From NCBI GenBank assembly GCA_047602405.1, contig JASGHJ010000002.1, forward strand, positions 1,216,001 through 1,280,000: 64,000 nucleotides of DNA, written 5' to 3'. The stretch comes from Anaeromyxobacteraceae bacterium. GTDB lineage: Bacteria > Myxococcota > Myxococcia > Myxococcales > Anaeromyxobacteraceae. The stretch's first letter is position 1. Each line of letters begins with the position of its first letter. This document shows positions 1 through 64,000 of this stretch, piece after piece. The translations under genes and the position numbers were made by a program. The notes below the pieces were generated by a model, which was not told where the DNA came from, searched no databases, and was given only the letters and a program-made list of their open reading frames with translations.

Positions 1-1175
1 TCGGCGTCGCCCACGTCGAACGCGATCTCGTTGAACCCGGGCGCCGAGAAGATCGGCTTCACGCCGACCTTCGCCATCGCGTCCTTCAGCAGGCGCGCCC
101 GCGCGAAGTTGACCTTCGCGAGCTGGGCGAGCCCCTGCTTGCCGAGGAGCGACAGGTGGATCGTCGCGGCGAGCGCGCAGAGGCCCGCGTTCGTGCAGAC
201 GTTCGAGGTCGCCTTCTCGCGGCGGATGTGCTGCTCGCGCGTCGAGAGGGTCAGGACGAAGCCGCGCCGGCCCAGCTTGTCGACGGTGGCGCCGGCGACG
301 CGGCCGGGCAGCTGGCGGAGGTGCTCCTCGCGCGCGGCGAAGAAGCCGGGCGCGGGGCCGCCGAACTGGACCGGGTTGCCGAAGCTCTGGAACGTGCCGA
401 CGGCCACGTCGGCGCCGAGGGCGCCCGGGGCCTGGAGCGCGCCGAGCGCGACGGCCTCGCTGGTGACCGAGACGGTGAGCGCGCCGGCCTTCTTCGCGAT
501 GGCGGCGGCCTCGGGGAGCGCGTCGACGACGCCGGTGAAGGCCGGGTAGCCGACGATCACCGCGGCGGTGTCCGCGTCGACCGCCTTCTCGAGCGCGGCG
601 AGGTCGGTGCGCCCGTCGGCGCCGAAGGGCACCTCGACGATGGTGGTGTGGCCCGCGCGCAGGTAGGTCGCGAGGACCTTCACGTACTCGGGGTGGACCG
701 CGGCGGAGACGACGATCTTCTTCCGGCCGGTGAGGCGGCGCGCCATGAGCGCGGCCTCGGCCATCGCGGACGCGCCGTCGTAGAGCGACGCGTTCGAGAC
801 GTCCATCCCGGTGAGCAGGCAGACGTAGGTCTGCCACTCGAAGAGCGCCTGCAGCGTGCCCTGCGAGATCTCCGGCTGGTACGGCGTGTAGGCCGTGAAG
901 AACTCGCCGCGGAGCAGGAGCTGGTCCACCACCGGCGGCACGTGGTGCGGGTAGGCCCCGGCGCCGGCGAAGGGCGGGTGGGCCGCCACGTTCTTCGCCG
1001 CGAGCCGCTGGAACTCGGCGAAGAGGGAGACCTCGTCGAGGGCGGGCGGGAGGTCGAGCGGCCGGTTCAGCCGCAGGCGCTCGGGGATCGAGCGGAACAG
1101 GTCGTCGAGGCTCGTCGCCCCGGTGGCGTCGAGCATCGCCCGGATGTCCTCGGGCGTGTGGGGATGGTAGCGCAA
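1..1175 (-). CDS. gcvPA: Glycine dehydrogenase (decarboxylating) subunit 1, 3' end beyond window
   Basis: Not in the ORF track. Manual translation from TTG at 1175 gives [19 protein letters not shown], later [23 protein letters not shown] and [17 protein letters not shown]. Follows gcvT-gcvH. Confidence 0.95.
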
Positions 1176-1179
1176 GGAC

Positions 1180-1566
1180 TTACTCCTGCTCCTCGACGAA
1201 CTCGCGGTAGGTCTTCGCGTCCATGAGGGCGTCGGCCTCGGACGCGTCGGTCGGCTCGATGACGATCATCCAGCCCTCCTCGTACGGGTCCGAGTTGATG
1301 GTCTCGGGCGCGTCGGTGAGGGGGTCGTTGACCTCGACGACCTTGCCGCTGACGGGGGCGAACAGCTCGGAGACGGCCTTCGTCGACTCGACGACGCCGA
1401 ACGACTCACCCTTCTTCACGGCGTCGCCCACGGCGGGCAGCTCGACGAACACCACGTCGCCCAGGGAGTCCTGCGCGAAGTCGGTGATGCCGACGACGAG
1501 GTTCGAGCCCTTCTTCCTCGTCCACTCGTGCTCGCGCGTGTAACGGAGGTCCTCGGGGAAGTCCAT
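1180..1566 (-). CDS. gcvH: Glycine cleavage system H protein
   Basis: [27 protein letters not shown], lipoyl-lysine motif [26 protein letters not shown]. Confidence 0.97.
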
Positions 1567-1642
1567 GTTCGTCTCCAGGCGGTTCGTTGAGAGGCGGGCG
1601 TCCGGATGCAGCGCCCCCGTTGATCGAAGCTCGGTGATCGGA

Positions 1643-2725
<1,083 letters not shown>

Positions 2726-2806
2726 GGCGGCAGTTGCCTCGGGGCCTGCGTGCAGCGTCGGGGGGCCGGGCTGCGGTTGGGTGCGGCTGGGTCGGAAGGC
2801 GGGCGG

Positions 2807-2834
2807 ATTCTACTTCTGCGGACCCCCCGGTCAA
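2807..2834 (-). promoter_or_regulatory. sigma70-type promoter of the gcv operon
   Basis: TTGACC-N16-TAGAAT on the minus strand about 80 nt upstream of gcvT. Confidence 0.6.
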
Positions 2835-2954
2835 GGTGTGCCGGCGGGCCAGGCTGGCCCTCCCGTTACAGGCGAGAGCCCCCGGATTCAAGCGATAAAA
2901 CGGGCGCTTCAGCCGTGTGCCGTGATCACGGTGCGTCCCGGGCCGCCGGATCGC

Positions 2955-4118
2955 TCAGGGGGCGGCGCAGGTGGACGGTTCGCAGCGCCCCGGCCCGGCC
3001 GCCGCGCAGCAGTACAGGGGCTCCCCGCGCTCCGACTCGAACCGGTAGCGCCACCCCGCGGGCGATGCCTCGAGCACGCCGTACCCCCAGTGAACCGTCC
3101 CGAACAGCCGCCGGGTCCCGGCCGGCGCCGGATCCCCGAACCGCTCGAGCGTGCGGCCGCGTGCGCCGGCGCCGGAGACGAAGACGTCCAGCCCGGACGG
3201 GGCGCGCAGGTGCTGGAGGTCGTGGTCGTGACCGCCGAGCCACGCTCGGATCCGCCCCTGCCCGGCAGCGAGGAGCGCCGCCACGCGCTCCTGGTAGCGC
3301 GCGCCCGCGGCCTCGCCCGCGTGGCTGCCCGCCGTGGCGGCCGGGTGGTGGCCGAGGAGGAAGCACCACGGCTTCGCGCACCCGCCCGGCTCCGCCTCGC
3401 ACGCGTCGGCCCGGCAGCCGGGCGCCTCGGCGGCGACGAACGCCACCTCGTCCTCGAACCGGAAGCCTCCGTAGTCGGTCTCGAGGAGATTCGTGTCCAC
3501 GAAGAGGAACCGCGCCGAGCCGTGGCCGGCGGCGTGGTGGCGGCCGGGCAGGTTCCAGACCGCGGTCCGGCGCGCGACGGCGAGGCAGGCCTTCGTGCGC
3601 GCCTCGGCGCGGCGATCGGCGGTCCTGCCGCACCCGCCGGAGGTCGCGACGTCGTGGTTGCCGAGCCCGAGGAGGAAGGTGGCCGGAGAGGGCGCCCGCG
3701 CGAGCGGGGCGAGCGGCGCCTCGAGGCGGGCGAACGCCGGGTCGTCGGGCGGCGCGTAGCCCGGGGCGACGGTGGCGTCGTCGGGGGCGAAGGCGCACGC
3801 CGCGGCGCCGGGGAGGGTGGCGTCCGGGCCGCAGTCGTACACGAGGTCGCCCGGGACGAGCGCCACGTCGAACGGGGCGCGGGCGTGGGCGGCGGCGACG
3901 CCCTCCGCCGTGGCGTCCTGCTGGCAGCCGGTCTTCCCGAAGTCGGCGAGGTGGAGCGCCCGCACGTCCGGGGCGCCGAGCGGCGGCGCCTCGCCGGGGT
4001 GGAGCGCCTCGCCGCTGCGGACCGTGAACTCCGGGGAGGCGCAGCAGGCGGCGAGCCCCGCCAGCGCCGCGGCCACCGCGAGCGCGGCGGGCCCGCCGGC
4101 GCCGGCGGCCAGCCTCAC
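2955..4118 (-). CDS. Lipoprotein metallophosphoesterase, purple acid phosphatase-like
   Basis: GTG at 4118 overlaps the folD stop; lipobox LAAC; motifs ADFG, GDLVYD, GNHD, GHH, GHDH. Confidence 0.85.
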
Positions 4119-4960
4119 GCGGCGCCCTTCGCCGCGAGGTCGAGCGTGTTCACGAGGAGCATGGCGCGGGTCATGAGGCCGACGCCGCCCGGCACGGGCG
4201 AGATGGCGGCGGCCCGCTTCGAGGCCTCGGCGAACTCGACGTCGCCGACGAGCTTCCCGTCGGCGCGCTTGTTCATGCCGACGTCGATGACGACGGCGCC
4301 CGGCTTGATCCAGGCGCCCTTCACGAGCTCGGCCTTGCCGATCGCGGCCACGACGATGTCGGCGCGGCCGACCTCGCCCGGGAGGTCCTCGGTGCGGGAG
4401 TGGGCGATCGTCACCGTGGCGTGGCGCTCGAGGAGCATCGCCGCCATGGGCTTCCCGACGATGTTCGAGCGGCCGATCACGATGGCGCGCTTGCCCTTCG
4501 GATCGACCTTCGCCTCCTCCAGCATCCGCATCACGCCCGCCGGCGTGCAGGGGCGGGGGACGCCGGGGATGCCGATGGAGAGCGCCCCGACGTTGAAGGG
4601 GTGGAAGCCGTCGGCGTCCTTCGCGGGCGAGATGGCGTCGAGCACCGCGCGCTCGTCGAGCCCCTTCGGCAGCGGGAGCTGGACGAGGATGCCGTGAACG
4701 GAGGGATCGGCGTTCAGCCGGTGGACGAGCGAGAGGAGCTCCGCCTGCGTGGTCGTGGCCGCGAGGTGGTGCTCCACCGAGTGGATCCCGACCTCCTCGC
4801 AGTCCCGCCGCTTGCCGCGGACGTAGACCTCGGACGCCGGGTCGTCGCCCACGCGCACCACCGTGAGGCCGGGCGAGATGCCGCGGGCCTTCATCGCCTT
4901 CACCCGCTCCGCGACCTCGGCGCGCACCTTCGCCGCGATGATCTTGCCGTCGATGATCAT
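4115..4960 (-). CDS. folD: Methylenetetrahydrofolate dehydrogenase/cyclohydrolase
   Basis: [46 protein letters not shown]. Confidence 0.97.
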
Positions 4961-5056
4961 GAGGCGGTGGAGTATACCGGCGGCGCGGCGCGGCGGGACC
5001 GGCTAACATCGGTGGCGTTCCTCGAGCAGTCCGACCCGCGCCCGGAGGAGACCCCG

Positions 5057-5527
5057 ATGGACCACACCTGCCCGAACCCGCGCGGCGACCGTCCCTGCGG
5101 CACGCCCCTCGACGAGGCCGGCGCCTGCGTCACCTGCGCCGCCGAGGGCGAGGGGCTGAAGCTCCTGCGCCGCGAGCAGTTCTCCCGAATCCGCGAGCTC
5201 CACACGCTCCTCGAGGAGCGCGGCCTCGCGCCCGAGATGGAGCGCGTGCCGGCCGCGACGCCGGAGCAGCGCGCGCAGCCGCTCTGGAACCTCTACGTGC
5301 CGGCCGGTGAGGTCGAGGCCGCCGCCGAGGCGCTCGGGAGCGACTGGGTGAACCTGCTCGGCGACCCGGAGGCGGTGGAGGCCGCCGCCCGCGGCGAGGC
5401 CGGCATCGCCCTCGACGCCGAGGCGGACGTGACCTGCCCGGCCTGCGGGCACGTCTTCCGGCTCGCGCCGGGCGCCACCGACTGCCCGGACTGCGGCCTC
5501 TCCCTCGGCGTCCCCGAAGCCCCGTAA
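5057..5527 (+). CDS. Hypothetical zinc-ribbon protein (156 aa)
   Basis: GGAGG SD before ATG 5057; Cys clusters at both ends (C..C..CxxC; CPAC..CPDC). Confidence 0.75.
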   Translation: MDHTCPNPRGDRPCGTPLDEAGACVTCAAEGEGLKLLRREQFSRIRELHTLLEERGLAPEMERVPAATPEQRAQPLWNLYVPAGEVEAAAEALGSDWVNLLGDPEAVEAAARGEAGIALDAEADVTCPACGHVFRLAPGATDCPDCGLSLGVPEAP

Positions 5528-5541
5528 GCGAGGGAGAACCC

Positions 5542-6546
5542 TTGGCCCGCGAGCTCAGCGACCTCCACATCCACGTCGGCGGCGCCGTGGCGCCCCATGT
5601 GCTCTGGTCCATCGCCCACGACCAGGGCTTCAAGCTGCCGGTCGCCGACTACTGGGAGTTCAAGGAGCTCATCTCGGCCCGGCCCGGCAAGGTCGGCTCG
5701 CTCGACGAGTACCTCGCGGTCCTGCACCAGTGGACGGAGCGCATCCAGTCCTCGCCGCAGGCGATGGAGCGGAGCGTCTACGAGGTCATCGGGAAGGAGT
5801 ACCGCTCCTCCCGCGTCTCGCTCATCGAGCTGCGCTTCAACCCGATGAAGCGCAACGTCGGCGGCGAGCGCGACCTCGACCACATCATCCACGCCGCCCT
5901 GCGCGGCATGGACCGCGCCGTGCTCGAGTACGGCGTGCGCGCGGGCCTGCTCTTCTGCCTCGCCCGCGAGTTCGACGTGAAGCTCAACGAGATCATCGTC
6001 GAGAAGGCCATCAAGTACCGCCGCCGCGGCGTCGTCGGCATCGACCTCGCGGGCACCGAGAAGAACGCGCTCGAGACGCAGCCGAAGGAGCTCGCCCGCT
6101 ACCGCGCGCTCTTCGAGCGCGCCCGCGCCGCGGGGCTCAAGACCACCGTCCACACCGGCGAGACCGCCGGCACCGGCCCCGAGGGCGTGCGCGCCGTCGT
6201 GGAGGTGCTCGAGCCGAACCGCATCGGCCACGGCATCGCCGCCGCGCAGGACGAGCGGGTGATGGACCTGCTGCGCGAGCGCGGCATCGTGCTCGAGATC
6301 TGCCCGAGCTCGAACCTCGCCACCCGCGCCGTCGCCTCGCTCGAGGAGCTCGGCGGCATCCTGACGAAGTTCTGGGACCGCGGCGTCCGCTTCACGCTCA
6401 ACACCGACGGCCCGTACCTCCTCGACACGAGCATGCGCAGCGAGGTCCGCATGATCCGCGAGGCCGGCGTGCTCGCCGACGAGCAGGTCGACCAGGCCAT
6501 CGCCTGGGCCCGCGAGGCGACGTTCGTGCCGGACGGGGGATACTGA
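5542..6546 (+). CDS. Adenosine deaminase family amidohydrolase
   Basis: DLHIH, ELRFNP, VVGIDLAG, TVHTGE, RIGHG, EICPSSN, NTDG. Confidence 0.9.
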   Translation: MARELSDLHIHVGGAVAPHVLWSIAHDQGFKLPVADYWEFKELISARPGKVGSLDEYLAVLHQWTERIQSSPQAMERSVYEVIGKEYRSSRVSLIELRFNPMKRNVGGERDLDHIIHAALRGMDRAVLEYGVRAGLLFCLAREFDVKLNEIIVEKAIKYRRRGVVGIDLAGTEKNALETQPKELARYRALFERARAAGLKTTVHTGETAGTGPEGVRAVVEVLEPNRIGHGIAAAQDERVMDLLRERGIVLEICPSSNLATRAVASLEELGGILTKFWDRGVRFTLNTDGPYLLDTSMRSEVRMIREAGVLADEQVDQAIAWAREATFVPDGGY

Positions 6547-6967
6547 GTTGCCAGGGAGCTCGGCGCGCTCCACCCCGGCGGCGACCCCGACCCGTGCGCC
6601 CCGAGCGTAGGGCCGCGCAGCGGCCCGGAGACGAGGGGCGGGGCTCGGCGGGTTGACGAAACGTGAACAGCGCTGCGGTGCTGTTCGGGACGAACCGTGA
6701 AACCGAGGAACGACGAGGGGGTGGCCGCCGATATGCGGTTTCCCTGCCAGCAGGGAGACATGCCCCGACCGAAGCCCCTCCTTGGAGTTTGGTTCAGCCG
6801 GCTGAACTGGCGAATTTCGCCGCGCAAGCTCCTGCCAGGCCTCGGGATTGTCCCCCCCCCGCGTTCGGGAGCCGCGGGCGAACGCCGCCCGTCGCTTCGG
6901 CCGCCGCGCTGAGCGTCGGCCTCCACTTTCCGTAAGATTCCCGGCGTCCCCGCCGCCAGGAGCGTCC

Positions 6968-7105
6968 GTGATCCGCGACCCCGCGAAGGAAACGGCCGAG
7001 ATGCTCGCCGTCGCGCTCGCCTTCGAGCGCAGCTGGGGCTGGGTGCGCCTCGCGGTGATCGCGGTCGGCTTGACGGGCTGGCTTTGGTGGCTCGCGGCGC
7101 GCTGA
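6968..7105 (+). CDS. Small membrane protein (45 aa)
   Basis: GGAG SD then GTG; MIRDPAKETAEMLAVALAFERSWGWVRLAVIAVGLTGWLWWLAAR; -10-like TAAGAT at 6933-6938. Confidence 0.55.
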   Translation: MIRDPAKETAEMLAVALAFERSWGWVRLAVIAVGLTGWLWWLAAR

Positions 7106-7227
7106 CCCTCCCGCCCGCGTCCCTCCCGTAGCACCCGGGTCCTCGCCGGGCAGTCGCCAGGGCAGCCGGGCGTACGAACCATCGGTGTGCAGGCGCCCAC
7201 CCGGTGACCCGCGCGCCGAGGTACCGC

Positions 7228-8725
7228 ATGTCGAGCCCCGCCCAGGATCCGCGCACCCTCACGCCGGCCCTCCCGCCGCCGCGGCTCGTGCTCGCGGGCG
7301 AGCTCGTCGAGCCCGCCGACGGCGGCCTCCTCCCGGTCGTGAACCCCGCGACGGGCGCGCACCTGTGCGACGCGCCCGCGGCGGGCTCGCGCGACGTGGA
7401 CGCGGCGGTGCGCGCGGCGCGGCGCGCGTTCGAGGCGGGCCCGTGGCGCACCATGGGTCCCCGCGCGCGCGGCGCGCTCCTGCGCAAGCTCGCGGAGGCG
7501 CTGCAGGCCCGGCGGGAGGCCTTCGCGCTCGTCGAGTCGCTCGAGAACGGGAAGACCTTCGGCGAGGCGATCCGCGGGGACGTGGCCCCGGGGGCGGCGA
7601 CGCTGGCGTGGTGGTCGGAGGTGCCCGGGCGCATCCTCGGCGAGGTGCTGCCGGTCGAGGGGCCGTTCCAGGCGCTCTCGCTGCGGGAGCCGCTCGGCGT
7701 GGTCGCCGCGATCGTGCCCTGGAACTACCCGACCTGCCTCGCCTGCTGGAAGCTCGGCCCGGCGCTCGCGGCGGGGAACACCGTGGTCCTCAAGCCGTCG
7801 GAGCTGACGCCGCTCACCGCGCTCATGCTCGGCGCGCTCGCGCTCGAGGTCGGCTTCCCGCCCGGCGTCCTGAACGTGCTGCCCGGGCTCGGCGAGGTGG
7901 CCGGCGAGGCGCTGGCGCGCCACCCCGACGTGGACAAGGTCGCGTTCACCGGGTCGATCCGGACCGCGCGGCGGCTCCTCGCGGCGTCGGGCGAGACCAA
8001 CCTCAAGAAGCTCTCGCTCGAGCTCGGCGGGAAGAGCCCGCAGCTCGTCTTCGCCGACGCGGACCTCGAGGCCGCGGCCGAGGCGTGCACCTGGGGCGTG
8101 TTCGGCAACAAGGGCGAGATCTGCAACGCCGGCTCGCGCGTGCTCGTGGAGGCACCGGCCTACGACGCCTTCGTCGAGGCGCTCGCCGCGCGGGCCCGGC
8201 GGCTCGTGGTCGGCAATCCCCTCGAATCCCGCCACCGAGGTGGGCGCGCTCGTGTCGGCCCGCCAGCGCGAGGCGGTGCTGGGCTGGGTGGCGCGCGGCC
8301 GCGAGGAGGGCGCCCGGCTCGTCGAGGGCGGGGGCCGCGTCGTCGACGGCGCGCTCGCCCGCGGCAACTTCGTGCGCCCGGCCGTGTTCGCGGACGTCGC
8401 GCCCGGCGCGGCCATCGCGCAGGAGGAGATCTTCGGCCCGGTGGTGGCCTGCCTCCGCTTCGAGCGGGAGGACGAGGCGGTCGCGCTCGCCAACGGCACC
8501 CGCTACGGGCTCGCGGCCGCGCTCTGGACGGCCGACGTCGCCCGCGCCCAATCCCTCGCGCGGCGCCTGCAGGCCGGGGTGGTCTGGATCAACTGCTTCA
8601 ACGCGTTCGACGACGCCGCGCCGTTCGGCGGCGTGAAGCAGTCGGGCTGGGGCCGCGACCTCTCGCACCACGCGCTCGAGGGTTACCTCTCGCACAAGGC
8701 CGTGTGGACCCGGCTCCCGGAGTGA
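7228..8725 (+). CDS. Aldehyde dehydrogenase (PuuC-like), +1 frameshift at GAATC 8224-8228
   Basis: IVPWNYP, LKPSELTP, FTGS, LELGGKSP, GEICNAGSR, then EEIFGPV and PFGGVKQSGWGR in the next frame. Removing one A restores GNPLDPATEVGALVS. Span is 3n+1. Confidence 0.9.
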
Positions 8726-8727
8726 CC

Positions 8728-10152
8728 ATGCCCCCGCCCGTCGAACAGGCCATCTCCGATCGCGCCGGCGCCCCGCCGGCGGCCGACCCCGCGCCCGCGT
8801 CCGAGGCCACGCGCCTCGAGGCCTGGCTCGCCGAGCGGGGCATCGCCCACGCGAAGCTCGGCGCCTTCGACGTGGACGGCGTGTGGCGCGGCAAGTACGT
8901 CTCGATCGAGAAGCTCCTGTCGTCCGTGAAGGGCGGGCTCGGCTTCTGCGACGTGGTCTTCGGCTGGGACCTCTCGGACCAGCTCTACGACAACGCGCGG
9001 CTCACCGGGTGGCACACGGGCTACCCCGACGCGCAGGCCGTGGTGGACACCTCGACGGCGCGGGTCATCCCCTGGGAGCCCGACACCGCGGCGTTCGTCC
9101 TCGACTTCGTGCGGCCCGACGGCGAGCCGCTCGAGGCCTCCCCGCGCCAGCTGCTGCGGCGCGTGGGACGTCGGGCGCGGGCGCTCGGGTTCCTCCCGCG
9201 GGTGGGCGCGGAGTTCGAGTACTTCGTCTTCCGGGAGACGCCCGCCACGCTGCGGCAGAAGGGCTTCCGGGAGCTCGAGCCCTTGTCGCCCGGGATGTTC
9301 GGCTACTCCTGGCTGCGCACCTCCGCGAACGCCGACCTCGTGCACGCCATCGTGGACGGGTGCAACGCGTTCGGCGTGCCGGTCGAGGGCATGCACACCG
9401 AGACCGGCCCCGGCGTGTACGAGACCGCCATCCGCTACGGCGACCTCGAGCTCGCGGCGGACCGGGCCGCGCTCTTCAAGACCGCCGTGAAGGAGCTCTG
9501 CGCCCGCCGCCAGCTCACCGCCTGCTTCATGGCGAAGTGGAGCCCGTCCTTGCCCGGCTGCTCCGGGCACCTCCACGTCTCGCTCTGGAGCCTCGACGGG
9601 GCGCGGAACGCGTTCTTCGACCCCGCCGCCCCGCGGGAGGCGAGCGAGACCCTCCGCCACTTCGTCGGCGGGCAGCTCACGCTCATGCCGGAGCTGACCG
9701 CGCTCTCGTGGCCGACGGTCAACAGCTACAAGCGCAGCGTCGAGCACACCTGGGCCCCGACCACCGCGACGTGGGGCTTCGAGAACCGCACCTGCGCGCT
9801 CCGCGTGATCGGCGGCGGCGCGAAGGGCACGCGCGTGGAGGTCCGCCAGCCCGGCGCCGACGCGAACCCCTACCTCTCGATGGCCGCCGCCCTCGCGGCC
9901 GGGCTGTGGGGCGTCGAGCACCGGGTCGAGCCGCCGGCGCCCTGCGCGGGCAACGGGTACGCGGAGGCGGCCGCGCCGCTCCCCCGGAACCTGCGCGACG
10001 CCACCGCGCTGCTCGCCGGCTCGGCGCGCGCCCGCGAGCTCCTCGGCGAGGCCTTCGTGGACCACTTCGTCCGGACCCGCGAGTGGGAGGTCCGGCAGCA
10101 CGAGCGCGCGGTGACGAGCTGGGAGCTCGAGCGGTACCTCGAGCTCGTCTGA
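8728..10152 (+). CDS. Glutamine synthetase family protein (gamma-glutamyl-amine ligase, PuuA-like)
   Basis: DVDGVWRGK, GYPD, GAEFEYF, HTETGPGVYE, FMAK, GCSGHLHVS, TWGFENRTCALRV, EVRQPGADANPY. Confidence 0.9.
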   Translation: MPPPVEQAISDRAGAPPAADPAPASEATRLEAWLAERGIAHAKLGAFDVDGVWRGKYVSIEKLLSSVKGGLGFCDVVFGWDLSDQLYDNARLTGWHTGYPDAQAVVDTSTARVIPWEPDTAAFVLDFVRPDGEPLEASPRQLLRRVGRRARALGFLPRVGAEFEYFVFRETPATLRQKGFRELEPLSPGMFGYSWLRTSANADLVHAIVDGCNAFGVPVEGMHTETGPGVYETAIRYGDLELAADRAALFKTAVKELCARRQLTACFMAKWSPSLPGCSGHLHVSLWSLDGARNAFFDPAAPREASETLRHFVGGQLTLMPELTALSWPTVNSYKRSVEHTWAPTTATWGFENRTCALRVIGGGAKGTRVEVRQPGADANPYLSMAAALAAGLWGVEHRVEPPAPCAGNGYAEAAAPLPRNLRDATALLAGSARARELLGEAFVDHFVRTREWEVRQHERAVTSWELERYLELV

Positions 10153-10162
10153 GGAGGCGGCG

Positions 10163-11348
10163 ATGGAGCACTTCGACCTGCCCGCGGCGCCGGGCGTGAC
10201 CGAGCTCTCGTGGCCGACGCGGGTGACCCTCGGGCCGGGGGCCCTCGCGCGCCTGCCGGCCGTGCTCGCCCGCGCCGGGATCCGCCGGCCGCTCGTGGTC
10301 TGCGACCCCGGGGTCGCGCGCGCCGGCCTCGCGGGGCGCGTGCACCGGCTCCTCGAGGAGGCGGACCTGCGCGCCGCCCGGTTCGAGGAGGTGTCGGCGA
10401 ACCCGACCGACCGCGACGCCGACGCCGGCCTCGAGGCCTACCGGCGCGGGGCGTGCGACGGGATCGTCGCGCTCGGCGGCGGCAGCGCCATCGACGCCGG
10501 CAAGCTCGTGCAGCTCCTCGTGCACCACCCGCCGCCGCTCTCCCGCTACGACGACGCCGCCGGGGGCGATCGCCTGATCACCGACGCGCTCCCGCCGCTC
10601 GTCGCGATCCCGACGACCGCGGGCACCGGCTCCGAGGTGGGCCGCTCGGCCGTGGTGACGCTCCCCGAGACCGGCCGGAAGACCGTCGTCTTCAGCCCGC
10701 ACCTCCTGCCGCGCGCGGCCGTCTGCGACCCCGAGCTCACGGTCGGCCTCCCGCCCCACGTCACCGCCGCGACGGGCATGGACGCGCTCACCCACTGCCT
10801 CGAGGCGTACGTCGCGAGGGGGTTCCACCCGCTCGCGGACGCCGTGGCGCTCGACGGCTTGCGCCGGGTCGCGCGCTCGCTCCCGATCGCCTTCCGCGCG
10901 CCCGCGGAGCTCGCCGCGCGCACCGACATGATGGTCGCCGCGATGGAGGGCGCGATGGCCTTCCAGAAGGGGCTCGGGGCCGCGCACGCGCTCGCCCACG
11001 CGCTCACGCCGGTCGCCGGGCTCCACCACGGCCTCGCGAACGCGATCGTGTTGCCCGCGGTGATGGCGTTCAACGCCGGGGCGGCGACCGCGCGGCTCGC
11101 GCGCGTCGCGATCGTCCTCGGCGAGCCCGAGGGAGGGGCGCCCGCGGCGCTCGCGGAGGCGGCGATCGACCGGGTGCGCCGGCTCGCCGCCGTGCTCGGC
11201 CTGCCCGCCCGGCTGCGCGACGCGGGCGTGCGCGAGGAGCAGCTGCCGGAGAATCGCGCACAAGGCGTTCGCGGACGCCTCGCACCTCGGGAACCCGCGC
11301 CCGTGCACCGAGGCCGACCTGCTCGGCCTCGCGCGCGACGCGTTCTGA
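10163..11348 (+). CDS. Iron-containing alcohol dehydrogenase, +1 frameshift at GAATC 11251-11255
   Basis: GGGSAIDAGK, IPTTAGTGSEV, GMDALTHCLE, HALAH, HHGLANA. Removing one A gives the typical end PEIAHKAFADASHLGNPRPC...DAF with stop at 11346-11348. Confidence 0.9.
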
Positions 11349-11373
11349 GGCGAGGCCCGCGGCGGGCGACGCG

Positions 11374-12714
11374 CTACGGCGCGGCTGCGACCTTCCGCTC
11401 CGCCTCGTCGAGCGCGGCCGCGGCGCGGGCGAGCTCGTCGGGGGTGCGGAAGGGGCGGGGCTCGAACGCGGCGGACATCGGCGTGCCCCACTCCTCGCGC
11501 GGCGCCTCGAGGCCCGGGAAGTAGCGGGGCCGCTTCGGCTTCAGCGCCGCCACGGCCTCGGCGAGGGGCGAGCCGAGCACCTCCGCGGCGCCCTCGACGG
11601 CGAGGATCCGCTCGGCACGCCAGCGGAGCTCGAGGAGGCGTCCGAAGCCCTCCTGGAAGATCCGCTTCAGCGGGACCTCGGCGAGCGCGGCGGCGGCGAC
11701 CGCGACGACGCCCGCGGCGGAGCCGCTCCCGGCCCGGGCGCGCAGGTCGAGCCCGAGCTCGACGAGCCCGCGGGCCTCCGACAGCGCCTCGCGCACGCGC
11801 TCGGGGTCGCCGGGGTCCACCCGGTTCGCGACGAGCACGGCGTTCGCGGCGGTGACGAGCTCCGCGTGGACGGCGTCCTTCGGGTCGGGCTCGAGCGCGG
11901 CGACGGCGCGGTCGAGGAGCGTGCCGCGATCGAGCTCGGCGAGGAGGAAGCCGCCCGGCCGCGCCGGGGCGCCGGAGGGGGCGGGCTCCGACGCGGCGCG
12001 CGGCGGGCGCGCGAACCACGAGAGCGCCTCCTCGAGCGGCGGGTAGCCGAGGTCGGCGAGGCGGCCGGCGCGCCAGCGGAGCGCGGTCTCCTCGAGCTCG
12101 CTCGGGAGCTCGAAGCGGAGGGACGACATGAGCCGCGAGGCCGCGAACGGATCCTCGGCGTAGAGGTCGTCCACGATCCCGCGCACGGCGGAGTACTCGG
12201 CGCCCTCGACGAGGAACTCGACGACGAACTTGTTCTCGGGCGTCCGCATGAAGTGCGTCGACTCGAGCTCGGGGTCCTCGTCCTGCTCGAGGTCGTGGAC
12301 CCGCAGGGTCTCCTTGAGCGTGAGGTAGAGCACCTCGCGATCGATCCCGGTGAGCTTCGCGGCCCACCGCGACGCGGCCTTCGGGTCGGTGAGCGACCCG
12401 GCCCGCGCGGCGCGCAGCCAGGGCAGGGCCTTCGCGGGCTCGAAGTGCTCGCCCGTCCAGGCGTCGAGATCGAGGAGCGTCTTGAACTGGCCCGTCGAGG
12501 CGAGCGGGACGAGCCCCGCCGCGTCCTGGAAGCCGACGTCCCGGATGACGAGGTACAGCTCGTCCGCCGGCAGCGCGCGCACGAGCGCCTGCGGATCCCG
12601 CGCCTCGAGGATGAGGTCGAGCCGCTGCCGCCCGCGCGCCGCCGAGAGGGCGATGCGCGCGTCCCGCAGCTCGGCGGGCGCGAGGCGCCGGTCCGGTCGC
12701 TCCGGGCGGGTCAT
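11374..12714 (-). CDS. Conserved myxobacterial protein (DUF6178-like)
   Basis: Long ORF with GC3-biased codons; LYLVIRDVG, LDLDAW, ELEETALRWRAGRLADLGYP resemble this family from memory. Confidence 0.7.
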   Translation of the reverse strand: MTRPERPDRRLAPAELRDARIALSAARGRQRLDLILEARDPQALVRALPADELYLVIRDVGFQDAAGLVPLASTGQFKTLLDLDAWTGEHFEPAKALPWLRAARAGSLTDPKAASRWAAKLTGIDREVLYLTLKETLRVHDLEQDEDPELESTHFMRTPENKFVVEFLVEGAEYSAVRGIVDDLYAEDPFAASRLMSSLRFELPSELEETALRWRAGRLADLGYPPLEEALSWFARPPRAASEPAPSGAPARPGGFLLAELDRGTLLDRAVAALEPDPKDAVHAELVTAANAVLVANRVDPGDPERVREALSEARGLVELGLDLRARAGSGSAAGVVAVAAAALAEVPLKRIFQEGFGRLLELRWRAERILAVEGAAEVLGSPLAEAVAALKPKRPRYFPGLEAPREEWGTPMSAAFEPRPFRTPDELARAAAALDEAERKVAAAP

Positions 12715-12768
12715 GGCGGGGGCCGCGGCGGCGGGCGAGGGCTGGCGGGCCCGCGCCGCGACGGGGTG

Positions 12769-12993
12769 CTACGCGTGCGCGCCGGCGGCGCGGTTCATCC
12801 CGCGGCCGGCCTTCAGCACCTTGCCGGCCTTGAGGCAGCGGGAGCAGACGCGGGCGTGCCGGATCTCGCCCTTGTCCTGGATGCGGACCGAGCGGAGGTT
12901 CGGCAGGGAGCGCGTCTTGTTCTTGTTGTTCGCGTGGGAGACGGTGTTCCCGACGAGCGGGCCCTTCCCACAAACTTCGCAGCGGCGTGCCAT
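12769..12993 (-). CDS. rpmB: 50S ribosomal protein L28 (zinc-binding form)
   Basis: [33 protein letters not shown]...[11 protein letters not shown]; upstream TTGCTT-N16-TAAGAT at 13061-13088. Confidence 0.97.
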
Positions 12994-13100
12994 GGCGAGG
13001 TGCTCCAAGATGCAGGGGTTCCGGCGCGCGACTTCGCTCCGAATCCCGAAAAGGGTCGGCATCTTACGCAAAACGCTCCACAAAGCAAGGGGGACCGGGC

Positions 13101-14654
13101 CTACCGGCCCCCGTCCTTCGCCCCCAGCATCGCCGCGACGTGCCCGGCGGCCTGGATGCCCGCGTAGAACTCGCCCTCGACGCCCAGCCCCGGGACCACC
13201 TCCCGGCCCGCGAACACGAGGTTCTTCCAGGGGCTGCGCACCGGGAGGCCGCCGATCCCGAGCCGGTCGTCGGCGTCGCACAGGTACAGCGGGTGCGCCT
13301 GGGCCATGTGGGCCCGCTCCGGGTCGGCGAGCAGCGGGGCGGACTCCACGACGAGGTGGCGCTCGAAGAACGGGATGGCGTCGGCGACCGCCTCCCGGAT
13401 CCTCGCGGCGGCGTCGGCGAGCCCCTGGGGCCGCATCCCGGCGGGCACGTAGGCCGCGGCGCAGACCACGCGCTCGTCGGCGATCACCTCGCCCTGGGTG
13501 CCCTTGTCGGAGGCGCCCTTGCGCGCCTCGTGGTGCGCGGGCAGGACCTGCATGAACACCGCGTTCTCGATGCCCTCGCCGCCGGCCGCGTCGCGCAGCG
13601 CGAGGACGTTCTCGCCGAGGGCGGGCGGGAGCGCGCGCTCCTTCACGACGAGGTTGAGCGTGAGGAGCTGCCGGGCGGAGTGGACCTTCGTGAGGCCCGC
13701 CGCCTGGCGGGACGCGCGCACGTCCGCGGGGAGGAGCGCGAGGAAGCGCTCCGCGTCGGTGGCCGCCACGAACGCGCGCGCGACGTGGGCGTCCGGCGAG
13801 TCGGCGAGGCGCACCGCGCTCACCCGGCCGTGATCGAGCTCGAGCCCGGTGGCGAGCGCGGGCTCGCCCGGCTTGCCGCGCAGCTCGCCGCGCGACTCCT
13901 GGATCCGCCGCCGCACCATCTCGCGCAGCGTGCCGAGGCCGCCCGGCAGCCGGTGCGTGCCGCGGAACGCGCCGCCGAGGAGCCGCACGAGCGACATCGG
14001 CGAGGGCGGGCCGTCGCGGTAGGTGAGGAACCGGTGCGCGACGAGGAGGCTCCTCACGAGCTCCTCGTCCTGGAGCTTCTCGAACGGGCGGGCCTCGTCG
14101 ACGGCCCTCGGCGGGGCCCCCGGGGCCGAGGCCGCGAGCTTCACGGCCTTGCGCACGGTCCAGCGCTCGCCGAAGCCGTCCGGCGGCAGGGGCGGCGCGG
14201 CGCGCAGGAAGAAGCCGGCGAAGTCGAAGTACGTCCCGAGCTCCGCGAACCCCGCCTCGAGCGCCTCGGCGGCGGCGGGCCACTCGCGCTTCAGCTCGCC
14301 GCGCAGCACGGCCGGGTCCCGGGCGAGATCGACCCGGTGGCGCGGCAGGAGGAGCTGCAGGTCGGTGTGGCTCGCCACGAGCGCGCGGCCGACGTCGGTC
14401 GCGAGCCCGAGCTCGCCGAGCACCGCCTCGGCGCTCGGCAGGTGGCGCGGGGAGGGGACCACCGCGGGCCCGAACGGCAGCACGTAGCCGTGGTCGACGT
14501 AGTGGAACCCGGGGTCGTCGTGCGCGACGTGCAGGACGCGGAAGCCGCGCCGGGCGAGCAGGGCGCCGGCGACCACGCCGCCGAGCTGCGAGCCGAGGAT
14601 GCACACGTCGTAGACGCGCTGGGTGGCGGGCGGTCGGAAGGTCTGGGTGGCCAC
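13101..14654 (-). CDS. FAD-dependent oxidoreductase, phytoene desaturase-like superfamily
   Basis: N-terminal [27 protein letters not shown]-terminal [20 protein letters not shown]. Confidence 0.7.
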
Positions 14655-14666
14655 GGGCGGTAGAGA

Positions 14667-15341
14667 TTATCCGAGGTCCGGGTTCCGCAGGGCGCCGACC
14701 TCACGAGGGCCCGCTCCCTCGACCCGCACCCGGCGCCCGGCCACCGAGAGCCGCCCGGCGGCGTACCAGCCGATCGCCGCCGGGTAGAGCCGGTGCTCCT
14801 CGACGAGGACCCGGGCGGCGAGCGCCTCCTCCGTGTCGTCGGGCAGGACCGGCACCGCCGCCTGCGCGATCACCGGCCCGGTGTCGGTGCCCTCGTCGAC
14901 GAAGTGCACGGTGCAACCGGAGACCCGCGCGCCGTACGCGAGGGCCTGCCGGTGCGCGTGCAGGCCGGGGAAGCTCGGCAGGAGCGCCGGGTGGATGTTC
15001 ATGACCCGCGGGCAGCCGCGGCTCGCCGCGCTCGGGCCGAACGCCGCGAGGAACCCGGGCGTCACGAGCCGCATCCACCCGCACAGGCAGACGAGGTCCA
15101 CGCCGCGCGCCTGGAGCGCGGCCGCGAGCTCGCGATCGTAGGCGGCGCGGTCGGCGACGCCCTTCGACGGTACGAGCAGCGCCTCGACGCCGGCCCTCCG
15201 CGCCCGCTCGAGCGCGCCCGCGCCCGGGACGTTCACGGCCACGACCGCGACCGTGGCGTCGATCCGGCCCGCGGCGCAGGCGTCGAGGATGGCCTGCAGG
15301 TTGGTGCCGCCGCCGGAGGCGAGGACGCCGAGCCTCGTCAA
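14667..15341 (-). CDS. purN: Phosphoribosylglycinamide formyltransferase
   Basis: TTG start overlaps the purM stop; [45 protein letters not shown]. Confidence 0.96.
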
Positions 15342-16369
15342 CGCACGACCTCGCAGGTCGCCTCGCCCTCGCCCTTCACGATCTCGCCGACGGTCCAGCT
15401 CGCGAGGCCGCGGGCGGAGAGCGCCGCGTGCGCCGCCCGCTCGTCGCCGGGCGCCACGAAGGCGACGAGGCCGAGCCCCATGTTGAAGGTCCGGTACATG
15501 TCGTCCCAGGGCACGTCGAGCTCGCGCTGGACGACGTCGAAGATCGGCGGGCGGTCCCACCGCTTCTCCTCGAGCACCGCCTTGAACCCGTCGGGCAGGT
15601 TGCGCGGCGCGTTCCCGGGGAGGCCACCGCCGGTGATGTGGGCGAACGACCTCACCGGCACGGCGGCGAGCAGCGCCGCGACGTCCTTCGCGTAGATGCG
15701 GGTCGGCTCGAGGAAGGCCTCGGCGAGCGAGCGCCCGTCGAGGACGTCGAGCCGCTCGTCGAGCTTGCGGCGCTCGAGGACCTTCCGCGCGAGCGAGTAG
15801 CCGTTCGAGTGGAGGCCGGTCGAGGCGATGCCGATCGCGAGATTGCCCACCGCGACCCGCTTGCCGTCCACGATCCGGGAGCGCTCCACCACGCCCACCG
15901 AGAAGCCGGCGAGGTCGTACTCGCCCGGCGCGTAGAAGCCGGGGAGCTCCGCGGTCTCCCCGCCGATGAGGGCGCAGCCCGCCTGGCGGCAGCCCTCGGC
16001 GATGCCCTTCACCACCTGCGCGGCCTGCTCGGCCGAGAGCTTCCCGGTCGCGAAGTAGTCGAGGAAGAAGAGCGGCTCCGCGCCCACGACCGCGACGTCG
16101 TTCACGCACATCGCCACGAGGTCGATCCCGACCGTGTCGTGCCGGTTCGCGTCGAAGGCGACCTTGAGCTTCGTGCCCACGCCGTCGGTGCCCGAGACGA
16201 GCACCGGCTCCCGGTACTTCTTCGTGTCGAGCGCGAAGAGGCCGCCGAAGCCGCCGATGCCGGCGAGGACCTCGGGCCGCATCGTGGGGCGGGCGAGGGG
16301 CTTGATGAGATCGACGAGGCGGTCGCCCTCGTCGATGTCGACGCCAGCGTCCCGGTAGGTGAGGGCCAT
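15338..16369 (-). CDS. purM: Phosphoribosylformylglycinamidine cyclo-ligase
   Basis: LTYRDAGVDI, GGFGGLF, TDGVGTKL, GGETAELPG, GLHSNGYSL, HITGGG, TFNMG. Confidence 0.97.
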   Translation of the reverse strand: MALTYRDAGVDIDEGDRLVDLIKPLARPTMRPEVLAGIGGFGGLFALDTKKYREPVLVSGTDGVGTKLKVAFDANRHDTVGIDLVAMCVNDVAVVGAEPLFFLDYFATGKLSAEQAAQVVKGIAEGCRQAGCALIGGETAELPGFYAPGEYDLAGFSVGVVERSRIVDGKRVAVGNLAIGIASTGLHSNGYSLARKVLERRKLDERLDVLDGRSLAEAFLEPTRIYAKDVAALLAAVPVRSFAHITGGGLPGNAPRNLPDGFKAVLEEKRWDRPPIFDVVQRELDVPWDDMYRTFNMGLGLVAFVAPGDERAAHAALSARGLASWTVGEIVKGEGEATCEVVR

Positions 16370-16474
16370 GGCCCGGCCCTTACCGGAACCCGGGCGGCAG
16401 GGCAAGGCTCTGCTGATGGCCGGCTCCCGCCCTGCGGCGGGAGCGCGCCGCCGCCACGGCCGCCGCGCGGCGGC

Positions 16475-16531
16475 TCACATCGCGACGGCGAGGAGGAGGA
16501 AGGCGGCGAGGAGGACGACGGTCGTTCGCAT
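16475..16531 (-). CDS. Putative 18-aa hydrophobic small peptide
   Basis: ATG to TGA encodes MRTTVVLLAAFLLLAVAM with host-like GC3 codons; extended -10 TGGTATGCT at 16552-16560. Confidence 0.5.
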   Translation of the reverse strand: MRTTVVLLAAFLLLAVAM

Positions 16532-16648
16532 CGGCGTTCCGGGGGAAGCGCAGCATACCAAACGTGAGATTGACCGCCAGCCCGTGACCGCGCTTCAGGC
16601 GGGGGCCCCGGCGGCCGGCCGGAAACCTGCTACCATCCCCGGCGCCCT

Positions 16649-18983
16649 ATGGCCGGACTCCGACGCCTGCTGCGCCTCGACGCGTTCCGGCTGGCGCTGT
16701 ACGTCGGGCTCCTCTTTCCCCTGCTGCACTTCGTCAACCTCGTGCGGGGGGTCGACCTGCCGGTCATCTCCCGGGTCGAGCACGCGGCCCAGGACTACGC
16801 CCTCACCCGGCTCCGCGGCCCCCGCCCGACCTCCGGACGGGTCGTCATCGTCGCCATCGACAACAAGTCGGTCCGCGAGGAGGGGCGCTGGCCCTGGCCT
16901 CGCGAGAAGATGGCGAAGCTCGTCGAGCAGATGGGCAAGGGCGGGGTCGCCTCGGTCGGCTTCGATATCGTGTGGGACGCCGACGACGAGGTGGGGCGCC
17001 GCCTCGCCCGCGTGGCGTCGGTGGTGAAGACCGCGAAGGGGGAGGCCCGGCCCGGCGGGCCGCTCGAGGACGCCTGGGCCGCCGCCCAGAACCCCGACCC
17101 CACGGTCGCGGTCGACCGGGATCCCACCGAGCTCCTCGCCGACGCCATCGAGGACGCCAAGAACGTCACGCTCGGCTTCACCTTCCTCACCCCGGATCAG
17201 GTGGCGGGCCTGGGCGCGGACGTCGACGACGACCTCCAGAAGGTCTCCTTCTTCCGGATCGACCCCGTCCACGTCATCGAGGGCGGCCGGCTCGTGCCGG
17301 TCGAGCCGGCGCCGCAGCTGCCGCAGCACTGGGCGGGCGTGGTCCGGCCGCTCGACGTGCTCCTCTCGGTCGCCTCGTCCGGCGGCTACTTCACCTCCTC
17401 GACCGACGACGACGGCGTCATCCGCAGGTACGTGACGGTCGGGGCGGTGGGCCCCTCGAACTTCGCCTCCCTGGGCATCGCCACGCTCGCGCGCACGCTC
17501 GGGCCGGAGGGTCAGGTGGCGCGGGTGACACCCATCGCGAAGGTGCGCGGGTCGCGCTTCCTCGCGGCGGTGCGGCTCGGCGACGTCACGGTCGACGTCG
17601 ACGACGCCGGCTTCGCGTACCTCAACTACTACGGGCAGTACCGGGACTTCCCCACCTGGTCGGCGACCGACGTGCTGCACGGCAAGATCCCGCCCGACCA
17701 GATGCGCGGGAAGGTGGCGGTCGTCGGGACCACCGCGGTGGCCACCTGGGATCAGCGGGTCACGCCCTTCGACGCGTTCGCGCCCGGGGTGATCACCCAC
17801 GCCACGTTCATGGAGAACGTGCTCCGGGGCGAGCTCCTGGTGCGCACGCAGACGGTGGTCGTCGCCGAGGTGGTGGTGCTGGTCCTCACCGCCTTCGGGC
17901 TGGCGCTCCTCTTCTCGCGGGTGTCGTCGCTGCTCTCCGCGCCGGCGCTCGTCGTCGCGGCGGGCGTCACCGCGGGCACGGGGGTCGTCGCGCTGCAGCG
18001 CTTCAACCTGCTCCTCGCGGTGGCGCTGCCGATCATGCAGCAGTTCGCCATCTTCCTCGCCGCGACCTCCTACCGGTTCTTCAACGAGGAGCGCGAGCGG
18101 CGCAAGGCGCGCGAGACCTTCAGCCGCTTCCTCGCGCCGGCCATCGTGGAGCAGGTGCTCGAGCGCGAGGGGTCGCTGAAGCTCGGCGGCGAGAAGCGCG
18201 AGCTCACCTGCCTCTTCGCCGACATCCGCGGGTTCACGACGCTCTCGGAGAAGCTCGACCCCCACGTGCTCCTCGAGGTGCTGAACGAGTACCTCACGCC
18301 GATGACCGACATCATCGTGCAGGAGCACCAGGGCACGCTCGACAAGTACATCGGCGACGCGATCATGGCGTTCTGGGGTGCGCCCTCGCCGCAGGACGAC
18401 CACGCCCTGCGCGCCTGCCGCGCCGCGCTCGGGATGATCCGCAAGCTCTCGGAGCTCCGGGTCGGCTGGCGGGAGCGCAACCTCCCGGACATCGACATCG
18501 GGGTGGGGCTCAACACCGGCCCGATGTCGGTCGGGTTCCTCGGCAGCCAGGACCGCTTCTACAACTACACGGTGCTGGGCGACGCGGTGAACCTCTCCTC
18601 GCGCCTCGAGGGCGCGAACCGGCAGTACGGTACGCACATCCTCATCGGCCCCATCACCTGCGAGCGGGTGAAGGACCACATGGTGCTGCGCGAGGTCGAC
18701 CGTGTCCGCGTGAAGGGCAAGCGCGAGCCGGTGCGGATCTTCGAGCTCCTCGGCGAGGCGCCCGCGTCGCCCGGGCAGGCGGCCTTCCTCGAGGCGTTCT
18801 CCTGGGGCATCTCCGCGTACCAGGCGCAGCGCTGGGACGAGGCGATCGGCCGGTTCCGCGAGGCCGCCCGCCTCGCCGGCGGCGACGAGACGAGTGAGAT
18901 TCTACGTGGCCCGGTGCGAGGCGATGCGTCGCGAGCCACCCGGACCCCAGTGGGACGGGGTCTACGAGATGCACAGCAAGTGA
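16649..18983 (+). CDS. CHASE2-domain class III adenylate cyclase with C-terminal TPR, +1 frameshift at GATTC 18898-18902
   Basis: VVIVAIDNKS..GRWPWPR, three TM helices, FADIRGFT, DKYIGDAIMAFWG, YTVLGDAVNLSSRLE. Removing one T gives SEIYVARCEAM...WDGVYEMHSK stop. Confidence 0.92.
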
Positions 18984-19058
18984 CGCGCCGGGCAGGACCG
19001 GTTGTTTGACACTCCCTCCCGGGATCGGCTACCCACCAGAGGAATCAACCAGCGAGCC

Positions 19059-19706
19059 ATGGCCGAGGACCCTCTCTTCCAGCGCTTCGGACGCGAGTTC
19101 CAGAAGGGCACCGTCCTCTTCCGCGAGGGCGAGGCCGGCAAGGAGATGTACGTCGTCCACCAGGGCCGGGTGACCATCGCGAAGAAGGTCGGCGGGGTGG
19201 AGAAGATCCTCGCCTCGCTCGGGCCCGGCGAGTTCCTGGGCGAGATGTCGATCCTCAACAACAAGCCGCGGTCCGCGACCGCGACCTGCGCCGAGGACTC
19301 GAAGCTCCTCGTCATCGACGCGAAGACCTACGAGGCGATGATCCGCGGCAACGCCGAGATCGCGGTCCGCCTGATCAAGAAGCTCGCGGAGCGCCTGCAG
19401 GAGGCCGACGAGCACATCGAGAACCTGCTCCTCGCCGACGCCTCGAGCCGGGTGGTGCACTACCTCGCCCGCGCCGCGCAGAAGGTGCAGAAGGGCCCCT
19501 CCGGCGCGAAGGTCGAGGTGGCGCCGAAGGAGCTGCCCGCCCGGGTGGGCGTGAAGGCCGAGCAGGCCGACGAGGTGCTCATGAAGCTCCTCAAGGCCAA
19601 CATCATCAGCGTCCACCCGGACGGCTTCCTCGTGCCGGACGTCGACAAGCTGCTCCACTTCCTGGAGTTCCTCCAGATGAAGGCGCAGTTCGGGGACGTC
19701 GCGTGA
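19059..19706 (+). CDS. Crp/Fnr family cyclic-nucleotide-binding regulator
   Basis: LFREGEAGKEMYVV; phosphate-binding cassette GEFLGEMSILNNKPRSATA; C-terminal HTH-like region. Confidence 0.9.
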   Translation: MAEDPLFQRFGREFQKGTVLFREGEAGKEMYVVHQGRVTIAKKVGGVEKILASLGPGEFLGEMSILNNKPRSATATCAEDSKLLVIDAKTYEAMIRGNAEIAVRLIKKLAERLQEADEHIENLLLADASSRVVHYLARAAQKVQKGPSGAKVEVAPKELPARVGVKAEQADEVLMKLLKANIISVHPDGFLVPDVDKLLHFLEFLQMKAQFGDVA

Positions 19707-20467
19707 GGTTGACCGTCCTGGGCTGCTCCGGGGGCGAGCTCCCCCGCCACCGCACCACGTGCTTCCTCGTGGACGGCCGGCTCGCGGTCGACGCGGGCGC
19801 GCTGACCCAGGGGCTCGAGCTCGACGAGCTCCTCAAGGTCGACGACATCCTCCTCACGCACAGCCACTTCGATCACGTGAAGGACGTGCCGCTGCTCGCC
19901 GACCTCCTCGTCGGCCGGCGGAAGGCGCCGGTCCGCGTCTGGGCCTCGCCCGAGTGCGCGACCGCGCTGCGCGAGGACGTCTTCAACGACCGGCTCTGGC
20001 CCGACTTCACGCGCATCCCCACCGGCGAGCAGCCGGTGATCGAGATCCGCGCGTTCGACCCCGCGAGGCCGTTCCGGATCGGGAAGTACCGGGTCTCGCC
20101 GGTGCCGGTGGTCCACCCGGTGGAGTCGATGGGCTACGTGGTCTCCGACGGGAAGGCCTCCTTCGCGATCTCCGGCGACACCGGCCCGACCGACGCGTTC
20201 TGGGCCCGGGTGAACCGGGAGAAGAAGCTCGGGGCCGTCCTCGTGGAGCTCTCGTTCCCGGACGCCCTGCAGTGGCTCGCCGACGTCTCGGGCCACCTCA
20301 CGCCGAGGACCCTGCAGGGCGAGCTCGCGAAGCTCGAGCGCAACGGGTTCCCCGTGCTCCTCTATCACCTGAAGCCCGCCTACGCCGCCGAGCTCAGGAA
20401 GGCGATCGCGAAGGCCCGGCTGCCGGGCGTGCGCGTGCTCAGGGTCGGCGACGACTTCGTCCTGTAG
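19703..20467 (+). CDS. Class II (metallo-beta-lactamase fold) 3',5'-cyclic nucleotide phosphodiesterase
   Basis: LTVLGCSGG, VDAG, THSHFDHV, FNDRLWPDF, SGDTGPT, GHLTP, YHLKP; GTGA overlap with the CRP gene. Confidence 0.85.
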   Translation: MRLTVLGCSGGELPRHRTTCFLVDGRLAVDAGALTQGLELDELLKVDDILLTHSHFDHVKDVPLLADLLVGRRKAPVRVWASPECATALREDVFNDRLWPDFTRIPTGEQPVIEIRAFDPARPFRIGKYRVSPVPVVHPVESMGYVVSDGKASFAISGDTGPTDAFWARVNREKKLGAVLVELSFPDALQWLADVSGHLTPRTLQGELAKLERNGFPVLLYHLKPAYAAELRKAIAKARLPGVRVLRVGDDFVL

Positions 20468-20487
20468 GCGGCACCCCGGGGAGAAAC

Positions 20488-21339
20488 ATGGCCTGGTTCT
20501 CGAAGCAGAAGAAGATGAAGGCGAGGGACGTTCCGTCCGGGCCGGTGCCGGCCGCGAAGGGCGAGAACGTCTGGCACCGCTGCGACGCGTGCGGCGAGGT
20601 CGTGCCGACCCTCGACTTCGAGAAGAGCTGGAACGTCTGCGCGGCGTGCGGCCAGCACGAGGCGCTCCCGGTGCGCCGGCGCTTCGAGCTCGTCTGCGAC
20701 CCGGGCACCTTCCAGGAGCTCGACGGCGAGCTCACCCCGCAGGACCCGCTCGGCTTCGTCGACTCGAAGAAGTACCGGGACCGGCTCCGGGGGACCTACA
20801 AGAACACCGGCCTGCGCGACGCGTTCGTCTCCGGCGTCGGGGCGATCCAGAAGCAGCCGGTGTCGCTGGGCTGCTTCGCCTTCGAGTTCATGGGCGGCTC
20901 GATGGGCTCGGTGGTGGGCGAGAAGGTCGCCCGCGTGTTCGACCGCGCCTGGGAGCGGCGCATCCCCGCCATCGTGTTCAGCTCGTCGGGCGGCGCGCGC
21001 ATGCAGGAGGGCATCTTCTCGCTCATGCAGATGGCGAAGACCTCCGCGGCCATCAACCGCTTCCGGTCGATCCGCAAGCCTTACGTCTCGGTGATGCTCC
21101 ACCCGACCACCGGCGGCGTGGCTGCGAGCTTCGCCTGGCTCGGCGACGTCATCGTGGCCGAGCCGAAGGCCCTCATCGGCTTCGCCGGCCCGCGCGTCAT
21201 CGAGCAGACCATCCGCGAGAAGCTCCCGCCGGGCTTCCAGCGCTCCGAGTTCCTCATCGAGCACGGCATGATCGACGCGATCGTGCACCGCCACGAGCTG
21301 CGCGAGCGGCTCGGGCAGCTGCTCTCGCTGATGGGCTAG
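20488..21339 (+). CDS. accD: Acetyl-CoA carboxylase carboxyltransferase beta subunit
   Basis: CxxC zinc ribbon, FMGGSMGSVVGEK, SGGARMQEG, PTTGGVAAS, FQRSEFL. Confidence 0.96.
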   Translation: MAWFSKQKKMKARDVPSGPVPAAKGENVWHRCDACGEVVPTLDFEKSWNVCAACGQHEALPVRRRFELVCDPGTFQELDGELTPQDPLGFVDSKKYRDRLRGTYKNTGLRDAFVSGVGAIQKQPVSLGCFAFEFMGGSMGSVVGEKVARVFDRAWERRIPAIVFSSSGGARMQEGIFSLMQMAKTSAAINRFRSIRKPYVSVMLHPTTGGVAASFAWLGDVIVAEPKALIGFAGPRVIEQTIREKLPPGFQRSEFLIEHGMIDAIVHRHELRERLGQLLSLMG

Positions 21340-21361
21340 GCCGAGGCCGGGGCCCCGCCCC

Positions 21362-22567
21362 ATGGATCCGCACCGCTACCTCGAAGCCCTCGAGCCGCTC
21401 TCCATGCGGTTCGGGCTCGACCGCATGGAGCGGGCGCTCGCCGCGCTCGGGCGGCCGGACCGCGCCTACCCGATCCTCCACGTCGCCGGCACGAACGGGA
21501 AGGGCTCGACCTGCGCGATGTCCGCCGCCGCGCTCGCCGCGGCCGGGCACCGGGTGGGTCTCTACACCTCGCCCCACCTCGTCGCCTTCGAGGAGCGCAT
21601 CCAGGTCGACGGCGCGCCGGTGGGGGAGGGGGACCTCGCCGCGCTCGTCGACGCGGTGCGGGCCGCCTGCCCCTGGCACGACGCCGGCGGACCGGGCGAG
21701 CGGCTCACCTACTTCGAGTTCGCGACGCTGCTCGGGCTCCTCCACTTCGCGCGGGCGCGCTGCGGCGCCGCGGTGGTGGAGGTGGGGCTCGGCGGCCGGC
21801 TCGACGCGACGAACGTCGTCGAGCCCCGCGTGACCGCCATCGCCCGCATCGGCCTCGACCACCAGGCGCTCCTCGGCGGCACCTTCGAGGCCATCGCCGC
21901 CGAGAAGGCCGGGATCATGAAGCCGGGGGTGCCGGTGGTGGTGCACGCCGACCAGCCGCCGGGCGCGCTGGCGGTGCTGCGCGCCGAGGCCGCGCGGCGC
22001 GCGGCGCCGCTCGAGGTCGCGCCGGCCGACGTCGCGGGCGCGGTCGCGCTCCCCGGCCCGCACCAGCGGGCGAACGCGGGCCTCGCCGCCGCGGCGGTGC
22101 GCGCGCTCGCCCGGGCCGGCGTGCCCGTCGACGAGGCCGCCCTGGCCCGGGGCCTCGCCACCGCGCGCTGGCCGGGGCGGATCGAGACCGTGGGCGGCGT
22201 GCTCCTCGACGGCGCGCACAACCCGCAGGGCGCGGCCGCGCTCGCCGCGGCGCTCCCGGTGCTCCACCCGGGCCGGCCGGTCGAGCTCGTGCTCGGCGTG
22301 CTCGCCGACAAGGACCTCGCCGGCATGATCGACGCGCTCGCGCCCGCGGTGCGCCGCGTCCACGCGGTCGCGCCGCCGTCGCCCCGGGCCCGCGCGGCCG
22401 CGGAGATCGCCGCCGCGGCCCGCGCGCGCGGGCTCCTCGCGGAGGAGCATCCGGCGCTCGGGCCCGCGCTGGCGAGGGCTCGGTCGCTCGCCGGGCCGGG
22501 TGGTCAGGTGTGCGTGGCCGGCTCCCTGTATCTCGTGGGCGAGGCGCGCGCGCTGCTCGCGCCCTAG
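21362..22567 (+). CDS. folC: Folylpolyglutamate synthase/dihydrofolate synthase
   Basis: HVAGTNGKGST, YTSPHL, EVGLGGRLDATNV, WPGR, LDGAHNP, GSLYLVG. Confidence 0.95.
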   Translation: MDPHRYLEALEPLSMRFGLDRMERALAALGRPDRAYPILHVAGTNGKGSTCAMSAAALAAAGHRVGLYTSPHLVAFEERIQVDGAPVGEGDLAALVDAVRAACPWHDAGGPGERLTYFEFATLLGLLHFARARCGAAVVEVGLGGRLDATNVVEPRVTAIARIGLDHQALLGGTFEAIAAEKAGIMKPGVPVVVHADQPPGALAVLRAEAARRAAPLEVAPADVAGAVALPGPHQRANAGLAAAAVRALARAGVPVDEAALARGLATARWPGRIETVGGVLLDGAHNPQGAAALAAALPVLHPGRPVELVLGVLADKDLAGMIDALAPAVRRVHAVAPPSPRARAAAEIAAAARARGLLAEEHPALGPALARARSLAGPGGQVCVAGSLYLVGEARALLAP

Positions 22568-22659
22568 CGCCAGATATCGGGTCGCCCCGCTTTTTGGGCG
22601 GCGGGCTTTGCGGTGCTACGCTCCCTCGGCCGGAAGCCTCTCATCCGGGGAGCCTGCCC

Positions 22660-24219
22660 ATGTCCGCACGCCGCGTCCTCTCCCTCGCCGCCCTGCTCGC
22701 GCTCGCCGCGCCGGGCACCGCGCGCCCGCAGCAGCTCAACGTGATCACCGCCGTCGAGCTGAAGGACGAGGGCGCGTCGACCGTGCTCTCGGTGAAGGGC
22801 TCCCGCCCGCCGAACTTCACGACCTTCTCGATGGCGGACCCGCCGCGCTTCGTCATCGACCTCTCCGAGTCGCGCTTCGAGGGCGTGCCGGAGGACCTCG
22901 TCGTGCAGGACGGGCTCGTCAACATCGTGAAGAACCTCTCCTACGGCTCGGACGCCACCTCGATCGCCCGCGTCATGATCGCCTTCCAGGTCGACGTCGA
23001 GCCGCCGGAGGTGACCACCGCCGGCAACACGCTCGTGGTGCGCGTGCTGAAGCCGGCCGCGGGCGGGGTCGCCGCCGCGCCCGCGCAGGCCGCGCCGCCC
23101 TCGCAGCCCGCGCAGCCGGATCCCGCCGCCGCGGAGGCCGCGCGCGTCGAGGCCGAGCGCCAGGCCGCAGCGCAGGCCGAGGCCGAGCGGCTCGCCGCGG
23201 CCCAGGCCGCCGCGCAGCGCCAGGCGGAGTCCGAGCAGCGCCAGCGCGAGGAGGAGCAGGCGAAGGCCGCCGCCGCCGCGGTCCCCGACGCGCAGGCCCA
23301 GGCCCAGGAGCCGCCGCCCCCGCCCCCCGTCGTGGAGCAGGCGGGGCAGGACGCGGGCGCCCAGGCCGCGGCGCAGGCCGAGGCCGCCGCCCAGGCGCAG
23401 GCCCAGGCCGACGCGAAGGTCGCCGCCGCGGCCGCCGCGAAGGCCGAGAAGCAAGCGAAGGCCGAGGCCGCCGCGCAGGCGAAGGCCGACGCGCTCGCGA
23501 AGAAGCAGGCCGAGGCCGAGGCGAAGCGGCAGGCGAAGGAGGACGCGAAGCGGGCCGCGGCGGAGGCGAAGCAGGCCGCCGCCGACGCGAAGCGCCTCGC
23601 GGCGGAGGAGAAGAAGGCCGCCGCCGAGGCGAAGAAGCGCGCCCGCCAGGAGGAGCTCGCCGCGGCGAGGGCCGCGCAGTCCGTCGAGGCGGAGCCGGCC
23701 ATGCCGGGCAGCTCCGAGCGCCTCGACGCCGGCGCGCCGAGGGCGACGCTGCGCCAGGTCGGCTTCAAGGAGCTCCCCGGCGCCTCGCGCGTGTTCGTCC
23801 GCACGAGCGTGACCCCGAAGTTCACCATCGCCGAGGCCGGCGAGAACACCATCCGCGTCGAGCTCGAGAACACGAAGCCGACCCGCAGGAACGACACGCG
23901 CTTCATGGACACGTCGTTCTTCCCGGGCGCCGTCGCGCTCGTCTCGCCGTCGCGCCACGGCTCGACCTACGTCGTCGAGATCAAGCTGAAGCAGCGGGTC
24001 CCGTACCAGCAGAAGATCGAGGGCGACATGCTCGCGCTCGACTTCGAGCGCCCCGCCGGCAGCGCGCCGGCGCCCGCGCCCGGCCCGGACGGCGCCGCCG
24101 CCGAGCCGCCCGCGGCGGCCGCCGCCGACGGCGCCGTCGACCTCTCGAACGGCGATCCCAACCCGCCCGCCGATCCCGCGCCGGCCCCGGCCGACGCGCC
24201 GGCCCAGGCCCCGAAGTAG
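22660..24219 (+). CDS. Exported protein with two AMIN-like domains and a TolA-like Ala/Lys/Gln coiled-coil linker
   Basis: Signal peptide; FSMADPPRFVIDL (AMIN-like); long AEAK/AQA helix; second beta-rich domain; Pro/Ala tail. Confidence 0.75.
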   Translation: MSARRVLSLAALLALAAPGTARPQQLNVITAVELKDEGASTVLSVKGSRPPNFTTFSMADPPRFVIDLSESRFEGVPEDLVVQDGLVNIVKNLSYGSDATSIARVMIAFQVDVEPPEVTTAGNTLVVRVLKPAAGGVAAAPAQAAPPSQPAQPDPAAAEAARVEAERQAAAQAEAERLAAAQAAAQRQAESEQRQREEEQAKAAAAAVPDAQAQAQEPPPPPPVVEQAGQDAGAQAAAQAEAAAQAQAQADAKVAAAAAAKAEKQAKAEAAAQAKADALAKKQAEAEAKRQAKEDAKRAAAEAKQAAADAKRLAAEEKKAAAEAKKRARQEELAAARAAQSVEAEPAMPGSSERLDAGAPRATLRQVGFKELPGASRVFVRTSVTPKFTIAEAGENTIRVELENTKPTRRNDTRFMDTSFFPGAVALVSPSRHGSTYVVEIKLKQRVPYQQKIEGDMLALDFERPAGSAPAPAPGPDGAAAEPPAAAAADGAVDLSNGDPNPPADPAPAPADAPAQAPK

Positions 24220-24234
24220 CCGGCCTCCCGCGAA

Positions 24235-26538
24235 GTGTCCCCCGCCGCGCTCGCCCTGGCGGCGCTCGCCGCCGCCGGCCCCGCCGCGTCCGTCCCCCTC
24301 GGCGACCTCGACGTCGAGGGAGCGCGCGTCGTCTACGACGCCGCCCGCGAGCGTTACCGGCTCGAGGGCGCCGCCCGGGTCCGTCGCGGCGCGATCGTGC
24401 TCAGGGCCGACCGCGCCGAGGTGGACGCGCGCACCGGCGAGGCCGAGGCCTCCGGCCACGTGCTCCTCACCGACTCCGCGCGCGTCATCGCCGCCGACGC
24501 GATCCGCGCCGAGCTCGGCGGCGGCTTCGTCGCCGAGGGCGTGGTCGCGTTCCTGAAGGCCCGCCCGCTCGACCTCACGGGGGTCTCGACGCTCGACGAG
24601 GCGCACCTCGCCGGCACGAACCGGCTCTCGTTCTCCGCCCGGAGGGTGACCGGCGGGGCCGCCCGGGGCGGGGCGCTCGCGGTCGAGGACGCGCGGCTCA
24701 CGCTCTGCGACTGCGGGCCCGGCAAGGAGCCGACCTGGGCGCTCCGGGCGCGGTCCGCCGACGTCATCCCCGGCGACCGGGCGATCCTCACCTGGCCGGT
24801 GCTCTACGTGCACGCGGTGCCCGTGCTGCCGCTCCCGTGGCTCTACGTGCCGCTCGGCGAGCGCCAGACCGGGCTCCTCTTCCCGGAGATCGCGTCGACG
24901 TCGGCGACCGGCTTCGCCTTCTCGCAGCCGCTCTACGTGACGCTCGGCGAGCACGCCGACCTCACGCTGTCGCCGGGGTGGGCGTTCGGGCCGTCGAGGA
25001 AGCCGGGCGACACCTCGCCGGCGGTCTCGGGCCCCACCGGGCGGCTCGAGCTCCGCTGGGCGCCCGCCGAGGGCGCCGAGGGGAGGGGAGAGCTCACCTG
25101 GGTCGACGACCGCGTCGGCGAGCCGGGGGGCGCGGACGGCCACCGCTTCGGGCTCGCGCTCCGGCACCACCAGGGCACGCTCGAATCCCTCGCCCTCGAG
25201 GCGGAGCTCGCGCTCGACGAGGACGGCGTGCTCCACCGCGATCTCACCTCGAGCCGCCTCTCCCGCGCCGCCACCTACCAGCGCTCGGCGCTCCTCGCCT
25301 CGCGCCGGGTCGGGCCGGCGCTCCTCGAGGCGGGCTCGGCGTACCTGCAGCCGCTCCAGCCCGCGGGCGCGGCCGGCGCGTACGGCCTCGCCGGCGCGGA
25401 CGTGCGGCTGTCCGATCCGCTCGGCTGGGCCTCGGCCACCGTGCCCGCGGCCGCGCTCGGACCGGTCCTGGCCTCCGGCCGGGCCGGCGTCACGTACCGC
25501 TCGCCGCTCCACGGCGGGACCGACCTCGGCCTCCGCCCGGAGACCGCGCGGCTCGACGGCCGCCTCGAGCTCGAGCTGCCGCTCGTCGTCGGTGAGGCGG
25601 TGGCGCTCTCGCCCTTCGTCCGCGGCGCCGCGCTCACCTACTCGGGCGCCCAGGGCGGCCAGGTCGCCTGGGGTGTGGTGGGCGCCGCGGCCTCGACGGA
25701 GGTGGCGCGGCGTTTCGGCGAGCTCCGCCACGCCGTGGGCGCGCGGGCCGAGTGGCGCCTCGGGAGCGCGACCGTGGGCGACGCGCCCGCGTTCCCGGCC
25801 TTCGACGCGTTCGACCGGGTGCAGACGCCGGACGCGGCCCCGGCGGACTGCGCGTTCCTCGCGCGGCAGGGCTGCAGCACGCTCACGGCCGCCCCGCCCG
25901 GCCGCTTCCAGCAGCTCCGCCTCGCCGTCGACACGCGCCTCTCCCTCGGCGGGGTGACGCTCGCGAAGCTCACCGTGGGCCGGGACTTCGACCTCGAGGC
26001 GGGCAGGGCGGCCGAGGCCTTCGCGTCGGGCGCCGTCGGCGTGGGCCCCGTGCACGCGGAGGTGACCACCCGCTTCCCATCGCTCGACCGCCCGGCCGAG
26101 CTCGGCGCGCGCCTCGACCTCGGAGACCGGAAGGGCAACCTGCTCCACGCGGAGTACCACCTCGTCCGCGGCTCGGGCGGCGGCCTGCAGACGGCCGGCC
26201 TGGACGTGCTCTTCGACCCGCGCCCGCGGCTCCTCGAGGACGCGGCGGGCGCGGTCCTGGGGGGCCAGCTCGCGCTCGGCCCGGCGCTCCTCGGCTACGA
26301 GGCCCGCTTCCCGGGGCGCTCCGGGCTCACGCAGGCGAGGTGCGGGGCGAACCCCACCCGCAACCTCGGCGCGACCGAGCTCTACGAGCAGGTGGGCCGC
26401 CTCGGCTGGGAGTCGCCCTGCCACTGCTTCCGCGCCGCGGTCCAGGTCGAGGTGGACGCCTGCGGAAACTTCGCCGGCGTGAAGGGGAAGATCGAGATCG
26501 CCCGGACCGGCGAGCAGGCGAGCGGCGCGGCACGCTGA
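24235..26538 (+). CDS. lptD: LPS assembly outer membrane protein LptD-like
   Basis: OstA-like N-terminus (LRADRAEVD, EASGHV), TLCDC..PTWALRA, LPWLYVPLGERQTGLLFP, beta-strand-rich body, C-terminal CxC. Confidence 0.75.
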   Translation: MSPAALALAALAAAGPAASVPLGDLDVEGARVVYDAARERYRLEGAARVRRGAIVLRADRAEVDARTGEAEASGHVLLTDSARVIAADAIRAELGGGFVAEGVVAFLKARPLDLTGVSTLDEAHLAGTNRLSFSARRVTGGAARGGALAVEDARLTLCDCGPGKEPTWALRARSADVIPGDRAILTWPVLYVHAVPVLPLPWLYVPLGERQTGLLFPEIASTSATGFAFSQPLYVTLGEHADLTLSPGWAFGPSRKPGDTSPAVSGPTGRLELRWAPAEGAEGRGELTWVDDRVGEPGGADGHRFGLALRHHQGTLESLALEAELALDEDGVLHRDLTSSRLSRAATYQRSALLASRRVGPALLEAGSAYLQPLQPAGAAGAYGLAGADVRLSDPLGWASATVPAAALGPVLASGRAGVTYRSPLHGGTDLGLRPETARLDGRLELELPLVVGEAVALSPFVRGAALTYSGAQGGQVAWGVVGAAASTEVARRFGELRHAVGARAEWRLGSATVGDAPAFPAFDAFDRVQTPDAAPADCAFLARQGCSTLTAAPPGRFQQLRLAVDTRLSLGGVTLAKLTVGRDFDLEAGRAAEAFASGAVGVGPVHAEVTTRFPSLDRPAELGARLDLGDRKGNLLHAEYHLVRGSGGGLQTAGLDVLFDPRPRLLEDAAGAVLGGQLALGPALLGYEARFPGRSGLTQARCGANPTRNLGATELYEQVGRLGWESPCHCFRAAVQVEVDACGNFAGVKGKIEIARTGEQASGAAR

Positions 26539-26546
26539 CCGGGCAC

Positions 26547-26565
26547 GCTGACTGATGGTGTCAGC
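26547..26565. promoter_or_regulatory. Candidate TetR operator
   Basis: Inverted repeat GCTGAC-N7-GTCAGC about 60 nt upstream of the TetR gene. Confidence 0.4.
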
Positions 26566-26626
26566 CCCGCTGGGGATCGCGCGCTTTCCCCTGGTAACGG
26601 CTGAGCTTACCCCCGACAATCCGCGG

Positions 26627-27286
26627 GTGACCCGCCCCCGGGCGCCGCGTGCGCCCCGCACCGAGAATCCGACCAGCACCGAACCCGCGGCGACCGAGCC
26701 CGAGAAGCGCCGGGCGATCCTGCACGCCGCGGTCCGCGTCTTCGCGGAGAAGGGCTACCACGGCTGCCGGATCGCCGACGTCGCGAAGGCCGCGGGCGTC
26801 GCCTACGGGCTCGTCTACCACTACTTCCAGTCGAAGGAGGAGCTCCTCGAGAGCGTCTCCGCGGAGCAGTGGGAGATCCTCGTGAACGCGCTCCGCGAGG
26901 TCGAGCAGGGGCAGGGCTCCGCGCCGGAGAAGCTCGCCGGCATGCTCGCGTTCGTGTTCGACGTCTTCAAGACCGCGCCCGCCGCGGTCCGGGTGCTGCT
27001 CCTCGAGGTGACGCGCACGCCGCACGCGCTCCGCGCGGGCTCGACCCGCGAGGCGTTCGAGGTGGCGGTCCGGCTGATCTCCGAGGTCATCCGGCGCGGC
27101 CAGGAGCGCGGCGAGCTCCGCGGCGACATCGACCCGCTCACCTCGGCCGCCAGCGTGCTCGGCGCGCTCGAGCTCGCGGTGACCGCGATGGTCATCGGCA
27201 TCGTGCCGGCGCCGGACGAGGCGGGCATCGACCGCGCCCGCGACCAGGTGACCGCGCTCGTGCTCGGGGGCCTCAGGCCCCGTTGA
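26627..27286 (+). CDS. TetR/AcrR family transcriptional regulator
   Basis: RRAILHAAVRVFAEKGYHGCRIADVAKAAGVAYGLVYHYFQSKEELL; start placed 6 nt after GACAAT. Confidence 0.92.
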   Translation: MTRPRAPRAPRTENPTSTEPAATEPEKRRAILHAAVRVFAEKGYHGCRIADVAKAAGVAYGLVYHYFQSKEELLESVSAEQWEILVNALREVEQGQGSAPEKLAGMLAFVFDVFKTAPAAVRVLLLEVTRTPHALRAGSTREAFEVAVRLISEVIRRGQERGELRGDIDPLTSAASVLGALELAVTAMVIGIVPAPDEAGIDRARDQVTALVLGGLRPR

Positions 27287-27435
27287 GGCACCCTTTCTTG
27301 GGCTGCGCAGCGCGTCATCGCGTAGCACAATGGGTGCCTTCGACCGTGGCGGCCGGCTCCGGCCGCCCAGCTTCGTGGCCCCCCGGGGCCCGGAACCCCC
27401 AAGGCCCGCAGGGGCCCAGAAAAGAGGACGTGATC

Positions 27436-29022
27436 ATGGCGGCGCGCGTGCTGGTCTCGGACGACCTCTCGCCGGAGGCGGTGCGGATCCTCCAGGCGGC
27501 CGGGCTCGAGGTGGACGTCAAGGTGGGCCTGAAGCCCGAGGCGCTCGAGGAGCTCATCGGCGGCTACGACGGCCTCGCGGTGCGCAGCGCGACCAAGGTG
27601 AACGCGAGGCTGCTCGCCAGGGCCGAGCGGCTCAAGGTGATCGGCCGCGCCGGCGTGGGCGTCGACAACGTCGACCTCGACGCCGCGACGCGGAAGGGCG
27701 TCGTGGTGATGAACACGCCCGGCGGCTCGTCGGTCACCGTCGCGGAGCTGGCGCTCGCGCACATGCTCGCGCTCTCCCGCCACGTGGCCGCGGCGACCGC
27801 GAGCGTGAAGGCGGGCAGGTGGGAGAAGAAGAAGTTCCAGGGGCACGAGCTCGCCGGGAAGACCCTCGGCGTCGTGGGCATCGGCGCCATCGGCTCGGCG
27901 CTCGTGGAGCGCGCCCGCGGGATGCACATGCGGATCGTCGCCTACGACCCGTTCATCTCGGCCGAGGCGGCCGCGAAGCTCGGGGCGGAGCTCCTGACGC
28001 TCGAGCAGCTCTGGGGGCGCGCCGACGTGATCTCGCTGCACGTCCCGCTCACCGAGCAGACGCGGAACCTCGTGAACGCCTCGACGCTCGCCCAGATGAA
28101 GAAGGGCGCGCTCCTCGTGAACTGCGCCCGGGGCGGCATCGTGGACGAGAAGGCGCTCGCCGACGCGCTCGCCTCCGGCCACCTCGGCGGCGCGGCCCTC
28201 GACGTGTTCGACAAGGAGCCGCCGGCGCCCGACCACCCGCTCTTCGCGCTCGACACCTTCGTCTGCACGCCCCACCTCGGCGCCTCGACCGAGGAGGCCC
28301 AGTCGGCGGTCGCGATCGCCATCGCCGAGCAGCTCGCGGCGTACCTCGTGCGCGGCGAGGTGAAGAACGCGGTCAACGTGCAGGGCCTGCCGAAGGAGGT
28401 CCTCGCGCAGCTCTCGCCCTACCTCCCGCTCGCCGAGCGCCTCGGCTCGCTCGCCGCCCAGCTCGCCCCGCCGGGCGCCCAGGAGGTCACCGTGGAGGTG
28501 TCCGGCGAGCTCGCGGCGGTGCCGATGAAGCCGCTCGCGAACCGGGCGCTCACCGGCATCCTGCGCCACTTCCTCGACACCCCCGTGAACGAGGTCTCCG
28601 CGCCGGCGATGGCGAAGGACCGCGGCATCGCGGTGCGCGAGGTGCGCTCCGCCGAGGCGCACGACTACGCGAGCCTCGTCGCGGTGAAGCTGAAGGGGCC
28701 CGCGGGCGAGGTCGAGGTGGCGGGCACGGTCTACGGCAAGCGCGACGTGCGGGTCGTCCGGGTGAACGCGTTCCGCGTCGAGGCGGTGCCCGAGGGGCAC
28801 GTCATCCTCTGCGAGAACGACGACGCGCCCGGCGTGGTCGGCAACCTCGGCCAGGCCCTCGGCGGCGCCGGCGTCAACATCGCCCGGATCTCGCTCTCGC
28901 GCCTCGAGGACCGCTCCCGCGCGTTCGCCTACCTGAACGTCGACTCGCCCCCCGCGCCCGAGGTGCTCGAGCGCGTCCGGGCGCTGCCGCACGTGCGCTC
29001 GGTCAAGGTCATCAAGCTTTAG
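27436..29022 (+). CDS. serA: D-3-phosphoglycerate dehydrogenase (long form with ASB and ACT domains)
   Basis: VRSATKV, GRAGVGVDNVD, GVVGIGAIG, NCARGG, TPHLGASTEEAQ, C-terminal ACT (DAPGVVG..GVNI). Confidence 0.96.
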   Translation: MAARVLVSDDLSPEAVRILQAAGLEVDVKVGLKPEALEELIGGYDGLAVRSATKVNARLLARAERLKVIGRAGVGVDNVDLDAATRKGVVVMNTPGGSSVTVAELALAHMLALSRHVAAATASVKAGRWEKKKFQGHELAGKTLGVVGIGAIGSALVERARGMHMRIVAYDPFISAEAAAKLGAELLTLEQLWGRADVISLHVPLTEQTRNLVNASTLAQMKKGALLVNCARGGIVDEKALADALASGHLGGAALDVFDKEPPAPDHPLFALDTFVCTPHLGASTEEAQSAVAIAIAEQLAAYLVRGEVKNAVNVQGLPKEVLAQLSPYLPLAERLGSLAAQLAPPGAQEVTVEVSGELAAVPMKPLANRALTGILRHFLDTPVNEVSAPAMAKDRGIAVREVRSAEAHDYASLVAVKLKGPAGEVEVAGTVYGKRDVRVVRVNAFRVEAVPEGHVILCENDDAPGVVGNLGQALGGAGVNIARISLSRLEDRSRAFAYLNVDSPPAPEVLERVRALPHVRSVKVIKL

Positions 29023-29056
29023 GAGGAGGGCCCGCCGGGGTAGAGTCCGTGCCCTG

Positions 29057-30091
29057 ATGCTCGACCTCTCGCTGCCCACGGGGATCCGCGACCTCCTGCC
29101 CGACCACTCCGCCCACCTGGCGGAGCTCTCCGGCCGGCTCCAGGAGGTCTTCGCGAAGTTCGGCTACCGCCGCCTCTTCCTGCCGACGCTCGAGCGGATG
29201 GAGGTCGTCGCGCTGGGCCTCTCGCCGGGCGCGCTCGCCGACGTCGTGAAGTTCGTCGAGCCGGGCTCGGGCGAGGTGGTCGCCATCCGGCCCGACATCA
29301 CGCCGCAGATCGCGCGGCTCTACGCCGCCCGCGCGGACGCGCTGCCCGCGCCGGCGCGCCTCTGCTACGACGGCCCGGTGCTGCGCGCCCGCGAGGCCCG
29401 CGCCGGCCGTCCGCGCGAGGTCTACCAGGCCGGCGTCGAGCTCCTCGGCCTCCACGGCCCGGACGCCGACGCCGAGGCGCTCGTCGTGCTCGCGCGCTCG
29501 CTCGAGCGGGTGGGGCTCGTGACCGCCATCGTCGAGGTCGGCCACGCCCGCTACGCGCAGGCGATGATCACCGCCGCCGGCCTCGGGCCGAAGGCGCGCG
29601 ACGAGGCGTTCCTGGCGCTCTCGCGCAAGGACGAGGGGACCCTCGCGGCGCTCGCCGCGAAGGCGCGGGGCGATCGCAAGGCTCGCGACGCCATGCCGCA
29701 CCTCGCGCACCTCTACGGCGACGGCGCGCTCGGGCGCGGCCGGAACCTCGCCCGCGGCATCCCCGACGCCGAGTCGGCGCTCGCCGAGGTGGAGGCCGCC
29801 CTGAAGCTCGCGCGGCGGCGCGGCGTGAAGGAGACCGCGGTCGACCTCGGCGAGGGGCGGGGGCTCGGGTACTACACCGGCATCACCTTCGCCGGCCACG
29901 CGCCCGGCGCCGGCAGCGCGGTCGCCGCGGGGGGTCGCTACGACGGCCTGCTGGCGCGGTTCGGCCGCCCGGACCCGGCGATCGGGTTCGCGGTCGACCT
30001 CGAGTTCGCCACCCAGGCGCTCGAGCGCGCGAACGGGGGCCCGCGCGCGCGCGCGACGCAGGGCAAACCGTCCAGAAAGACGCGCAGGTAG
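29057..30091 (+). CDS. hisZ: ATP phosphoribosyltransferase regulatory subunit
   Basis: LPTGIRD, IRPDITPQIAR, RLCYDGPVLR, QAGVELLG, YYTGITF, GGRYDGLL; precedes purA. Confidence 0.92.
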   Translation: MLDLSLPTGIRDLLPDHSAHLAELSGRLQEVFAKFGYRRLFLPTLERMEVVALGLSPGALADVVKFVEPGSGEVVAIRPDITPQIARLYAARADALPAPARLCYDGPVLRAREARAGRPREVYQAGVELLGLHGPDADAEALVVLARSLERVGLVTAIVEVGHARYAQAMITAAGLGPKARDEAFLALSRKDEGTLAALAAKARGDRKARDAMPHLAHLYGDGALGRGRNLARGIPDAESALAEVEAALKLARRRGVKETAVDLGEGRGLGYYTGITFAGHAPGAGSAVAAGGRYDGLLARFGRPDPAIGFAVDLEFATQALERANGGPRARATQGKPSRKTRR

Positions 30092-30193
30092 CGGGCTTCG
30101 CGGTCCCCTGGTATCGTCCCGCCGATCTGGCGCCGACCCGGCGCCGGAGACCCTTTCTTGGGCGCCCCCGCGGGCGCCTCCGGAGCTGAAGAG

Positions 30194-31492
<1,299 letters not shown>

Positions 31493-31530
31493 CCCGCTGA
31501 CCTGACCCCAACGAAGCCGGAGGAGTCGCC

Positions 31531-32553
31531 ATGAACGCTCGCACCGCCCTGGGGATCGTCGCGCTCCTCGCCGGCGCGGGCGTCGCGCGGGGCCAGGCCC
31601 CCGCGCCCGCGGCGGCTGCACCGGCCCCTGCGGCGTCCGCCGTGGCGCCGACCACCGCGGTGCTCGAGAAGCTCGCGGCGGGCGACCGCGCGGTGGCCGC
31701 CGGGGACCTGAAGAACGCGCTCTTCGCCTATCAGGACGCGGCCTACGCGCAGCCCGAGTACCTGACCTCCCGCGTGAAGATGGGGAGGACGTACCTCGCG
31801 ATGCGCTACCCCGACTTCGCGATGGCGCAGGCGGAGATCGTCCTGAAGGGCGACCCGTCGAACCCCGAGGCGCTCGCGCTCCTCGACGATGCCCGCCGCG
31901 CGCCGCCGCGCTCGGCGGCGCCGTCCGCGCCGGCCACCGCCGAGGCCCCGCGGCCCGGCCCCCGCACGTTCAAGATCGTCCCGGAGCAGCCGCCCGCCGC
32001 GGCGCCGGCCGCCGCGGAGTCCGCCGCTGCGCCCCCCGCCGCGGGCCCGGCCACGACCGAGGCGCCCTCCGCCGCCGCGCCGGTCGGCTCCGCGCCCCTC
32101 GCCGTCGCGGCCGCGCCGGCCGTGGTCCCCGCGCCGGGGTCCGCGCCCGCGGCCGCCCCGGCCCCCGCGCCCGCCCCGAAGCCGCAGACCGCCGCGCAGC
32201 GCTACCGCGCCGGGGTGGGGCTCATCGGCAGCCGCGACTACGCGGGCGCCGTCGCGGAGCTCAGCGAGGCGATCGCGCTCGATCCGCGCCTCGCGGTCGC
32301 GTACGCGGCCCGGGCGAGCGCGCGGTTCGGCCTCGGCAAGTACCGGGAGGCGGCCGACGACTACAAGGCGTCGATGGGCCTCGATCCGGGCCTGGCCACG
32401 CCGCTCTACGGGCTCGCCGAGTGCTACCGGCAGCTCGGCGATCCGGCGGCGGTCGAGATGTACCAGCGCTACGCCGAGTCGAAGGCGCCGGACGCGCGGG
32501 AGGACCTCCGCGCGGTCGCCGCGAAGCGCGCCGCCGAGCTGTCCGGGAAGTAG
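31531..32553 (+). CDS. Exported tetratricopeptide repeat protein
   Basis: Signal peptide; two TPR clusters separated by a Pro/Ala linker; GGAGG SD. Confidence 0.85.
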   Translation: MNARTALGIVALLAGAGVARGQAPAPAAAAPAPAASAVAPTTAVLEKLAAGDRAVAAGDLKNALFAYQDAAYAQPEYLTSRVKMGRTYLAMRYPDFAMAQAEIVLKGDPSNPEALALLDDARRAPPRSAAPSAPATAEAPRPGPRTFKIVPEQPPAAAPAAAESAAAPPAAGPATTEAPSAAAPVGSAPLAVAAAPAVVPAPGSAPAAAPAPAPAPKPQTAAQRYRAGVGLIGSRDYAGAVAELSEAIALDPRLAVAYAARASARFGLGKYREAADDYKASMGLDPGLATPLYGLAECYRQLGDPAAVEMYQRYAESKAPDAREDLRAVAAKRAAELSGK

Positions 32554-32627
32554 TCGGTACCCTCCTTCCAAGCCCGCGTCGCGAGGCCGGTCTGGCCGGC
32601 CGCGGGGGCCGGGCGTACACTTTTCAC

Positions 32628-33041
32628 GTGCCGGCGCGCACCTTCAGGACGCGCCTCTCGCTCCGCCTGGCGGTCGCGGCCGCCGGGCTGCTGTGGGCGG
32701 GCGTGCTGGTCGTGCTCCTGCTCTCGCCGGGGGCGGGGCCGGAGGCCATCTTCGGCGCCGCGGTGTTCACCGCGTTCTTCGCCGGGTTCTCGTTCGTCTA
32801 CCGGCGCACGACCATCACCGTGACGAAGGACGGCATCGTGGCGACGGCGCCGCTCCGCCAGCCGCGGACGATGGCGTTCCGGGACATCCTCGAGGTCGTC
32901 GTGCAGGACGGCCTCGCCGGGCGCGTCTACGCGATCTGCACGCGCGCGGGCCTCGTCCACTTCACGAGCCTCTTCGGGGGGCACCTCGAGCTCTTCGAGC
33001 TCATCCGCGAGCGCGCCGCGCTGGCGCCGCGCGGGCGGTAG
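32628..33041 (+). CDS. Small membrane protein (two TM helices plus PH-like domain)
   Basis: GTG 6 nt after TACACT; two hydrophobic helices, then TITVTKDGIV..FRDILEV. Confidence 0.75.
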   Translation: MPARTFRTRLSLRLAVAAAGLLWAGVLVVLLLSPGAGPEAIFGAAVFTAFFAGFSFVYRRTTITVTKDGIVATAPLRQPRTMAFRDILEVVVQDGLAGRVYAICTRAGLVHFTSLFGGHLELFELIRERAALAPRGR

Positions 33042-33071
33042 CCGGGGCCCGCTCGAAGGACGCCCGGTGGC

Positions 33072-33863
33072 TCACGGCAGCGCCGCCGCCGCGAGCGCGG
33101 CCGCCCCGAGCGCGAGGAGCACCGCCGCCGCGGCGAGGCCGTGACCGCGACCGGGCGGGCCGTGCGGCGCCGGCCCCGCGGGCGGGGCCGGCGGCGGACC
33201 GGGAGGGTCCCCGCCCTCGAGCGCGACGGTGGTCCCGCCGAGGAGCAGCTCGTCGCCCGGAGCGAGCGGCACGGGGCGGCGCTCCACCCGGACGCCGTTC
33301 ACGCGCACGCCGTTCTTCGAGCCCAGGTCGAGCACCGTGGCGCCGCGCTCGCGGGGGGCGACGCGCGCGTGCCGCCGGGAGAGCTCGGGGTCGGGGAGCC
33401 GGAGCCCGGCGCCGCGCCCCCGGCCGACGACCACCGCGCCGCGCAGGGGCGTGCGCGCGCCCGCGAGCGGCCCGGTCAGGACGACGAGCGCGGGCCCGTG
33501 CGGCGCGGCCCCGGCGAGCAGCGCCCCCGCGGCCGCGCGCGTGCCGCCGGCCTCGCCGGCCCCGGGCGCGGTCCCCTCCGCGAGCGCGAGCTCGGCCCCG
33601 GCCGCCTCGGCGCGCTCACCCGGCCGGAGCAGGCGACGGCCGCCGGGCGGCACGGCGTGCCCGGCGACGCGCACCCCCGGGATGGTGGCGGTCACGACCA
33701 CGCCCGCCGGGCACGGCTCGAGGCGCAGGGCGGCGGGCGGGAGGCCCGCGATCCGGAGTGCGTCCGCGACCGAGCCGCCGGCCGTGGCCGCCGAGGCGAG
33801 CTCCACCTCCTCCCGCGGCGCGTCGCGGGCTCCGAAGGCGAGGCGGTGCGCTCCCCGGGGCAT
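33072..33863 (-). CDS. FHA domain protein with C-terminal membrane anchor
   Basis: VVVGRG, LSRRHA, DLGSKNGVRVNG, LAPGDELLLG. Confidence 0.85.
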   Translation of the reverse strand: MPRGAHRLAFGARDAPREEVELASAATAGGSVADALRIAGLPPAALRLEPCPAGVVVTATIPGVRVAGHAVPPGGRRLLRPGERAEAAGAELALAEGTAPGAGEAGGTRAAAGALLAGAAPHGPALVVLTGPLAGARTPLRGAVVVGRGRGAGLRLPDPELSRRHARVAPRERGATVLDLGSKNGVRVNGVRVERRPVPLAPGDELLLGGTTVALEGGDPPGPPPAPPAGPAPHGPPGRGHGLAAAAVLLALGAAALAAAALP

Positions 33864-33876
33864 CGCTCAACCCGTC

Positions 33877-33892
33877 TCCACGGGCCGTGCCA
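33877..33892 (-). promoter_or_regulatory. Probable sigma54 promoter of the FHA gene
   Basis: TGGCACGGCCCGTGGA: perfect -24 element, variant -12, correct spacing. Confidence 0.5.
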
Positions 33893-34016
33893 CGCGCAAG
33901 TGCGCGAGACTCCGGGCCCGGCCGCTCGGAGGGCGGTCCGCGCGGCGGACGCCCGGTCTCCGGCGCGGACCCTGCCGCGGCGCGCGGGTGGAATAGCTCG
34001 GCGGGCTGGCGGGGGC

Positions 34017-34268
34017 TCAGGCGTGCACGTCCCACCGGCTCTCGGCGTGCGAGCGCTCGGAGGGGTCGCCCAGGAAGCGCAGGTAGCCCTGCAGCTCGAG
34101 CGTGTCGACGAGCTCCTCGGCCTCCATGTCGGAGACGGAGAGCTCGTCCCGGACGACGTCGCGGAAGTAGCTGCGCCCACGCAGGTAGCCGACCGGCGGG
34201 TCGTTGGGCGGGATCCGCTCGCGGATGCGCGCGGCGAGCTCCGCGAGATCGACGTCGTCGATGGGCAC
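34017..34268 (-). CDS. Small hypothetical protein (winged-helix-like)
   Basis: 83 aa with host-like codons; PVGYLRGRS..SDMEAEELVDTLELQGYLRF. Confidence 0.75.
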   Translation of the reverse strand: MPIDDVDLAELAARIRERIPPNDPPVGYLRGRSYFRDVVRDELSVSDMEAEELVDTLELQGYLRFLGDPSERSHAESRWDVHA

Positions 34269-34276
34269 GCCCGAAC

Positions 34277-36599
34277 CTAGGGCGCCTCCCGCAGCACCGC
34301 CAGCGGGTCGAGCACGTCATCGGCGTGCACCCGCCGCACCGCCCGGCCGTCCGACAGGAGCCGGACCGCCCCCTCGTCCGTGCGCAGCACCACCGCCCCG
34401 CCCGCGCGCCAGCGCGCGAGCGCCTCCGCGTGCGGGAAGCCGTACCGGTGCTCGGCGGAGTTGCTCACCACCGCGAGCCGCGGCCCCCATTCACCGGACA
34501 GGGTCGCCGCGACGAACGGCCCGGTCGAGGAGCGCCGGCTGCCGTGGTGCGGGATCTTCACGACGGTGGAGGCGAGGCCGCCCCGCGCGATCGCGAGCGC
34601 CTCGCCCTCCGGCTCGACGTCGCCGGGGAACAGGAACGAGGTCCCGCGGTAGGTCACCTTCAGCACGAGCGACGCGTCGTTCTCGATGAGCCCCTCCCGC
34701 GGACCGCCGAGGACCTCGAGCCGCACGCCGGCGCGCTCGATGAGGGCGCCCGGCTCGAGCGCCTCCGGGTGGAGCCGCTCGAGCAAGGCGCGCGTCTCGC
34801 CGCCGCCGAGCTGGCCGTTCGAGAGGAACCGGCCCACGGGCAGCGCGTCCGCGACCGCGGCCATCCCGAGCGCGTGGTCGGGGTGCGGGTGGGACACGAA
34901 CGCGAGCGCGACCTCCCGCACGCCGAGGTCGCGCAGCAGCGGCACCACGTCGCGCGCGCCCGGGTCGGGGCCGCCGCCCGGCGAGCCGCCCGCGTCGACG
35001 AGCACCGCCGCGCCGTCCGGCAGCCTGAGGAGCGCGGAGTCGCCGTGCCCGACGTACAGGAAGGTGACCTCGAGCCCGCCGCGGGCGCGCGCGGCGGCCG
35101 CCCGGAGCGGCCCGGGCAGGGCGAGCGCGAGCGCCGCGCCGGCCCAGGCGAGCGCGCGCGCCCGGCCGCGGAGCCGCGTGCCGAGCGCCGCGAGCGCATA
35201 ACACGCGACGGTGAAGCCCAGCCCGGGCGCCGCGAGCCCCACGACCGACCAGCGCGGGGCCGCCGCCGCGTCGGAGAGCGCGAGGAGCGCCCAGGCGAGG
35301 GGCCGCGCGAGGAGGAGCACGGGGGCGGCGAGCCCGGGGGAGGCCGAGGCGAGGAGCGCCGCGATCGTGGCGAGCACGGTGAGCCCCGCGCCGATCGGCA
35401 CGCCCGCGACGTTCGCGAGGAGCCCGAGCACGGGGAGCTGGCGGAAGTGCGTCGCGAGCACGGGCGCGGTCGCGAGGGAGGCCGCGACGCTCGCGCATCC
35501 GCCCGAGACGAGCGGCTCGACGAGGCGCGCCCGCCAGCTGCCCCGCGGCGGCGGCGCCCACGGCAGGGCGCGACGGAGCGGCCCGGACCAGAGCACGAGC
35601 CCCGCCACCGCGCCGAAGGAGAGCTGCATCGACGGATTCGAGCGCCGAGCCCGGGTCGCCGGCGAGGAGCACGATGGCCGAGAGCGCGAGCGTGTCCGCG
35701 GCGCGCGGCTCGCGGGAGAGGAGGGTGCCGGCGAGCGCGACCCCGGCGGCGAACGCCGCGCGGAGCACCGGGACGCCGGCCCCGGTCGCGACCGCGTAGG
35801 CGAGCGTGACGGGGAGGGCGACCGCGGCCGCGAGCCGGCGCGGATCGGCCCGGGCGGCGATCCCGTCGCTCCGCACGAGCAGCCCGCGCAGGAGCCGCTC
35901 GAGGCCGAGCGCGACCACGACGAGGTGCAGCCCGGAGACGGCGAGGATGTGGGCGAGGCCGCTCCGCGCGAAGGACCGGACGGTCTCGGGGTCGAGGGCG
36001 CCGCGATCGCCGGTGCCGATGGCCCGGACGAGCGCCGCCTCGCGGGGCGGGAGCGCGGCCCGGGTGGCCTCCGCGAGCCGCTCGCGCGCCCGCTCGAGCC
36101 AGGCGACCGGGCTGGGGGGACCGGTCCGGACGAGGGGCCCCACCGCCTGGCCGGTCCAGGTGACCCCGCTCGCGGCGAGCCGGGCGGCCGCGTCCCGGCC
36201 GCCCGGGTTCCGGGCCGGCGCGGGGGCCTTCAGGGTCGCGGCGAGAAGGACCCGGTCGCCGAGGGCCAGGGGGTGAGGGATGGGGCGGGCGCCGAGCTCG
36301 GCGACGGTGCCGTCGGCGGTGCGCACGCGGAAGCGGATCCGGTCGCCCAGGCGGTCGGGGACGGTGACCACCCGGCCCTCGAGCCGGACGGGGCCATCGG
36401 GGGTGGGACCGGGGGTGCGTGCCCTGGAGGTGCCGGCGGTCCACCAGCCGGCCGTCAGGAACGCGAGTGGCGTCAGGGGTGGGACGAGGACGAAGGCGAG
36501 GGCGGCCTGGCCACCTGCGGGGAGGGGCGGGCCGAGGAGGCCCAGGCAGACTCCGGAAAGGAAGCCCAGGGCGGCCCGGGCGAGGGGCGAAGGGGTCAT
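34277..36599 (-). CDS. comEC: DNA uptake channel ComEC/Rec2, +1 frameshift at GATTC 35635-35639
   Basis: RNPGG, GLAHILAVSGLH, LLAN, MBL domain (VGHGDS, SHPHPDH, KIPHHGS, YGFPH). Removing one base joins ALDPSMQLSF. Span is 3n+1. Confidence 0.92.
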
Positions 36600-36656
36600 C
36601 CTGCCCCCGGGCGCGGCGGTACTCCGTACCGCCGCGAGGGGAAATCCCCTGTGATA

Positions 36657-36685
36657 TTGAAAATGTCCGAACGTTCTGCTATGTT
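36657..36685 (+). promoter_or_regulatory. sigma70 promoter of carD/cdnL-ispDF-cysS
   Basis: TTGAAA-N17-TATGTT in an AT-richer patch. Confidence 0.7.
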
Positions 36686-36772
36686 CCGCCGACTGAGCTC
36701 CCGCCCCGGAGGCCAAGTCGGCCCCCCGGGACGACCCGCCGCATCGGCCGGGCCGTGGGAGCGGAGGAGTGA

Positions 36773-37312
36773 ATGTCCGCACCGCAGGGAGCACCCGCAG
36801 CACCGGCAGCCACCCCCGTCCCGGCGCCGACCTTCAAGGTCGGTGACAAGGCCGTCTACCCCGGCCACGGCGTCGGCGAGGTCATGGGGATTGAGCACAA
36901 GGAGGTCGCCGGCCAGCGGCAGTCCTTCTACGTGCTCCGCATCCTCGAGAACGGGATGAAGATCATGATCCCGATGAACAAGGTCGGCTCGGTCGGCCTG
37001 CGCGAGATCATCGGGGAGAAGGACGTGCGCCGGGTCTACTCGATCCTCCGCGAGAAGGAGGTCTCGGTCGACTCGACGACCTGGAACCGCCGGTACCGCG
37101 AGTACACCGACAAGATCAAGACCGGCTCCGTCTTCGAGATCGCGGAGGTCCTGCGCGACCTCTACCTCATCCGCTCCGACAAGGACCTCTCCTTCGGCGA
37201 GCGCAAGATGCTCGACACCGCCCGGTCGCTGCTCATCAAGGAGCTCGCGATCGCGAAGGCGTGTAACGAGGACGACGTCGAGGACGATCTCAAGAAGATC
37301 TTCAACACCTGA
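36773..37312 (+). CDS. carD: CarD/CdnL family RNA polymerase-binding regulator
   Basis: FKVGDKAVYPGHGVG, VGLREII, TWNRRYRE, LSFGERKMLD; upstream of ispDF. Confidence 0.95.
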   Translation: MSAPQGAPAAPAATPVPAPTFKVGDKAVYPGHGVGEVMGIEHKEVAGQRQSFYVLRILENGMKIMIPMNKVGSVGLREIIGEKDVRRVYSILREKEVSVDSTTWNRRYREYTDKIKTGSVFEIAEVLRDLYLIRSDKDLSFGERKMLDTARSLLIKELAIAKACNEDDVEDDLKKIFNT

Positions 37313-37324
37313 GCCCCTGGCCGT

Positions 37325-37344
37325 CCGCCGCCGAGAGGCGGCGG
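37325..37344. terminator. GC hairpin after carD/cdnL
   Basis: CCGCCGCC-GAGA-GGCGGCGG with no U tract. Confidence 0.4.
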
Positions 37345-37453
37345 CGCCGGAGCTCCGAGATCGCCTCGAGCGGCCGCCGCGCGGACCCTGGTCCGTGCGG
37401 CGGTCCTGCTTCGGGGGTCCGGGGGCTGGATCCGGGGCCATGACGCGCTGTAA

Positions 37454-37469
37454 AGCACGGGCGGTGCCA
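37454..37469 (-). promoter_or_regulatory. sigma54 promoter oriented antisense to cdnL
   Basis: TGGCACCGCCCGTGCT (GG-N10-GC) on the minus strand. Confidence 0.55.
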
Positions 37470-37471
37470 AC

Positions 37472-38674
37472 GTGATCGCAGGCGAGAAGGTGACCGGCAT
37501 CGTGGCGGCGGGCGGCTCCGGGCTGCGCGCCCGGCCGGACGCGGAACGCGCCGGCCAGGGCGCGACGACCGCGAAGCAGTGGCTCGTCCTCGGGGGCGAG
37601 ACGGTGCTCCGCCGGTCCGCGCGCGCGCTCGCGGCGTGCCCGCTCGTGGACGAGCTCGTGCTGGTCGTCCCTCCGGGCGAGGAGCCCCGGGCGGAGGCCG
37701 AGCTCGCCGGGCTCGGGAAGCCGGGCCGGGCCGTCGCCGGCGGCGCCGCGCGGGCCGACTCGGTCAGGAACGGCCTCGCCGCGGCCACGGGCGCGGTGCT
37801 GCTCGTGCACGACGCCGCCCGGCCGTTCGCGACCGCGGCCCTCGCCGCGCGCGTGGCGGAGGCCGCGGCGAGGGACGGCGCGGCGCTCGCCGCCGTGCCG
37901 GTGACCGACACCGTGAAGCGGGCCGCCGCGGGCGCGACGGCCCTCGAGGGCGGCGCCGTCGCGGCCACGCTCGACCGCAAGGAGCTCTGGCTCGCGCAGA
38001 CGCCGCAGGGGTTCCGCAGGGAGCTCCTCGCGCGGGCCTTCGAGGCGGCCGGCGCGGACGCCGCGCTCGCCACCGACGAGTGCGCGCTCGTGGAGCGCCT
38101 CGGGGAGCGGGTGACGCTCGTGCCGGGAGAGCCCGGGAACTTCAAGATCACGGGGCCGGGCGACGTCGCGCGGGCGCGCGCGCTCGTCGAGGCGCCGGTC
38201 GCCGTGGGCGTCGGCTACGACACGCACCGTTTCGCGGCCGGCCGGGAGCTCATCCTCGGCGGCGTGAAGTTCGAGGGCGACGGGCTCCTCGGCCACTCCG
38301 ACGCCGACGCCTGCGCGCACGCCATCGGCGACGCGATCCTGGGCGCCTGCGCGCTCGGCGACCTGGGCCGCCACTTCCCGGACACCGACCCCCGCTGGAA
38401 GGGCGCCTCGTCGCTCGACCTCCTCCGGCACATCGTGTCCCTCGCCGCCGAGCAGGGGTGGGCGGTCGGGAACGCCGACGTCACGCTCGCCGCGAAGCGC
38501 CCGAAGATCGCGCCGGCCTCGGCCGCGATGCGGGAGAAGCTCGCCCAGGCCCTGGGGGTCTCGCCGGCGCAGGTGAACGTGAAGGCCACCACCGGCGAGG
38601 GCATGGGCTTCGTCGGCCGGGGGGAGGGCATCGCCGCGACGGCGGTCGCGCTCCTCGTGAGGAGGCCCGCATGA
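37472..38674 (+). CDS. ispDF: Bifunctional IspD/IspF
   Basis: AAGGSG.R, RADSVRNGL, VHDAARP, AQTPQGF, TDE, NFKIT; then GVGYDTH, GLLGHSDAD, VNVKATTGEG. Confidence 0.95.
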   Translation: MIAGEKVTGIVAAGGSGLRARPDAERAGQGATTAKQWLVLGGETVLRRSARALAACPLVDELVLVVPPGEEPRAEAELAGLGKPGRAVAGGAARADSVRNGLAAATGAVLLVHDAARPFATAALAARVAEAAARDGAALAAVPVTDTVKRAAAGATALEGGAVAATLDRKELWLAQTPQGFRRELLARAFEAAGADAALATDECALVERLGERVTLVPGEPGNFKITGPGDVARARALVEAPVAVGVGYDTHRFAAGRELILGGVKFEGDGLLGHSDADACAHAIGDAILGACALGDLGRHFPDTDPRWKGASSLDLLRHIVSLAAEQGWAVGNADVTLAAKRPKIAPASAAMREKLAQALGVSPAQVNVKATTGEGMGFVGRGEGIAATAVALLVRRPA

Positions 38675-38696
38675 CCGGCGGCGGGTGGAGGGCGGC

Positions 38697-39305
38697 ATGA
38701 GCCACGATTGCGAGGAGGACGCGTTCTTCGACGGGAAGGGTCCGGACGCGACCCCGGGCGACCCGCCGCCGCCCCGGCGGCGCTCCTCGGCGCTCTTCTC
38801 GCGCAGCCCCGCCATCGCGGTGCTCGCGCTCGCGGTCTCGACGTGGCTCCTGTGGGACCTCGCCCCGGAGGTCTCGTACTACTTCTCGGCGCAGGAGCCG
38901 ATCGACCTCGGCAGCCCCGGCGCCTACCGCCTCTCCGACGCCCGCGAGAACCGGCTCGTGCAGATCCGGGGCGAGCTCGTGAAGGCGGTGCCGGTGACCG
39001 TCGCCCGCACCGGCGACGCGCGCACCATCGGCATCGTGGCGGGGACGAACCTCGTCGTGGACCGGCCCGGCCGCGGCGGCCCGCCGGTGTACGAGGGGCG
39101 GCTCATGCCGGCGAAGGCGCGCGGCGACTACGCGGCGGCCGTGAAGGTCATGCGCGAGAAGGGCGCCGAGCTCGGCGACGCCTGGCTCGTGCTCCGCGAC
39201 GGGGAGCGGCCGCGCCGGGTCTGGCCGCCCGTCCTCGGGACCGCGCTCCTCCTCCTCATCGTCGCCGTCAACGTGCGGGCCCTCGTGAAGGCGCTCGCCT
39301 CCTGA
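38697..39305 (+). CDS. Hypothetical membrane protein
   Basis: N- and C-terminal TM helices; lies between ispDF and cysS. Confidence 0.7.
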   Translation: MSHDCEEDAFFDGKGPDATPGDPPPPRRRSSALFSRSPAIAVLALAVSTWLLWDLAPEVSYYFSAQEPIDLGSPGAYRLSDARENRLVQIRGELVKAVPVTVARTGDARTIGIVAGTNLVVDRPGRGGPPVYEGRLMPAKARGDYAAAVKVMREKGAELGDAWLVLRDGERPRRVWPPVLGTALLLLIVAVNVRALVKALAS

Positions 39306-39328
39306 CCACCAGCACGCACCGAACCACC

Positions 39329-40768
<1,440 letters not shown>

Positions 40769-40849
40769 CGCCTGCGGCCCGCCGGTCCTGTCGGACCCGT
40801 TCGTCCCGAGCGCAGGCCCGCGGAGCGGGCCGGAGACGAGGGACGGGAC

Positions 40850-41035
40850 TCACTCCTCCGGGATGGGCTGCGGCCCCGGGATGATGCCGGCGATGTCGGG
40901 GTCCACGCCGGGATCGGTCGGGCCCTTGTTCTCCTTCTCCTGCTTCCGCTGCTCGCGGCGCGCGTCCTTCTTCTCGCGCTTCTCGCGGCGGGCGGCTTCC
41001 TTCTGGCGCTTCGTGGCTCCGGGGTGGAAAGCCAT
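40850..41035 (-). CDS. Small highly charged protein (61 aa) downstream of csp
   Basis: GAGGAGG SD; Lys/Arg/Glu helix, then DPDIAGIIPGPQP. Confidence 0.8.
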   Translation of the reverse strand: MAFHPGATKRQKEAARREKREKKDARREQRKQEKENKGPTDPGVDPDIAGIIPGPQPIPEE

Positions 41036-41137
41036 GGTGTCCTCCTCTTCGCTGCACTTCTCGGAAGCAGCCTAAATGGAAAGCCCGGCCGATGGGCCGG
41101 GCCTCCCGGGAACCGCGGTGTCGGTCGCGGTCTCTTA

Positions 41138-41338
41138 CTACACCGGCCGGACGTTCGCGGCCTGGAGGCCCTTCGGACCCCGCTTCACCTCGAACTCGAC
41201 CCGCTGCCCTTCCTGCAGGCTGCGGAAGCCCTCGGACTGGATGGCGGTGTGGTGGACGAACACGTCCTCCCCGCCCTCCTGGGAGATGAAGCCAAAGCCC
41301 TTCGCATCATTGAACCACTTCACGGTACCAACGGCCAT
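41138..41338 (-). CDS. csp: Cold-shock protein
   Basis: [47 protein letters not shown]. Confidence 0.97.
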
Positions 41339-41468
41339 CTGCGCACTTCCTTGTTGATCTCTCGGCCGGACTGCCCGGCCGAGGCCCGCCCAGTTCCGGG
41401 CCGGGACCGCGGCAAATTAATCGTTCTCAGGGTCCTTGTCGAGCCAAAGCCCCGGTCGGGCCACGGGG

Positions 41469-42689
41469 TCAGTTCCAGGTACCCGTGGTGGGCGCGTTCG
41501 CCGGGCAGGCCTCCTGGCACGCGTTCAGGCTGGTCGCGACGCCCACCTTCCCCTGGGCGGGGTCTGCCGAGTTCGTGCCCCAGCACCACACGCCGCAGGC
41601 GCCGCTCGAGGTCTTCCAGGCGATGCACGCCGGCGAGGAGCAGATGAAGGTGCTCCCGCTCTCCTGGAGCGTGCCGACCGACGACCAGCTCGCCGCCGCC
41701 GCGAGCGCGGCGGCGCGGGTGTAGGTGCGCAGCGGGTTGCAGTCGAAGTACGCGCCGCCGAGGCCGTTCGAGTGCTGCGTCTGGCAGGCACCGCCCGGGC
41801 ACACGGTGCAGCACGCGCCCGCCTTGCAGGCCTGGCCGGCCCCGCAGGCGTTGCCGCACGCGCCGCAGTTCGTGGCGGAGGTCTGGCGGTTCACGCACGC
41901 GCCGCCGCAGAGGTCCGGCGCCGTCTGGGGGCAGACGCAGGTGCCGTTCGTGCAGGCCGCGCCGGTCGCACACCGGCTGCCGCACGCCGAGCAGTTGGCC
42001 GCGTCGTTCGTCACGTTCACGCAGGCGGTCGAGCAGGCGGTCGGCTTCGCGGCGGGGCAGGCGCAGCTCCCCCCGGCGCAGACGGAGCCCGCGAGCGGGC
42101 AGGCCTTCCCGCACGTGCCGCAGTTCACGGCGTCGGCGAGGAGGTTCACGCAGGAGGGGAGCACCACCACCGGCGGGTCGCAGAGGTCCGGCTTCGAGGG
42201 CGGGCAGGTGCAGGTGCCCGCCGCGCAGCTCGCGCCCACGCGGGTGCACGGCGTGGTGCACGCGCCGCAGCTCGTCGGGTCGCTCGAGAGGTCGCGGCAC
42301 TGGGGCTCGACGCCGGCGCAGTCGGTCGCGCCGGGGGTGCACACGCAGGCCCCGCCGACGCAGGTCCCGAGCGCGGCGCCGCTCGCCGTGCACCGGTGGT
42401 TGCAGGCGCCGCAGTTCTGCGGGTCGGAGGTCACGTCCGCGCACCGCTGGCCCGTGCCGGTGTTGCACGGCGCCTGGCCCGCCGGACAGGCGCACTGACC
42501 CGCGGAGCAGGTCGAGCCGGACGGGCACACGTGACCGCACGCCCCGCACGCGTCGAAGGCCGTCTCGAGGTCCTTGCAGAGCCCCCCGCAGGCGGTCTGC
42601 CCGGAGGGGCAGGAGACGACGGAGTCGCCGCAGGCTGCGAGGCCCAGAACGGCGAGTCCCAGGACGGCGGCGAGGGCGGCGCGGCGCAT
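41469..42689 (-). CDS. Cysteine-rich repeat lipoprotein (myxobacterial/Stig1-like repeats)
   Basis: Lipobox LAAC; six repeats of the type C..D..NCGACG..C. Confidence 0.85.
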   Translation of the reverse strand: MRRAALAAVLGLAVLGLAACGDSVVSCPSGQTACGGLCKDLETAFDACGACGHVCPSGSTCSAGQCACPAGQAPCNTGTGQRCADVTSDPQNCGACNHRCTASGAALGTCVGGACVCTPGATDCAGVEPQCRDLSSDPTSCGACTTPCTRVGASCAAGTCTCPPSKPDLCDPPVVVLPSCVNLLADAVNCGTCGKACPLAGSVCAGGSCACPAAKPTACSTACVNVTNDAANCSACGSRCATGAACTNGTCVCPQTAPDLCGGACVNRQTSATNCGACGNACGAGQACKAGACCTVCPGGACQTQHSNGLGGAYFDCNPLRTYTRAAALAAAASWSSVGTLQESGSTFICSSPACIAWKTSSGACGVWCWGTNSADPAQGKVGVATSLNACQEACPANAPTTGTWN

Positions 42690-42741
42690 GCGCCAAACTA
42701 TACCCGCAGCGTGTGTCGGGGGGAGCCGTTAGAAGGAGGGC

Positions 42742-44841
42742 GTGCCCTTCCAGCTCCAGAGCGACTTCGCTCCCACCGGGGATCAGCCTCGCGCGATCTC
42801 CGAGCTGACCGCAGGGTTGCGCCGGGGAGACCCCCACCAGGTCCTCCTCGGCGTCACCGGCTCCGGCAAGACCTTCACCATCGCGAACGTCGTCTCCGAG
42901 GTGAAGCGGCCGACGCTCGTCATCGCCCACAACAAGACGCTCGCCGCCCAGCTGTACGGGGAGTTCAAGTCGCTCTTCCCCGACGCCGCGGTCCACTACT
43001 TCGTCAGCTACTACGACTACTACCAGCCCGAGGCGTACGTGCCGTCCTCGGACACGTACATCGAGAAGGACTCGTCCATCAACGACGAGATCGACCGGAT
43101 GCGGCACGCGGCCACGCACGCGCTCCTCACCCGGAACGACGTCCTCATCGTCGCCTCGGTGTCCTGCATCTACGGCCTCGGCACCGCGGAGGCCTACTAC
43201 GGCCTCCTCCAGCAGATCGAGCGCGGCCAGGAGTTCCTGCGCGACCGCTTCATCCGCTCGCTCATCGACATCCAGTACGAGCGCAACGACACCGACTTCC
43301 ACCGCGGCACCTTCCGCGTGCGCGGCGACACCATCGAGGTGTTCCCGCCCTACGAGGAGGACCGCGCGCTCCGCATCGAGTTCTTCGGGGACGTGATCGA
43401 GTCGATCCACGAGTTCGACCCGCTCCGCGGCGCGACGCTCGCCGAGCTCGACAAGGCCGCCATCTTCCCGAACAGCCACTACGTCTCGGCGCCCGAGACC
43501 CGCAAGCGCGCCATCGACGGCATCCGCGAGGAGCTCCGCGAGCGGCTCGGGTTCCTCAAGGACCAGAACAAGCTCGTCGAGGCCCAGCGGCTCGAGCAGC
43601 GCACGATGTTCGACCTCGAGATGCTCGAGCAGATGGGCTTCTGCCCCGGCATCGAGAACTACTCGCGCTGGTTCTCGGGCCGCAAGCCCGGCGACCCGCC
43701 GCCCTGCCTCCTCGACTACTTCCCGAAGGACTTCCTCCTCGTCCTCGACGAGTCGCACCAGACCGTCCCGCAGATCGGCTCCATGTACAAGGGGGACCGC
43801 TCCCGAAAGGAGACCCTCGTCGAGTACGGCTTCCGGCTCCCCTCCGCCCTCGACAACCGACCGCTCAAGTTCGAGGAGTTCGAGGCGCTGGCGCGCCAGG
43901 CGATCTACGTCTCGGCGACGCCCGCCGACTACGAGCTCGAGAAGGCGCAAGGGATCGTCGTCGAGCAGATCATCCGCCCCACCGGCCTCATCGACCCCGA
44001 GGTCGAGATCCGGCCGGTCGGCTCGCAGGTCGACGACCTCCTCGGCGAGGTGCGCAAGCGCGCCGAGGCCCGGGAGCGCGTGCTCGTCACGACGCTCACG
44101 AAGCGCATGGCGGAGGACCTCACCGAGTACTTCACCGACGTCGGCGTGAAGTGCCGCTACCTGCACTCCGACATCGACACGCTCGAGCGCTCCGCGGTCA
44201 TCCGGGACCTCCGCCGCGGGGAGTTCGACGTCCTCATCGGCATCAACCTGCTCCGCGAGGGGCTCGACATCCCGGAGGTCTCGCTCGTCGCCGTGCTCGA
44301 CGCCGACAAGGAGGGCTTCCTGCGCTCCTCGGTGTCGCTCGTGCAGACCATCGGGCGCGCCGCGCGCAACGTGAACGGCCGGGTCATCCTCTACGCCGAC
44401 CACGTCACCGACTCGATGAAGAAGGCCATCGAGGAGACCGAGCGCCGCCGCGAGAAGCAGAAGGCCTACAACGCCGAGCACGGCATCACGCCGCAGACGG
44501 TGAAGCGCAACATCTCCGACCTCTCGATGGCGGTGGTCGAGGCCGACTACCACACGGTCTCGCTCTCCGGGGAGGGCGCCGAGTACCGGCCGGAGGACCT
44601 GCCGGCCATCATCGAGGCGCTCGAGGCCGAGATGAAGGCCTCCGCCGAGGCGCTCGACTTCGAGAAGGCGGCGGAGCTTCGCGACCGGCTGCTCGCGCTC
44701 AAGGAGGCCGCGCTCGGCGTGCCCGCGGTCGTCGCCGGCCAGAAGGGCTACCTCGGCTCGCAGGTCATCGCGAACGCCGAGTCGATGGGGAAGCTCCGGG
44801 GCGCGAAGCGGCCGCAACAGCCGCGGCGGCGGCGCAGGTGA
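42742..44841 (+). CDS. uvrB: Excinuclease ABC subunit B
   Basis: [51 protein letters not shown] domain. Confidence 0.98.
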
Positions 44842-44929
44842 CCTTCCGTCTGCCCCGAGCGTAGCGGCCGCGTGAGTGGCCGCGGAGACGAGGGGCGGTC
44901 GGGGCACGGCCCGAGGTAGACTGCGCCCC

Positions 44930-46468
44930 GTGCCCGGCCTCTCCCTCTGCATGATCGTCCGCGACGAGGCGGAGCTCCTGCCGGAGTTCCTCCGCCGCGC
45001 GCGCGGGCTCTGGGACGAGCTCCGGGTCGTGGACACGGGCTCGAGGGACGCCTCGCCACGGCTCCTCGCGGAGGCGGGCGCGACCGTGCTGCACGCGCCG
45101 TGGTCCGGCGACTTCGCCGAGGCCCGCAACCGGTCGCTCGAGGGCGCGACCGGCGAGTGGATTGCGGTGCTCGACGCCGACGAGATGGTCTCGGAGGCGT
45201 TCGTGAGGGACGCGCGCGGGCTCGTCGGGGACCCCTCGGCCGGCGCGGCCACGCTGCGGATGCTGAACCGCATGCCCCACGGGCACGTCCGGGAGGCGCG
45301 CCTCCTGCGCCTGTTTCGCAACGACCCCTCCATCCGGTTCCGGCACGCCATCCACGAGGACGCCTCCGAGGCGGTGTCGGCGCACCTCGCCGCGACCGGG
45401 CGGCGGCTCGTCCACCTCGAGGGCCCGGTCGACCACCTCGGCTACGTCCGGGCGCGCGCCGCGGCGAAGGACAAGAAGGCCCGCGACGTCGCGCTCCTCG
45501 AGCGGTGCCTCGCCGCGGACCCGCGGGACCTCTACGCCCACCTGAAGCTCCTCGAGCAGGCGCGCTTCTGGGGCGACCAGGAGCTGTGGGGGAGGGCCGC
45601 CGCGCGCGCGCGCGACGCGGTCGACGCCGCGGGTGCGGGGCTCGCGGCGGTCCCGCACGGCGGGGAGCTGCTCGTGCTGGTCGTGGACGGCCTCGGGCTC
45701 GCCCCGGCCGCGGCGCTCGCCTGGCTCGACGCGCGGGAGGCGCGGGCGGCCCCCTCGGCGGCGCTCCGGTTGCGCCGCGGGGAGCTCCTCGAGCGGCTCG
45801 GTCGACTGCCCGAGGCGGCCGCGGCCTTCGAAGGGGCGCGCGCGCTCGATGCGGTCACCGCGAACCTGCAGCTCGCGACGGTGCGGCCTCTGCTCGGGCT
45901 CGCGCGGCTGGCCATCGCGCGCGGGCAGCTCGACGAGGCCCGCGGGCGGGTCGACGAGGCGCTCGGGCTCGCCCCGCGGGACCCGGAGGCGCTGCTCGCG
46001 GCGGTGACGCTCGCGGGCGCGGCCGGCGGCGGCGCGGGGATGCGCGCGCTCGCGGCCGCGCACGCGGCGCGCCACGGGGAGAGCGAGGAGCTCGCGGCCG
46101 CGGTGGGGGAGGGGGCGCTCCGGCTCGGCGACCGCGCGCTCGCGATCGAGGTGCTCTCGCGCGGCGCGCCGACGCGGCTCCTCGCCGTCGCGCGGCTCGC
46201 GGACGGAGACCTCGAAGGCGCCCGGGCCGCGGCCGGGGCCGCGGCAGGGGACGATCCCGCGGCAGCGCTCGCGGCGGTGCTCGCGGACCTCGCCGGCGGG
46301 CGGGACGCGGCGCTCGAGCTCGAGCTGTCGGTGGAGGAGGCCGCCGCCGCGCTGCGCGGGATGGCGGCGCTCCTCAGGGCCGCGGCGCGGCCCGGGGTGC
46401 GGGAGGCGCTGCGGGCCGCGGCGCCTGCGCTCGCGGGGCCGTTCCCGTGGCTGCCGGGCGCGCTGTGA
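44930..46468 (+). CDS. GT2 family glycosyltransferase with TPR-like C-terminus
   Basis: LSLCMIVRDE, VDTGSRD, DFAEARN, LDADE, IHE, HLGY; start 7 nt after TAGACT. Confidence 0.88.
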   Translation: MPGLSLCMIVRDEAELLPEFLRRARGLWDELRVVDTGSRDASPRLLAEAGATVLHAPWSGDFAEARNRSLEGATGEWIAVLDADEMVSEAFVRDARGLVGDPSAGAATLRMLNRMPHGHVREARLLRLFRNDPSIRFRHAIHEDASEAVSAHLAATGRRLVHLEGPVDHLGYVRARAAAKDKKARDVALLERCLAADPRDLYAHLKLLEQARFWGDQELWGRAAARARDAVDAAGAGLAAVPHGGELLVLVVDGLGLAPAAALAWLDAREARAAPSAALRLRRGELLERLGRLPEAAAAFEGARALDAVTANLQLATVRPLLGLARLAIARGQLDEARGRVDEALGLAPRDPEALLAAVTLAGAAGGGAGMRALAAAHAARHGESEELAAAVGEGALRLGDRALAIEVLSRGAPTRLLAVARLADGDLEGARAAAGAAAGDDPAAALAAVLADLAGGRDAALELELSVEEAAAALRGMAALLRAAARPGVREALRAAAPALAGPFPWLPGAL

Positions 46469-47330
46469 CGCCGTCGGCGGCCTCGTCGAACCCCTGCTCG
46501 AGCCCCTCGACCGCGTGCTTCAGCGCGCCGACGGTCGCGTTCACGGCGTCGACGGACCTGCGCTGCTCGTTGGCCGCGTCGTGCGAGCGCTGGACCGCGT
46601 CCTGCAGCTCCTTCACCGCCTTGCCGAGCTCGGCGAGCGTCCGCTGGATCTCGGAGGAGCTGTCCTTCGTCTCCTCGGCGAGGCGGGTCATGTCCTTCGC
46701 GACCACGCCGAACGCCCGGCCGTGATCGCCGGCGCGCGTGGCCTCGATCGAGCCGTTGATGCTGAGGATGCGCGCCTGCTGCGCGATGCGGTGCACGGCG
46801 GCGAGTGTGATCTCGGCCTGCTCGAGCTTCGCGACCGCCACCTGCACGGCGCGGGCGGTGGTGTCGGCGCTCGCCTGGGCCGTGGAGGCGCCGGCCTCGA
46901 GCCGCAGCGAGAGCTCGTCGATGCCCGCGAAGACCTGGCCCGCGGTGCGGTGGAGCGCCTGGGTCTGGTGGAGCTCCTTCAACCACCCGGAGAGCACGCG
47001 CGCCGCGATGTGCGCGACCGGCCGCGTGACCTCGAGCTTCCCGGCGATGCCGAAGGTCGCGACGCGGCGGCCGTTCAGCACGATGGGGCAGTTCAGCCCC
47101 TCCTTGACGAGCGGGTTCGCGGCGGCCTCGTCGGCGGTGACCGCGTACTCGTCGCACGAGCCCTCGAGCACCTTCTTCGCGAACGCGTGCGACGTGCCGA
47201 TCCGCTCGCGGACCGTCGCGCGGACGATGGTCCCCGTCTCGTCGCAGGCGATGACGTGGAAGCCCGTCTCGGCCCGGATGAAGTCCAGGAACCGGTCGGT
47301 CAGCTTCAGGAACTCAGCGTCGAGGGGCAT
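46374..47330 (-). CDS. Soluble chemoreceptor-like protein: sugar-diacid recognition-like domain plus partial MCP signalling domain
   Basis: DETGTIV..RIGT.H, KEGLNCPI; then IAQQARILSINGSIEATRAGDHGRAFGVVA; no TM helix. Confidence 0.75.
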   Translation of the reverse strand: MPLDAEFLKLTDRFLDFIRAETGFHVIACDETGTIVRATVRERIGTSHAFAKKVLEGSCDEYAVTADEAAANPLVKEGLNCPIVLNGRRVATFGIAGKLEVTRPVAHIAARVLSGWLKELHQTQALHRTAGQVFAGIDELSLRLEAGASTAQASADTTARAVQVAVAKLEQAEITLAAVHRIAQQARILSINGSIEATRAGDHGRAFGVVAKDMTRLAEETKDSSSEIQRTLAELGKAVKELQDAVQRSHDAANEQRRSVDAVNATVGALKHAVEGLEQGFDEAADGVTARPAATGTAPRAQAPRPAAPPAPRAAPRP

Positions 47331-47353
47331 AGGTAACCCAGCGAAGCCTCTAG

Positions 47354-47369
47354 AGCATGGGCCGTGCCA
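47354..47369 (-). promoter_or_regulatory. sigma54 promoter of the chemoreceptor-like gene
   Basis: TGGCACGGCCCATGCT (GG-N10-GC) 23 nt upstream of the ATG. Confidence 0.7.
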
Positions 47370-47511
47370 CGGCGCACGGGCGTGAGGTCGCGGCTACGGC
47401 CGGGGTCCGCCACCACCCCGGGTCTCAGGGGAGGGGCCCGGGTGTGCCCCGGCGGGCTGCGGGGGAGAATTCTACTCGACGTGCGGGTGCACACCGCTAC
47501 AGTGCCCGAAG

Positions 47512-48394
47512 ATGACCTCCCTCCTGCTTCCCCTGCTGGCCGCGGTCGCGGCGGCGGGCCCGGCTGCGCCGCAGGAGGGCGCTGACCCACGACCGCCCGG
47601 TGAAGCGTCGACGGCTGCCCTCCGCGTGCGCGTGTTCCTCCGCGACGGGCGGACCTTCGACGCCGAGCTCGTCCGGCGCGGTGGGGGCGTGCTCGAGATT
47701 CCGCCGCGCCGGGCAGCTCGAGACCTACCCGGACGCGGACGTGCGGGAGGTCCTGGAGCTCGACAGCCTCCGCGAGGACAAGGGGGGCCCCGCGACGCCG
47801 GCCCACCTCGGGCATCTGCACCTGCCCTCGGCGTTCGGCCCCGCGCGCGGGGCGCTCGCGGTCCGGGTCACGCCGGCGACGGCCGGGGTCACCTACGGCG
47901 CCCTCGCCTGGCTCACGGTGTCGGCCGGCGTGCAGGGTGATCTCACCGGGTCGGGCACGTTCCCGTCGCCGGCCCTCGTGGCGGGGCTGGATCTCCACGC
48001 GGCGCCGCTCTCCTGGCTCCACGCGTCCGCGGGGCTGCGCGGCTTCGGGTACCGCCGCGGCCTCACCGTCTACGGGGCGGGGGCGGTGACGCTGGGCTCC
48101 CCGGACGTCAACTTCACGCTCGCGGCGGGACCCCCGCACGCCTGGGCCGGGAGGTTCGGCGCCTTCGACCGCGTCGGGTACGGCGCGGCCATGGACGTGC
48201 GCATCCTGCGGTTCGCCTCGCTGGTCGCGGAGGCGTGGCTCTCCTCCGAGCGGGAGCACGACCTCGCCGCGGGCGGCGCGGTGCGGCTCATGCGCGGTGC
48301 GTTCTTCGCGGACCTCGGGGTCATCGCCTCGACGCGCTCCGCCCTGCCGTGGGTCGGGCTCGCGTGGACGCCCGCCCGGAGGGCGCAGCCATGA
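47512..48394 (+). CDS. Exported/outer membrane beta-rich protein, +1 frameshift at GATTC 47697-47701
   Basis: Signal peptide MTSLLLPLLAAVAAAG. Removing one T joins VLEIRRAGQLETYPD. Amphipathic beta strands ending PWVGLAW. Span is 3n+1. Confidence 0.65.
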
Positions 48395-50622
48395 AGGCCT
48401 GGGGCCTCCTCGTCGTGGCGCTCGGCGCCGGCGGGTGCGTCCTGCTCGACCGGCACACGCTCGAGGTCGAGCCGACGGACGCGATCCTGGTCGCCGGACC
48501 GCCCACGTTCCAGCTGGACGTCCGGAGCCCGGCGAGGGAGGTGGAGGTCGCCGTCGACGGCGTCCTCGCCGGCAGGTACGCGCCCGGGCGACACGACCTC
48601 GCGCTCCCGGCCAGCGTGGCCGTCGCCGGCGTGCACGAGCTCGTCGTCCGGGAGCTGGGCCTCCCCTCCCCGTCGACCGTGCGCCGGGCGCTCGGGTTCT
48701 ACCCCTCGGGCGTCGGGATCCAGTCCCAGTGGCCGGCCGTGAACGAGGTCGCCCCCGACGGCCCGATCGCGCTCGGCGTGACCTTCCCGGTGCAGCTCCT
48801 GTGTCCGCTCGTCACGCAGGAGAACGCGTGGCTCGAGTCCGGGGGCGCGCGGCTCGCGGTGAAGCCGCGCTGCTCGGACGACGCCCGCACCATCCTCTTC
48901 GACCTGGCGGGAGGGCTGTCGGCGCAGGGCGCGGTGGAGGCGGTCGTCTCCGGACGACTGTTCGGCCAGCCGGGCGAGCTCAGGGCGGGGTGGGTCGGGG
49001 GCACGGTCCAGCTCTCGGTGGCCATCGCGTCGCCGCTGCCGAACGACCCGCCGACCTCGACGTACGTCATCGCCGTGTCGGCGCAGCTGGGGGCGGCGTC
49101 GCCGGCGCAGCTCGAGCTCTCGGCGGGATCGATCGACCTGGCGACGCTCGGCGGCCTGCCCCAGCAGAAGTCCTGGCAGGTCACCTGGGAGACCGCGCAG
49201 GTCCCCGACGGCGACTATCCACTCACCGTGACGGCGCCCGCCCCGTTCAAGGTCGTCTACGGCTCCCCCGGCGCGCCGACCCTCACGGTGGACAACCTCC
49301 CGCCCGGGCTCGCGCAGTGCCCGGTGCTCGCGTCCTACCGCGCGTGCATCCGGCCCGTGCTCGACGGCCCCGGGTTCCTGGGCGACGCGCGGCTCGTGCT
49401 GGCCGGCCTCACCGTGCCCTTCTTCGTCGATCACGACGGGAACTACTGCCCGAAGGCCGACGACGGGCCGAGCTTCGAGCCGTTGACCCCGCCCGCGTAC
49501 GGGCCCACCGACCTGGACGGCACCGCGCGGCTGGAGTTCGACGTCTACACGAAGCAGTTCAGGAAGGGCCTCGTCACCTGCGACCAGGCGCTGCCGCGGT
49601 GGACGCCGCTGTGGGGCGACCCGGTCCCCGGGCTCACCGCGTCCGGCCGGATCATGCACGTGCAGGACACCGACTGCGTGAGCGGCGTCTGCCCCCCGGC
49701 GCCCCGCGACGCCGTCCTGGCGCTCGGCGCCGGCGCCGACGCAGGGAAGGTCAGGCTCTGGACGCGCTCCGGCGCGGCGTGGAGCGCCTCCGGACCGCTC
49801 AACCACGAGGCCGGGGCGGTCGCGAGCGGGCTCGCGGGCCGGTACTGGATCGAGCGCGTCGGCGGGGGAGCGGGGGTCGTGCGCTCCGACGGTCCCGACC
49901 CGCTGAACCTCGTGGCGGGTGCCGACGCGACGTCGCTCGCCGGGGCGATGCACGAGCCCTGGGTCCTCACCCAGGACGTCGCGGCCTGGTCGGAGCAGGC
50001 GTCGCCATCGGGCCGGGTGGTGGTCGTCGCGGGGGCCCCGCTCCCGCGCCGCGACCCCGCCGCGGTCGCCGACGAGCCCGCCGTGATGTACGCGTGGGCG
50101 CTCCTCGACGGGGTCTCCGCGGAGAAGCTCGTGGCCTTCACGGAGCGGGTACCCGGAGGCGCCGCCCGCGTTCGCGCCGCGCGCGTCTCGAGCGGCGGGG
50201 TGACCTTCCTCGACGCGATCGACAGCCTCGACGTGGCCTCCGACGCCCGCACCCCGACCGTGTTCGGCGCGTTCGGGCTGGCCGCCATTGCCTGGCTGGA
50301 GCACGACCGCGTGCTGGCCCAGGTCGTGACGACCGCCCCTCCGGGCGCGGTGATCCCGCTCGGCGACGCCGCGCGGAAGGCGCGCGAGCCGCGGTTCGAC
50401 CCGAACGGCCGCACGCCGGTGCTCTACTGGATCGAGGAGACCCCGGCGGGCGACGCGATCCGCGTGGCGCGTTACCGGTCGGAGGGCTGGACGTACGACC
50501 CGAGCCCGGTGAACGCGCCGGTCGCGGGCGCGGTGCCGTCCTTCGCCGTCGACGCGAACCGGGTGAGCTGGGTGGACGGCGCGGGCGCGGTCCACGTCCG
50601 GTTCGCGAACTTCCCGAGGTGA
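48391..50622 (+). CDS. Large hypothetical lipoprotein (743 aa) with Ig-like segments
   Basis: ATGA overlap with the previous gene; MKAWGLLVVALGAGGC lipobox; Big-like WETAQVPDGDYPLTVTA..LTVDN. Confidence 0.7.
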   Translation: MKAWGLLVVALGAGGCVLLDRHTLEVEPTDAILVAGPPTFQLDVRSPAREVEVAVDGVLAGRYAPGRHDLALPASVAVAGVHELVVRELGLPSPSTVRRALGFYPSGVGIQSQWPAVNEVAPDGPIALGVTFPVQLLCPLVTQENAWLESGGARLAVKPRCSDDARTILFDLAGGLSAQGAVEAVVSGRLFGQPGELRAGWVGGTVQLSVAIASPLPNDPPTSTYVIAVSAQLGAASPAQLELSAGSIDLATLGGLPQQKSWQVTWETAQVPDGDYPLTVTAPAPFKVVYGSPGAPTLTVDNLPPGLAQCPVLASYRACIRPVLDGPGFLGDARLVLAGLTVPFFVDHDGNYCPKADDGPSFEPLTPPAYGPTDLDGTARLEFDVYTKQFRKGLVTCDQALPRWTPLWGDPVPGLTASGRIMHVQDTDCVSGVCPPAPRDAVLALGAGADAGKVRLWTRSGAAWSASGPLNHEAGAVASGLAGRYWIERVGGGAGVVRSDGPDPLNLVAGADATSLAGAMHEPWVLTQDVAAWSEQASPSGRVVVVAGAPLPRRDPAAVADEPAVMYAWALLDGVSAEKLVAFTERVPGGAARVRAARVSSGGVTFLDAIDSLDVASDARTPTVFGAFGLAAIAWLEHDRVLAQVVTTAPPGAVIPLGDAARKAREPRFDPNGRTPVLYWIEETPAGDAIRVARYRSEGWTYDPSPVNAPVAGAVPSFAVDANRVSWVDGAGAVHVRFANFPR

Positions 50623-50626
50623 GGGC

Positions 50627-51401
50627 TCAGCCCTCCTTCTCCACCTTCCAGATTCTGCTCTGCCGGCCAGCGCCGGGCCCACTCCGGCGGGGCGTAGGTG
50701 GTGTAGGTCGTCGACGCCTTCTCCGCCGGCCGGAGCTCGACGAGATCCACGACCCTGAGGCCGTTCGCGAGGAACAGACGGATCCAGTCGCCGTAGCCGA
50801 GCATGAACTCGACCATGCCGCGATCGAAGCCCGCGGGCGGGGTCGTGTCCTCGAAGCGGTGCATGCCGAAGTAGTCGAGGACGAGGCGCTTGCCGACCGC
50901 CTGCTTCTCGGGGTCCCAGCAGGCGTGGAGCCACGGCGTCGCGGCGTTGAACGCGAGCCGGCCGCCCTTGCGCAGGAGCCGCGCGACCTCCGGGACCCAG
51001 CGGTGCGGATCGACGAAGCCGGGCGCGCCGTGGTCGGCGAAGACGAGGTCGAAGGCGGAGGAGGGGAGGCCGGTCTCGTCGGCGGAGGCGTGGACGAGCC
51101 GCACCTCGACGCCCGCCTCGCGCACCTGGTCCCGGGCGAAGGCGAGCTGCGCCTCGGACACGTCGAGGCCGGTCATGCGCGCGCCCCTCCGCGCGAGCGC
51201 GATCGCCCACTGCGCGCCGCCGCAGCCGAGCTCGAGCACGTCCTTGCCGGCGACGTCGCCGAGGACGCGGAGCTCGCGCTCCGGCAGGCCCCAGACGCCC
51301 CACCTCGGCTCGGTCTTCGAGAGCGTCGCCGCGTTGCGCCGCTGGTAGTCGGCGGAGTCGGCGTTCCAAACGGCCTGGTTGCGGCGGACGTCGTCGTGCA
51401 T
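50627..51401 (-). CDS. Class I SAM-dependent methyltransferase, +1 frameshift at GATTC 50651-50655
   Basis: DVLELGCGGAQW, GLDVSEAQL, EVARLLRKGG. Removing one base gives the end WPAEQIWKVEKEG stop and removes a 151-nt overlap with the convergent gene. Confidence 0.88.
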
Positions 51402-51508
51402 GTTCCCTCCGGCGCGGGCAGACTAATCGACCCGCCGGCGGTGCCTAGGCCCCCGAGGTGGCGACCGGGGTGATCCCGGGCCCGATTCCGGGTTAAGTCC
51501 TCCTTCCG

Positions 51509-53686
51509 ATGGAACCCGCCCTCCGGCGCAAGCTCGACGACCTCCCGGCGGAGCCCGGCTGCTACCTCATGAAGGACCGGGCGGGGGCCGTCGTGTACGT
51601 CGGCAAGGCGGCGAGCCTGCGCTCCCGCGTCCGGCAGTACTTCGACGCGTCGCGGACCGACGACCGCATCTTCATCCCGCTCCTCGAGGACCTGCTCGGC
51701 GACATCCAGGTCATCGTCACCCGCTCCGAGAAGGAGGCGGTGCTCCTCGAGAACGAGCTCATCAAGAAGCACAAGCCGCGCTTCAACGTCCGGCTGCGCG
51801 ACGACAAGGACTTCATCGTGCTGCGCCTCGACGAGGCGCACCCCTTCCCGCGCCTGGAGGTCCGCCGCGCGCGCGAGGCGCGCCGGCCGGGGGCGCGCTA
51901 CTTCGGCCCGTACGCCTCGGCCTCGTCCATCCGCGAGACCCTGCGGATCGTGAACCGGCACTTCGGCCTGAGGACCTGCACCGACCACGTCTTCGACCAC
52001 CGCAAGCGCCCGTGCATCCTCTTCCAGATCAAGCGGTGCCCGGCGCCGTGCGTGTACGAGCTCCCGCCCCAGGAGTACCGGTCGTCCGTCGAGGACGCGG
52101 TCGCGTTCCTGGAGGGGCGGGAGACCGAGCTCGTCGAGCGCCTGCGCGCGCGCATGCAGGACGCCGCCGCGGGGCTCCGCTACGAGGAGGCCGCGCGGCT
52201 GCGCGACCAGGTCGTGGCCGTCGAGCGCAGCCTCGAGAAGCAGCGCGTGCTGATGGCGGACCGCACCGACCGCGACGTCATCGGGCTCTACCGCGAGGGG
52301 CCGGACCTCGTGCTGCAGCTCCTGCGCATGCGCGGCGGGAAGCTGCAGGAGTCGGGCAGCCACCCGGTGAAGGGGAACGAGTTCCCCGACGCCGACATCC
52401 TCTCGTCCTTTCTCTCCTTCCTGTACGAGGTCGAGCCCGCGCCCGACGAGATCCTCGTGCCCGTCGAGCCCACCGCCGCCGAGGGCCTCGCCGACGTGCT
52501 CAGCGAGCGCAAGGGCCGCCGCGTGAAGCTCCTCACCCCGCAGCGCGGGGCGAAGGCGGACCTGCTCGAGGTCGCCGCCCGCAACGCCGAGCAGGGCTTC
52601 AAGGACTGGCACGAGAAGGACGAGCGGCGCGAGGAGGCCCTCGTCGCGCTCACCCGCGCGCTGCACCTCTCCCGGGCGCCGCGCTGGATGGAGTGCTACG
52701 ACATCTCGACCTTCCAGGGCGCGCTCGCGGTCGGCTCCGGCGTGTCGTTCAAGGACGGCGAGCCCGACAAGGCGAACTACCGCCGGTACAAGGTGAAGGG
52801 CGTCGCCGGGCAGGACGACTTCGCGATGCTCCACGAGGTCATCACGCGCCGGCTGAGGCGCGCGATGAACGAGGGCGCGTTCCCGGACCTCATCGTCATC
52901 GACGGCGGCAAGGGCCAGCTCAACGCCGCGCTCGCCGCGGCGGCCGACCTCGGCCTGCCGACGAAGCCCGCGGTCGGGAACGTCGGCGTGCCGTACGTCG
53001 AGCTCGTCGGCCTCGCGAAGAGCCGGCTCGTCGACGCCGCGACGCTCGGCACGACGCGGGTCATCCGGGGGCGAGGCCGGAAGGCGGCGGCGGCCGTCAC
53101 GGCGGCCTCCATGCTCGCGGACGCCGTCGAGACGCAGGAGAAGGGCTTCGTGCCCGAGTCGGCGCGGACGCCGGAGCGGGTGTTCCTGCCGGGGCGGAAG
53201 GATCCGGTGATCCTCCGGCAGAACTCGGCGGAGCTGTTCGTGCTGGCGCGCCTGCGGGACGAGGCGCACCGCTTCGCGATCACGTTCCACCGCAAGCTCA
53301 GGCGCGAGCGGAACTTCCAGTCGGTGCTGGACCAGATCCCGGGCATCGGCGAGGGCCGGAAGAAGGCCCTGCTCCGGGAGCTCGGGTCGCTGAAGCGGAT
53401 CCGCGAGGCGACGGCGGAGGAGCTGGCGCGGGTGGAGGGGTTCGGCGCCCGGCAGGCCGGCCTGGTGTACGAGTTCTTCCATCCATCCCCTGCGGCGGCT
53501 TCAGCCGCCGCCCCCACGGATTCCCTGGACCCGTCCCCGACGCTCGAGTCCCTCGACGACCCGGCGCTCATCGACACCACCGAGGCCGCCATCGACGCCG
53601 CCCTCGCCGAGGAGGGCCAGGAGGGGGCGGCCCCCGCGGAGGGCGACGTCGCCCCGCCGCCCCAGGCCATCGAGACCGAGTCCTGA
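51509..53686 (+). CDS. uvrC: Excinuclease ABC subunit C
   Basis: GIY-YIG (PGCYLMK..YVGKA.SLRSRV), [27 protein letters not shown], HhH IPGIG. Confidence 0.97.
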
Positions 53687-53786
53687 TCTCGTCCCGCCCG
53701 AGCGCCCCCCGGAGCAGGAACCCCACCTTTCGCCCTCACCTTCCGTGCGGGCAGGTACAGTCGCCGGAGGAGGCCTCCCCCGGCCG

Positions 53787-54185
53787 ATGCCCGCCTCGAA
53801 GCGCTGCGGCAACTGCGAGCAGTTCCTCCGCTCGGCCACCCCAGGCCTCGCGACCTGGGGAAAGTGTCCGCATCGCGAGGGCTGGGTGCGCGCGCACGAG
53901 GCGCCCTGCGAGCAGCACCAGGGCGAGCCGTCCAGCTCGCTCGTGCCGGTGTTCGTCGCGCTGAACGTCGTCTTCGCGTTCGGCAGCCTCGCGCTCTTCG
54001 TCTGGATGGACCTGCGGCGCGGCACCCTGCTCACCCACGCCGCCCTCGCCTCGTCCGTCGCCGTCGTCGTGCTCTTCGCCTGGACCGCCGCCCGCAGCAG
54101 CGGGCTCGGCGAGGACGCGAAGTACGTGCTCCTCGAGCAGGACGAGTCGACGCCGGACGACGACCGCTGGCCGCCGGAGCCGTAG
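53787..54185 (+). CDS. Small membrane protein with N-terminal Cys/His cluster
   Basis: CGNC..WGKC..PCEQH, then two TM helices. Confidence 0.7.
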   Translation: MPASKRCGNCEQFLRSATPGLATWGKCPHREGWVRAHEAPCEQHQGEPSSSLVPVFVALNVVFAFGSLALFVWMDLRRGTLLTHAALASSVAVVVLFAWTAARSSGLGEDAKYVLLEQDESTPDDDRWPPEP

Positions 54186-54235
54186 GTCGCGCCGAGGCCG
54201 CGTCGCCCCGTCAGGGCGTCCGGTAAGATCCGTTC

Positions 54236-54586
54236 ATGAGCACGCCGAACATCGCCGCCCCCGCGGGCGTCGGCAGCATCGCCGTCATCTTCACCTCCAT
54301 CCGCTCGCCGGTCACCGAAGACGGCGGTCCTCCCGGCTACGCCCAGACCGCAGAGGAGATGGTGCGGATGGCGGCGCAGCAACCTGGCTACCTCGGCATG
54401 GAGAGCGTCCGCGGCCCCGACGGCTTCGGCATCACGGTCTCGTACTGGCGAGACGAAGCGTCGATCCGCGCGTGGAAGGCCGTCGCCGACCACCAGGCCG
54501 CGCAGCGGGCCGGCCGCGAGCGCTGGTACCGCGCCTACCGCACGCGCGTCTGCCGCATCGAGCGGGAGTACGGGTTCGAGAGGTAG
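54236..54586 (+). CDS. Antibiotic biosynthesis monooxygenase family protein
   Basis: AVIFTS, QPGYLGMES, GITVSYW, AQRAGRERWY. Confidence 0.88.
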   Translation: MSTPNIAAPAGVGSIAVIFTSIRSPVTEDGGPPGYAQTAEEMVRMAAQQPGYLGMESVRGPDGFGITVSYWRDEASIRAWKAVADHQAAQRAGRERWYRAYRTRVCRIEREYGFER

Positions 54587-55646
54587 GGGAGGGCGGCGCG
54601 CCGTACACCGCCTCGGGCTCGTGCGCGACGGGGTGCTTCCGGAACTGCTGCATCCAGTCCTTGCCGAAGCAGTGCTGCGCCCAGAGCATGTTGTGGTGCC
54701 GGCAGAGCAGCCGGAGGTTGTCGAGCGTCGTCAGCCCGCCGAGCGCGACCGGCTTGATGTGGTCGACCTCGAGCTGCCGGGTGGACGCGCAGATCCCGTC
54801 CTTGTCGGTCGGCCACTGGCAGCAGCCCCTGTCGCGCTTCCAGACCGCGTCGCGGAGCGGCTTCGGGACGTAGCGGGGGTTGCTGGAGATGGTGGGCCGG
54901 CCTCTCTTGCGCGGCTTGTCCGTCCCGCCGCGCGCCTTCGCCTGGTGCTTCAGGAGCAGGTCGAGGGCCGCCTCGAGAACGAACGCGCCGGTCGCCGTCG
55001 GGTACGCGTTCGACATGCCGTCGCGGGCGCGGTCGAGCTTTTCGATGAACTCCTTCGTGACCGTGAAGTGAATTCGGCGGAGGTCGGCCGTGATGGGCCG
55101 CGTGAATGACGACGCCTCAATGCCAGCAAGTACGGGGGGTTGGCCGGGAAAATTCGAGCTACCTACCGGTAGAAAACTCAGCTCATCGGCCGCGGCGGTC
55201 ACCACCTTCTCGCCCCGCGCCGCAGGAGTGACGAGGCTGATGAGCTCCCGCCGCGGCGGAGCCTCTAGCGGTTTGACCTCAGCCGCAACCACGGCCGCTT
55301 CCTGCCGAGACTTCCCGAAGAAGCGCGGCAAGACCTCGCGGCAGTTGTCGGCCGTGATCACCTTCGCGAGTTCGCTCACCGACATGAGGCAGAGCCGGCC
55401 GTCGCGCAGCGGCTCAACAATCGCGGGGTGCATGCGGATGAGCCGTGCGGCCGTCTTCCGGTAGTACGCAGCGCCATTCGAGAGTCCGAGTTCACGCTTC
55501 AGGGACTCGAACAGGCTCCGATACCCCATCTCCTCCCACTGCCTCCGCTCGTCGAAGTCCGCGAGCTCGACGAGGAAGTCGGCCATCGAGTGCTGCTCCT
55601 TCGAGAGGAGCACCTTCAGACGTTCCGTGCGGGCGCGTGCGTTCAT
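54432..55646 (-). CDS. HNH endonuclease with DUF222-like N-terminal region
   Basis: GYRSLF..RELGLS.GAAYYR, LRDGRL; C-terminal VWKRDRGCCQW..C..LEVDHIKPVALGGLTTLDNLRLLCRHHN; more A/T-ending codons than neighbours. Confidence 0.85.
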   Translation of the reverse strand: MNARARTERLKVLLSKEQHSMADFLVELADFDERRQWEEMGYRSLFESLKRELGLSNGAAYYRKTAARLIRMHPAIVEPLRDGRLCLMSVSELAKVITADNCREVLPRFFGKSRQEAAVVAAEVKPLEAPPRRELISLVTPAARGEKVVTAAADELSFLPVGSSNFPGQPPVLAGIEASSFTRPITADLRRIHFTVTKEFIEKLDRARDGMSNAYPTATGAFVLEAALDLLLKHQAKARGGTDKPRKRGRPTISSNPRYVPKPLRDAVWKRDRGCCQWPTDKDGICASTRQLEVDHIKPVALGGLTTLDNLRLLCRHHNMLWAQHCFGKDWMQQFRKHPVAHEPEAVYGAPPSPTSRTRTPARCGRRACGRRGTSARGRPAARPGGRRRPSTRGSTLRLASTRP

Positions 55647-55668
55647 GGACCCAGCGTACCAGTCGGCA

Positions 55669-55684
55669 CTGACAGCGCGTTCAG
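55669..55684. promoter_or_regulatory. Candidate Myxococcus-type LexA (SOS) box upstream of the HNH gene
   Basis: CTGACAGCGCGTTCAG within the inverted repeat GGCACTGA-N8-TCAGTGCC, 10 nt upstream of the -10 TACGCT. Confidence 0.6.
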
Positions 55685-55813
55685 TGCCCCGGCTCGGGTG
55701 GAGGTCCAGACCGAGTAGATCGCTGACCCTCCTGACCGGTCGGCCCAACCTCCGCCACCTCGCGCGACCGAACGCTCACCGCGCGCGGCGGCAGCCTCTG
55801 GTAGCCTCCCCCC

Positions 55814-57079
55814 GTGTCCGACGACAGCCACAAGCTCACCGCGTTCCGCCCCGTCCCGCTGACGGGCGTCATCTACACGACCACCGAGGCGACGAAGCTC
55901 GGGTTCTCGATGCAGGACCCCGAGTGGTGCAACCTCGGGCAGGGGCAGCCGGAGACGGGCCCGCTCGCCGGCGCGCCGCCGCGCGTTCACGAGGTGAAGA
56001 TCGCCGTCGACGATCAGGAGTACGCCCCGGTCGCCGGGCTCTGGGAGCTCCGCGAGGAGGTGGCCGCGCTTTACAACCGGCTCTACCGCCGCGGCCTGAA
56101 GTCCCAGTACCGCGCCGAGAACGTCTCGGTGTCCGGCGGCGGCCGCGGCTCGCTCACGCGCGCGGTCGCGAGCCTCGGGCACGTGAACCTCGGGCACTTC
56201 CTGCCCGACTACACCGCGTACGAGGAGCTCCTCGACCTCTTCCGCACGTTCACGCCCATCCCGATCCTGCTCGAGGGCGAGCGCGGGTACTCGTTCACGG
56301 TCGACGACCTCCGGAAGGAGGTGCTCGGCCGCGGGCTCTCGGCGCTCCTCATGTCGAACCCGTGCAACCCGACGGGCAAGCTCGTGCAGGGCGACGAGCT
56401 CCGGCGCTGGGTGGAGCTCTCGCGCGAGCTCGACTGCGCGCTCCTCGTCGACGAGTTCTACTCGCACTACGTCTGGACCGCGCCGCCGGGGCGGCTGCCG
56501 ATCGAGAGCGCCGCGCGCTACGTCGAGGACGTCGACAAGGACCCCGTCGTCATCTTCGACGGGTTCACGAAGAACTGGCGCTACCCGGGCTGGCGGCTCA
56601 CCTGGACGATCGGGCCGCGCTCGGTCATCGAGGCGGTCGCATCCGCGGGCTCGTTCCTCGACGGCGGCGGCTCGAAGCCCATCCAGCGCGCCGCCATCCC
56701 GCTCCTCACCGACGAGGCCGTGAAGGCCGAGACCGAGGCCATCCACCGCACCTTCGGCGAGAAGCGCCGCCGGATGCTGCAGCGGCTCGAGACGATGGGC
56801 GTCCGGTTCGACCGCGCGCCCGACGGTACGTTCTACGCGTGGGGCAACGTCGGCCACCTGCCGGCGCCGCTCAACGACGGCATGGGCTTCTTCCGCGAGG
56901 CCCTGAAGCGCAAGGTCATCGTCGTCCCCGGCGAGTTCTTCGACGTGAACCCCGGGAGCCGCCGCCGGCACGCCTCACGGTTCCGCACCTACGTGCGGTT
57001 CTCGTTCGGCCCGTCGGCGGAGACGGTGGAGAAGGCGTGCGACCGGCTGGAGGGGATGATCCGGGAGCACGTGAGGTAG
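55814..57079 (+). CDS. PLP-dependent aminotransferase class I/II
   Basis: NLGQGQPE, SNPCNPTG, DEFY, GFTKNWRYPGWR, VPG, VRFSF. Confidence 0.9.
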   Translation: MSDDSHKLTAFRPVPLTGVIYTTTEATKLGFSMQDPEWCNLGQGQPETGPLAGAPPRVHEVKIAVDDQEYAPVAGLWELREEVAALYNRLYRRGLKSQYRAENVSVSGGGRGSLTRAVASLGHVNLGHFLPDYTAYEELLDLFRTFTPIPILLEGERGYSFTVDDLRKEVLGRGLSALLMSNPCNPTGKLVQGDELRRWVELSRELDCALLVDEFYSHYVWTAPPGRLPIESAARYVEDVDKDPVVIFDGFTKNWRYPGWRLTWTIGPRSVIEAVASAGSFLDGGGSKPIQRAAIPLLTDEAVKAETEAIHRTFGEKRRRMLQRLETMGVRFDRAPDGTFYAWGNVGHLPAPLNDGMGFFREALKRKVIVVPGEFFDVNPGSRRRHASRFRTYVRFSFGPSAETVEKACDRLEGMIREHVR

Positions 57080-57080
57080 C

Positions 57081-57809
57081 TCACTCCTCCGTGCAGCTCA
57101 CCGAGAGCTTGAACACGTAGAACACGTCCACCGGCCGGCCGCCCAGCGTGGCCGGCTTGTAGACCCGCTGCTCGAGCGCGGACATCGCGGCGTCGCTCAT
57201 GAACGGCAGGCCCTTCACGGCCTTGCAGTCGTGCACGTGCCCGTCGGTCGTCACGACGCACCTGATCAGCATCGTGCCCTTCACGTTCTTCGAGAACGCG
57301 GCGTCGGTGCACTCCGGCTTCGGGCCGGACACGAACACCGGGTCGCTCATGCGCGAGCCGTCCCACTCGATCGGGTTGCCGTCGCCGCCGAGCTGGCCAC
57401 CGACCACGCCGCCGACCTGCCCGCCCACCACGCCGCCGGCGACGCCACCGGCCACGCCACCCTCGGCGCCGCCGGCCTCCGCGGGCGCGGAGTCCTGGGC
57501 GGTCTGCTGGGGCGCGACCTCGGGGATGACGGTGGGCGCGATGATCGCGTCCTTCTTGATCGGGACCACCGTCTTGGGCTTCGGCTTCTCCTTCGGCACT
57601 CCGCCGCCGCCGCCCGCCGGCGGGGGCGGGGGAGGGGGCGGCATCCGGCGGAAGGTCACCGGCACCGCGCTCGTCGCCTCGTGCGGCCGGCTCTGGTACC
57701 AGACCGAGAACGCGCCGATGCCGACGTAGAAGCAGATGCCGAGGATGGCGCCGGGCCCGAGCCTGAGCTGCCTCGAGAAGCCTTCGCGGTAGGTGACGCC
57801 GTCGAACAT
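57081..57809 (-). CDS. TonB family energy transducer
   Basis: N-terminal TM helix, poly-Pro, GGVxGG repeats, TonB C-terminal domain (CVVTTDGHV..YKPATLGGRPV). Confidence 0.85.
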   Translation of the reverse strand: MFDGVTYREGFSRQLRLGPGAILGICFYVGIGAFSVWYQSRPHEATSAVPVTFRRMPPPPPPPPAGGGGGVPKEKPKPKTVVPIKKDAIIAPTVIPEVAPQQTAQDSAPAEAGGAEGGVAGGVAGGVVGGQVGGVVGGQLGGDGNPIEWDGSRMSDPVFVSGPKPECTDAAFSKNVKGTMLIRCVVTTDGHVHDCKAVKGLPFMSDAAMSALEQRVYKPATLGGRPVDVFYVFKLSVSCTEE

Positions 57810-57828
57810 GGGGCTCTCCTCTCGTCCT

Positions 57829-59187
57829 CTACGGCTCGTCCGCGAGCGCCCGCCCGTTCGTGGCGACGACGTTCGCGTAGTAGCGCCCGCTCGACTTCAC
57901 GGTGCGCCGCTGGGTCTGGTGGTCGACGTGCACGATGCCGAACCGCATCTTGAAGCCCGACGCCCACTCCAGGTTGTCGAGGAGCGACCAGACCAGGTAG
58001 CCGCGCACGTCGACGCCGGCCTGGATGGCGGCGTGCACCGCGCGCAGGTGGTCGCGCAGGTAGCCGACGCGCAGGTAGTCCTGCACGCCGCCGGCGGGCG
58101 CGGTGGGCGGGTCGTAGAACGCCACGCCGTTCTCGGTGACGTAGATCGGCACGTCGCCGTAGCGCCGCTTCATCCAGACGAGCGCCTCGGTGAAGCTCTC
58201 CGGGTGGACCTCCCAGCCCGTGTCGGTGTACGTGGCGCCGGGCTGGCGCACCTGGGCGGCCCGCACCGGCCACGCGGCCGGGTCGTGCCGGTTCACGCTG
58301 CGCGTGTAGTAGTTGAGGCCGAGGAAGTCGACCTTCGTCCGGAGCGCCGCGACCTCGGCGGCCGGCCACTCGGGCCAGCCCTCGCCGTAGATCTCGCGCA
58401 GCTCCTCGGGGTAGGTGCCGAGCATCGCGGGGTCGAGGTACTGCCGGTTCATGTAGGCCTCGGCGCGTGCGGTGGCGGCGAGATCCTCCGGCGTCTGCGA
58501 GGCCGCGTGCTTCGGCTCGATGTTCACCACGAGGCCAATCTGGTGCTTCCCCGCGGCGCGGTACGCCCCCACCGCGGCGGCGTGCGCGCGCATGAGGTTG
58601 TGCGCGGCGCGGGGCGCCTCGAAGGCGCTCCGGTGGCCGGGGGCGAGGGCGCCGTGGAGGTAGCCGCCGTCGACCACCACCCAGGGCTCGTTGAGCGTCG
58701 CCCAGAGCTTCACGCGGCCGTCGAGCCGCCGGTAGAGGACCTCGGCGTAGTCGGCGAACCAGCCCGCGACGTCCGGGTTGACCCACCCGCCGCGCTCGTC
58801 GAGCGCCGCGGGGAGGTCCCAGTGGTAGAGCGTGAGCATCGGCTGGATGCCGGCCGCGAGCAGCCCGTCCACGAGCCGCTCGTAGTGGTCGAGCCCGCGC
58901 GGGTTCACCGCGCCGCGCCCCTCCGGCATCACCCGGCCCCAGGCCACGGAGAACCGGTACGCCTGCAGGCCGAGCGACCGCATGAGGGCCACGTCCTCGG
59001 GCCAGCGGCGGTACTGGTCGCAGGCGACGTCGCCGGTGTCGCCGTTCGCCATCGTGCCGGGCGTGTGCGAGAAGCGGTGCCAGATGCTCGGCCCGGCGCC
59101 GTCGGCGAGCGGCGAGCCCTCCACCTGGTAGGCGGCGGTCGCCGCGCCCCAGAGGAAGCCCTTCGGGAAGGTGAAGTCGCCGGTCAT
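57829..59187 (-). CDS. GH1 beta-glucosidase
   Basis: FPKGFLWGAATAAYQVEG, YRFSVAW, TLYHWDLP, TLNEP, VTENG, WSLLDNLEW. Confidence 0.95.
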   Translation of the reverse strand: MTGDFTFPKGFLWGAATAAYQVEGSPLADGAGPSIWHRFSHTPGTMANGDTGDVACDQYRRWPEDVALMRSLGLQAYRFSVAWGRVMPEGRGAVNPRGLDHYERLVDGLLAAGIQPMLTLYHWDLPAALDERGGWVNPDVAGWFADYAEVLYRRLDGRVKLWATLNEPWVVVDGGYLHGALAPGHRSAFEAPRAAHNLMRAHAAAVGAYRAAGKHQIGLVVNIEPKHAASQTPEDLAATARAEAYMNRQYLDPAMLGTYPEELREIYGEGWPEWPAAEVAALRTKVDFLGLNYYTRSVNRHDPAAWPVRAAQVRQPGATYTDTGWEVHPESFTEALVWMKRRYGDVPIYVTENGVAFYDPPTAPAGGVQDYLRVGYLRDHLRAVHAAIQAGVDVRGYLVWSLLDNLEWASGFKMRFGIVHVDHQTQRRTVKSSGRYYANVVATNGRALADEP

Positions 59188-62100
59188 CTACGAGAGCTCC
59201 ACGCGCAGGACGTCGGGCTCGTCGACGGCGATGGCCGCGCGCCAGTCGGCGAGCGCCACCGCCGCGCCGCCGGCGCGGTAGGGGTTGGCGGTGCGGGTGA
59301 AGGCGAGCTTCCTCCCGTTCAGCGTGAGGGCCCGGGGCGCGTATCCCTGCTGGTCCACGCGATACTCCACCTTCACCCGGCGCCCCAGCAGCGTGGCCTC
59401 GGCGACGAGGCCGTCCAGCTCCCGCGGGAGGCAGGGGTCCACGACCATCGTACCGCCTTCCGGCCGCAGGCCGAGCAGGCTGCCGACGACGATCGCGAGC
59501 GAGATGCCCGGCCCCGACGAGTACACGCGCCAGCCCCCGTCGAGGGCCACGGTGCCGTCCTTCAGCCGGCCGTACTGCTCGAGCGCCTCGTAGCGGTCGC
59601 GGAACGCCGCGTCGGAGCTCGAGAAGTAGCAGTTCGCCTGGCGCAGCGTCGCCTGCGGCAGCCGCTCCCGCACGCCGATCGGGTTCGTGAGCGCCAGCGC
59701 CTCGACGAGGCCGCGGCCGTCGCCGACGTGCGCGAGCATCTGCGCGTAGCGGAGGTGGGCGTGGGTGTACATGACGCCGATCTCGCGGCCGAAGAAGGTC
59801 GCGGTCTCGACCCGCTGGAAGAGCTTCATCGGGCCGCCGCGGTAGGCCACCGGGCGATCGAAGAGCCGGGCCCCGTCGGGCGCCCAGAGGTGCTCCTTCA
59901 TGAGGGCGAGGTGCGCCTTCGCCTCGTCGGGCGTGAGCAGGTCCTCGAGGATCGCGTGCATCATCGGCAGGAGGCTGTAGTGCACGCCCGTCTCGCCGTC
60001 CCGCGGGTGGAGGAGGTAGCGCGGCGGCGCCCCAGGTGCGAAGTGCGCGTAGCCCGCGATGACGCCGTCGGGCATCAGCCGCGCGCGGAAGGCCTCCTTC
60101 ACCGTGGCGGCCTCGGCCTCGAGCGCGGCGGCGCGCCGCTCGAGCCCCGCGTGGCGAAGCGCGCGGGCGAGGGTGGTGAGGGTCTGGTGGTGGAGCGTCA
60201 CCGTCCAGGCGCTGCACATGTCCTCGCGCAGCGCCGGGTCGGCGGGCTGGAGCGCGTCGTTCCAGTCGCCGTGGCCGTAGGCGGCGAGGGCGGTGCCCTT
60301 CACACGGCGGCGGGCGATGAGGTCGAGCGCGCGCTCCACGTGCGCGAGGATGGGCTCCGGGGCGCCGGTGCCCGGGTGGAAGGGCACGCGCACGTCCAGG
60401 ATGGAGCGGTCCCCGCCCGCGAGGAGGTAGCGCGCCAGCGCGAGGACCGGCCAGAAGACGATGTCGCCGTGCGAGTCGCCGGCCCGGATGCCGCGCTCGC
60501 GCTCGAAGAACTGGAACCACTGCGGCCAGTCACCGTCGGCGTTCTGCGCCGCGAAGAGCCGCTTCACGAGGTCGCGCGCCGCCTCGGCGCCGTCGAGCGC
60601 GAGGAGCAGCTCGAGCGGGCCCTGCGACACGTCGCGGGTGCCCCAGCCGCCGCCCGAGTACTGCTCGAGGCCGCGCGGCGAGAGGTAGTGCACGAGCGCG
60701 TCGTCGAGGAGCCAGGGCACGAGCTCCGAGAGCCGGCGCAGCTCCCGCGCCGCGGCGCCGTCGCCGGCGGGCCGGAGCTCGGGCAGCGGGATCGGCTCGG
60801 CCGGGAGCGCGACGTCCGGCACGAGCTCGCCGGTGAGCTCGAACCCGAAGCAGCCGGAGGCCGGCCCCTCGAGGCAGAGGAACGGCAGGCCGCGGCTCTT
60901 GCCGTCGGTGAACAGGCGGGCGTCGCCCTGGAGCTCGGCGAGCGCGGTGTCGCCGAGCCCTGCGATGCGGAACGCGCCGTCCGGGAACCGCGAGGCGAGC
61001 TCCGAGCCCGCGGGCACCGGGACGACCACGTCGTCGCCTTCGTGCTGGAACGGCACCGGGATGGCCGCGTTGCCGTCGTCGCCGCCGAGGGCCAGGTGGA
61101 GGGTCGCGAGCCAGGCCACCGGCGGTCCCTCGAGGATCCGGGCGCGCAGCGTGAGCGCGTGCTCGTCGGGGCGGGCCGCGCTGACCACCTCGAGCACGCC
61201 GCCCGCGTGCCGGTACACCCACCGGCAGGCGTCGGGGCGCATCTCGAACGCGGAGGGCGTGCCGAGGAGCTGCCAGCGGCCGCCGACCTGCACGAAGAGC
61301 CGGAGCCCCTGCGAGCGGAACAGGCCGAGGTAGCTGCGCACCGTCGAGGAGAGGCGGTTGATGCTGACGTGCCCCTGCGTGACCATCGAGTGGAACGTGC
61401 CGGCCATCCAGGTGGTCGAGGTGAGCGCGCCCTCCTCGGGCACGCGGGCGCGGTTCGTGCGCAGGAGGTGGCCGTGCGGCCGCAGCGTGCGCGCCTCCTT
61501 CGCGCGGAGCACGACGTGGCTGTGCTCGCCGCTGAAGAAGGAGAGGAGCCCGTGGCCGTCGCGCTCCTCGTGCCGCCAGGCGGCGCCGAAGAAGCCGGCG
61601 GAGCTCGCCCTCGGTGAGGTCGTGGCAGGGGAGGATCGGCGCCGCGGCGAACAGCGTGCGCGGCTCCGGCGGCGGGCCGGGCTCCGCGTCGAACCCGGGC
61701 AGCGCGAGGGCGGAGGCCCAGGCGAGCGCGCCGTCCACGAGGGGGAGGTCGGCGGCGGTGGTCGCGGCGGGGTGATCGGCGAGGGCGACGCCGAAGAAGC
61801 CGCCGGTCCACGCCGCGCCGGGGGCGAGCGTCACGGCCTGGTCCTGCACGGCGGCCATGGCGTGCTCGTGCTGGAGCCGGACGCCGGGGAGGCCGAGGTG
61901 AACGCCGGAGGGGTCGCCGCCCATCCTGGGATCCAGGCCGTACACCTGGAGGGCGTCGGTGGCGTAGCTCACGCCACAACGGAGAGAGCCCACGACGGCC
62001 CACGGGTGGCGCCCGGCGCGACCGCCGGGCGCTGCTTGGGGCTGGTTCTGCCGGGCCGCCACCACCCAGCCGCAGCGCGGGTGGGCGAGCGGGGTGAGGT

Positions 62101-62563
62101 CGACGTACTGCGCGACGTAGAACTCGTTCAGGCGGAGCGCACCGTGGCCCGCGAGGCCGATGTCCTGGGCGTGGACGACGTCGATCACCCGGCCGTCGCG
62201 GCTCCGGTTCTCGACCCGGAGCTGCCAGCACCAGGCGGCGAGGTCGGGCGCCAGCGCGAGGGCGAGCTCGACGCGCAGCCCCTCCCACTCGCCGGAGGCG
62301 CGGAACGCGCCGGGGCCGGCGCCGTCCCTCGACGGGGCGGCCCGCAGCGGCGAGCGCGGCCCGAGGAGCGGCGTCACCTCGACGCCCGGGCCGCGGCGCT
62401 GGCGGAGCCAGAGGTTCGCGGGCGACGGCTCCATGCCGTTGCCGAGGAAGAGGTTCACCACGTCTTCGCGGTGCTGGATGCGGCGGATCCCGCCGTCCGG
62501 ATCGAGCTCGAGGCTCAAGCCGGCGGCGTTCCGCACGCGGAGCGGGGCGGGGACGGGGGTCAT
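59188..62563 (-). CDS. GH94-type 1,2-beta-oligoglucan phosphorylase-like protein, +1 frameshift near 61590
   Basis: RLNEFYVAQYVD, HYLSPRGLEQYSGGGWGTRDVSQGP, WPQWF, GHGDWNDALQP, REIGVMYTHAHLRY, GWRVYSSGPG; ATG overlaps the upstream stop; span is 3n+1. Confidence 0.8.
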
Positions 62564-64000
62564 GGAGCCTCGAGCTTCACGGTGGCGGGGCCGGGGGGCA
62601 GGACGAGCTCGCGCCCCCGCCAGCGGAGCTCCCGGCCGGCGTGGAGGGCGCGCGGGAGCGGGCCGGGCAGGGGCCAGGCGAGCCGGACGCCGCCGGGCGG
62701 CGCCGCGAGGCCGCCGCCGAGCTCGAGCAGGTGGCCGCGCGGGGCGGGGGCGAGCCGGTAGGTGAGCGTCCCGTACCAGGTCGAGAGGCCGGCGATGCCG
62801 GTGCCCTCGGCGACCCACGCCGGCGCGAGGCCAGCGCCGAGGATGAGCGCGCCGTCGGCCTCGCGCTCGAACGCGAAGAGGTCGAGCGCCGAGCGGAGGT
62901 AGTCGGAGGAGACCCAGGCGTGCGGCATGTCGCCGAGGAAGTGCACGGTGCGGGGATCCGGCATGACCACCTCGGCCCACTGGTTCCAGGCGGCCGGGCG
63001 GCGGTCCTCGAGGAAGAACTCGAGCATGCGCCGGGCGCGCTCGGGCTGGCCGAGGCGCACGAGCGCGCCCACGGTGCGGAGCTCGTAGGGCGTGTAGTCC
63101 GGGTAGGCCTGCGCGCCGAACGCGCGCGCCGCGCCGGAGACCCAGTAGCGCTCGAAGGTGCGCTCGAGGAGGCCGGGCGAGAGGCGGGCCTGGGCGGGGT
63201 CGAGCGCGACGGTGCTGGAGGTGGGGTCGAAGTCGGCGCGGTCGGCGGCACCGGCGAGCGTGCCGCCGGTCTCCAGCGCGACGAGGTCGGCGGAGCGCGC
63301 GACGTCGGCCTCGAGCTCGGCGGCCCAGGTGGCCCAGCGCGCGCCCTCCTCGGCGTGGCCGAGCGCGCGCGCCATCGCCACCGCGTCCCGGTAGCCGCGG
63401 ATGGCCCAGAAGTCGTCCCAGTACGAGTAGGCGGGCTTGTCGGAGTAGCCCTCGTGGCTGATCGACGGCGGCAACAGCCCCACGAGCTTCGCCGGGTGGG
63501 AGGCCCGGAACTCCGGCGTGCGCGTGCTCTGGCGGAGGTCCTCCATCCAGGCCACGACGCGCTGGACGACCGGCCAGTGGCGCGCGAGGAACGCCGGGTC
63601 CTGCGTGTGCCGGTACACCTCGGCGACCGCGTAGAGGTACTGACCATGGCTGTCGTTCTCGACGACCGGGTCGGCGCCGCGGGCGTCGGCGCAGCAGGGG
63701 ACCTTGCCGGACGGGTAGACGTAGCGCGAGAAGGCGTCCACGAAGTCGCGGGCGGCGTCGGCCTCGCCCATGCGCAGGAGCCCCGACGCCATCATGGCGC
63801 CGTCGCGGATCCAGGTGCGCGCGTAGGAGCGGGTGCCGGGCTTCAGCATGGCGCCGTCGCGGGACATGAGGACGTGCGCGAGCGTCGTGCGGAGCGTCGC
63901 GGGGATCGCGGCGGCGGAGGCCGGGACGTCGACGCGGACGCGGTCGAGCTTGGCGCGCCAGCCGCGGGCGACGGCGTCGAGGCGGGGCTCCGGGGGCGGG
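62560..64000 (-). CDS. Six-hairpin glycoside hydrolase-like protein, 5' end beyond window
   Basis: PGTRSYARTWIRDG, ENDSHG, SISHEGY, YSYWDDFW, YTPYELR, WNQWAEVV, GDMPHAW. Confidence 0.75.
   Translation of the reverse strand, partial: PPPEPRLDAVARGWRAKLDRVRVDVPASAAAIPATLRTTLAHVLMSRDGAMLKPGTRSYARTWIRDGAMMASGLLRMGEADAARDFVDAFSRYVYPSGKVPCCADARGADPVVENDSHGQYLYAVAEVYRHTQDPAFLARHWPVVQRVVAWMEDLRQSTRTPEFRASHPAKLVGLLPPSISHEGYSDKPAYSYWDDFWAIRGYRDAVAMARALGHAEEGARWATWAAELEADVARSADLVALETGGTLAGAADRADFDPTSSTVALDPAQARLSPGLLERTFERYWVSGAARAFGAQAYPDYTPYELRTVGALVRLGQPERARRMLEFFLEDRRPAAWNQWAEVVMPDPRTVHFLGDMPHAWVSSDYLRSALDLFAFEREADGALILGAGLAPAWVAEGTGIAGLSTWYGTLTYRLAPAPRGHLLELGGGLAAPPGGVRLAWPLPGPLPRALHAGRELRWRGRELVLPPGPATVKLEAP

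Follow-up and report, generated by a model that had tools for sequence, protein, structure and literature searches.

We have found that the surplus bases which break genes in the 64,000-nt stretch of DNA analysed here (the window), and in the remainder of its source genome, are probably consensus errors of native-DNA Nanopore sequencing at two methylated words, GATC and GAAGAGC/GCTCTTC. Both methylation motifs were obtained from assembly errors without raw signal. The candidate writers are an orphan DpnA-type enzyme and a fused double methyltransferase. By extrapolation, approximately 600 coding frameshifts, breaking about one tenth of the genes, and a similar number of substitutions are likely false in a species-representative genome listed as "98% complete", and pseudogene and gene-loss calls for this genome should therefore be discounted.

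The original prediction listed six genes of the window, each broken by one extra base within a GAWTC pentamer, and took them as evidence of GATC modification and not as pseudogenes. All six pentamers are present, and alignment with relatives bore out one surplus base at each. It also recorded one other shift near 61590; this one is GAAGAGC read as GAAGAAGC, a second motif that had been missed. The relative G010 (93% identical) served as the reference for the sites at 18898, 35635, 47697 and 50651. The insertion sites are as follows.

8224..8228, + strand: GAATC in the gene for an aldehyde dehydrogenase, context TCGATC; one base shorter in 3 of 3 relatives among the matches listed; +1 shift called; Aldedh positions 308-461 fall in the downstream frame (Pfam).
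11251..11255, + strand: GAATC in the gene for an iron alcohol dehydrogenase, context AGATC; one base shorter in 5 of 5 relatives among the matches listed; 181 of 194 positions of the Fe-ADH C domain matched (Pfam).
18898..18902, + strand: GATTC close to the end of the gene for a CHASE2 adenylate/guanylate cyclase (Pfam), context AGATCT; GATC in G010; among the matches listed, all four public runs of relatives gave contigs that lack the base at 18900.
35635..35639, - strand: GATTC in comEC; one base shorter in G010; Competence domain split over two frames, 3-120 and 125-267 (Pfam).
47697..47701, + strand: GATTC in the "exported protein" gene, which matches no Pfam family; one base shorter in G010; +1 shift called.
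50651..50655, - strand: GATTC in the gene for a class I SAM-dependent methyltransferase (Methyltransf_11), not a DNA methylase by Pfam; GATC in G010.
61588..61595, - strand: GAAGAAGC in a glycoside phosphorylase (SOGP/GH94) gene, second motif GAAGAGC/GCTCTTC; one base shorter in G010; SOGP_N and SOGP_2nd in separate frames (Pfam).

Because the letters of G010 differ at 35635 and 47697, we infer GATC at those two sites. Pfam agreed with five of the six gene names first proposed, "exported protein" being the one without a match. The window contains 283 GATC, 7 GAATC and 10 GATTC, and the chance of six of its seven shifts lying at GAWTC is about 2e-13. The flanks, which had been described as sharing no longer motif, are biased: 194 of the genome's 248 error sites read AGATC on one strand, versus 34% of all GATC.

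A tally of indels by k-mer, which had been proposed as a check, found GATC enrichment genome-wide. GAWTC lay within 12 nt of 170 of the 318 intragenic +1 shifts (~1.8 expected), and of the 473 GAWTC sites in coding sequence that could be called (1279 of all 1752 GAWTC sites could not), 248 carried a +1 shift, versus 0.5-1.0% of the abundant controls GACTC, GAGTC, GAAC, CTGCAG, CTCGAG and CCAGG; small controls above 1% were CAATG (2/31), CAATC (5/167) and GAATG (2/81). A 1.37-Mb alignment to G010 held 134 coding insertions versus 14 deletions. Of these insertions, 126 were on or adjoining the two motifs (84 at GAWTC, 11 beside GATC and 31 at GAAGAGC/GCTCTTC), and a scan of 60 of the 134 events placed some in the copies found of rpoB, rpoC, rpsD, secY, ffh, pheS and dnaK. 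An insertion occurred at ~1.3% of GATC and 4.3% of GAAGAGC, a per-site rate about threefold higher at the latter, and single-base variants of GAAGAGC were at background. Run on 800 kb from each genome, the identical detector called 71 +1 shifts in the source genome, of which 40 lay at GAWTC and 12 at the second motif, and none in G010. The errors are absent from the independent assemblies of relatives and are blind to gene function, in keeping with the view that these genes are not pseudogenes.

Other definitions of the motifs were considered. GANTC, the CcrM word, was rejected because the aligned relative reads GATC and because GACTC and GAGTC are at background. A longer GATC motif gave way to a graded context bias, which is strongest for AGATC and TCGATC and drops to zero for TGATCA and CGATCA. 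The 6-mer GAAGAG, which we take to be an EarI-like word, was discarded as the second motif since its last-base variants are at background.

Substitutions carry the same signature. The foremost 4-mer asymmetry was GATC to AATC/GATT, at 136 vs 13. In a cruder first test, GATC substitutions were mostly synonymous (65:3 vs 80:20 expected), which favoured real C-to-T mutation at GATC; the effect was gone in the context-matched test (non-synonymous 11/1132 vs synonymous 95/7609, 9.4 expected from context). A swap form, CAGATC to CGAATC, and a union form, GAGATC to GGAGATC, were each seen six times. Five sites of the window at which G010 has GATC belong here.

16568..16571, no strand assigned: GATT, probably a miscalled substitution with the same cause, although at this one position the genomes may truly differ.
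26666..26669, no strand assigned: AATC, likely a substitution miscall.
36889..36892, no strand assigned: GATT, likely a substitution miscall.
45160..45163, no strand assigned: GATT, likely a substitution miscall.
58537..58540, no strand assigned: AATC, likely a substitution miscall.

We propose that reads of one strand would misread the purines immediately 5' of the methylated A (G called A, or AG called GA), and that reads of the opposite strand would call those purines correctly. The consensus step would then retain either the miscalled base, as in AATC, or the true and the miscalled base together, as in GAATC, AGAATC and GAGATC, the latter giving the +1 shift, and neighbouring bases would decide which minority of sites receives an insertion. 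The ~1.3% of GATC affected reflects consensus calling and does not speak for Dnd-like partial modification.

The class of artefact as such is already known. Nanopore methylation errors have been described at methylated motifs including GATC, are of the G2A/C2T type, affect some copies of a motif only and persist through consensus (PMC11610603; PMC10687267; PMC12392509; bioRxiv 10.64898/2026.01.14.699587), all of which applies here. R10.4.1 assemblies contain C2T/G2A errors at GATC (PMC11610603), and A2G/G2A errors at motifs, along with raised native-read insertion rates in CycloneSEQ data, have been reported (bioRxiv 10.64898/2026.01.14.699587). The cited papers deal mainly with substitutions, whereas one-base insertions are about as common in this genome. 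A whole-word literature search found no papers on GAATC/GATTC insertion errors at GATC, nor any on this insertion type, with subscription journals outside its reach. A search of public runs gave neither raw nor short reads from the source strain, the best-matching ones having 21% of sampled words in common with it, so the artefact reading rests on relatives, and we infer the platform. G010 has an intact DpnA-type gene yet shows no errors, and the artefact reading thus requires a different platform or polishing for that assembly.

GATC in this genome is likely to carry 6mA, and the best candidate for its writer, as predicted from sequence, is the orphan DpnA-type adenine methyltransferase. The enzyme has a beta-class DPPY fold and, over 252 aa, is 48% identical to the second methylase encoded by the three-gene operon on pSRQ700, LlaDCHI, which is a GATC system (PMC4190342). 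It shares with the DpnA of LlaDCHI the variable motifs after DPPY and before FTHSTE, which are of DpnA type rather than CcrM type. Unlike the DpnA of DpnII-type systems, the candidate is an orphan, vertically kept in three families of the order; in the source genome neither a DpnM partner nor a restriction gene was seen beside it, and its neighbours are queG and a TPR protein. The gene occurs in 84 of 92 family genomes, and in 70/70 sampled genomes from three families of the order as opposed to 0/50 in the other six. A tree of the methylase (13 rows, no outgroup, long branches) falls into three groups and does not establish that the candidate belongs with DpnA.

In being an orphan adenine methylase retained clade-wide, the candidate resembles Dam and CcrM, and the target proposed for it is that of Dam. 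It differs from Dam in not belonging to the D12 family: the source genome has no D12/Dam gene (PF02086) over the cut-off, the one sub-threshold partial match being the 906-aa enzyme described below, and is not among the 10 of 92 family genomes that do. Identity with CcrM was rejected, as the candidate is shorter (283 aa), scores 238 bits against a cut-off of 830 and has no CcrM C-terminal domain, and GACTC/GAGTC show no error excess. Our results draw attention to this conserved gene as a possible source of GATC methylation in these myxobacteria. SMRT data of Myxococcus hansupus had m6A at 31.9% of GATC (PMC4765838). In Archangium gephyra, GATC is not among the main motifs listed (PMC5441343), a list that counts against the GATC methylation reading. 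Searches that left aside REBASE and subscription journals found no papers on an Anaeromyxobacter methylome.

For GAAGAGC, the best candidate is an island-borne double methyltransferase accompanied by an HNH nuclease, predicted to form a SapI-like system; two amino-methylase domains and a nuclease gene are present. A convergent HNH-type gene follows the double methyltransferase in 25 of 32 homologous loci. GAAGAGC is the 5th most depleted of 8192 7-mers in these loci (21 vs 55.9), which include near copies and are not independent. SapI/BspQI is a type IIS system that recognizes GCTCTTC 1/4 (PMC3017599), and the likeness, one of layout, lies in the 7-mer predicted as the target, a pair of methylase domains to serve its asymmetric site and a single nuclease gene. 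Unlike in SapI/BspQI, the methylases are fused (906 aa) and split from the nuclease by an inversion between two IS copies. No papers on the base modified by the SapI methylases were found, REBASE and subscription journals being outside the search.

A broader reading, which we put forward tentatively and with slightly more doubt than conviction, is that the footprint stems from a clade-wide housekeeping orphan DpnA-type methylase that writes GATC 6mA without Dam, together with GCTCTTC assigned to a widespread, unnamed double-methylase/HNH restriction family. If true, this would add a third kind of conserved orphan methylase next to Dam and CcrM, and the absent writer of the partial GATC m6A in Myxococcus hansupus would have been found.

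An unlikely alternative is that the artefact is the same, and that GATC is modified by a gamma-class methylase of this genome or at cytosine (m4C). Three gamma-class methylases are encoded (C1:160481-162217, C2:3746224-3749262 and C2:2292360-2296147), whose specificities leave room for this. The DpnA-type gene is, moreover, shared with G010, which shows no errors, and the search of G010 gave no counterpart of the Type II M+R system at C2:2292360. However, no sequence evidence ties these methylases to GATC, the 579-aa methylase is also present in G010, and the miscall falls on the G immediately before the A, the position published for 6mA at GATC. CTGCAG and CTCGAG, presumed targets of the system at C2:2292360, were tried for it and had no excess of errors.

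The original prediction had allowed that GATC bears an unusual modification, be it phosphorothioate, 7-deazaguanine or something not yet described; this is very improbable. A minority of sites is affected, GATC insertions are not described in the cited Nanopore papers, and G is the miscalled base; phosphorothioation and Dpd systems also touch the G of their target. Against this, the source genome, 98.4% complete, had 0 matches to PF01507 (PAPS-reductase family, DndC/SspD), TIGR03185 (DndD), the DpdA profile NF041059 and PF00145 (5mC GATC methylation, Sau3AI type), and its two TGT genes are full-length tRNA-type matches common to G010. The search for dam, dnd/ssp, dpdA and C5 methylase genes suggested with that prediction found none in either genome, and an unusual modification is therefore not supported; the G-to-A miscalls fit ordinary 6mA GATC in Nanopore data, and the second motif gives a like insertion that appears to trace to an amino-methylase. 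We give similarly little credence to a modification-linked cause on another platform, such as pausing of the polymerase during PacBio sequencing. No record names the platform, homopolymer errors are rare and insertions far outnumber deletions, yet the G-to-A/C-to-T excess at GATC matches the signature published for R10.4.1 and the swap and union forms fit purine confusion. Real mutations or programmed recoding sites are hardly credible: the cruder synonymy test alone hinted at selection on substitutions, but the ~600 extrapolated breaks include rpoB, rpoC, rpsD, secY, ffh and pheS in the copies found, and no shift is kept in the relatives compared.

Nine other relatives were surveyed over 80-100 kb each. 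Three (G007, G031 and G103) had no +1 shifts, and the other six had 131, of which 6 were at GAWTC where ~0.9 were expected (a hand estimate from the four genomes with most shifts; P ~4e-4). This excess in other error-rich relatives is a weak hint of a GAWTC footprint across the family.

All six pentamers of the original prediction are present in the window, at 8224, 11251, 18898, 35635, 47697 and 50651, and each holds one surplus base, the aligned relatives being one base shorter. The base at 18900 was missing from the contigs of four of four public runs of related strains. Pfam supported the gene names ALDH, Fe-ADH, CHASE2 cyclase, comEC and SAM methyltransferase, and the comEC match is divided over two frames at the insertion site. 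The window has 17 GAWTC words (GAATC or GATTC). Six of these are the insertions, at 26665 AATC stands for GATC, and none of the remainder has a shift. The further frameshift near 61590 belongs to a second motif; it is a GAAGAGC read as GAAGAAGC (61588-61595).

The source genome (G000; 6.16 Mb in two contigs, C1 and C2, 74% GC, 98.4% complete; probably an Anaeromyxobacter, to judge by its named homologues) was compared with G010, a relative of the same genus alignable at about 93% across most of the window; 1.6 Mb of the relative was taken, and 1.37 Mb of that aligned. The ALDH to Fe-ADH block (window 7185-11370) is absent from G010 at this position and has 76-78% identity in three other relatives (G012, G004 and G002). 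Two further single extra bases relative to G010 lie at neither motif: one in a G/C run at 16606, missing from the contigs of four of four public runs, and one at 59193, where the called frame is unchanged.

Shifts were called across G000 using a codon-position model trained on that genome, counting intragenic shifts free of any stop within 60 nt. This yielded 318 shifts of the +1 type and 30 of the -1 type, and the proposed enrichment was borne out, with GAWTC within 12 nt of 170 of the 318 (expected ~1.8). There are 1752 GAWTC sites in G000, 473 of them callable, and 248 of the 473 carry a +1 shift, as against 0.5-1.0% for abundant control words. On 800 kb from each genome, the same detector called no +1 shift for G010 and 71 for G000. 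Isolated single-base differences in the alignment amount to 280 insertions and 124 deletions in G000, of which 134 and 14, respectively, shift a coding frame. The 134 coding insertions comprise 84 at GAWTC, 31 at GAAGAGC/GCTCTTC, 11 beside GATC and 8 others; extrapolation gives about 600 breaks across the genome. Broken genes, named from the intact G010 orthologues scanned for 60 of the 134 events, include rpoB, rpoC, rpsD, secY, ffh, pheS, dnaK, greA and carA/carB; second copies aside, such breaks could not be carried by a cell. The warning about assembly quality and the second motif, GAAGAGC/GCTCTTC, are both worth keeping. Four long-contig relatives (G004, G012, G045 and G059; loci L127-L141 and L154-L157) show 15-38 +1 shifts in every 100 kb, most of them away from any motif, and their gene calls are unreliable as well.

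For the second motif, callable sites on +1 shifts numbered 41 of 640 for GAAGAAGC and 36 of 321 for GAAGAGGC genome-wide. Variants altered at position 2, 3 or 7 were on +1 shifts in 0-1.2% of cases, and C, the only variant tested well at position 1, in 0 of 173. Insertions affect ~1.3% of all GATC and ~4.3% of all GAAGAGC. PMC12392509 notes that errors strike some copies of a motif and not others. The flanks, said to share no longer motif, are biased: AGATC (on one strand) occurs at 194 of 248 genome-wide error sites and at 34% of all GATC. AGATC is the most favoured context and TCGATC the second, while TGATCA and CGATCA have no errors.

Substitutions follow the same word. GATC in G010 faces AATC or GATT in G000 136 times, against 13 in reverse, the top asymmetry among 4-mers. 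A first test looked synonymous-biased (65:3), but the selection that this implied was removed by a context-matched test on sites conserved in both genomes, where 11 non-synonymous changes were counted against 9.4 expected (rates 0.97% and 1.25%); the substitutions are thus blind to protein function. Published work describes C2T/G2A errors at GATC as surviving in R10.4.1 assemblies (PMC11610603), and an A2G/G2A excess at motifs together with, for CycloneSEQ data, higher insertion rates in native reads (bioRxiv 10.64898/2026.01.14.699587); PMC10687267 treats other motifs. One strand would miscall purines ahead of methyl-A, and the consensus would then retain the wrong letter or both letters. A swap form (CAGATC to CGAATC, n = 6) and an alternative union form (GAGATC to GGAGATC, n = 6) agree with such one-strand miscalling. 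The insertions work like, and on testable features are, a methylation-linked long-read consensus error, the platform probably being Nanopore; a search of public runs returned none from this strain.

An unusual GATC modification was not supported by a whole-genome profile search of G000, which found no PAPS-reductase-family gene, DndD or DpdA. PF01507, the profile of the PAPS-reductase family, had zero matches in the whole genomes of G000 and G010 and was present in 14 of 14 control genomes. G000 also has no Dam-family gene above the cut-off and no C5 methylase, and its two tRNA-guanine transglycosylase (TGT) genes (C2:2792157-2793314 and C2:1478705-1479760) are full-length, tRNA-type and common to G010. 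Dam, Dnd/Ssp, Dpd, 5mC and CcrM were ruled out as the cause by these gene tests in G000. Amino-methylases therefore remain: one beta-class, one 906-aa double alpha-class and three gamma-class, with one weak partial N6_N4_Mtase match at C2:2866505.

Methylase genes and associated features of G000
C1:160481-162217, gamma-class amino-methylase, common to G010
C2:3746224-3749262, gamma-class amino-methylase, common to G010
C2:2292360-2296147 (locus L100:8360-12148), Type II, a single 1262-aa frame holding a methylase, a restriction domain and another domain; MTase_II and REase_II by PADLOC
About C2:848180-849030 (locus L033), minus strand, beta-class methylase gene, GATC candidate; intact orthologue at L032:1378-2226
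C1:74423-77143, 906-aa double methylase gene, GAAGAGC candidate; domains SPPY and SPPF
C1:66400-99000 (locus L098 and beyond), IS-rich, lower-GC island with an integrase, several IS copies, the 906-aa methylase and a 420-aa HNH partner
C1:90939-92198, HNH partner, intact

The beta-class gene is a candidate writer of GATC methylation, judged by sequence. It is broken twice in the G000 assembly, once per motif, and intact in G010. Its best plasmid matches by bit score are two Neisseria records (245 bits); next come the second methylases in DpnII-type operons of three genes (236-242 bits), then CcrM-type genes (up to 209); one further DpnII-type operon member reaches only 207 bits. It is 48% identical to a protein of pSRQ700, a plasmid which we take to carry LlaDCHI, and the two have DpnA-type variable motifs in common. 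PMC4190342 describes LlaDCHI as a relative of DpnII that targets GATC, and PMC6458302 names both pSRQ700 and LlaDCHI. Within the family, 84 of 92 genomes have the beta-class gene (53 of 54 among those of high quality). In an order-wide sample every genome of three families has it (30/30, 9/9 and 31/31), the third family probably being Myxococcaceae, whereas a search at E 1e-60 gave no match among 50 genomes from six other families. SMRT data for Myxococcus hansupus (PMC4765838) show m6A at 31.9% of GATC, and no type II methylase has been assigned there. Against this assignment, the gene is present in G010, yet G010 is without the errors, GATC is not among the motifs listed for Archangium gephyra (PMC5441343), and a 13-row tree without an outgroup, with three groups and long branches, gave the gene no firm place with DpnA. 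GATC may instead be written by a gamma-class methylase of G000. In a strict search the C1:160481-162217 gene turned up in only 2 of the 92 genomes of the family. The idea of an orphan DpnA-type GATC methylase spread across the clade is testable and worth keeping.

No error motif was traced to the Type II system at C2:2292360-2296147, in which read-through beyond residue 841 may be an assembly frameshift.

The 906-aa methylase was found in a single genome of the 92 in the family. Its link to GAAGAGC is indirect and comes from two independent kinds of evidence. A convergent gene of ~420 aa follows the homologue in 25 of 32 homologous loci, and is HNH-type by weak Pfam and PDB matches and by Atlas. 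GCTCTTC is given as the SapI/BspQI site in PMC3017599. GAAGAGC is the fifth most depleted of 8192 7-mers over the homologous loci (21 against 55.9), several of which are near copies; the four more depleted words contain palindromes or poly-A. In G000, the segment bearing the methylase lies between identical IS copies of 2662 bp in opposite orientation. It appears to have been inverted between them, parting the methylase from its HNH partner, and undoing this would restore the convergent layout.

In another relative, G084, a D12-class methylase adjoins a 45%-identical beta-class methylase (C136:2103-3634), likely a true DpnII-type operon, and the orphan gene is present as well.

Follow-up and report, generated by a model that had tools for sequence, protein, structure and literature searches.

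A probably damage-induced HNH nuclease gene of Anaeromyxobacteraceae with overlapping PafBC-type and LexA-type promoter sequences, and its recombining multicopy family

Dispersed repeats encoding DUF222-HNH proteins, known as 13E12 or REP13E12, have been described in mycobacteria. According to the accessible parts of the respective reports, 13E12 genes of Mycobacterium tuberculosis are bound by LexA and/or lie under a RecA-independent promoter (PMC3381160), five putative HNH genes are induced in a RecA-dependent manner (PMC8151990), and the repeats are listed among repetitive elements (PMC10589994), occur as inversion breakpoints (PMC13157036) and are gene-conversion hotspots without a defined function (PMC13061034).

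Two regulators of the DNA damage response are relevant to the present locus. For LexA of Myxococcus xanthus, the available portion of PMC9705874 confirms the consensus CTRHAMRYBYGTTCAGS, names recA2, lexA and pafBC-cyaA as direct targets and states that LexA directly represses only five genes; it also reports that the protein failed to bind a recN box differing at two positions and that, among 51 genes affected indirectly by LexA, 24 carry a PafBC sequence. The mycobacterial PafBC motif is given as tGTCgg(N10)tA(N3)T in the part of PMC8635444 that was available, and a WYL pair is listed as LexA-repressed in the corresponding part of PMC12288472.

The HNH gene and its protein

We analysed a 64,000-nucleotide stretch of DNA, the window, from an Anaeromyxobacteraceae genome (G000). 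The window contains an HNH ORF of 404 codons (Table 1), located between genes for an antibiotic-biosynthesis monooxygenase and a class I/II aminotransferase, with uvrC nearby and only 167 nt of space upstream. The closest relative (G010) carries a syntenic orthologue. In both genomes, the last ∼55 codons are antisense to the adjoining monooxygenase gene; the family-like protein stops near codon 349, the tail being outside the family's conserved part.

A preliminary description of this DNA had reported a protein of roughly 400 residues with a helical N-terminus and an intact C-terminal HNH/Zn motif, and each of these features was recovered. According to Pfam, an HNH domain (PF01844) passes the cut-off at residues 286–317 (E = 2.2e-7). 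When the protein was aligned with 108 of 120 listed homologues (n = 109), D295, H296, C286 and C315 were present in all 109 proteins, C276 and H318 in 108 each, N319 in 106 and N310 in 98. Named relatives came from Anaeromyxobacter(aceae), other Myxococcales or Deltaproteobacteria. The tmRNA tag of the source genome agrees with that of Anaeromyxobacter. A match to DUF222 (PF02720) at residues 21–104 fell below the gathering threshold (17.2 versus 24.4 bits), and DUF222 was matched at E ≤ 0.01 in 15 of the 109 family members.

The AlphaFold model of the protein had a pLDDT of 82.5, with residues 1–124 all-helical. Foldseek found nothing at E ≤ 0.001 with either of the two models of the protein; below significance, nine of the ten highest-ranked entries for the N-terminal model were ParB/Spo0J/Noc DNA-binding domains. 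In the source genome, a longer HNH protein with a sub-threshold HTH_ParB match aligned to the same N-terminal region (probability 95.5). By our reading of the model, residues 188–238 are ribbon-helix-helix-like and may mediate dimerization.

Table 1. Features of the HNH locus and of the uvrB promoter, in positions of the window
Feature	Position	Strand	Basis or remark
HNH ORF (ATG at 55646, stop at 54432)	54432..55646	-	family-like part, codons 1–349; tail antisense over monooxygenase gene
Helical N-terminal domain, aa 1–124	55275..55646	-	AlphaFold model; weak ParB/Spo0J/Noc fold resemblance, weak DUF222 similarity
Disordered AT-rich linker, aa 137–182 (predicted)	55101..55238	-	AlphaFold model and sequence
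Extended stretch and two helices, aa 188–238	54933..55085	-	AlphaFold model; ribbon-helix-helix-like on inspection
Zn-HNH module (C276, C286, D295, H296, N310, C315, H318, N319)	54690..54821	-	Pfam and alignment
-10 element TACGCT, 6 nt before ATG (leaderless geometry)	55653..55658	-	sequence
PafBC-type -26 element TGTCAG, 10 nt upstream of -10	55669..55674	-	motif match
LexA-type operator (predicted), CTGAACGCGCTGTCAG on coding strand, overlapping -26 element	55669..55685	.	consensus match
PafBC-type motif TGTCGG-N10-TAGAAG, 6 nt before uvrB GTG start	42714..42735 (to 42744 with start)	+	motif scan

Promoter sequences of the HNH gene

The leaderless geometry proposed in the preliminary description, an ATG preceded at 6 nt by TACGCT and lacking a Shine-Dalgarno (SD) sequence, was confirmed: TACGCT lies at 55658–55653 and no GGAG, GAGG or AGGA occurs within 34 nt upstream of the ATG. 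Across the family, a -10-like hexamer is found 5–7 nt ahead of the ATG in 62 of 73 homologue upstream regions and an SD sequence in four of them. The 111 loci gave these 73 as distinct regions in which the ATG could be located, the remainder being duplicates, short or ATG-less. A longer start, TTG at 55748, was disfavoured as the homologues begin at the ATG.

The 15-of-17 match to the M. xanthus LexA consensus claimed for this promoter was reproduced (CTGACAGCGCGTTCAGT, 55669–55685, plus strand). None of 3000 random intergenic 59-mers came within two mismatches of the consensus. By contrast, eight of the ten family loci of the source genome did so (2, 2, 1, 2, 2, 3, 2, 2, 1 and 4 mismatches; the ten loci represent 14 matches after collapsing), as did the promoters of lexA (2), recA (2) and an operon with a second recA (1). 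The best matches near uvrB, uvrC and pafBC had five mismatches each, in agreement with the earlier remark that no such box precedes uvrB or uvrC. The lexA promoters of the source genome and of five of five relatives retain the form CTGAACGC-N5-CAG, and the HNH gene has the same form. At the level of sequence, the LexA box is genuine and exceeds chance expectation. Among the 73 homologue upstream regions, only two had two or fewer mismatches.

The preliminary description had drawn attention to an inverted repeat, GGCACTGA-N8-TCAGTGCC, at 55665–55688. The repeat is exact but not rare: the window holds 11 inverted repeats of the 8-8-8 type. Moreover, the syntenic orthologue keeps its CTGAAC..TGTCAG core but not the outer arms. 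Together, the 11 repeats and the unconserved arms rule out the 8-bp inverted repeat as the signal.

On the coding strand, the promoter reads ctgaacgcgc-TGTCAG-N10-TACGCT-N6-ATG. The 3' half of the LexA box thus doubles as the -26 element of a PafBC-type promoter, an overlap that had previously been missed. In the source genome, TGTC[AG]G-N10-TAnnnT occurred 17 times at a spacer of 10 as against zero to two times at spacers of 6–9 and 11–15; the 17 matches correspond to ∼11 independent promoters once six IS copies and a duplicated ssb are collapsed. All 23 genus genomes searched contained the motif, with 106 matches in total versus four for a reversed control. A looser scan of the source genome added, with Pfam assignments, uvrB of this window, an imuA-like gene of the RecA family, a 3'-5' exonuclease and a Y1 transposase, and also radA, recN, recJ and a uvrD-like helicase, which, like ssb, were recognised by eye from their N-termini; uvrC was absent from the scan results.

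The source genome also encodes PafB/PafC orthologues, in the form of a tandem WYL pair whose best PDB matches were PafBC (E = 2.8e-24 and 6.2e-30). As read from the alignment, the pair keeps the R-x-FERDK helix with its DNA-reading arginines. HTH_PafC was found in 80 of 121 phylum genomes.

Both promoter elements, LexA-type and PafBC-type, are kept in the G010 orthologue. Because the same bases form a PafBC-type promoter, also present before uvrB, the HNH gene is probably under dual damage control by PafBC and LexA rather than under LexA alone. The overlapping PafBC and LexA sequence matches make it likely that the protein is made only after DNA damage. The idea of PafBC-type control is not wholly new, since the accessible part of PMC9705874 provides an M. 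xanthus precedent.

Several further promoters share these sequences. A six-copy IS (G000:C1:600290 and five others) with a TnpB-type ORF of 645 aa repeats the leaderless promoter with overlapping CTGAAC/TGTCAG, and five loci encode further multicopy proteins of ∼600–665 aa behind TGTCAG promoters; one of these has an HNH and a weak HTH_ParB match, the others being without a Pfam family above cut-off. Most paralogues in this genome have a GTGAACCCATC...ATGGACANGTTCAC inverted motif upstream of the -10 and the LexA box. The promoter class that is most frequent in the family has a conserved inverted motif, GCGTGCGTTT...GAAANCGCGTG, possibly autoregulatory, ahead of the -10. Besides pafBC, the source genome has a second tandem WYL pair (G000:C1:232518-234517). 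The ssb promoter region occurs twice near the start of contig C1 (G000:C1:5847 and C1:20445), as a duplication or an assembly artefact. Finally, lexA of the source genome (C2:1749046-1749061) is frameshifted in a run of six C, as compared with seven in G010, and the LexA domain is intact in five of five relatives. This frameshift may be an assembly error; given that several paralogues are also broken, assembly errors are possible in this genome.

Range, recombination and movement of the family

The family yielded 2–31 matches per genome in all 24 genus relatives, corresponding to up to ∼30 copies, many of which are broken. A large share of the copies in relatives lie within elements that have terminal inverted repeats and 9–11 bp target duplications but no transposase gene. 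Adjacency to the aminotransferase gene was limited to two of 18 genomes, those of the source and G010; at the other 16 aminotransferase loci, none of the neighbours of the HNH locus lay within 1.5 kb. The family is thus multicopy and the locus is not syntenic across the genus. None of the genomes compared had the flanks of the window copy joined in an empty site. At E ≤ 1e-20, the family was found in none of 16 genomes of other bacterial families. Its profile detected nine of 61 phylum genomes and, at E ≤ 1e-30, 4296 clusters; look-alike clusters were mostly from Myxococcota and Bdellovibrionota. A metagenome scan gave one close locus, and the contigs of four runs contained only relatives, one of them spanning the HNH gene.

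The codon usage of the gene had been described as foreign-looking. Its GC3 (0.883) is indeed below that of seven neighbours (0.93–0.99), but values of 0.87–0.90 in six paralogues and 0.86–0.92 in 20 copies from genome G021 show that low GC3 is family-wide. Among 3994 ORFs of a crude set, the gene stands at about the 23rd percentile. The family-wide low GC3, together with a syntenic orthologue with conserved ends, rules out a recent foreign insertion: the HNH gene belongs to an old family and is resident. The checks originally set for a stand-alone SOS cassette came out in its favour as regards the LexA-type box, which is present at paralogues, lexA and recA, and the multicopy, non-syntenic state of the gene, and no transposase gene accompanies the window copy; its control, however, is probably dual and the copy is resident.

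Comparison of the source genome with G010 revealed a mosaic gene. Whereas the immediate neighbours are 92–95% identical and hardly any change is seen in the promoter core or the first 40 codons, identity between the two HNH proteins is 97% over residues 1–40, 58% over 41–130 (family median 62%), 78% over 186–245, ∼54% over 256–310 (family median 51%) and 80% over 311–335. Residues 41–130 are the best conserved block of the family, yet the two proteins are no closer there than average members. Four-fold sites differ at 44 of 95 positions in codons 41–310 versus 32 of 231 in the aminotransferase gene (Fisher p = 2e-9). Because silent sites have diverged as well, recombinational replacement accounts for these data better than selection acting alone. 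Between the two genomes, recombination appears to have swapped the HTH-like and HNH modules, with the reading frame kept. No close donor for the swapped modules was found in the source genome, where paralogues are 25–34% identical.

Similar patterns were seen in other genomes. Nine family copies are syntenic between G015 and G007 (13 and 11 loci fetched, respectively). In the eight scored pairs, the genes are 65–91% identical, with one partner broken, and 14 of 16 flanks reach an identity of 91% or more; for three of the eight, the nearest gene is a non-syntenic paralogue. Ten G021 genes (93–99% identical) gave p = 0.001 in a recombination test. Of three G015/G007 copies tested, one was missing from the other genome, where the empty site showed neither a duplication nor a clean junction. 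As most copies hold their position between G015 and G007, movement of the family is slow.

In G021, the family gene lies in elements of 1.8–2.0 kb whose imperfect inverted ends begin with CT[CG]A[CGT]GATTC[AG]TCAC (20 of 24 matches fetched). Thirteen of these elements have both ends: three are flanked by exact 9-bp duplications, about five more by near-matches recognised by eye, and five of the 13 touch REP-like palindromes. Internally deleted derivatives retain both ends. The end motif occurred in 20 of 92 family genomes (control, 0). Outside G021 and G051, ends faced the family gene in 23 of 29 evaluable cases by our own count; an end counted as evaluable if its inward sequence reached 350 nt or more, which left out three ends, and one duplicate was removed. 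Target duplications of 9–11 bp flank two further elements (loci L304 and L306), and inverted flanks were detected at 20 of 86 loci at E ≤ 1e-5 in partly redundant records. No terminal inverted repeats were found around the window copy or its G010 orthologue.

The same ends occur with other contents. G051 harbours gene-less 776-bp foldback units with these ends and ∼10–12 bp duplications, and a 2174-bp form with an IS110-like recombinase ORF (by eye) inserted at position 275; none of 15 inspected loci with G051 units had a family gene. One end of the same type (L278:1651-2178) faces another passenger, a small DUF559-like endonuclease ORF (by eye). The simplest reading is that the family gene is a passenger on a non-autonomous element. 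The resident window copy has lost or never had the inverted ends. Relatives thus reveal a route of spread, namely inverted-repeat elements with target duplications; no transposase with these ends was found in a search of the PF01609 family.

Candidate function and relation to known systems

We give roughly even credence to the reading that the gene encodes an intact Zn-HNH nuclease expressed from a predicted PafBC-activated and LexA-released leaderless promoter, and that it is likely a selfish, recombination-shuffled element rather than part of host repair or defence. In this scheme, DNA damage would generate single-stranded DNA, and PafBC would recruit RNA polymerase to the -26/-10 promoter. 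RecA-triggered cleavage of LexA would clear the operator covering the -26 element, making the promoter an AND gate. The ParB-like helical domain would bind DNA, and the HNH module, to judge from its residues, would nick or cut it. Recombination between family copies, consistent with the observed mosaicism, would swap DNA-binding and nuclease modules in place, and the nuclease itself may provoke this swapping. New sites would be gained via a non-autonomous inverted-repeat element, of the kind whose ends and duplications are present in relatives, moved by a host transposase. The rarity of the promoter layout in the family (LexA in two of 73 regions, PafBC in 14 of 73) argues against this reading, as do the failure of M. 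xanthus LexA at the recN box, the frameshifted lexA of the source genome, the stable position of most copies between G015 and G007, the lack of a close donor for the swapped modules and the sub-significant ParB-like fold match.

It is unlikely, but worth weighing, that the family instead benefits the host as a defence or abortive nuclease, a damage-induced panel with shuffled DNA-binding that cuts phage DNA or kills damaged cells. Module swapping resembles specificity shuffling, the catalytic residues are conserved, and McrA-type restriction nucleases were among the top fold matches, although these were not significant. Several paralogues of the source genome end in -AA like the tmRNA tag ANEPMALAA, which suggests fast turnover. 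Nevertheless, PADLOC returned no anti-phage model match for six proteins, leaving the defence option raised in the preliminary description without support; the neighbours (uvrC, monooxygenase and aminotransferase) do not constitute a defence island; and copy number varies from 2 to 31 matches per genome, with many copies broken.

An improbable alternative is that the family protein itself mobilises the inverted-repeat elements, binding and cutting their ends and producing 9–11 bp duplications without a DDE transposase. We attach the same low weight to its fuller version, according to which a transposase-less mobile element has no gene other than that of the family; its damage-induced HTH-RHH-HNH protein would recognise the element's own inverted ends, move them with 9–11 bp duplications and swap modules between copies to change specificity, the window copy being a settled, end-less one. 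In line with self-mobilisation, all but one of 36 end-motif matches in G021 are, by coordinates, at family elements, and the deleted derivatives hold both ends. Searching one transposase family, PF01609, identified none in G021 and, in G000 and G013, only loci without these ends; no autonomous element bearing the ends was present among 48 further loci. However, the combination of inverted ends and 9-bp duplications is the hallmark of DDE transposition, the G051 units have the same ends and no gene, one end faces a different small nuclease, and the protein has no recognisable strand-transfer domain. The transposase search, moreover, covered a single family.

Still less probable is a LexA-only SOS cassette, as first described, in which the TGTCAG spacing would be incidental. 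The box statistics and the lexA footprint fit such control, and most paralogues of the source genome have a LexA box over the -10 and an SD sequence, with TGTCAG absent. By contrast, the orthologue keeps the exact PafBC geometry, as do 14 of 73 homologue promoters, eight of these 14 with 5–6 LexA mismatches, and enrichment of the PafBC-type motif is spacer-specific. Least probable of all is a domesticated repair nuclease of the damage regulon (e.g., for stalled-fork processing) retained beside uvrC: its promoter type is common to uvrB and other repair genes, its frame survives the module swaps, and the available supplement of PMC9705874 lists a UV-induced M. xanthus HNH gene, possibly unrelated to the family, but the window gene adjoins the aminotransferase in only two of 18 genomes, the profile finds the family in only nine of 61 phylum genomes, and the gene interior diverges far faster than repair genes.

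Overall, the HNH gene is real, intact and probably damage-induced, and belongs to a recombining, multicopy family that appears to spread slowly on transposase-less elements. The 13E12-type HNH repeats are without known function, and the best-studied ones reside in a host that is slow and hazardous. A parallel family in culturable soil bacteria, subject to the same two damage regulators, would open the target and purpose of such repeats to experiment. From the promoter, a candidate PafBC regulon can also be defined across Anaeromyxobacter, which bears on what drives LexA-independent damage induction in myxobacteria. Both the module swapping and the inverted-repeat elements without a transposase suggest that the nuclease may be reprogrammable and may have a route of spread of its own. 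No description of the family, its ends or its module swapping emerged from a literature search that included one supplement, subscription papers being mostly out of reach.

Compared with described systems, the similarity to IscB/OMEGA and McrA-type nucleases lies in the HNH module. With respect to IscB/OMEGA, the score against NF040563 (22.7 versus a cut-off of 175) reflects the HNH only, and the protein has no RuvC and a different N-terminus. Non-autonomous IS derivatives with passenger genes are known as MITE, MIC or tIS. The elements in relatives resemble these in their inverted ends, 9–11 bp duplications, lack of a transposase and deleted derivatives, but their passenger is consistently one nuclease family, and the window copy is without such ends. 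As in the M. xanthus LexA regulon, boxes occur at lexA and recA, and the HNH box matches that consensus at 15 of 17 positions; in the source genome, however, boxes concentrate on HNH paralogues and an IS, with none before pafBC. The promoters share a common motif with the PafBC (sigma adaptation) promoters of Actinobacteria, as the regulators share the PafB/PafC R-x-FERDK helix, but are found in Myxococcota and prefer TGTCAG. Finally, the family resembles 13E12/REP13E12 in being dispersed and multicopy, in its helical N-terminus and C-terminal HNH, in gene conversion, and in having members with predicted LexA and/or RecA-independent control. It differs in phylum and LexA motif, falls below the DUF222 cut-off, has proteins of ∼350 aa with ParB-like and ribbon-helix-helix-like parts, and has relatives in inverted-repeat elements with 9–11 bp duplications. 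The present family nevertheless probably works like the mycobacterial 13E12/DUF222-HNH repeats.
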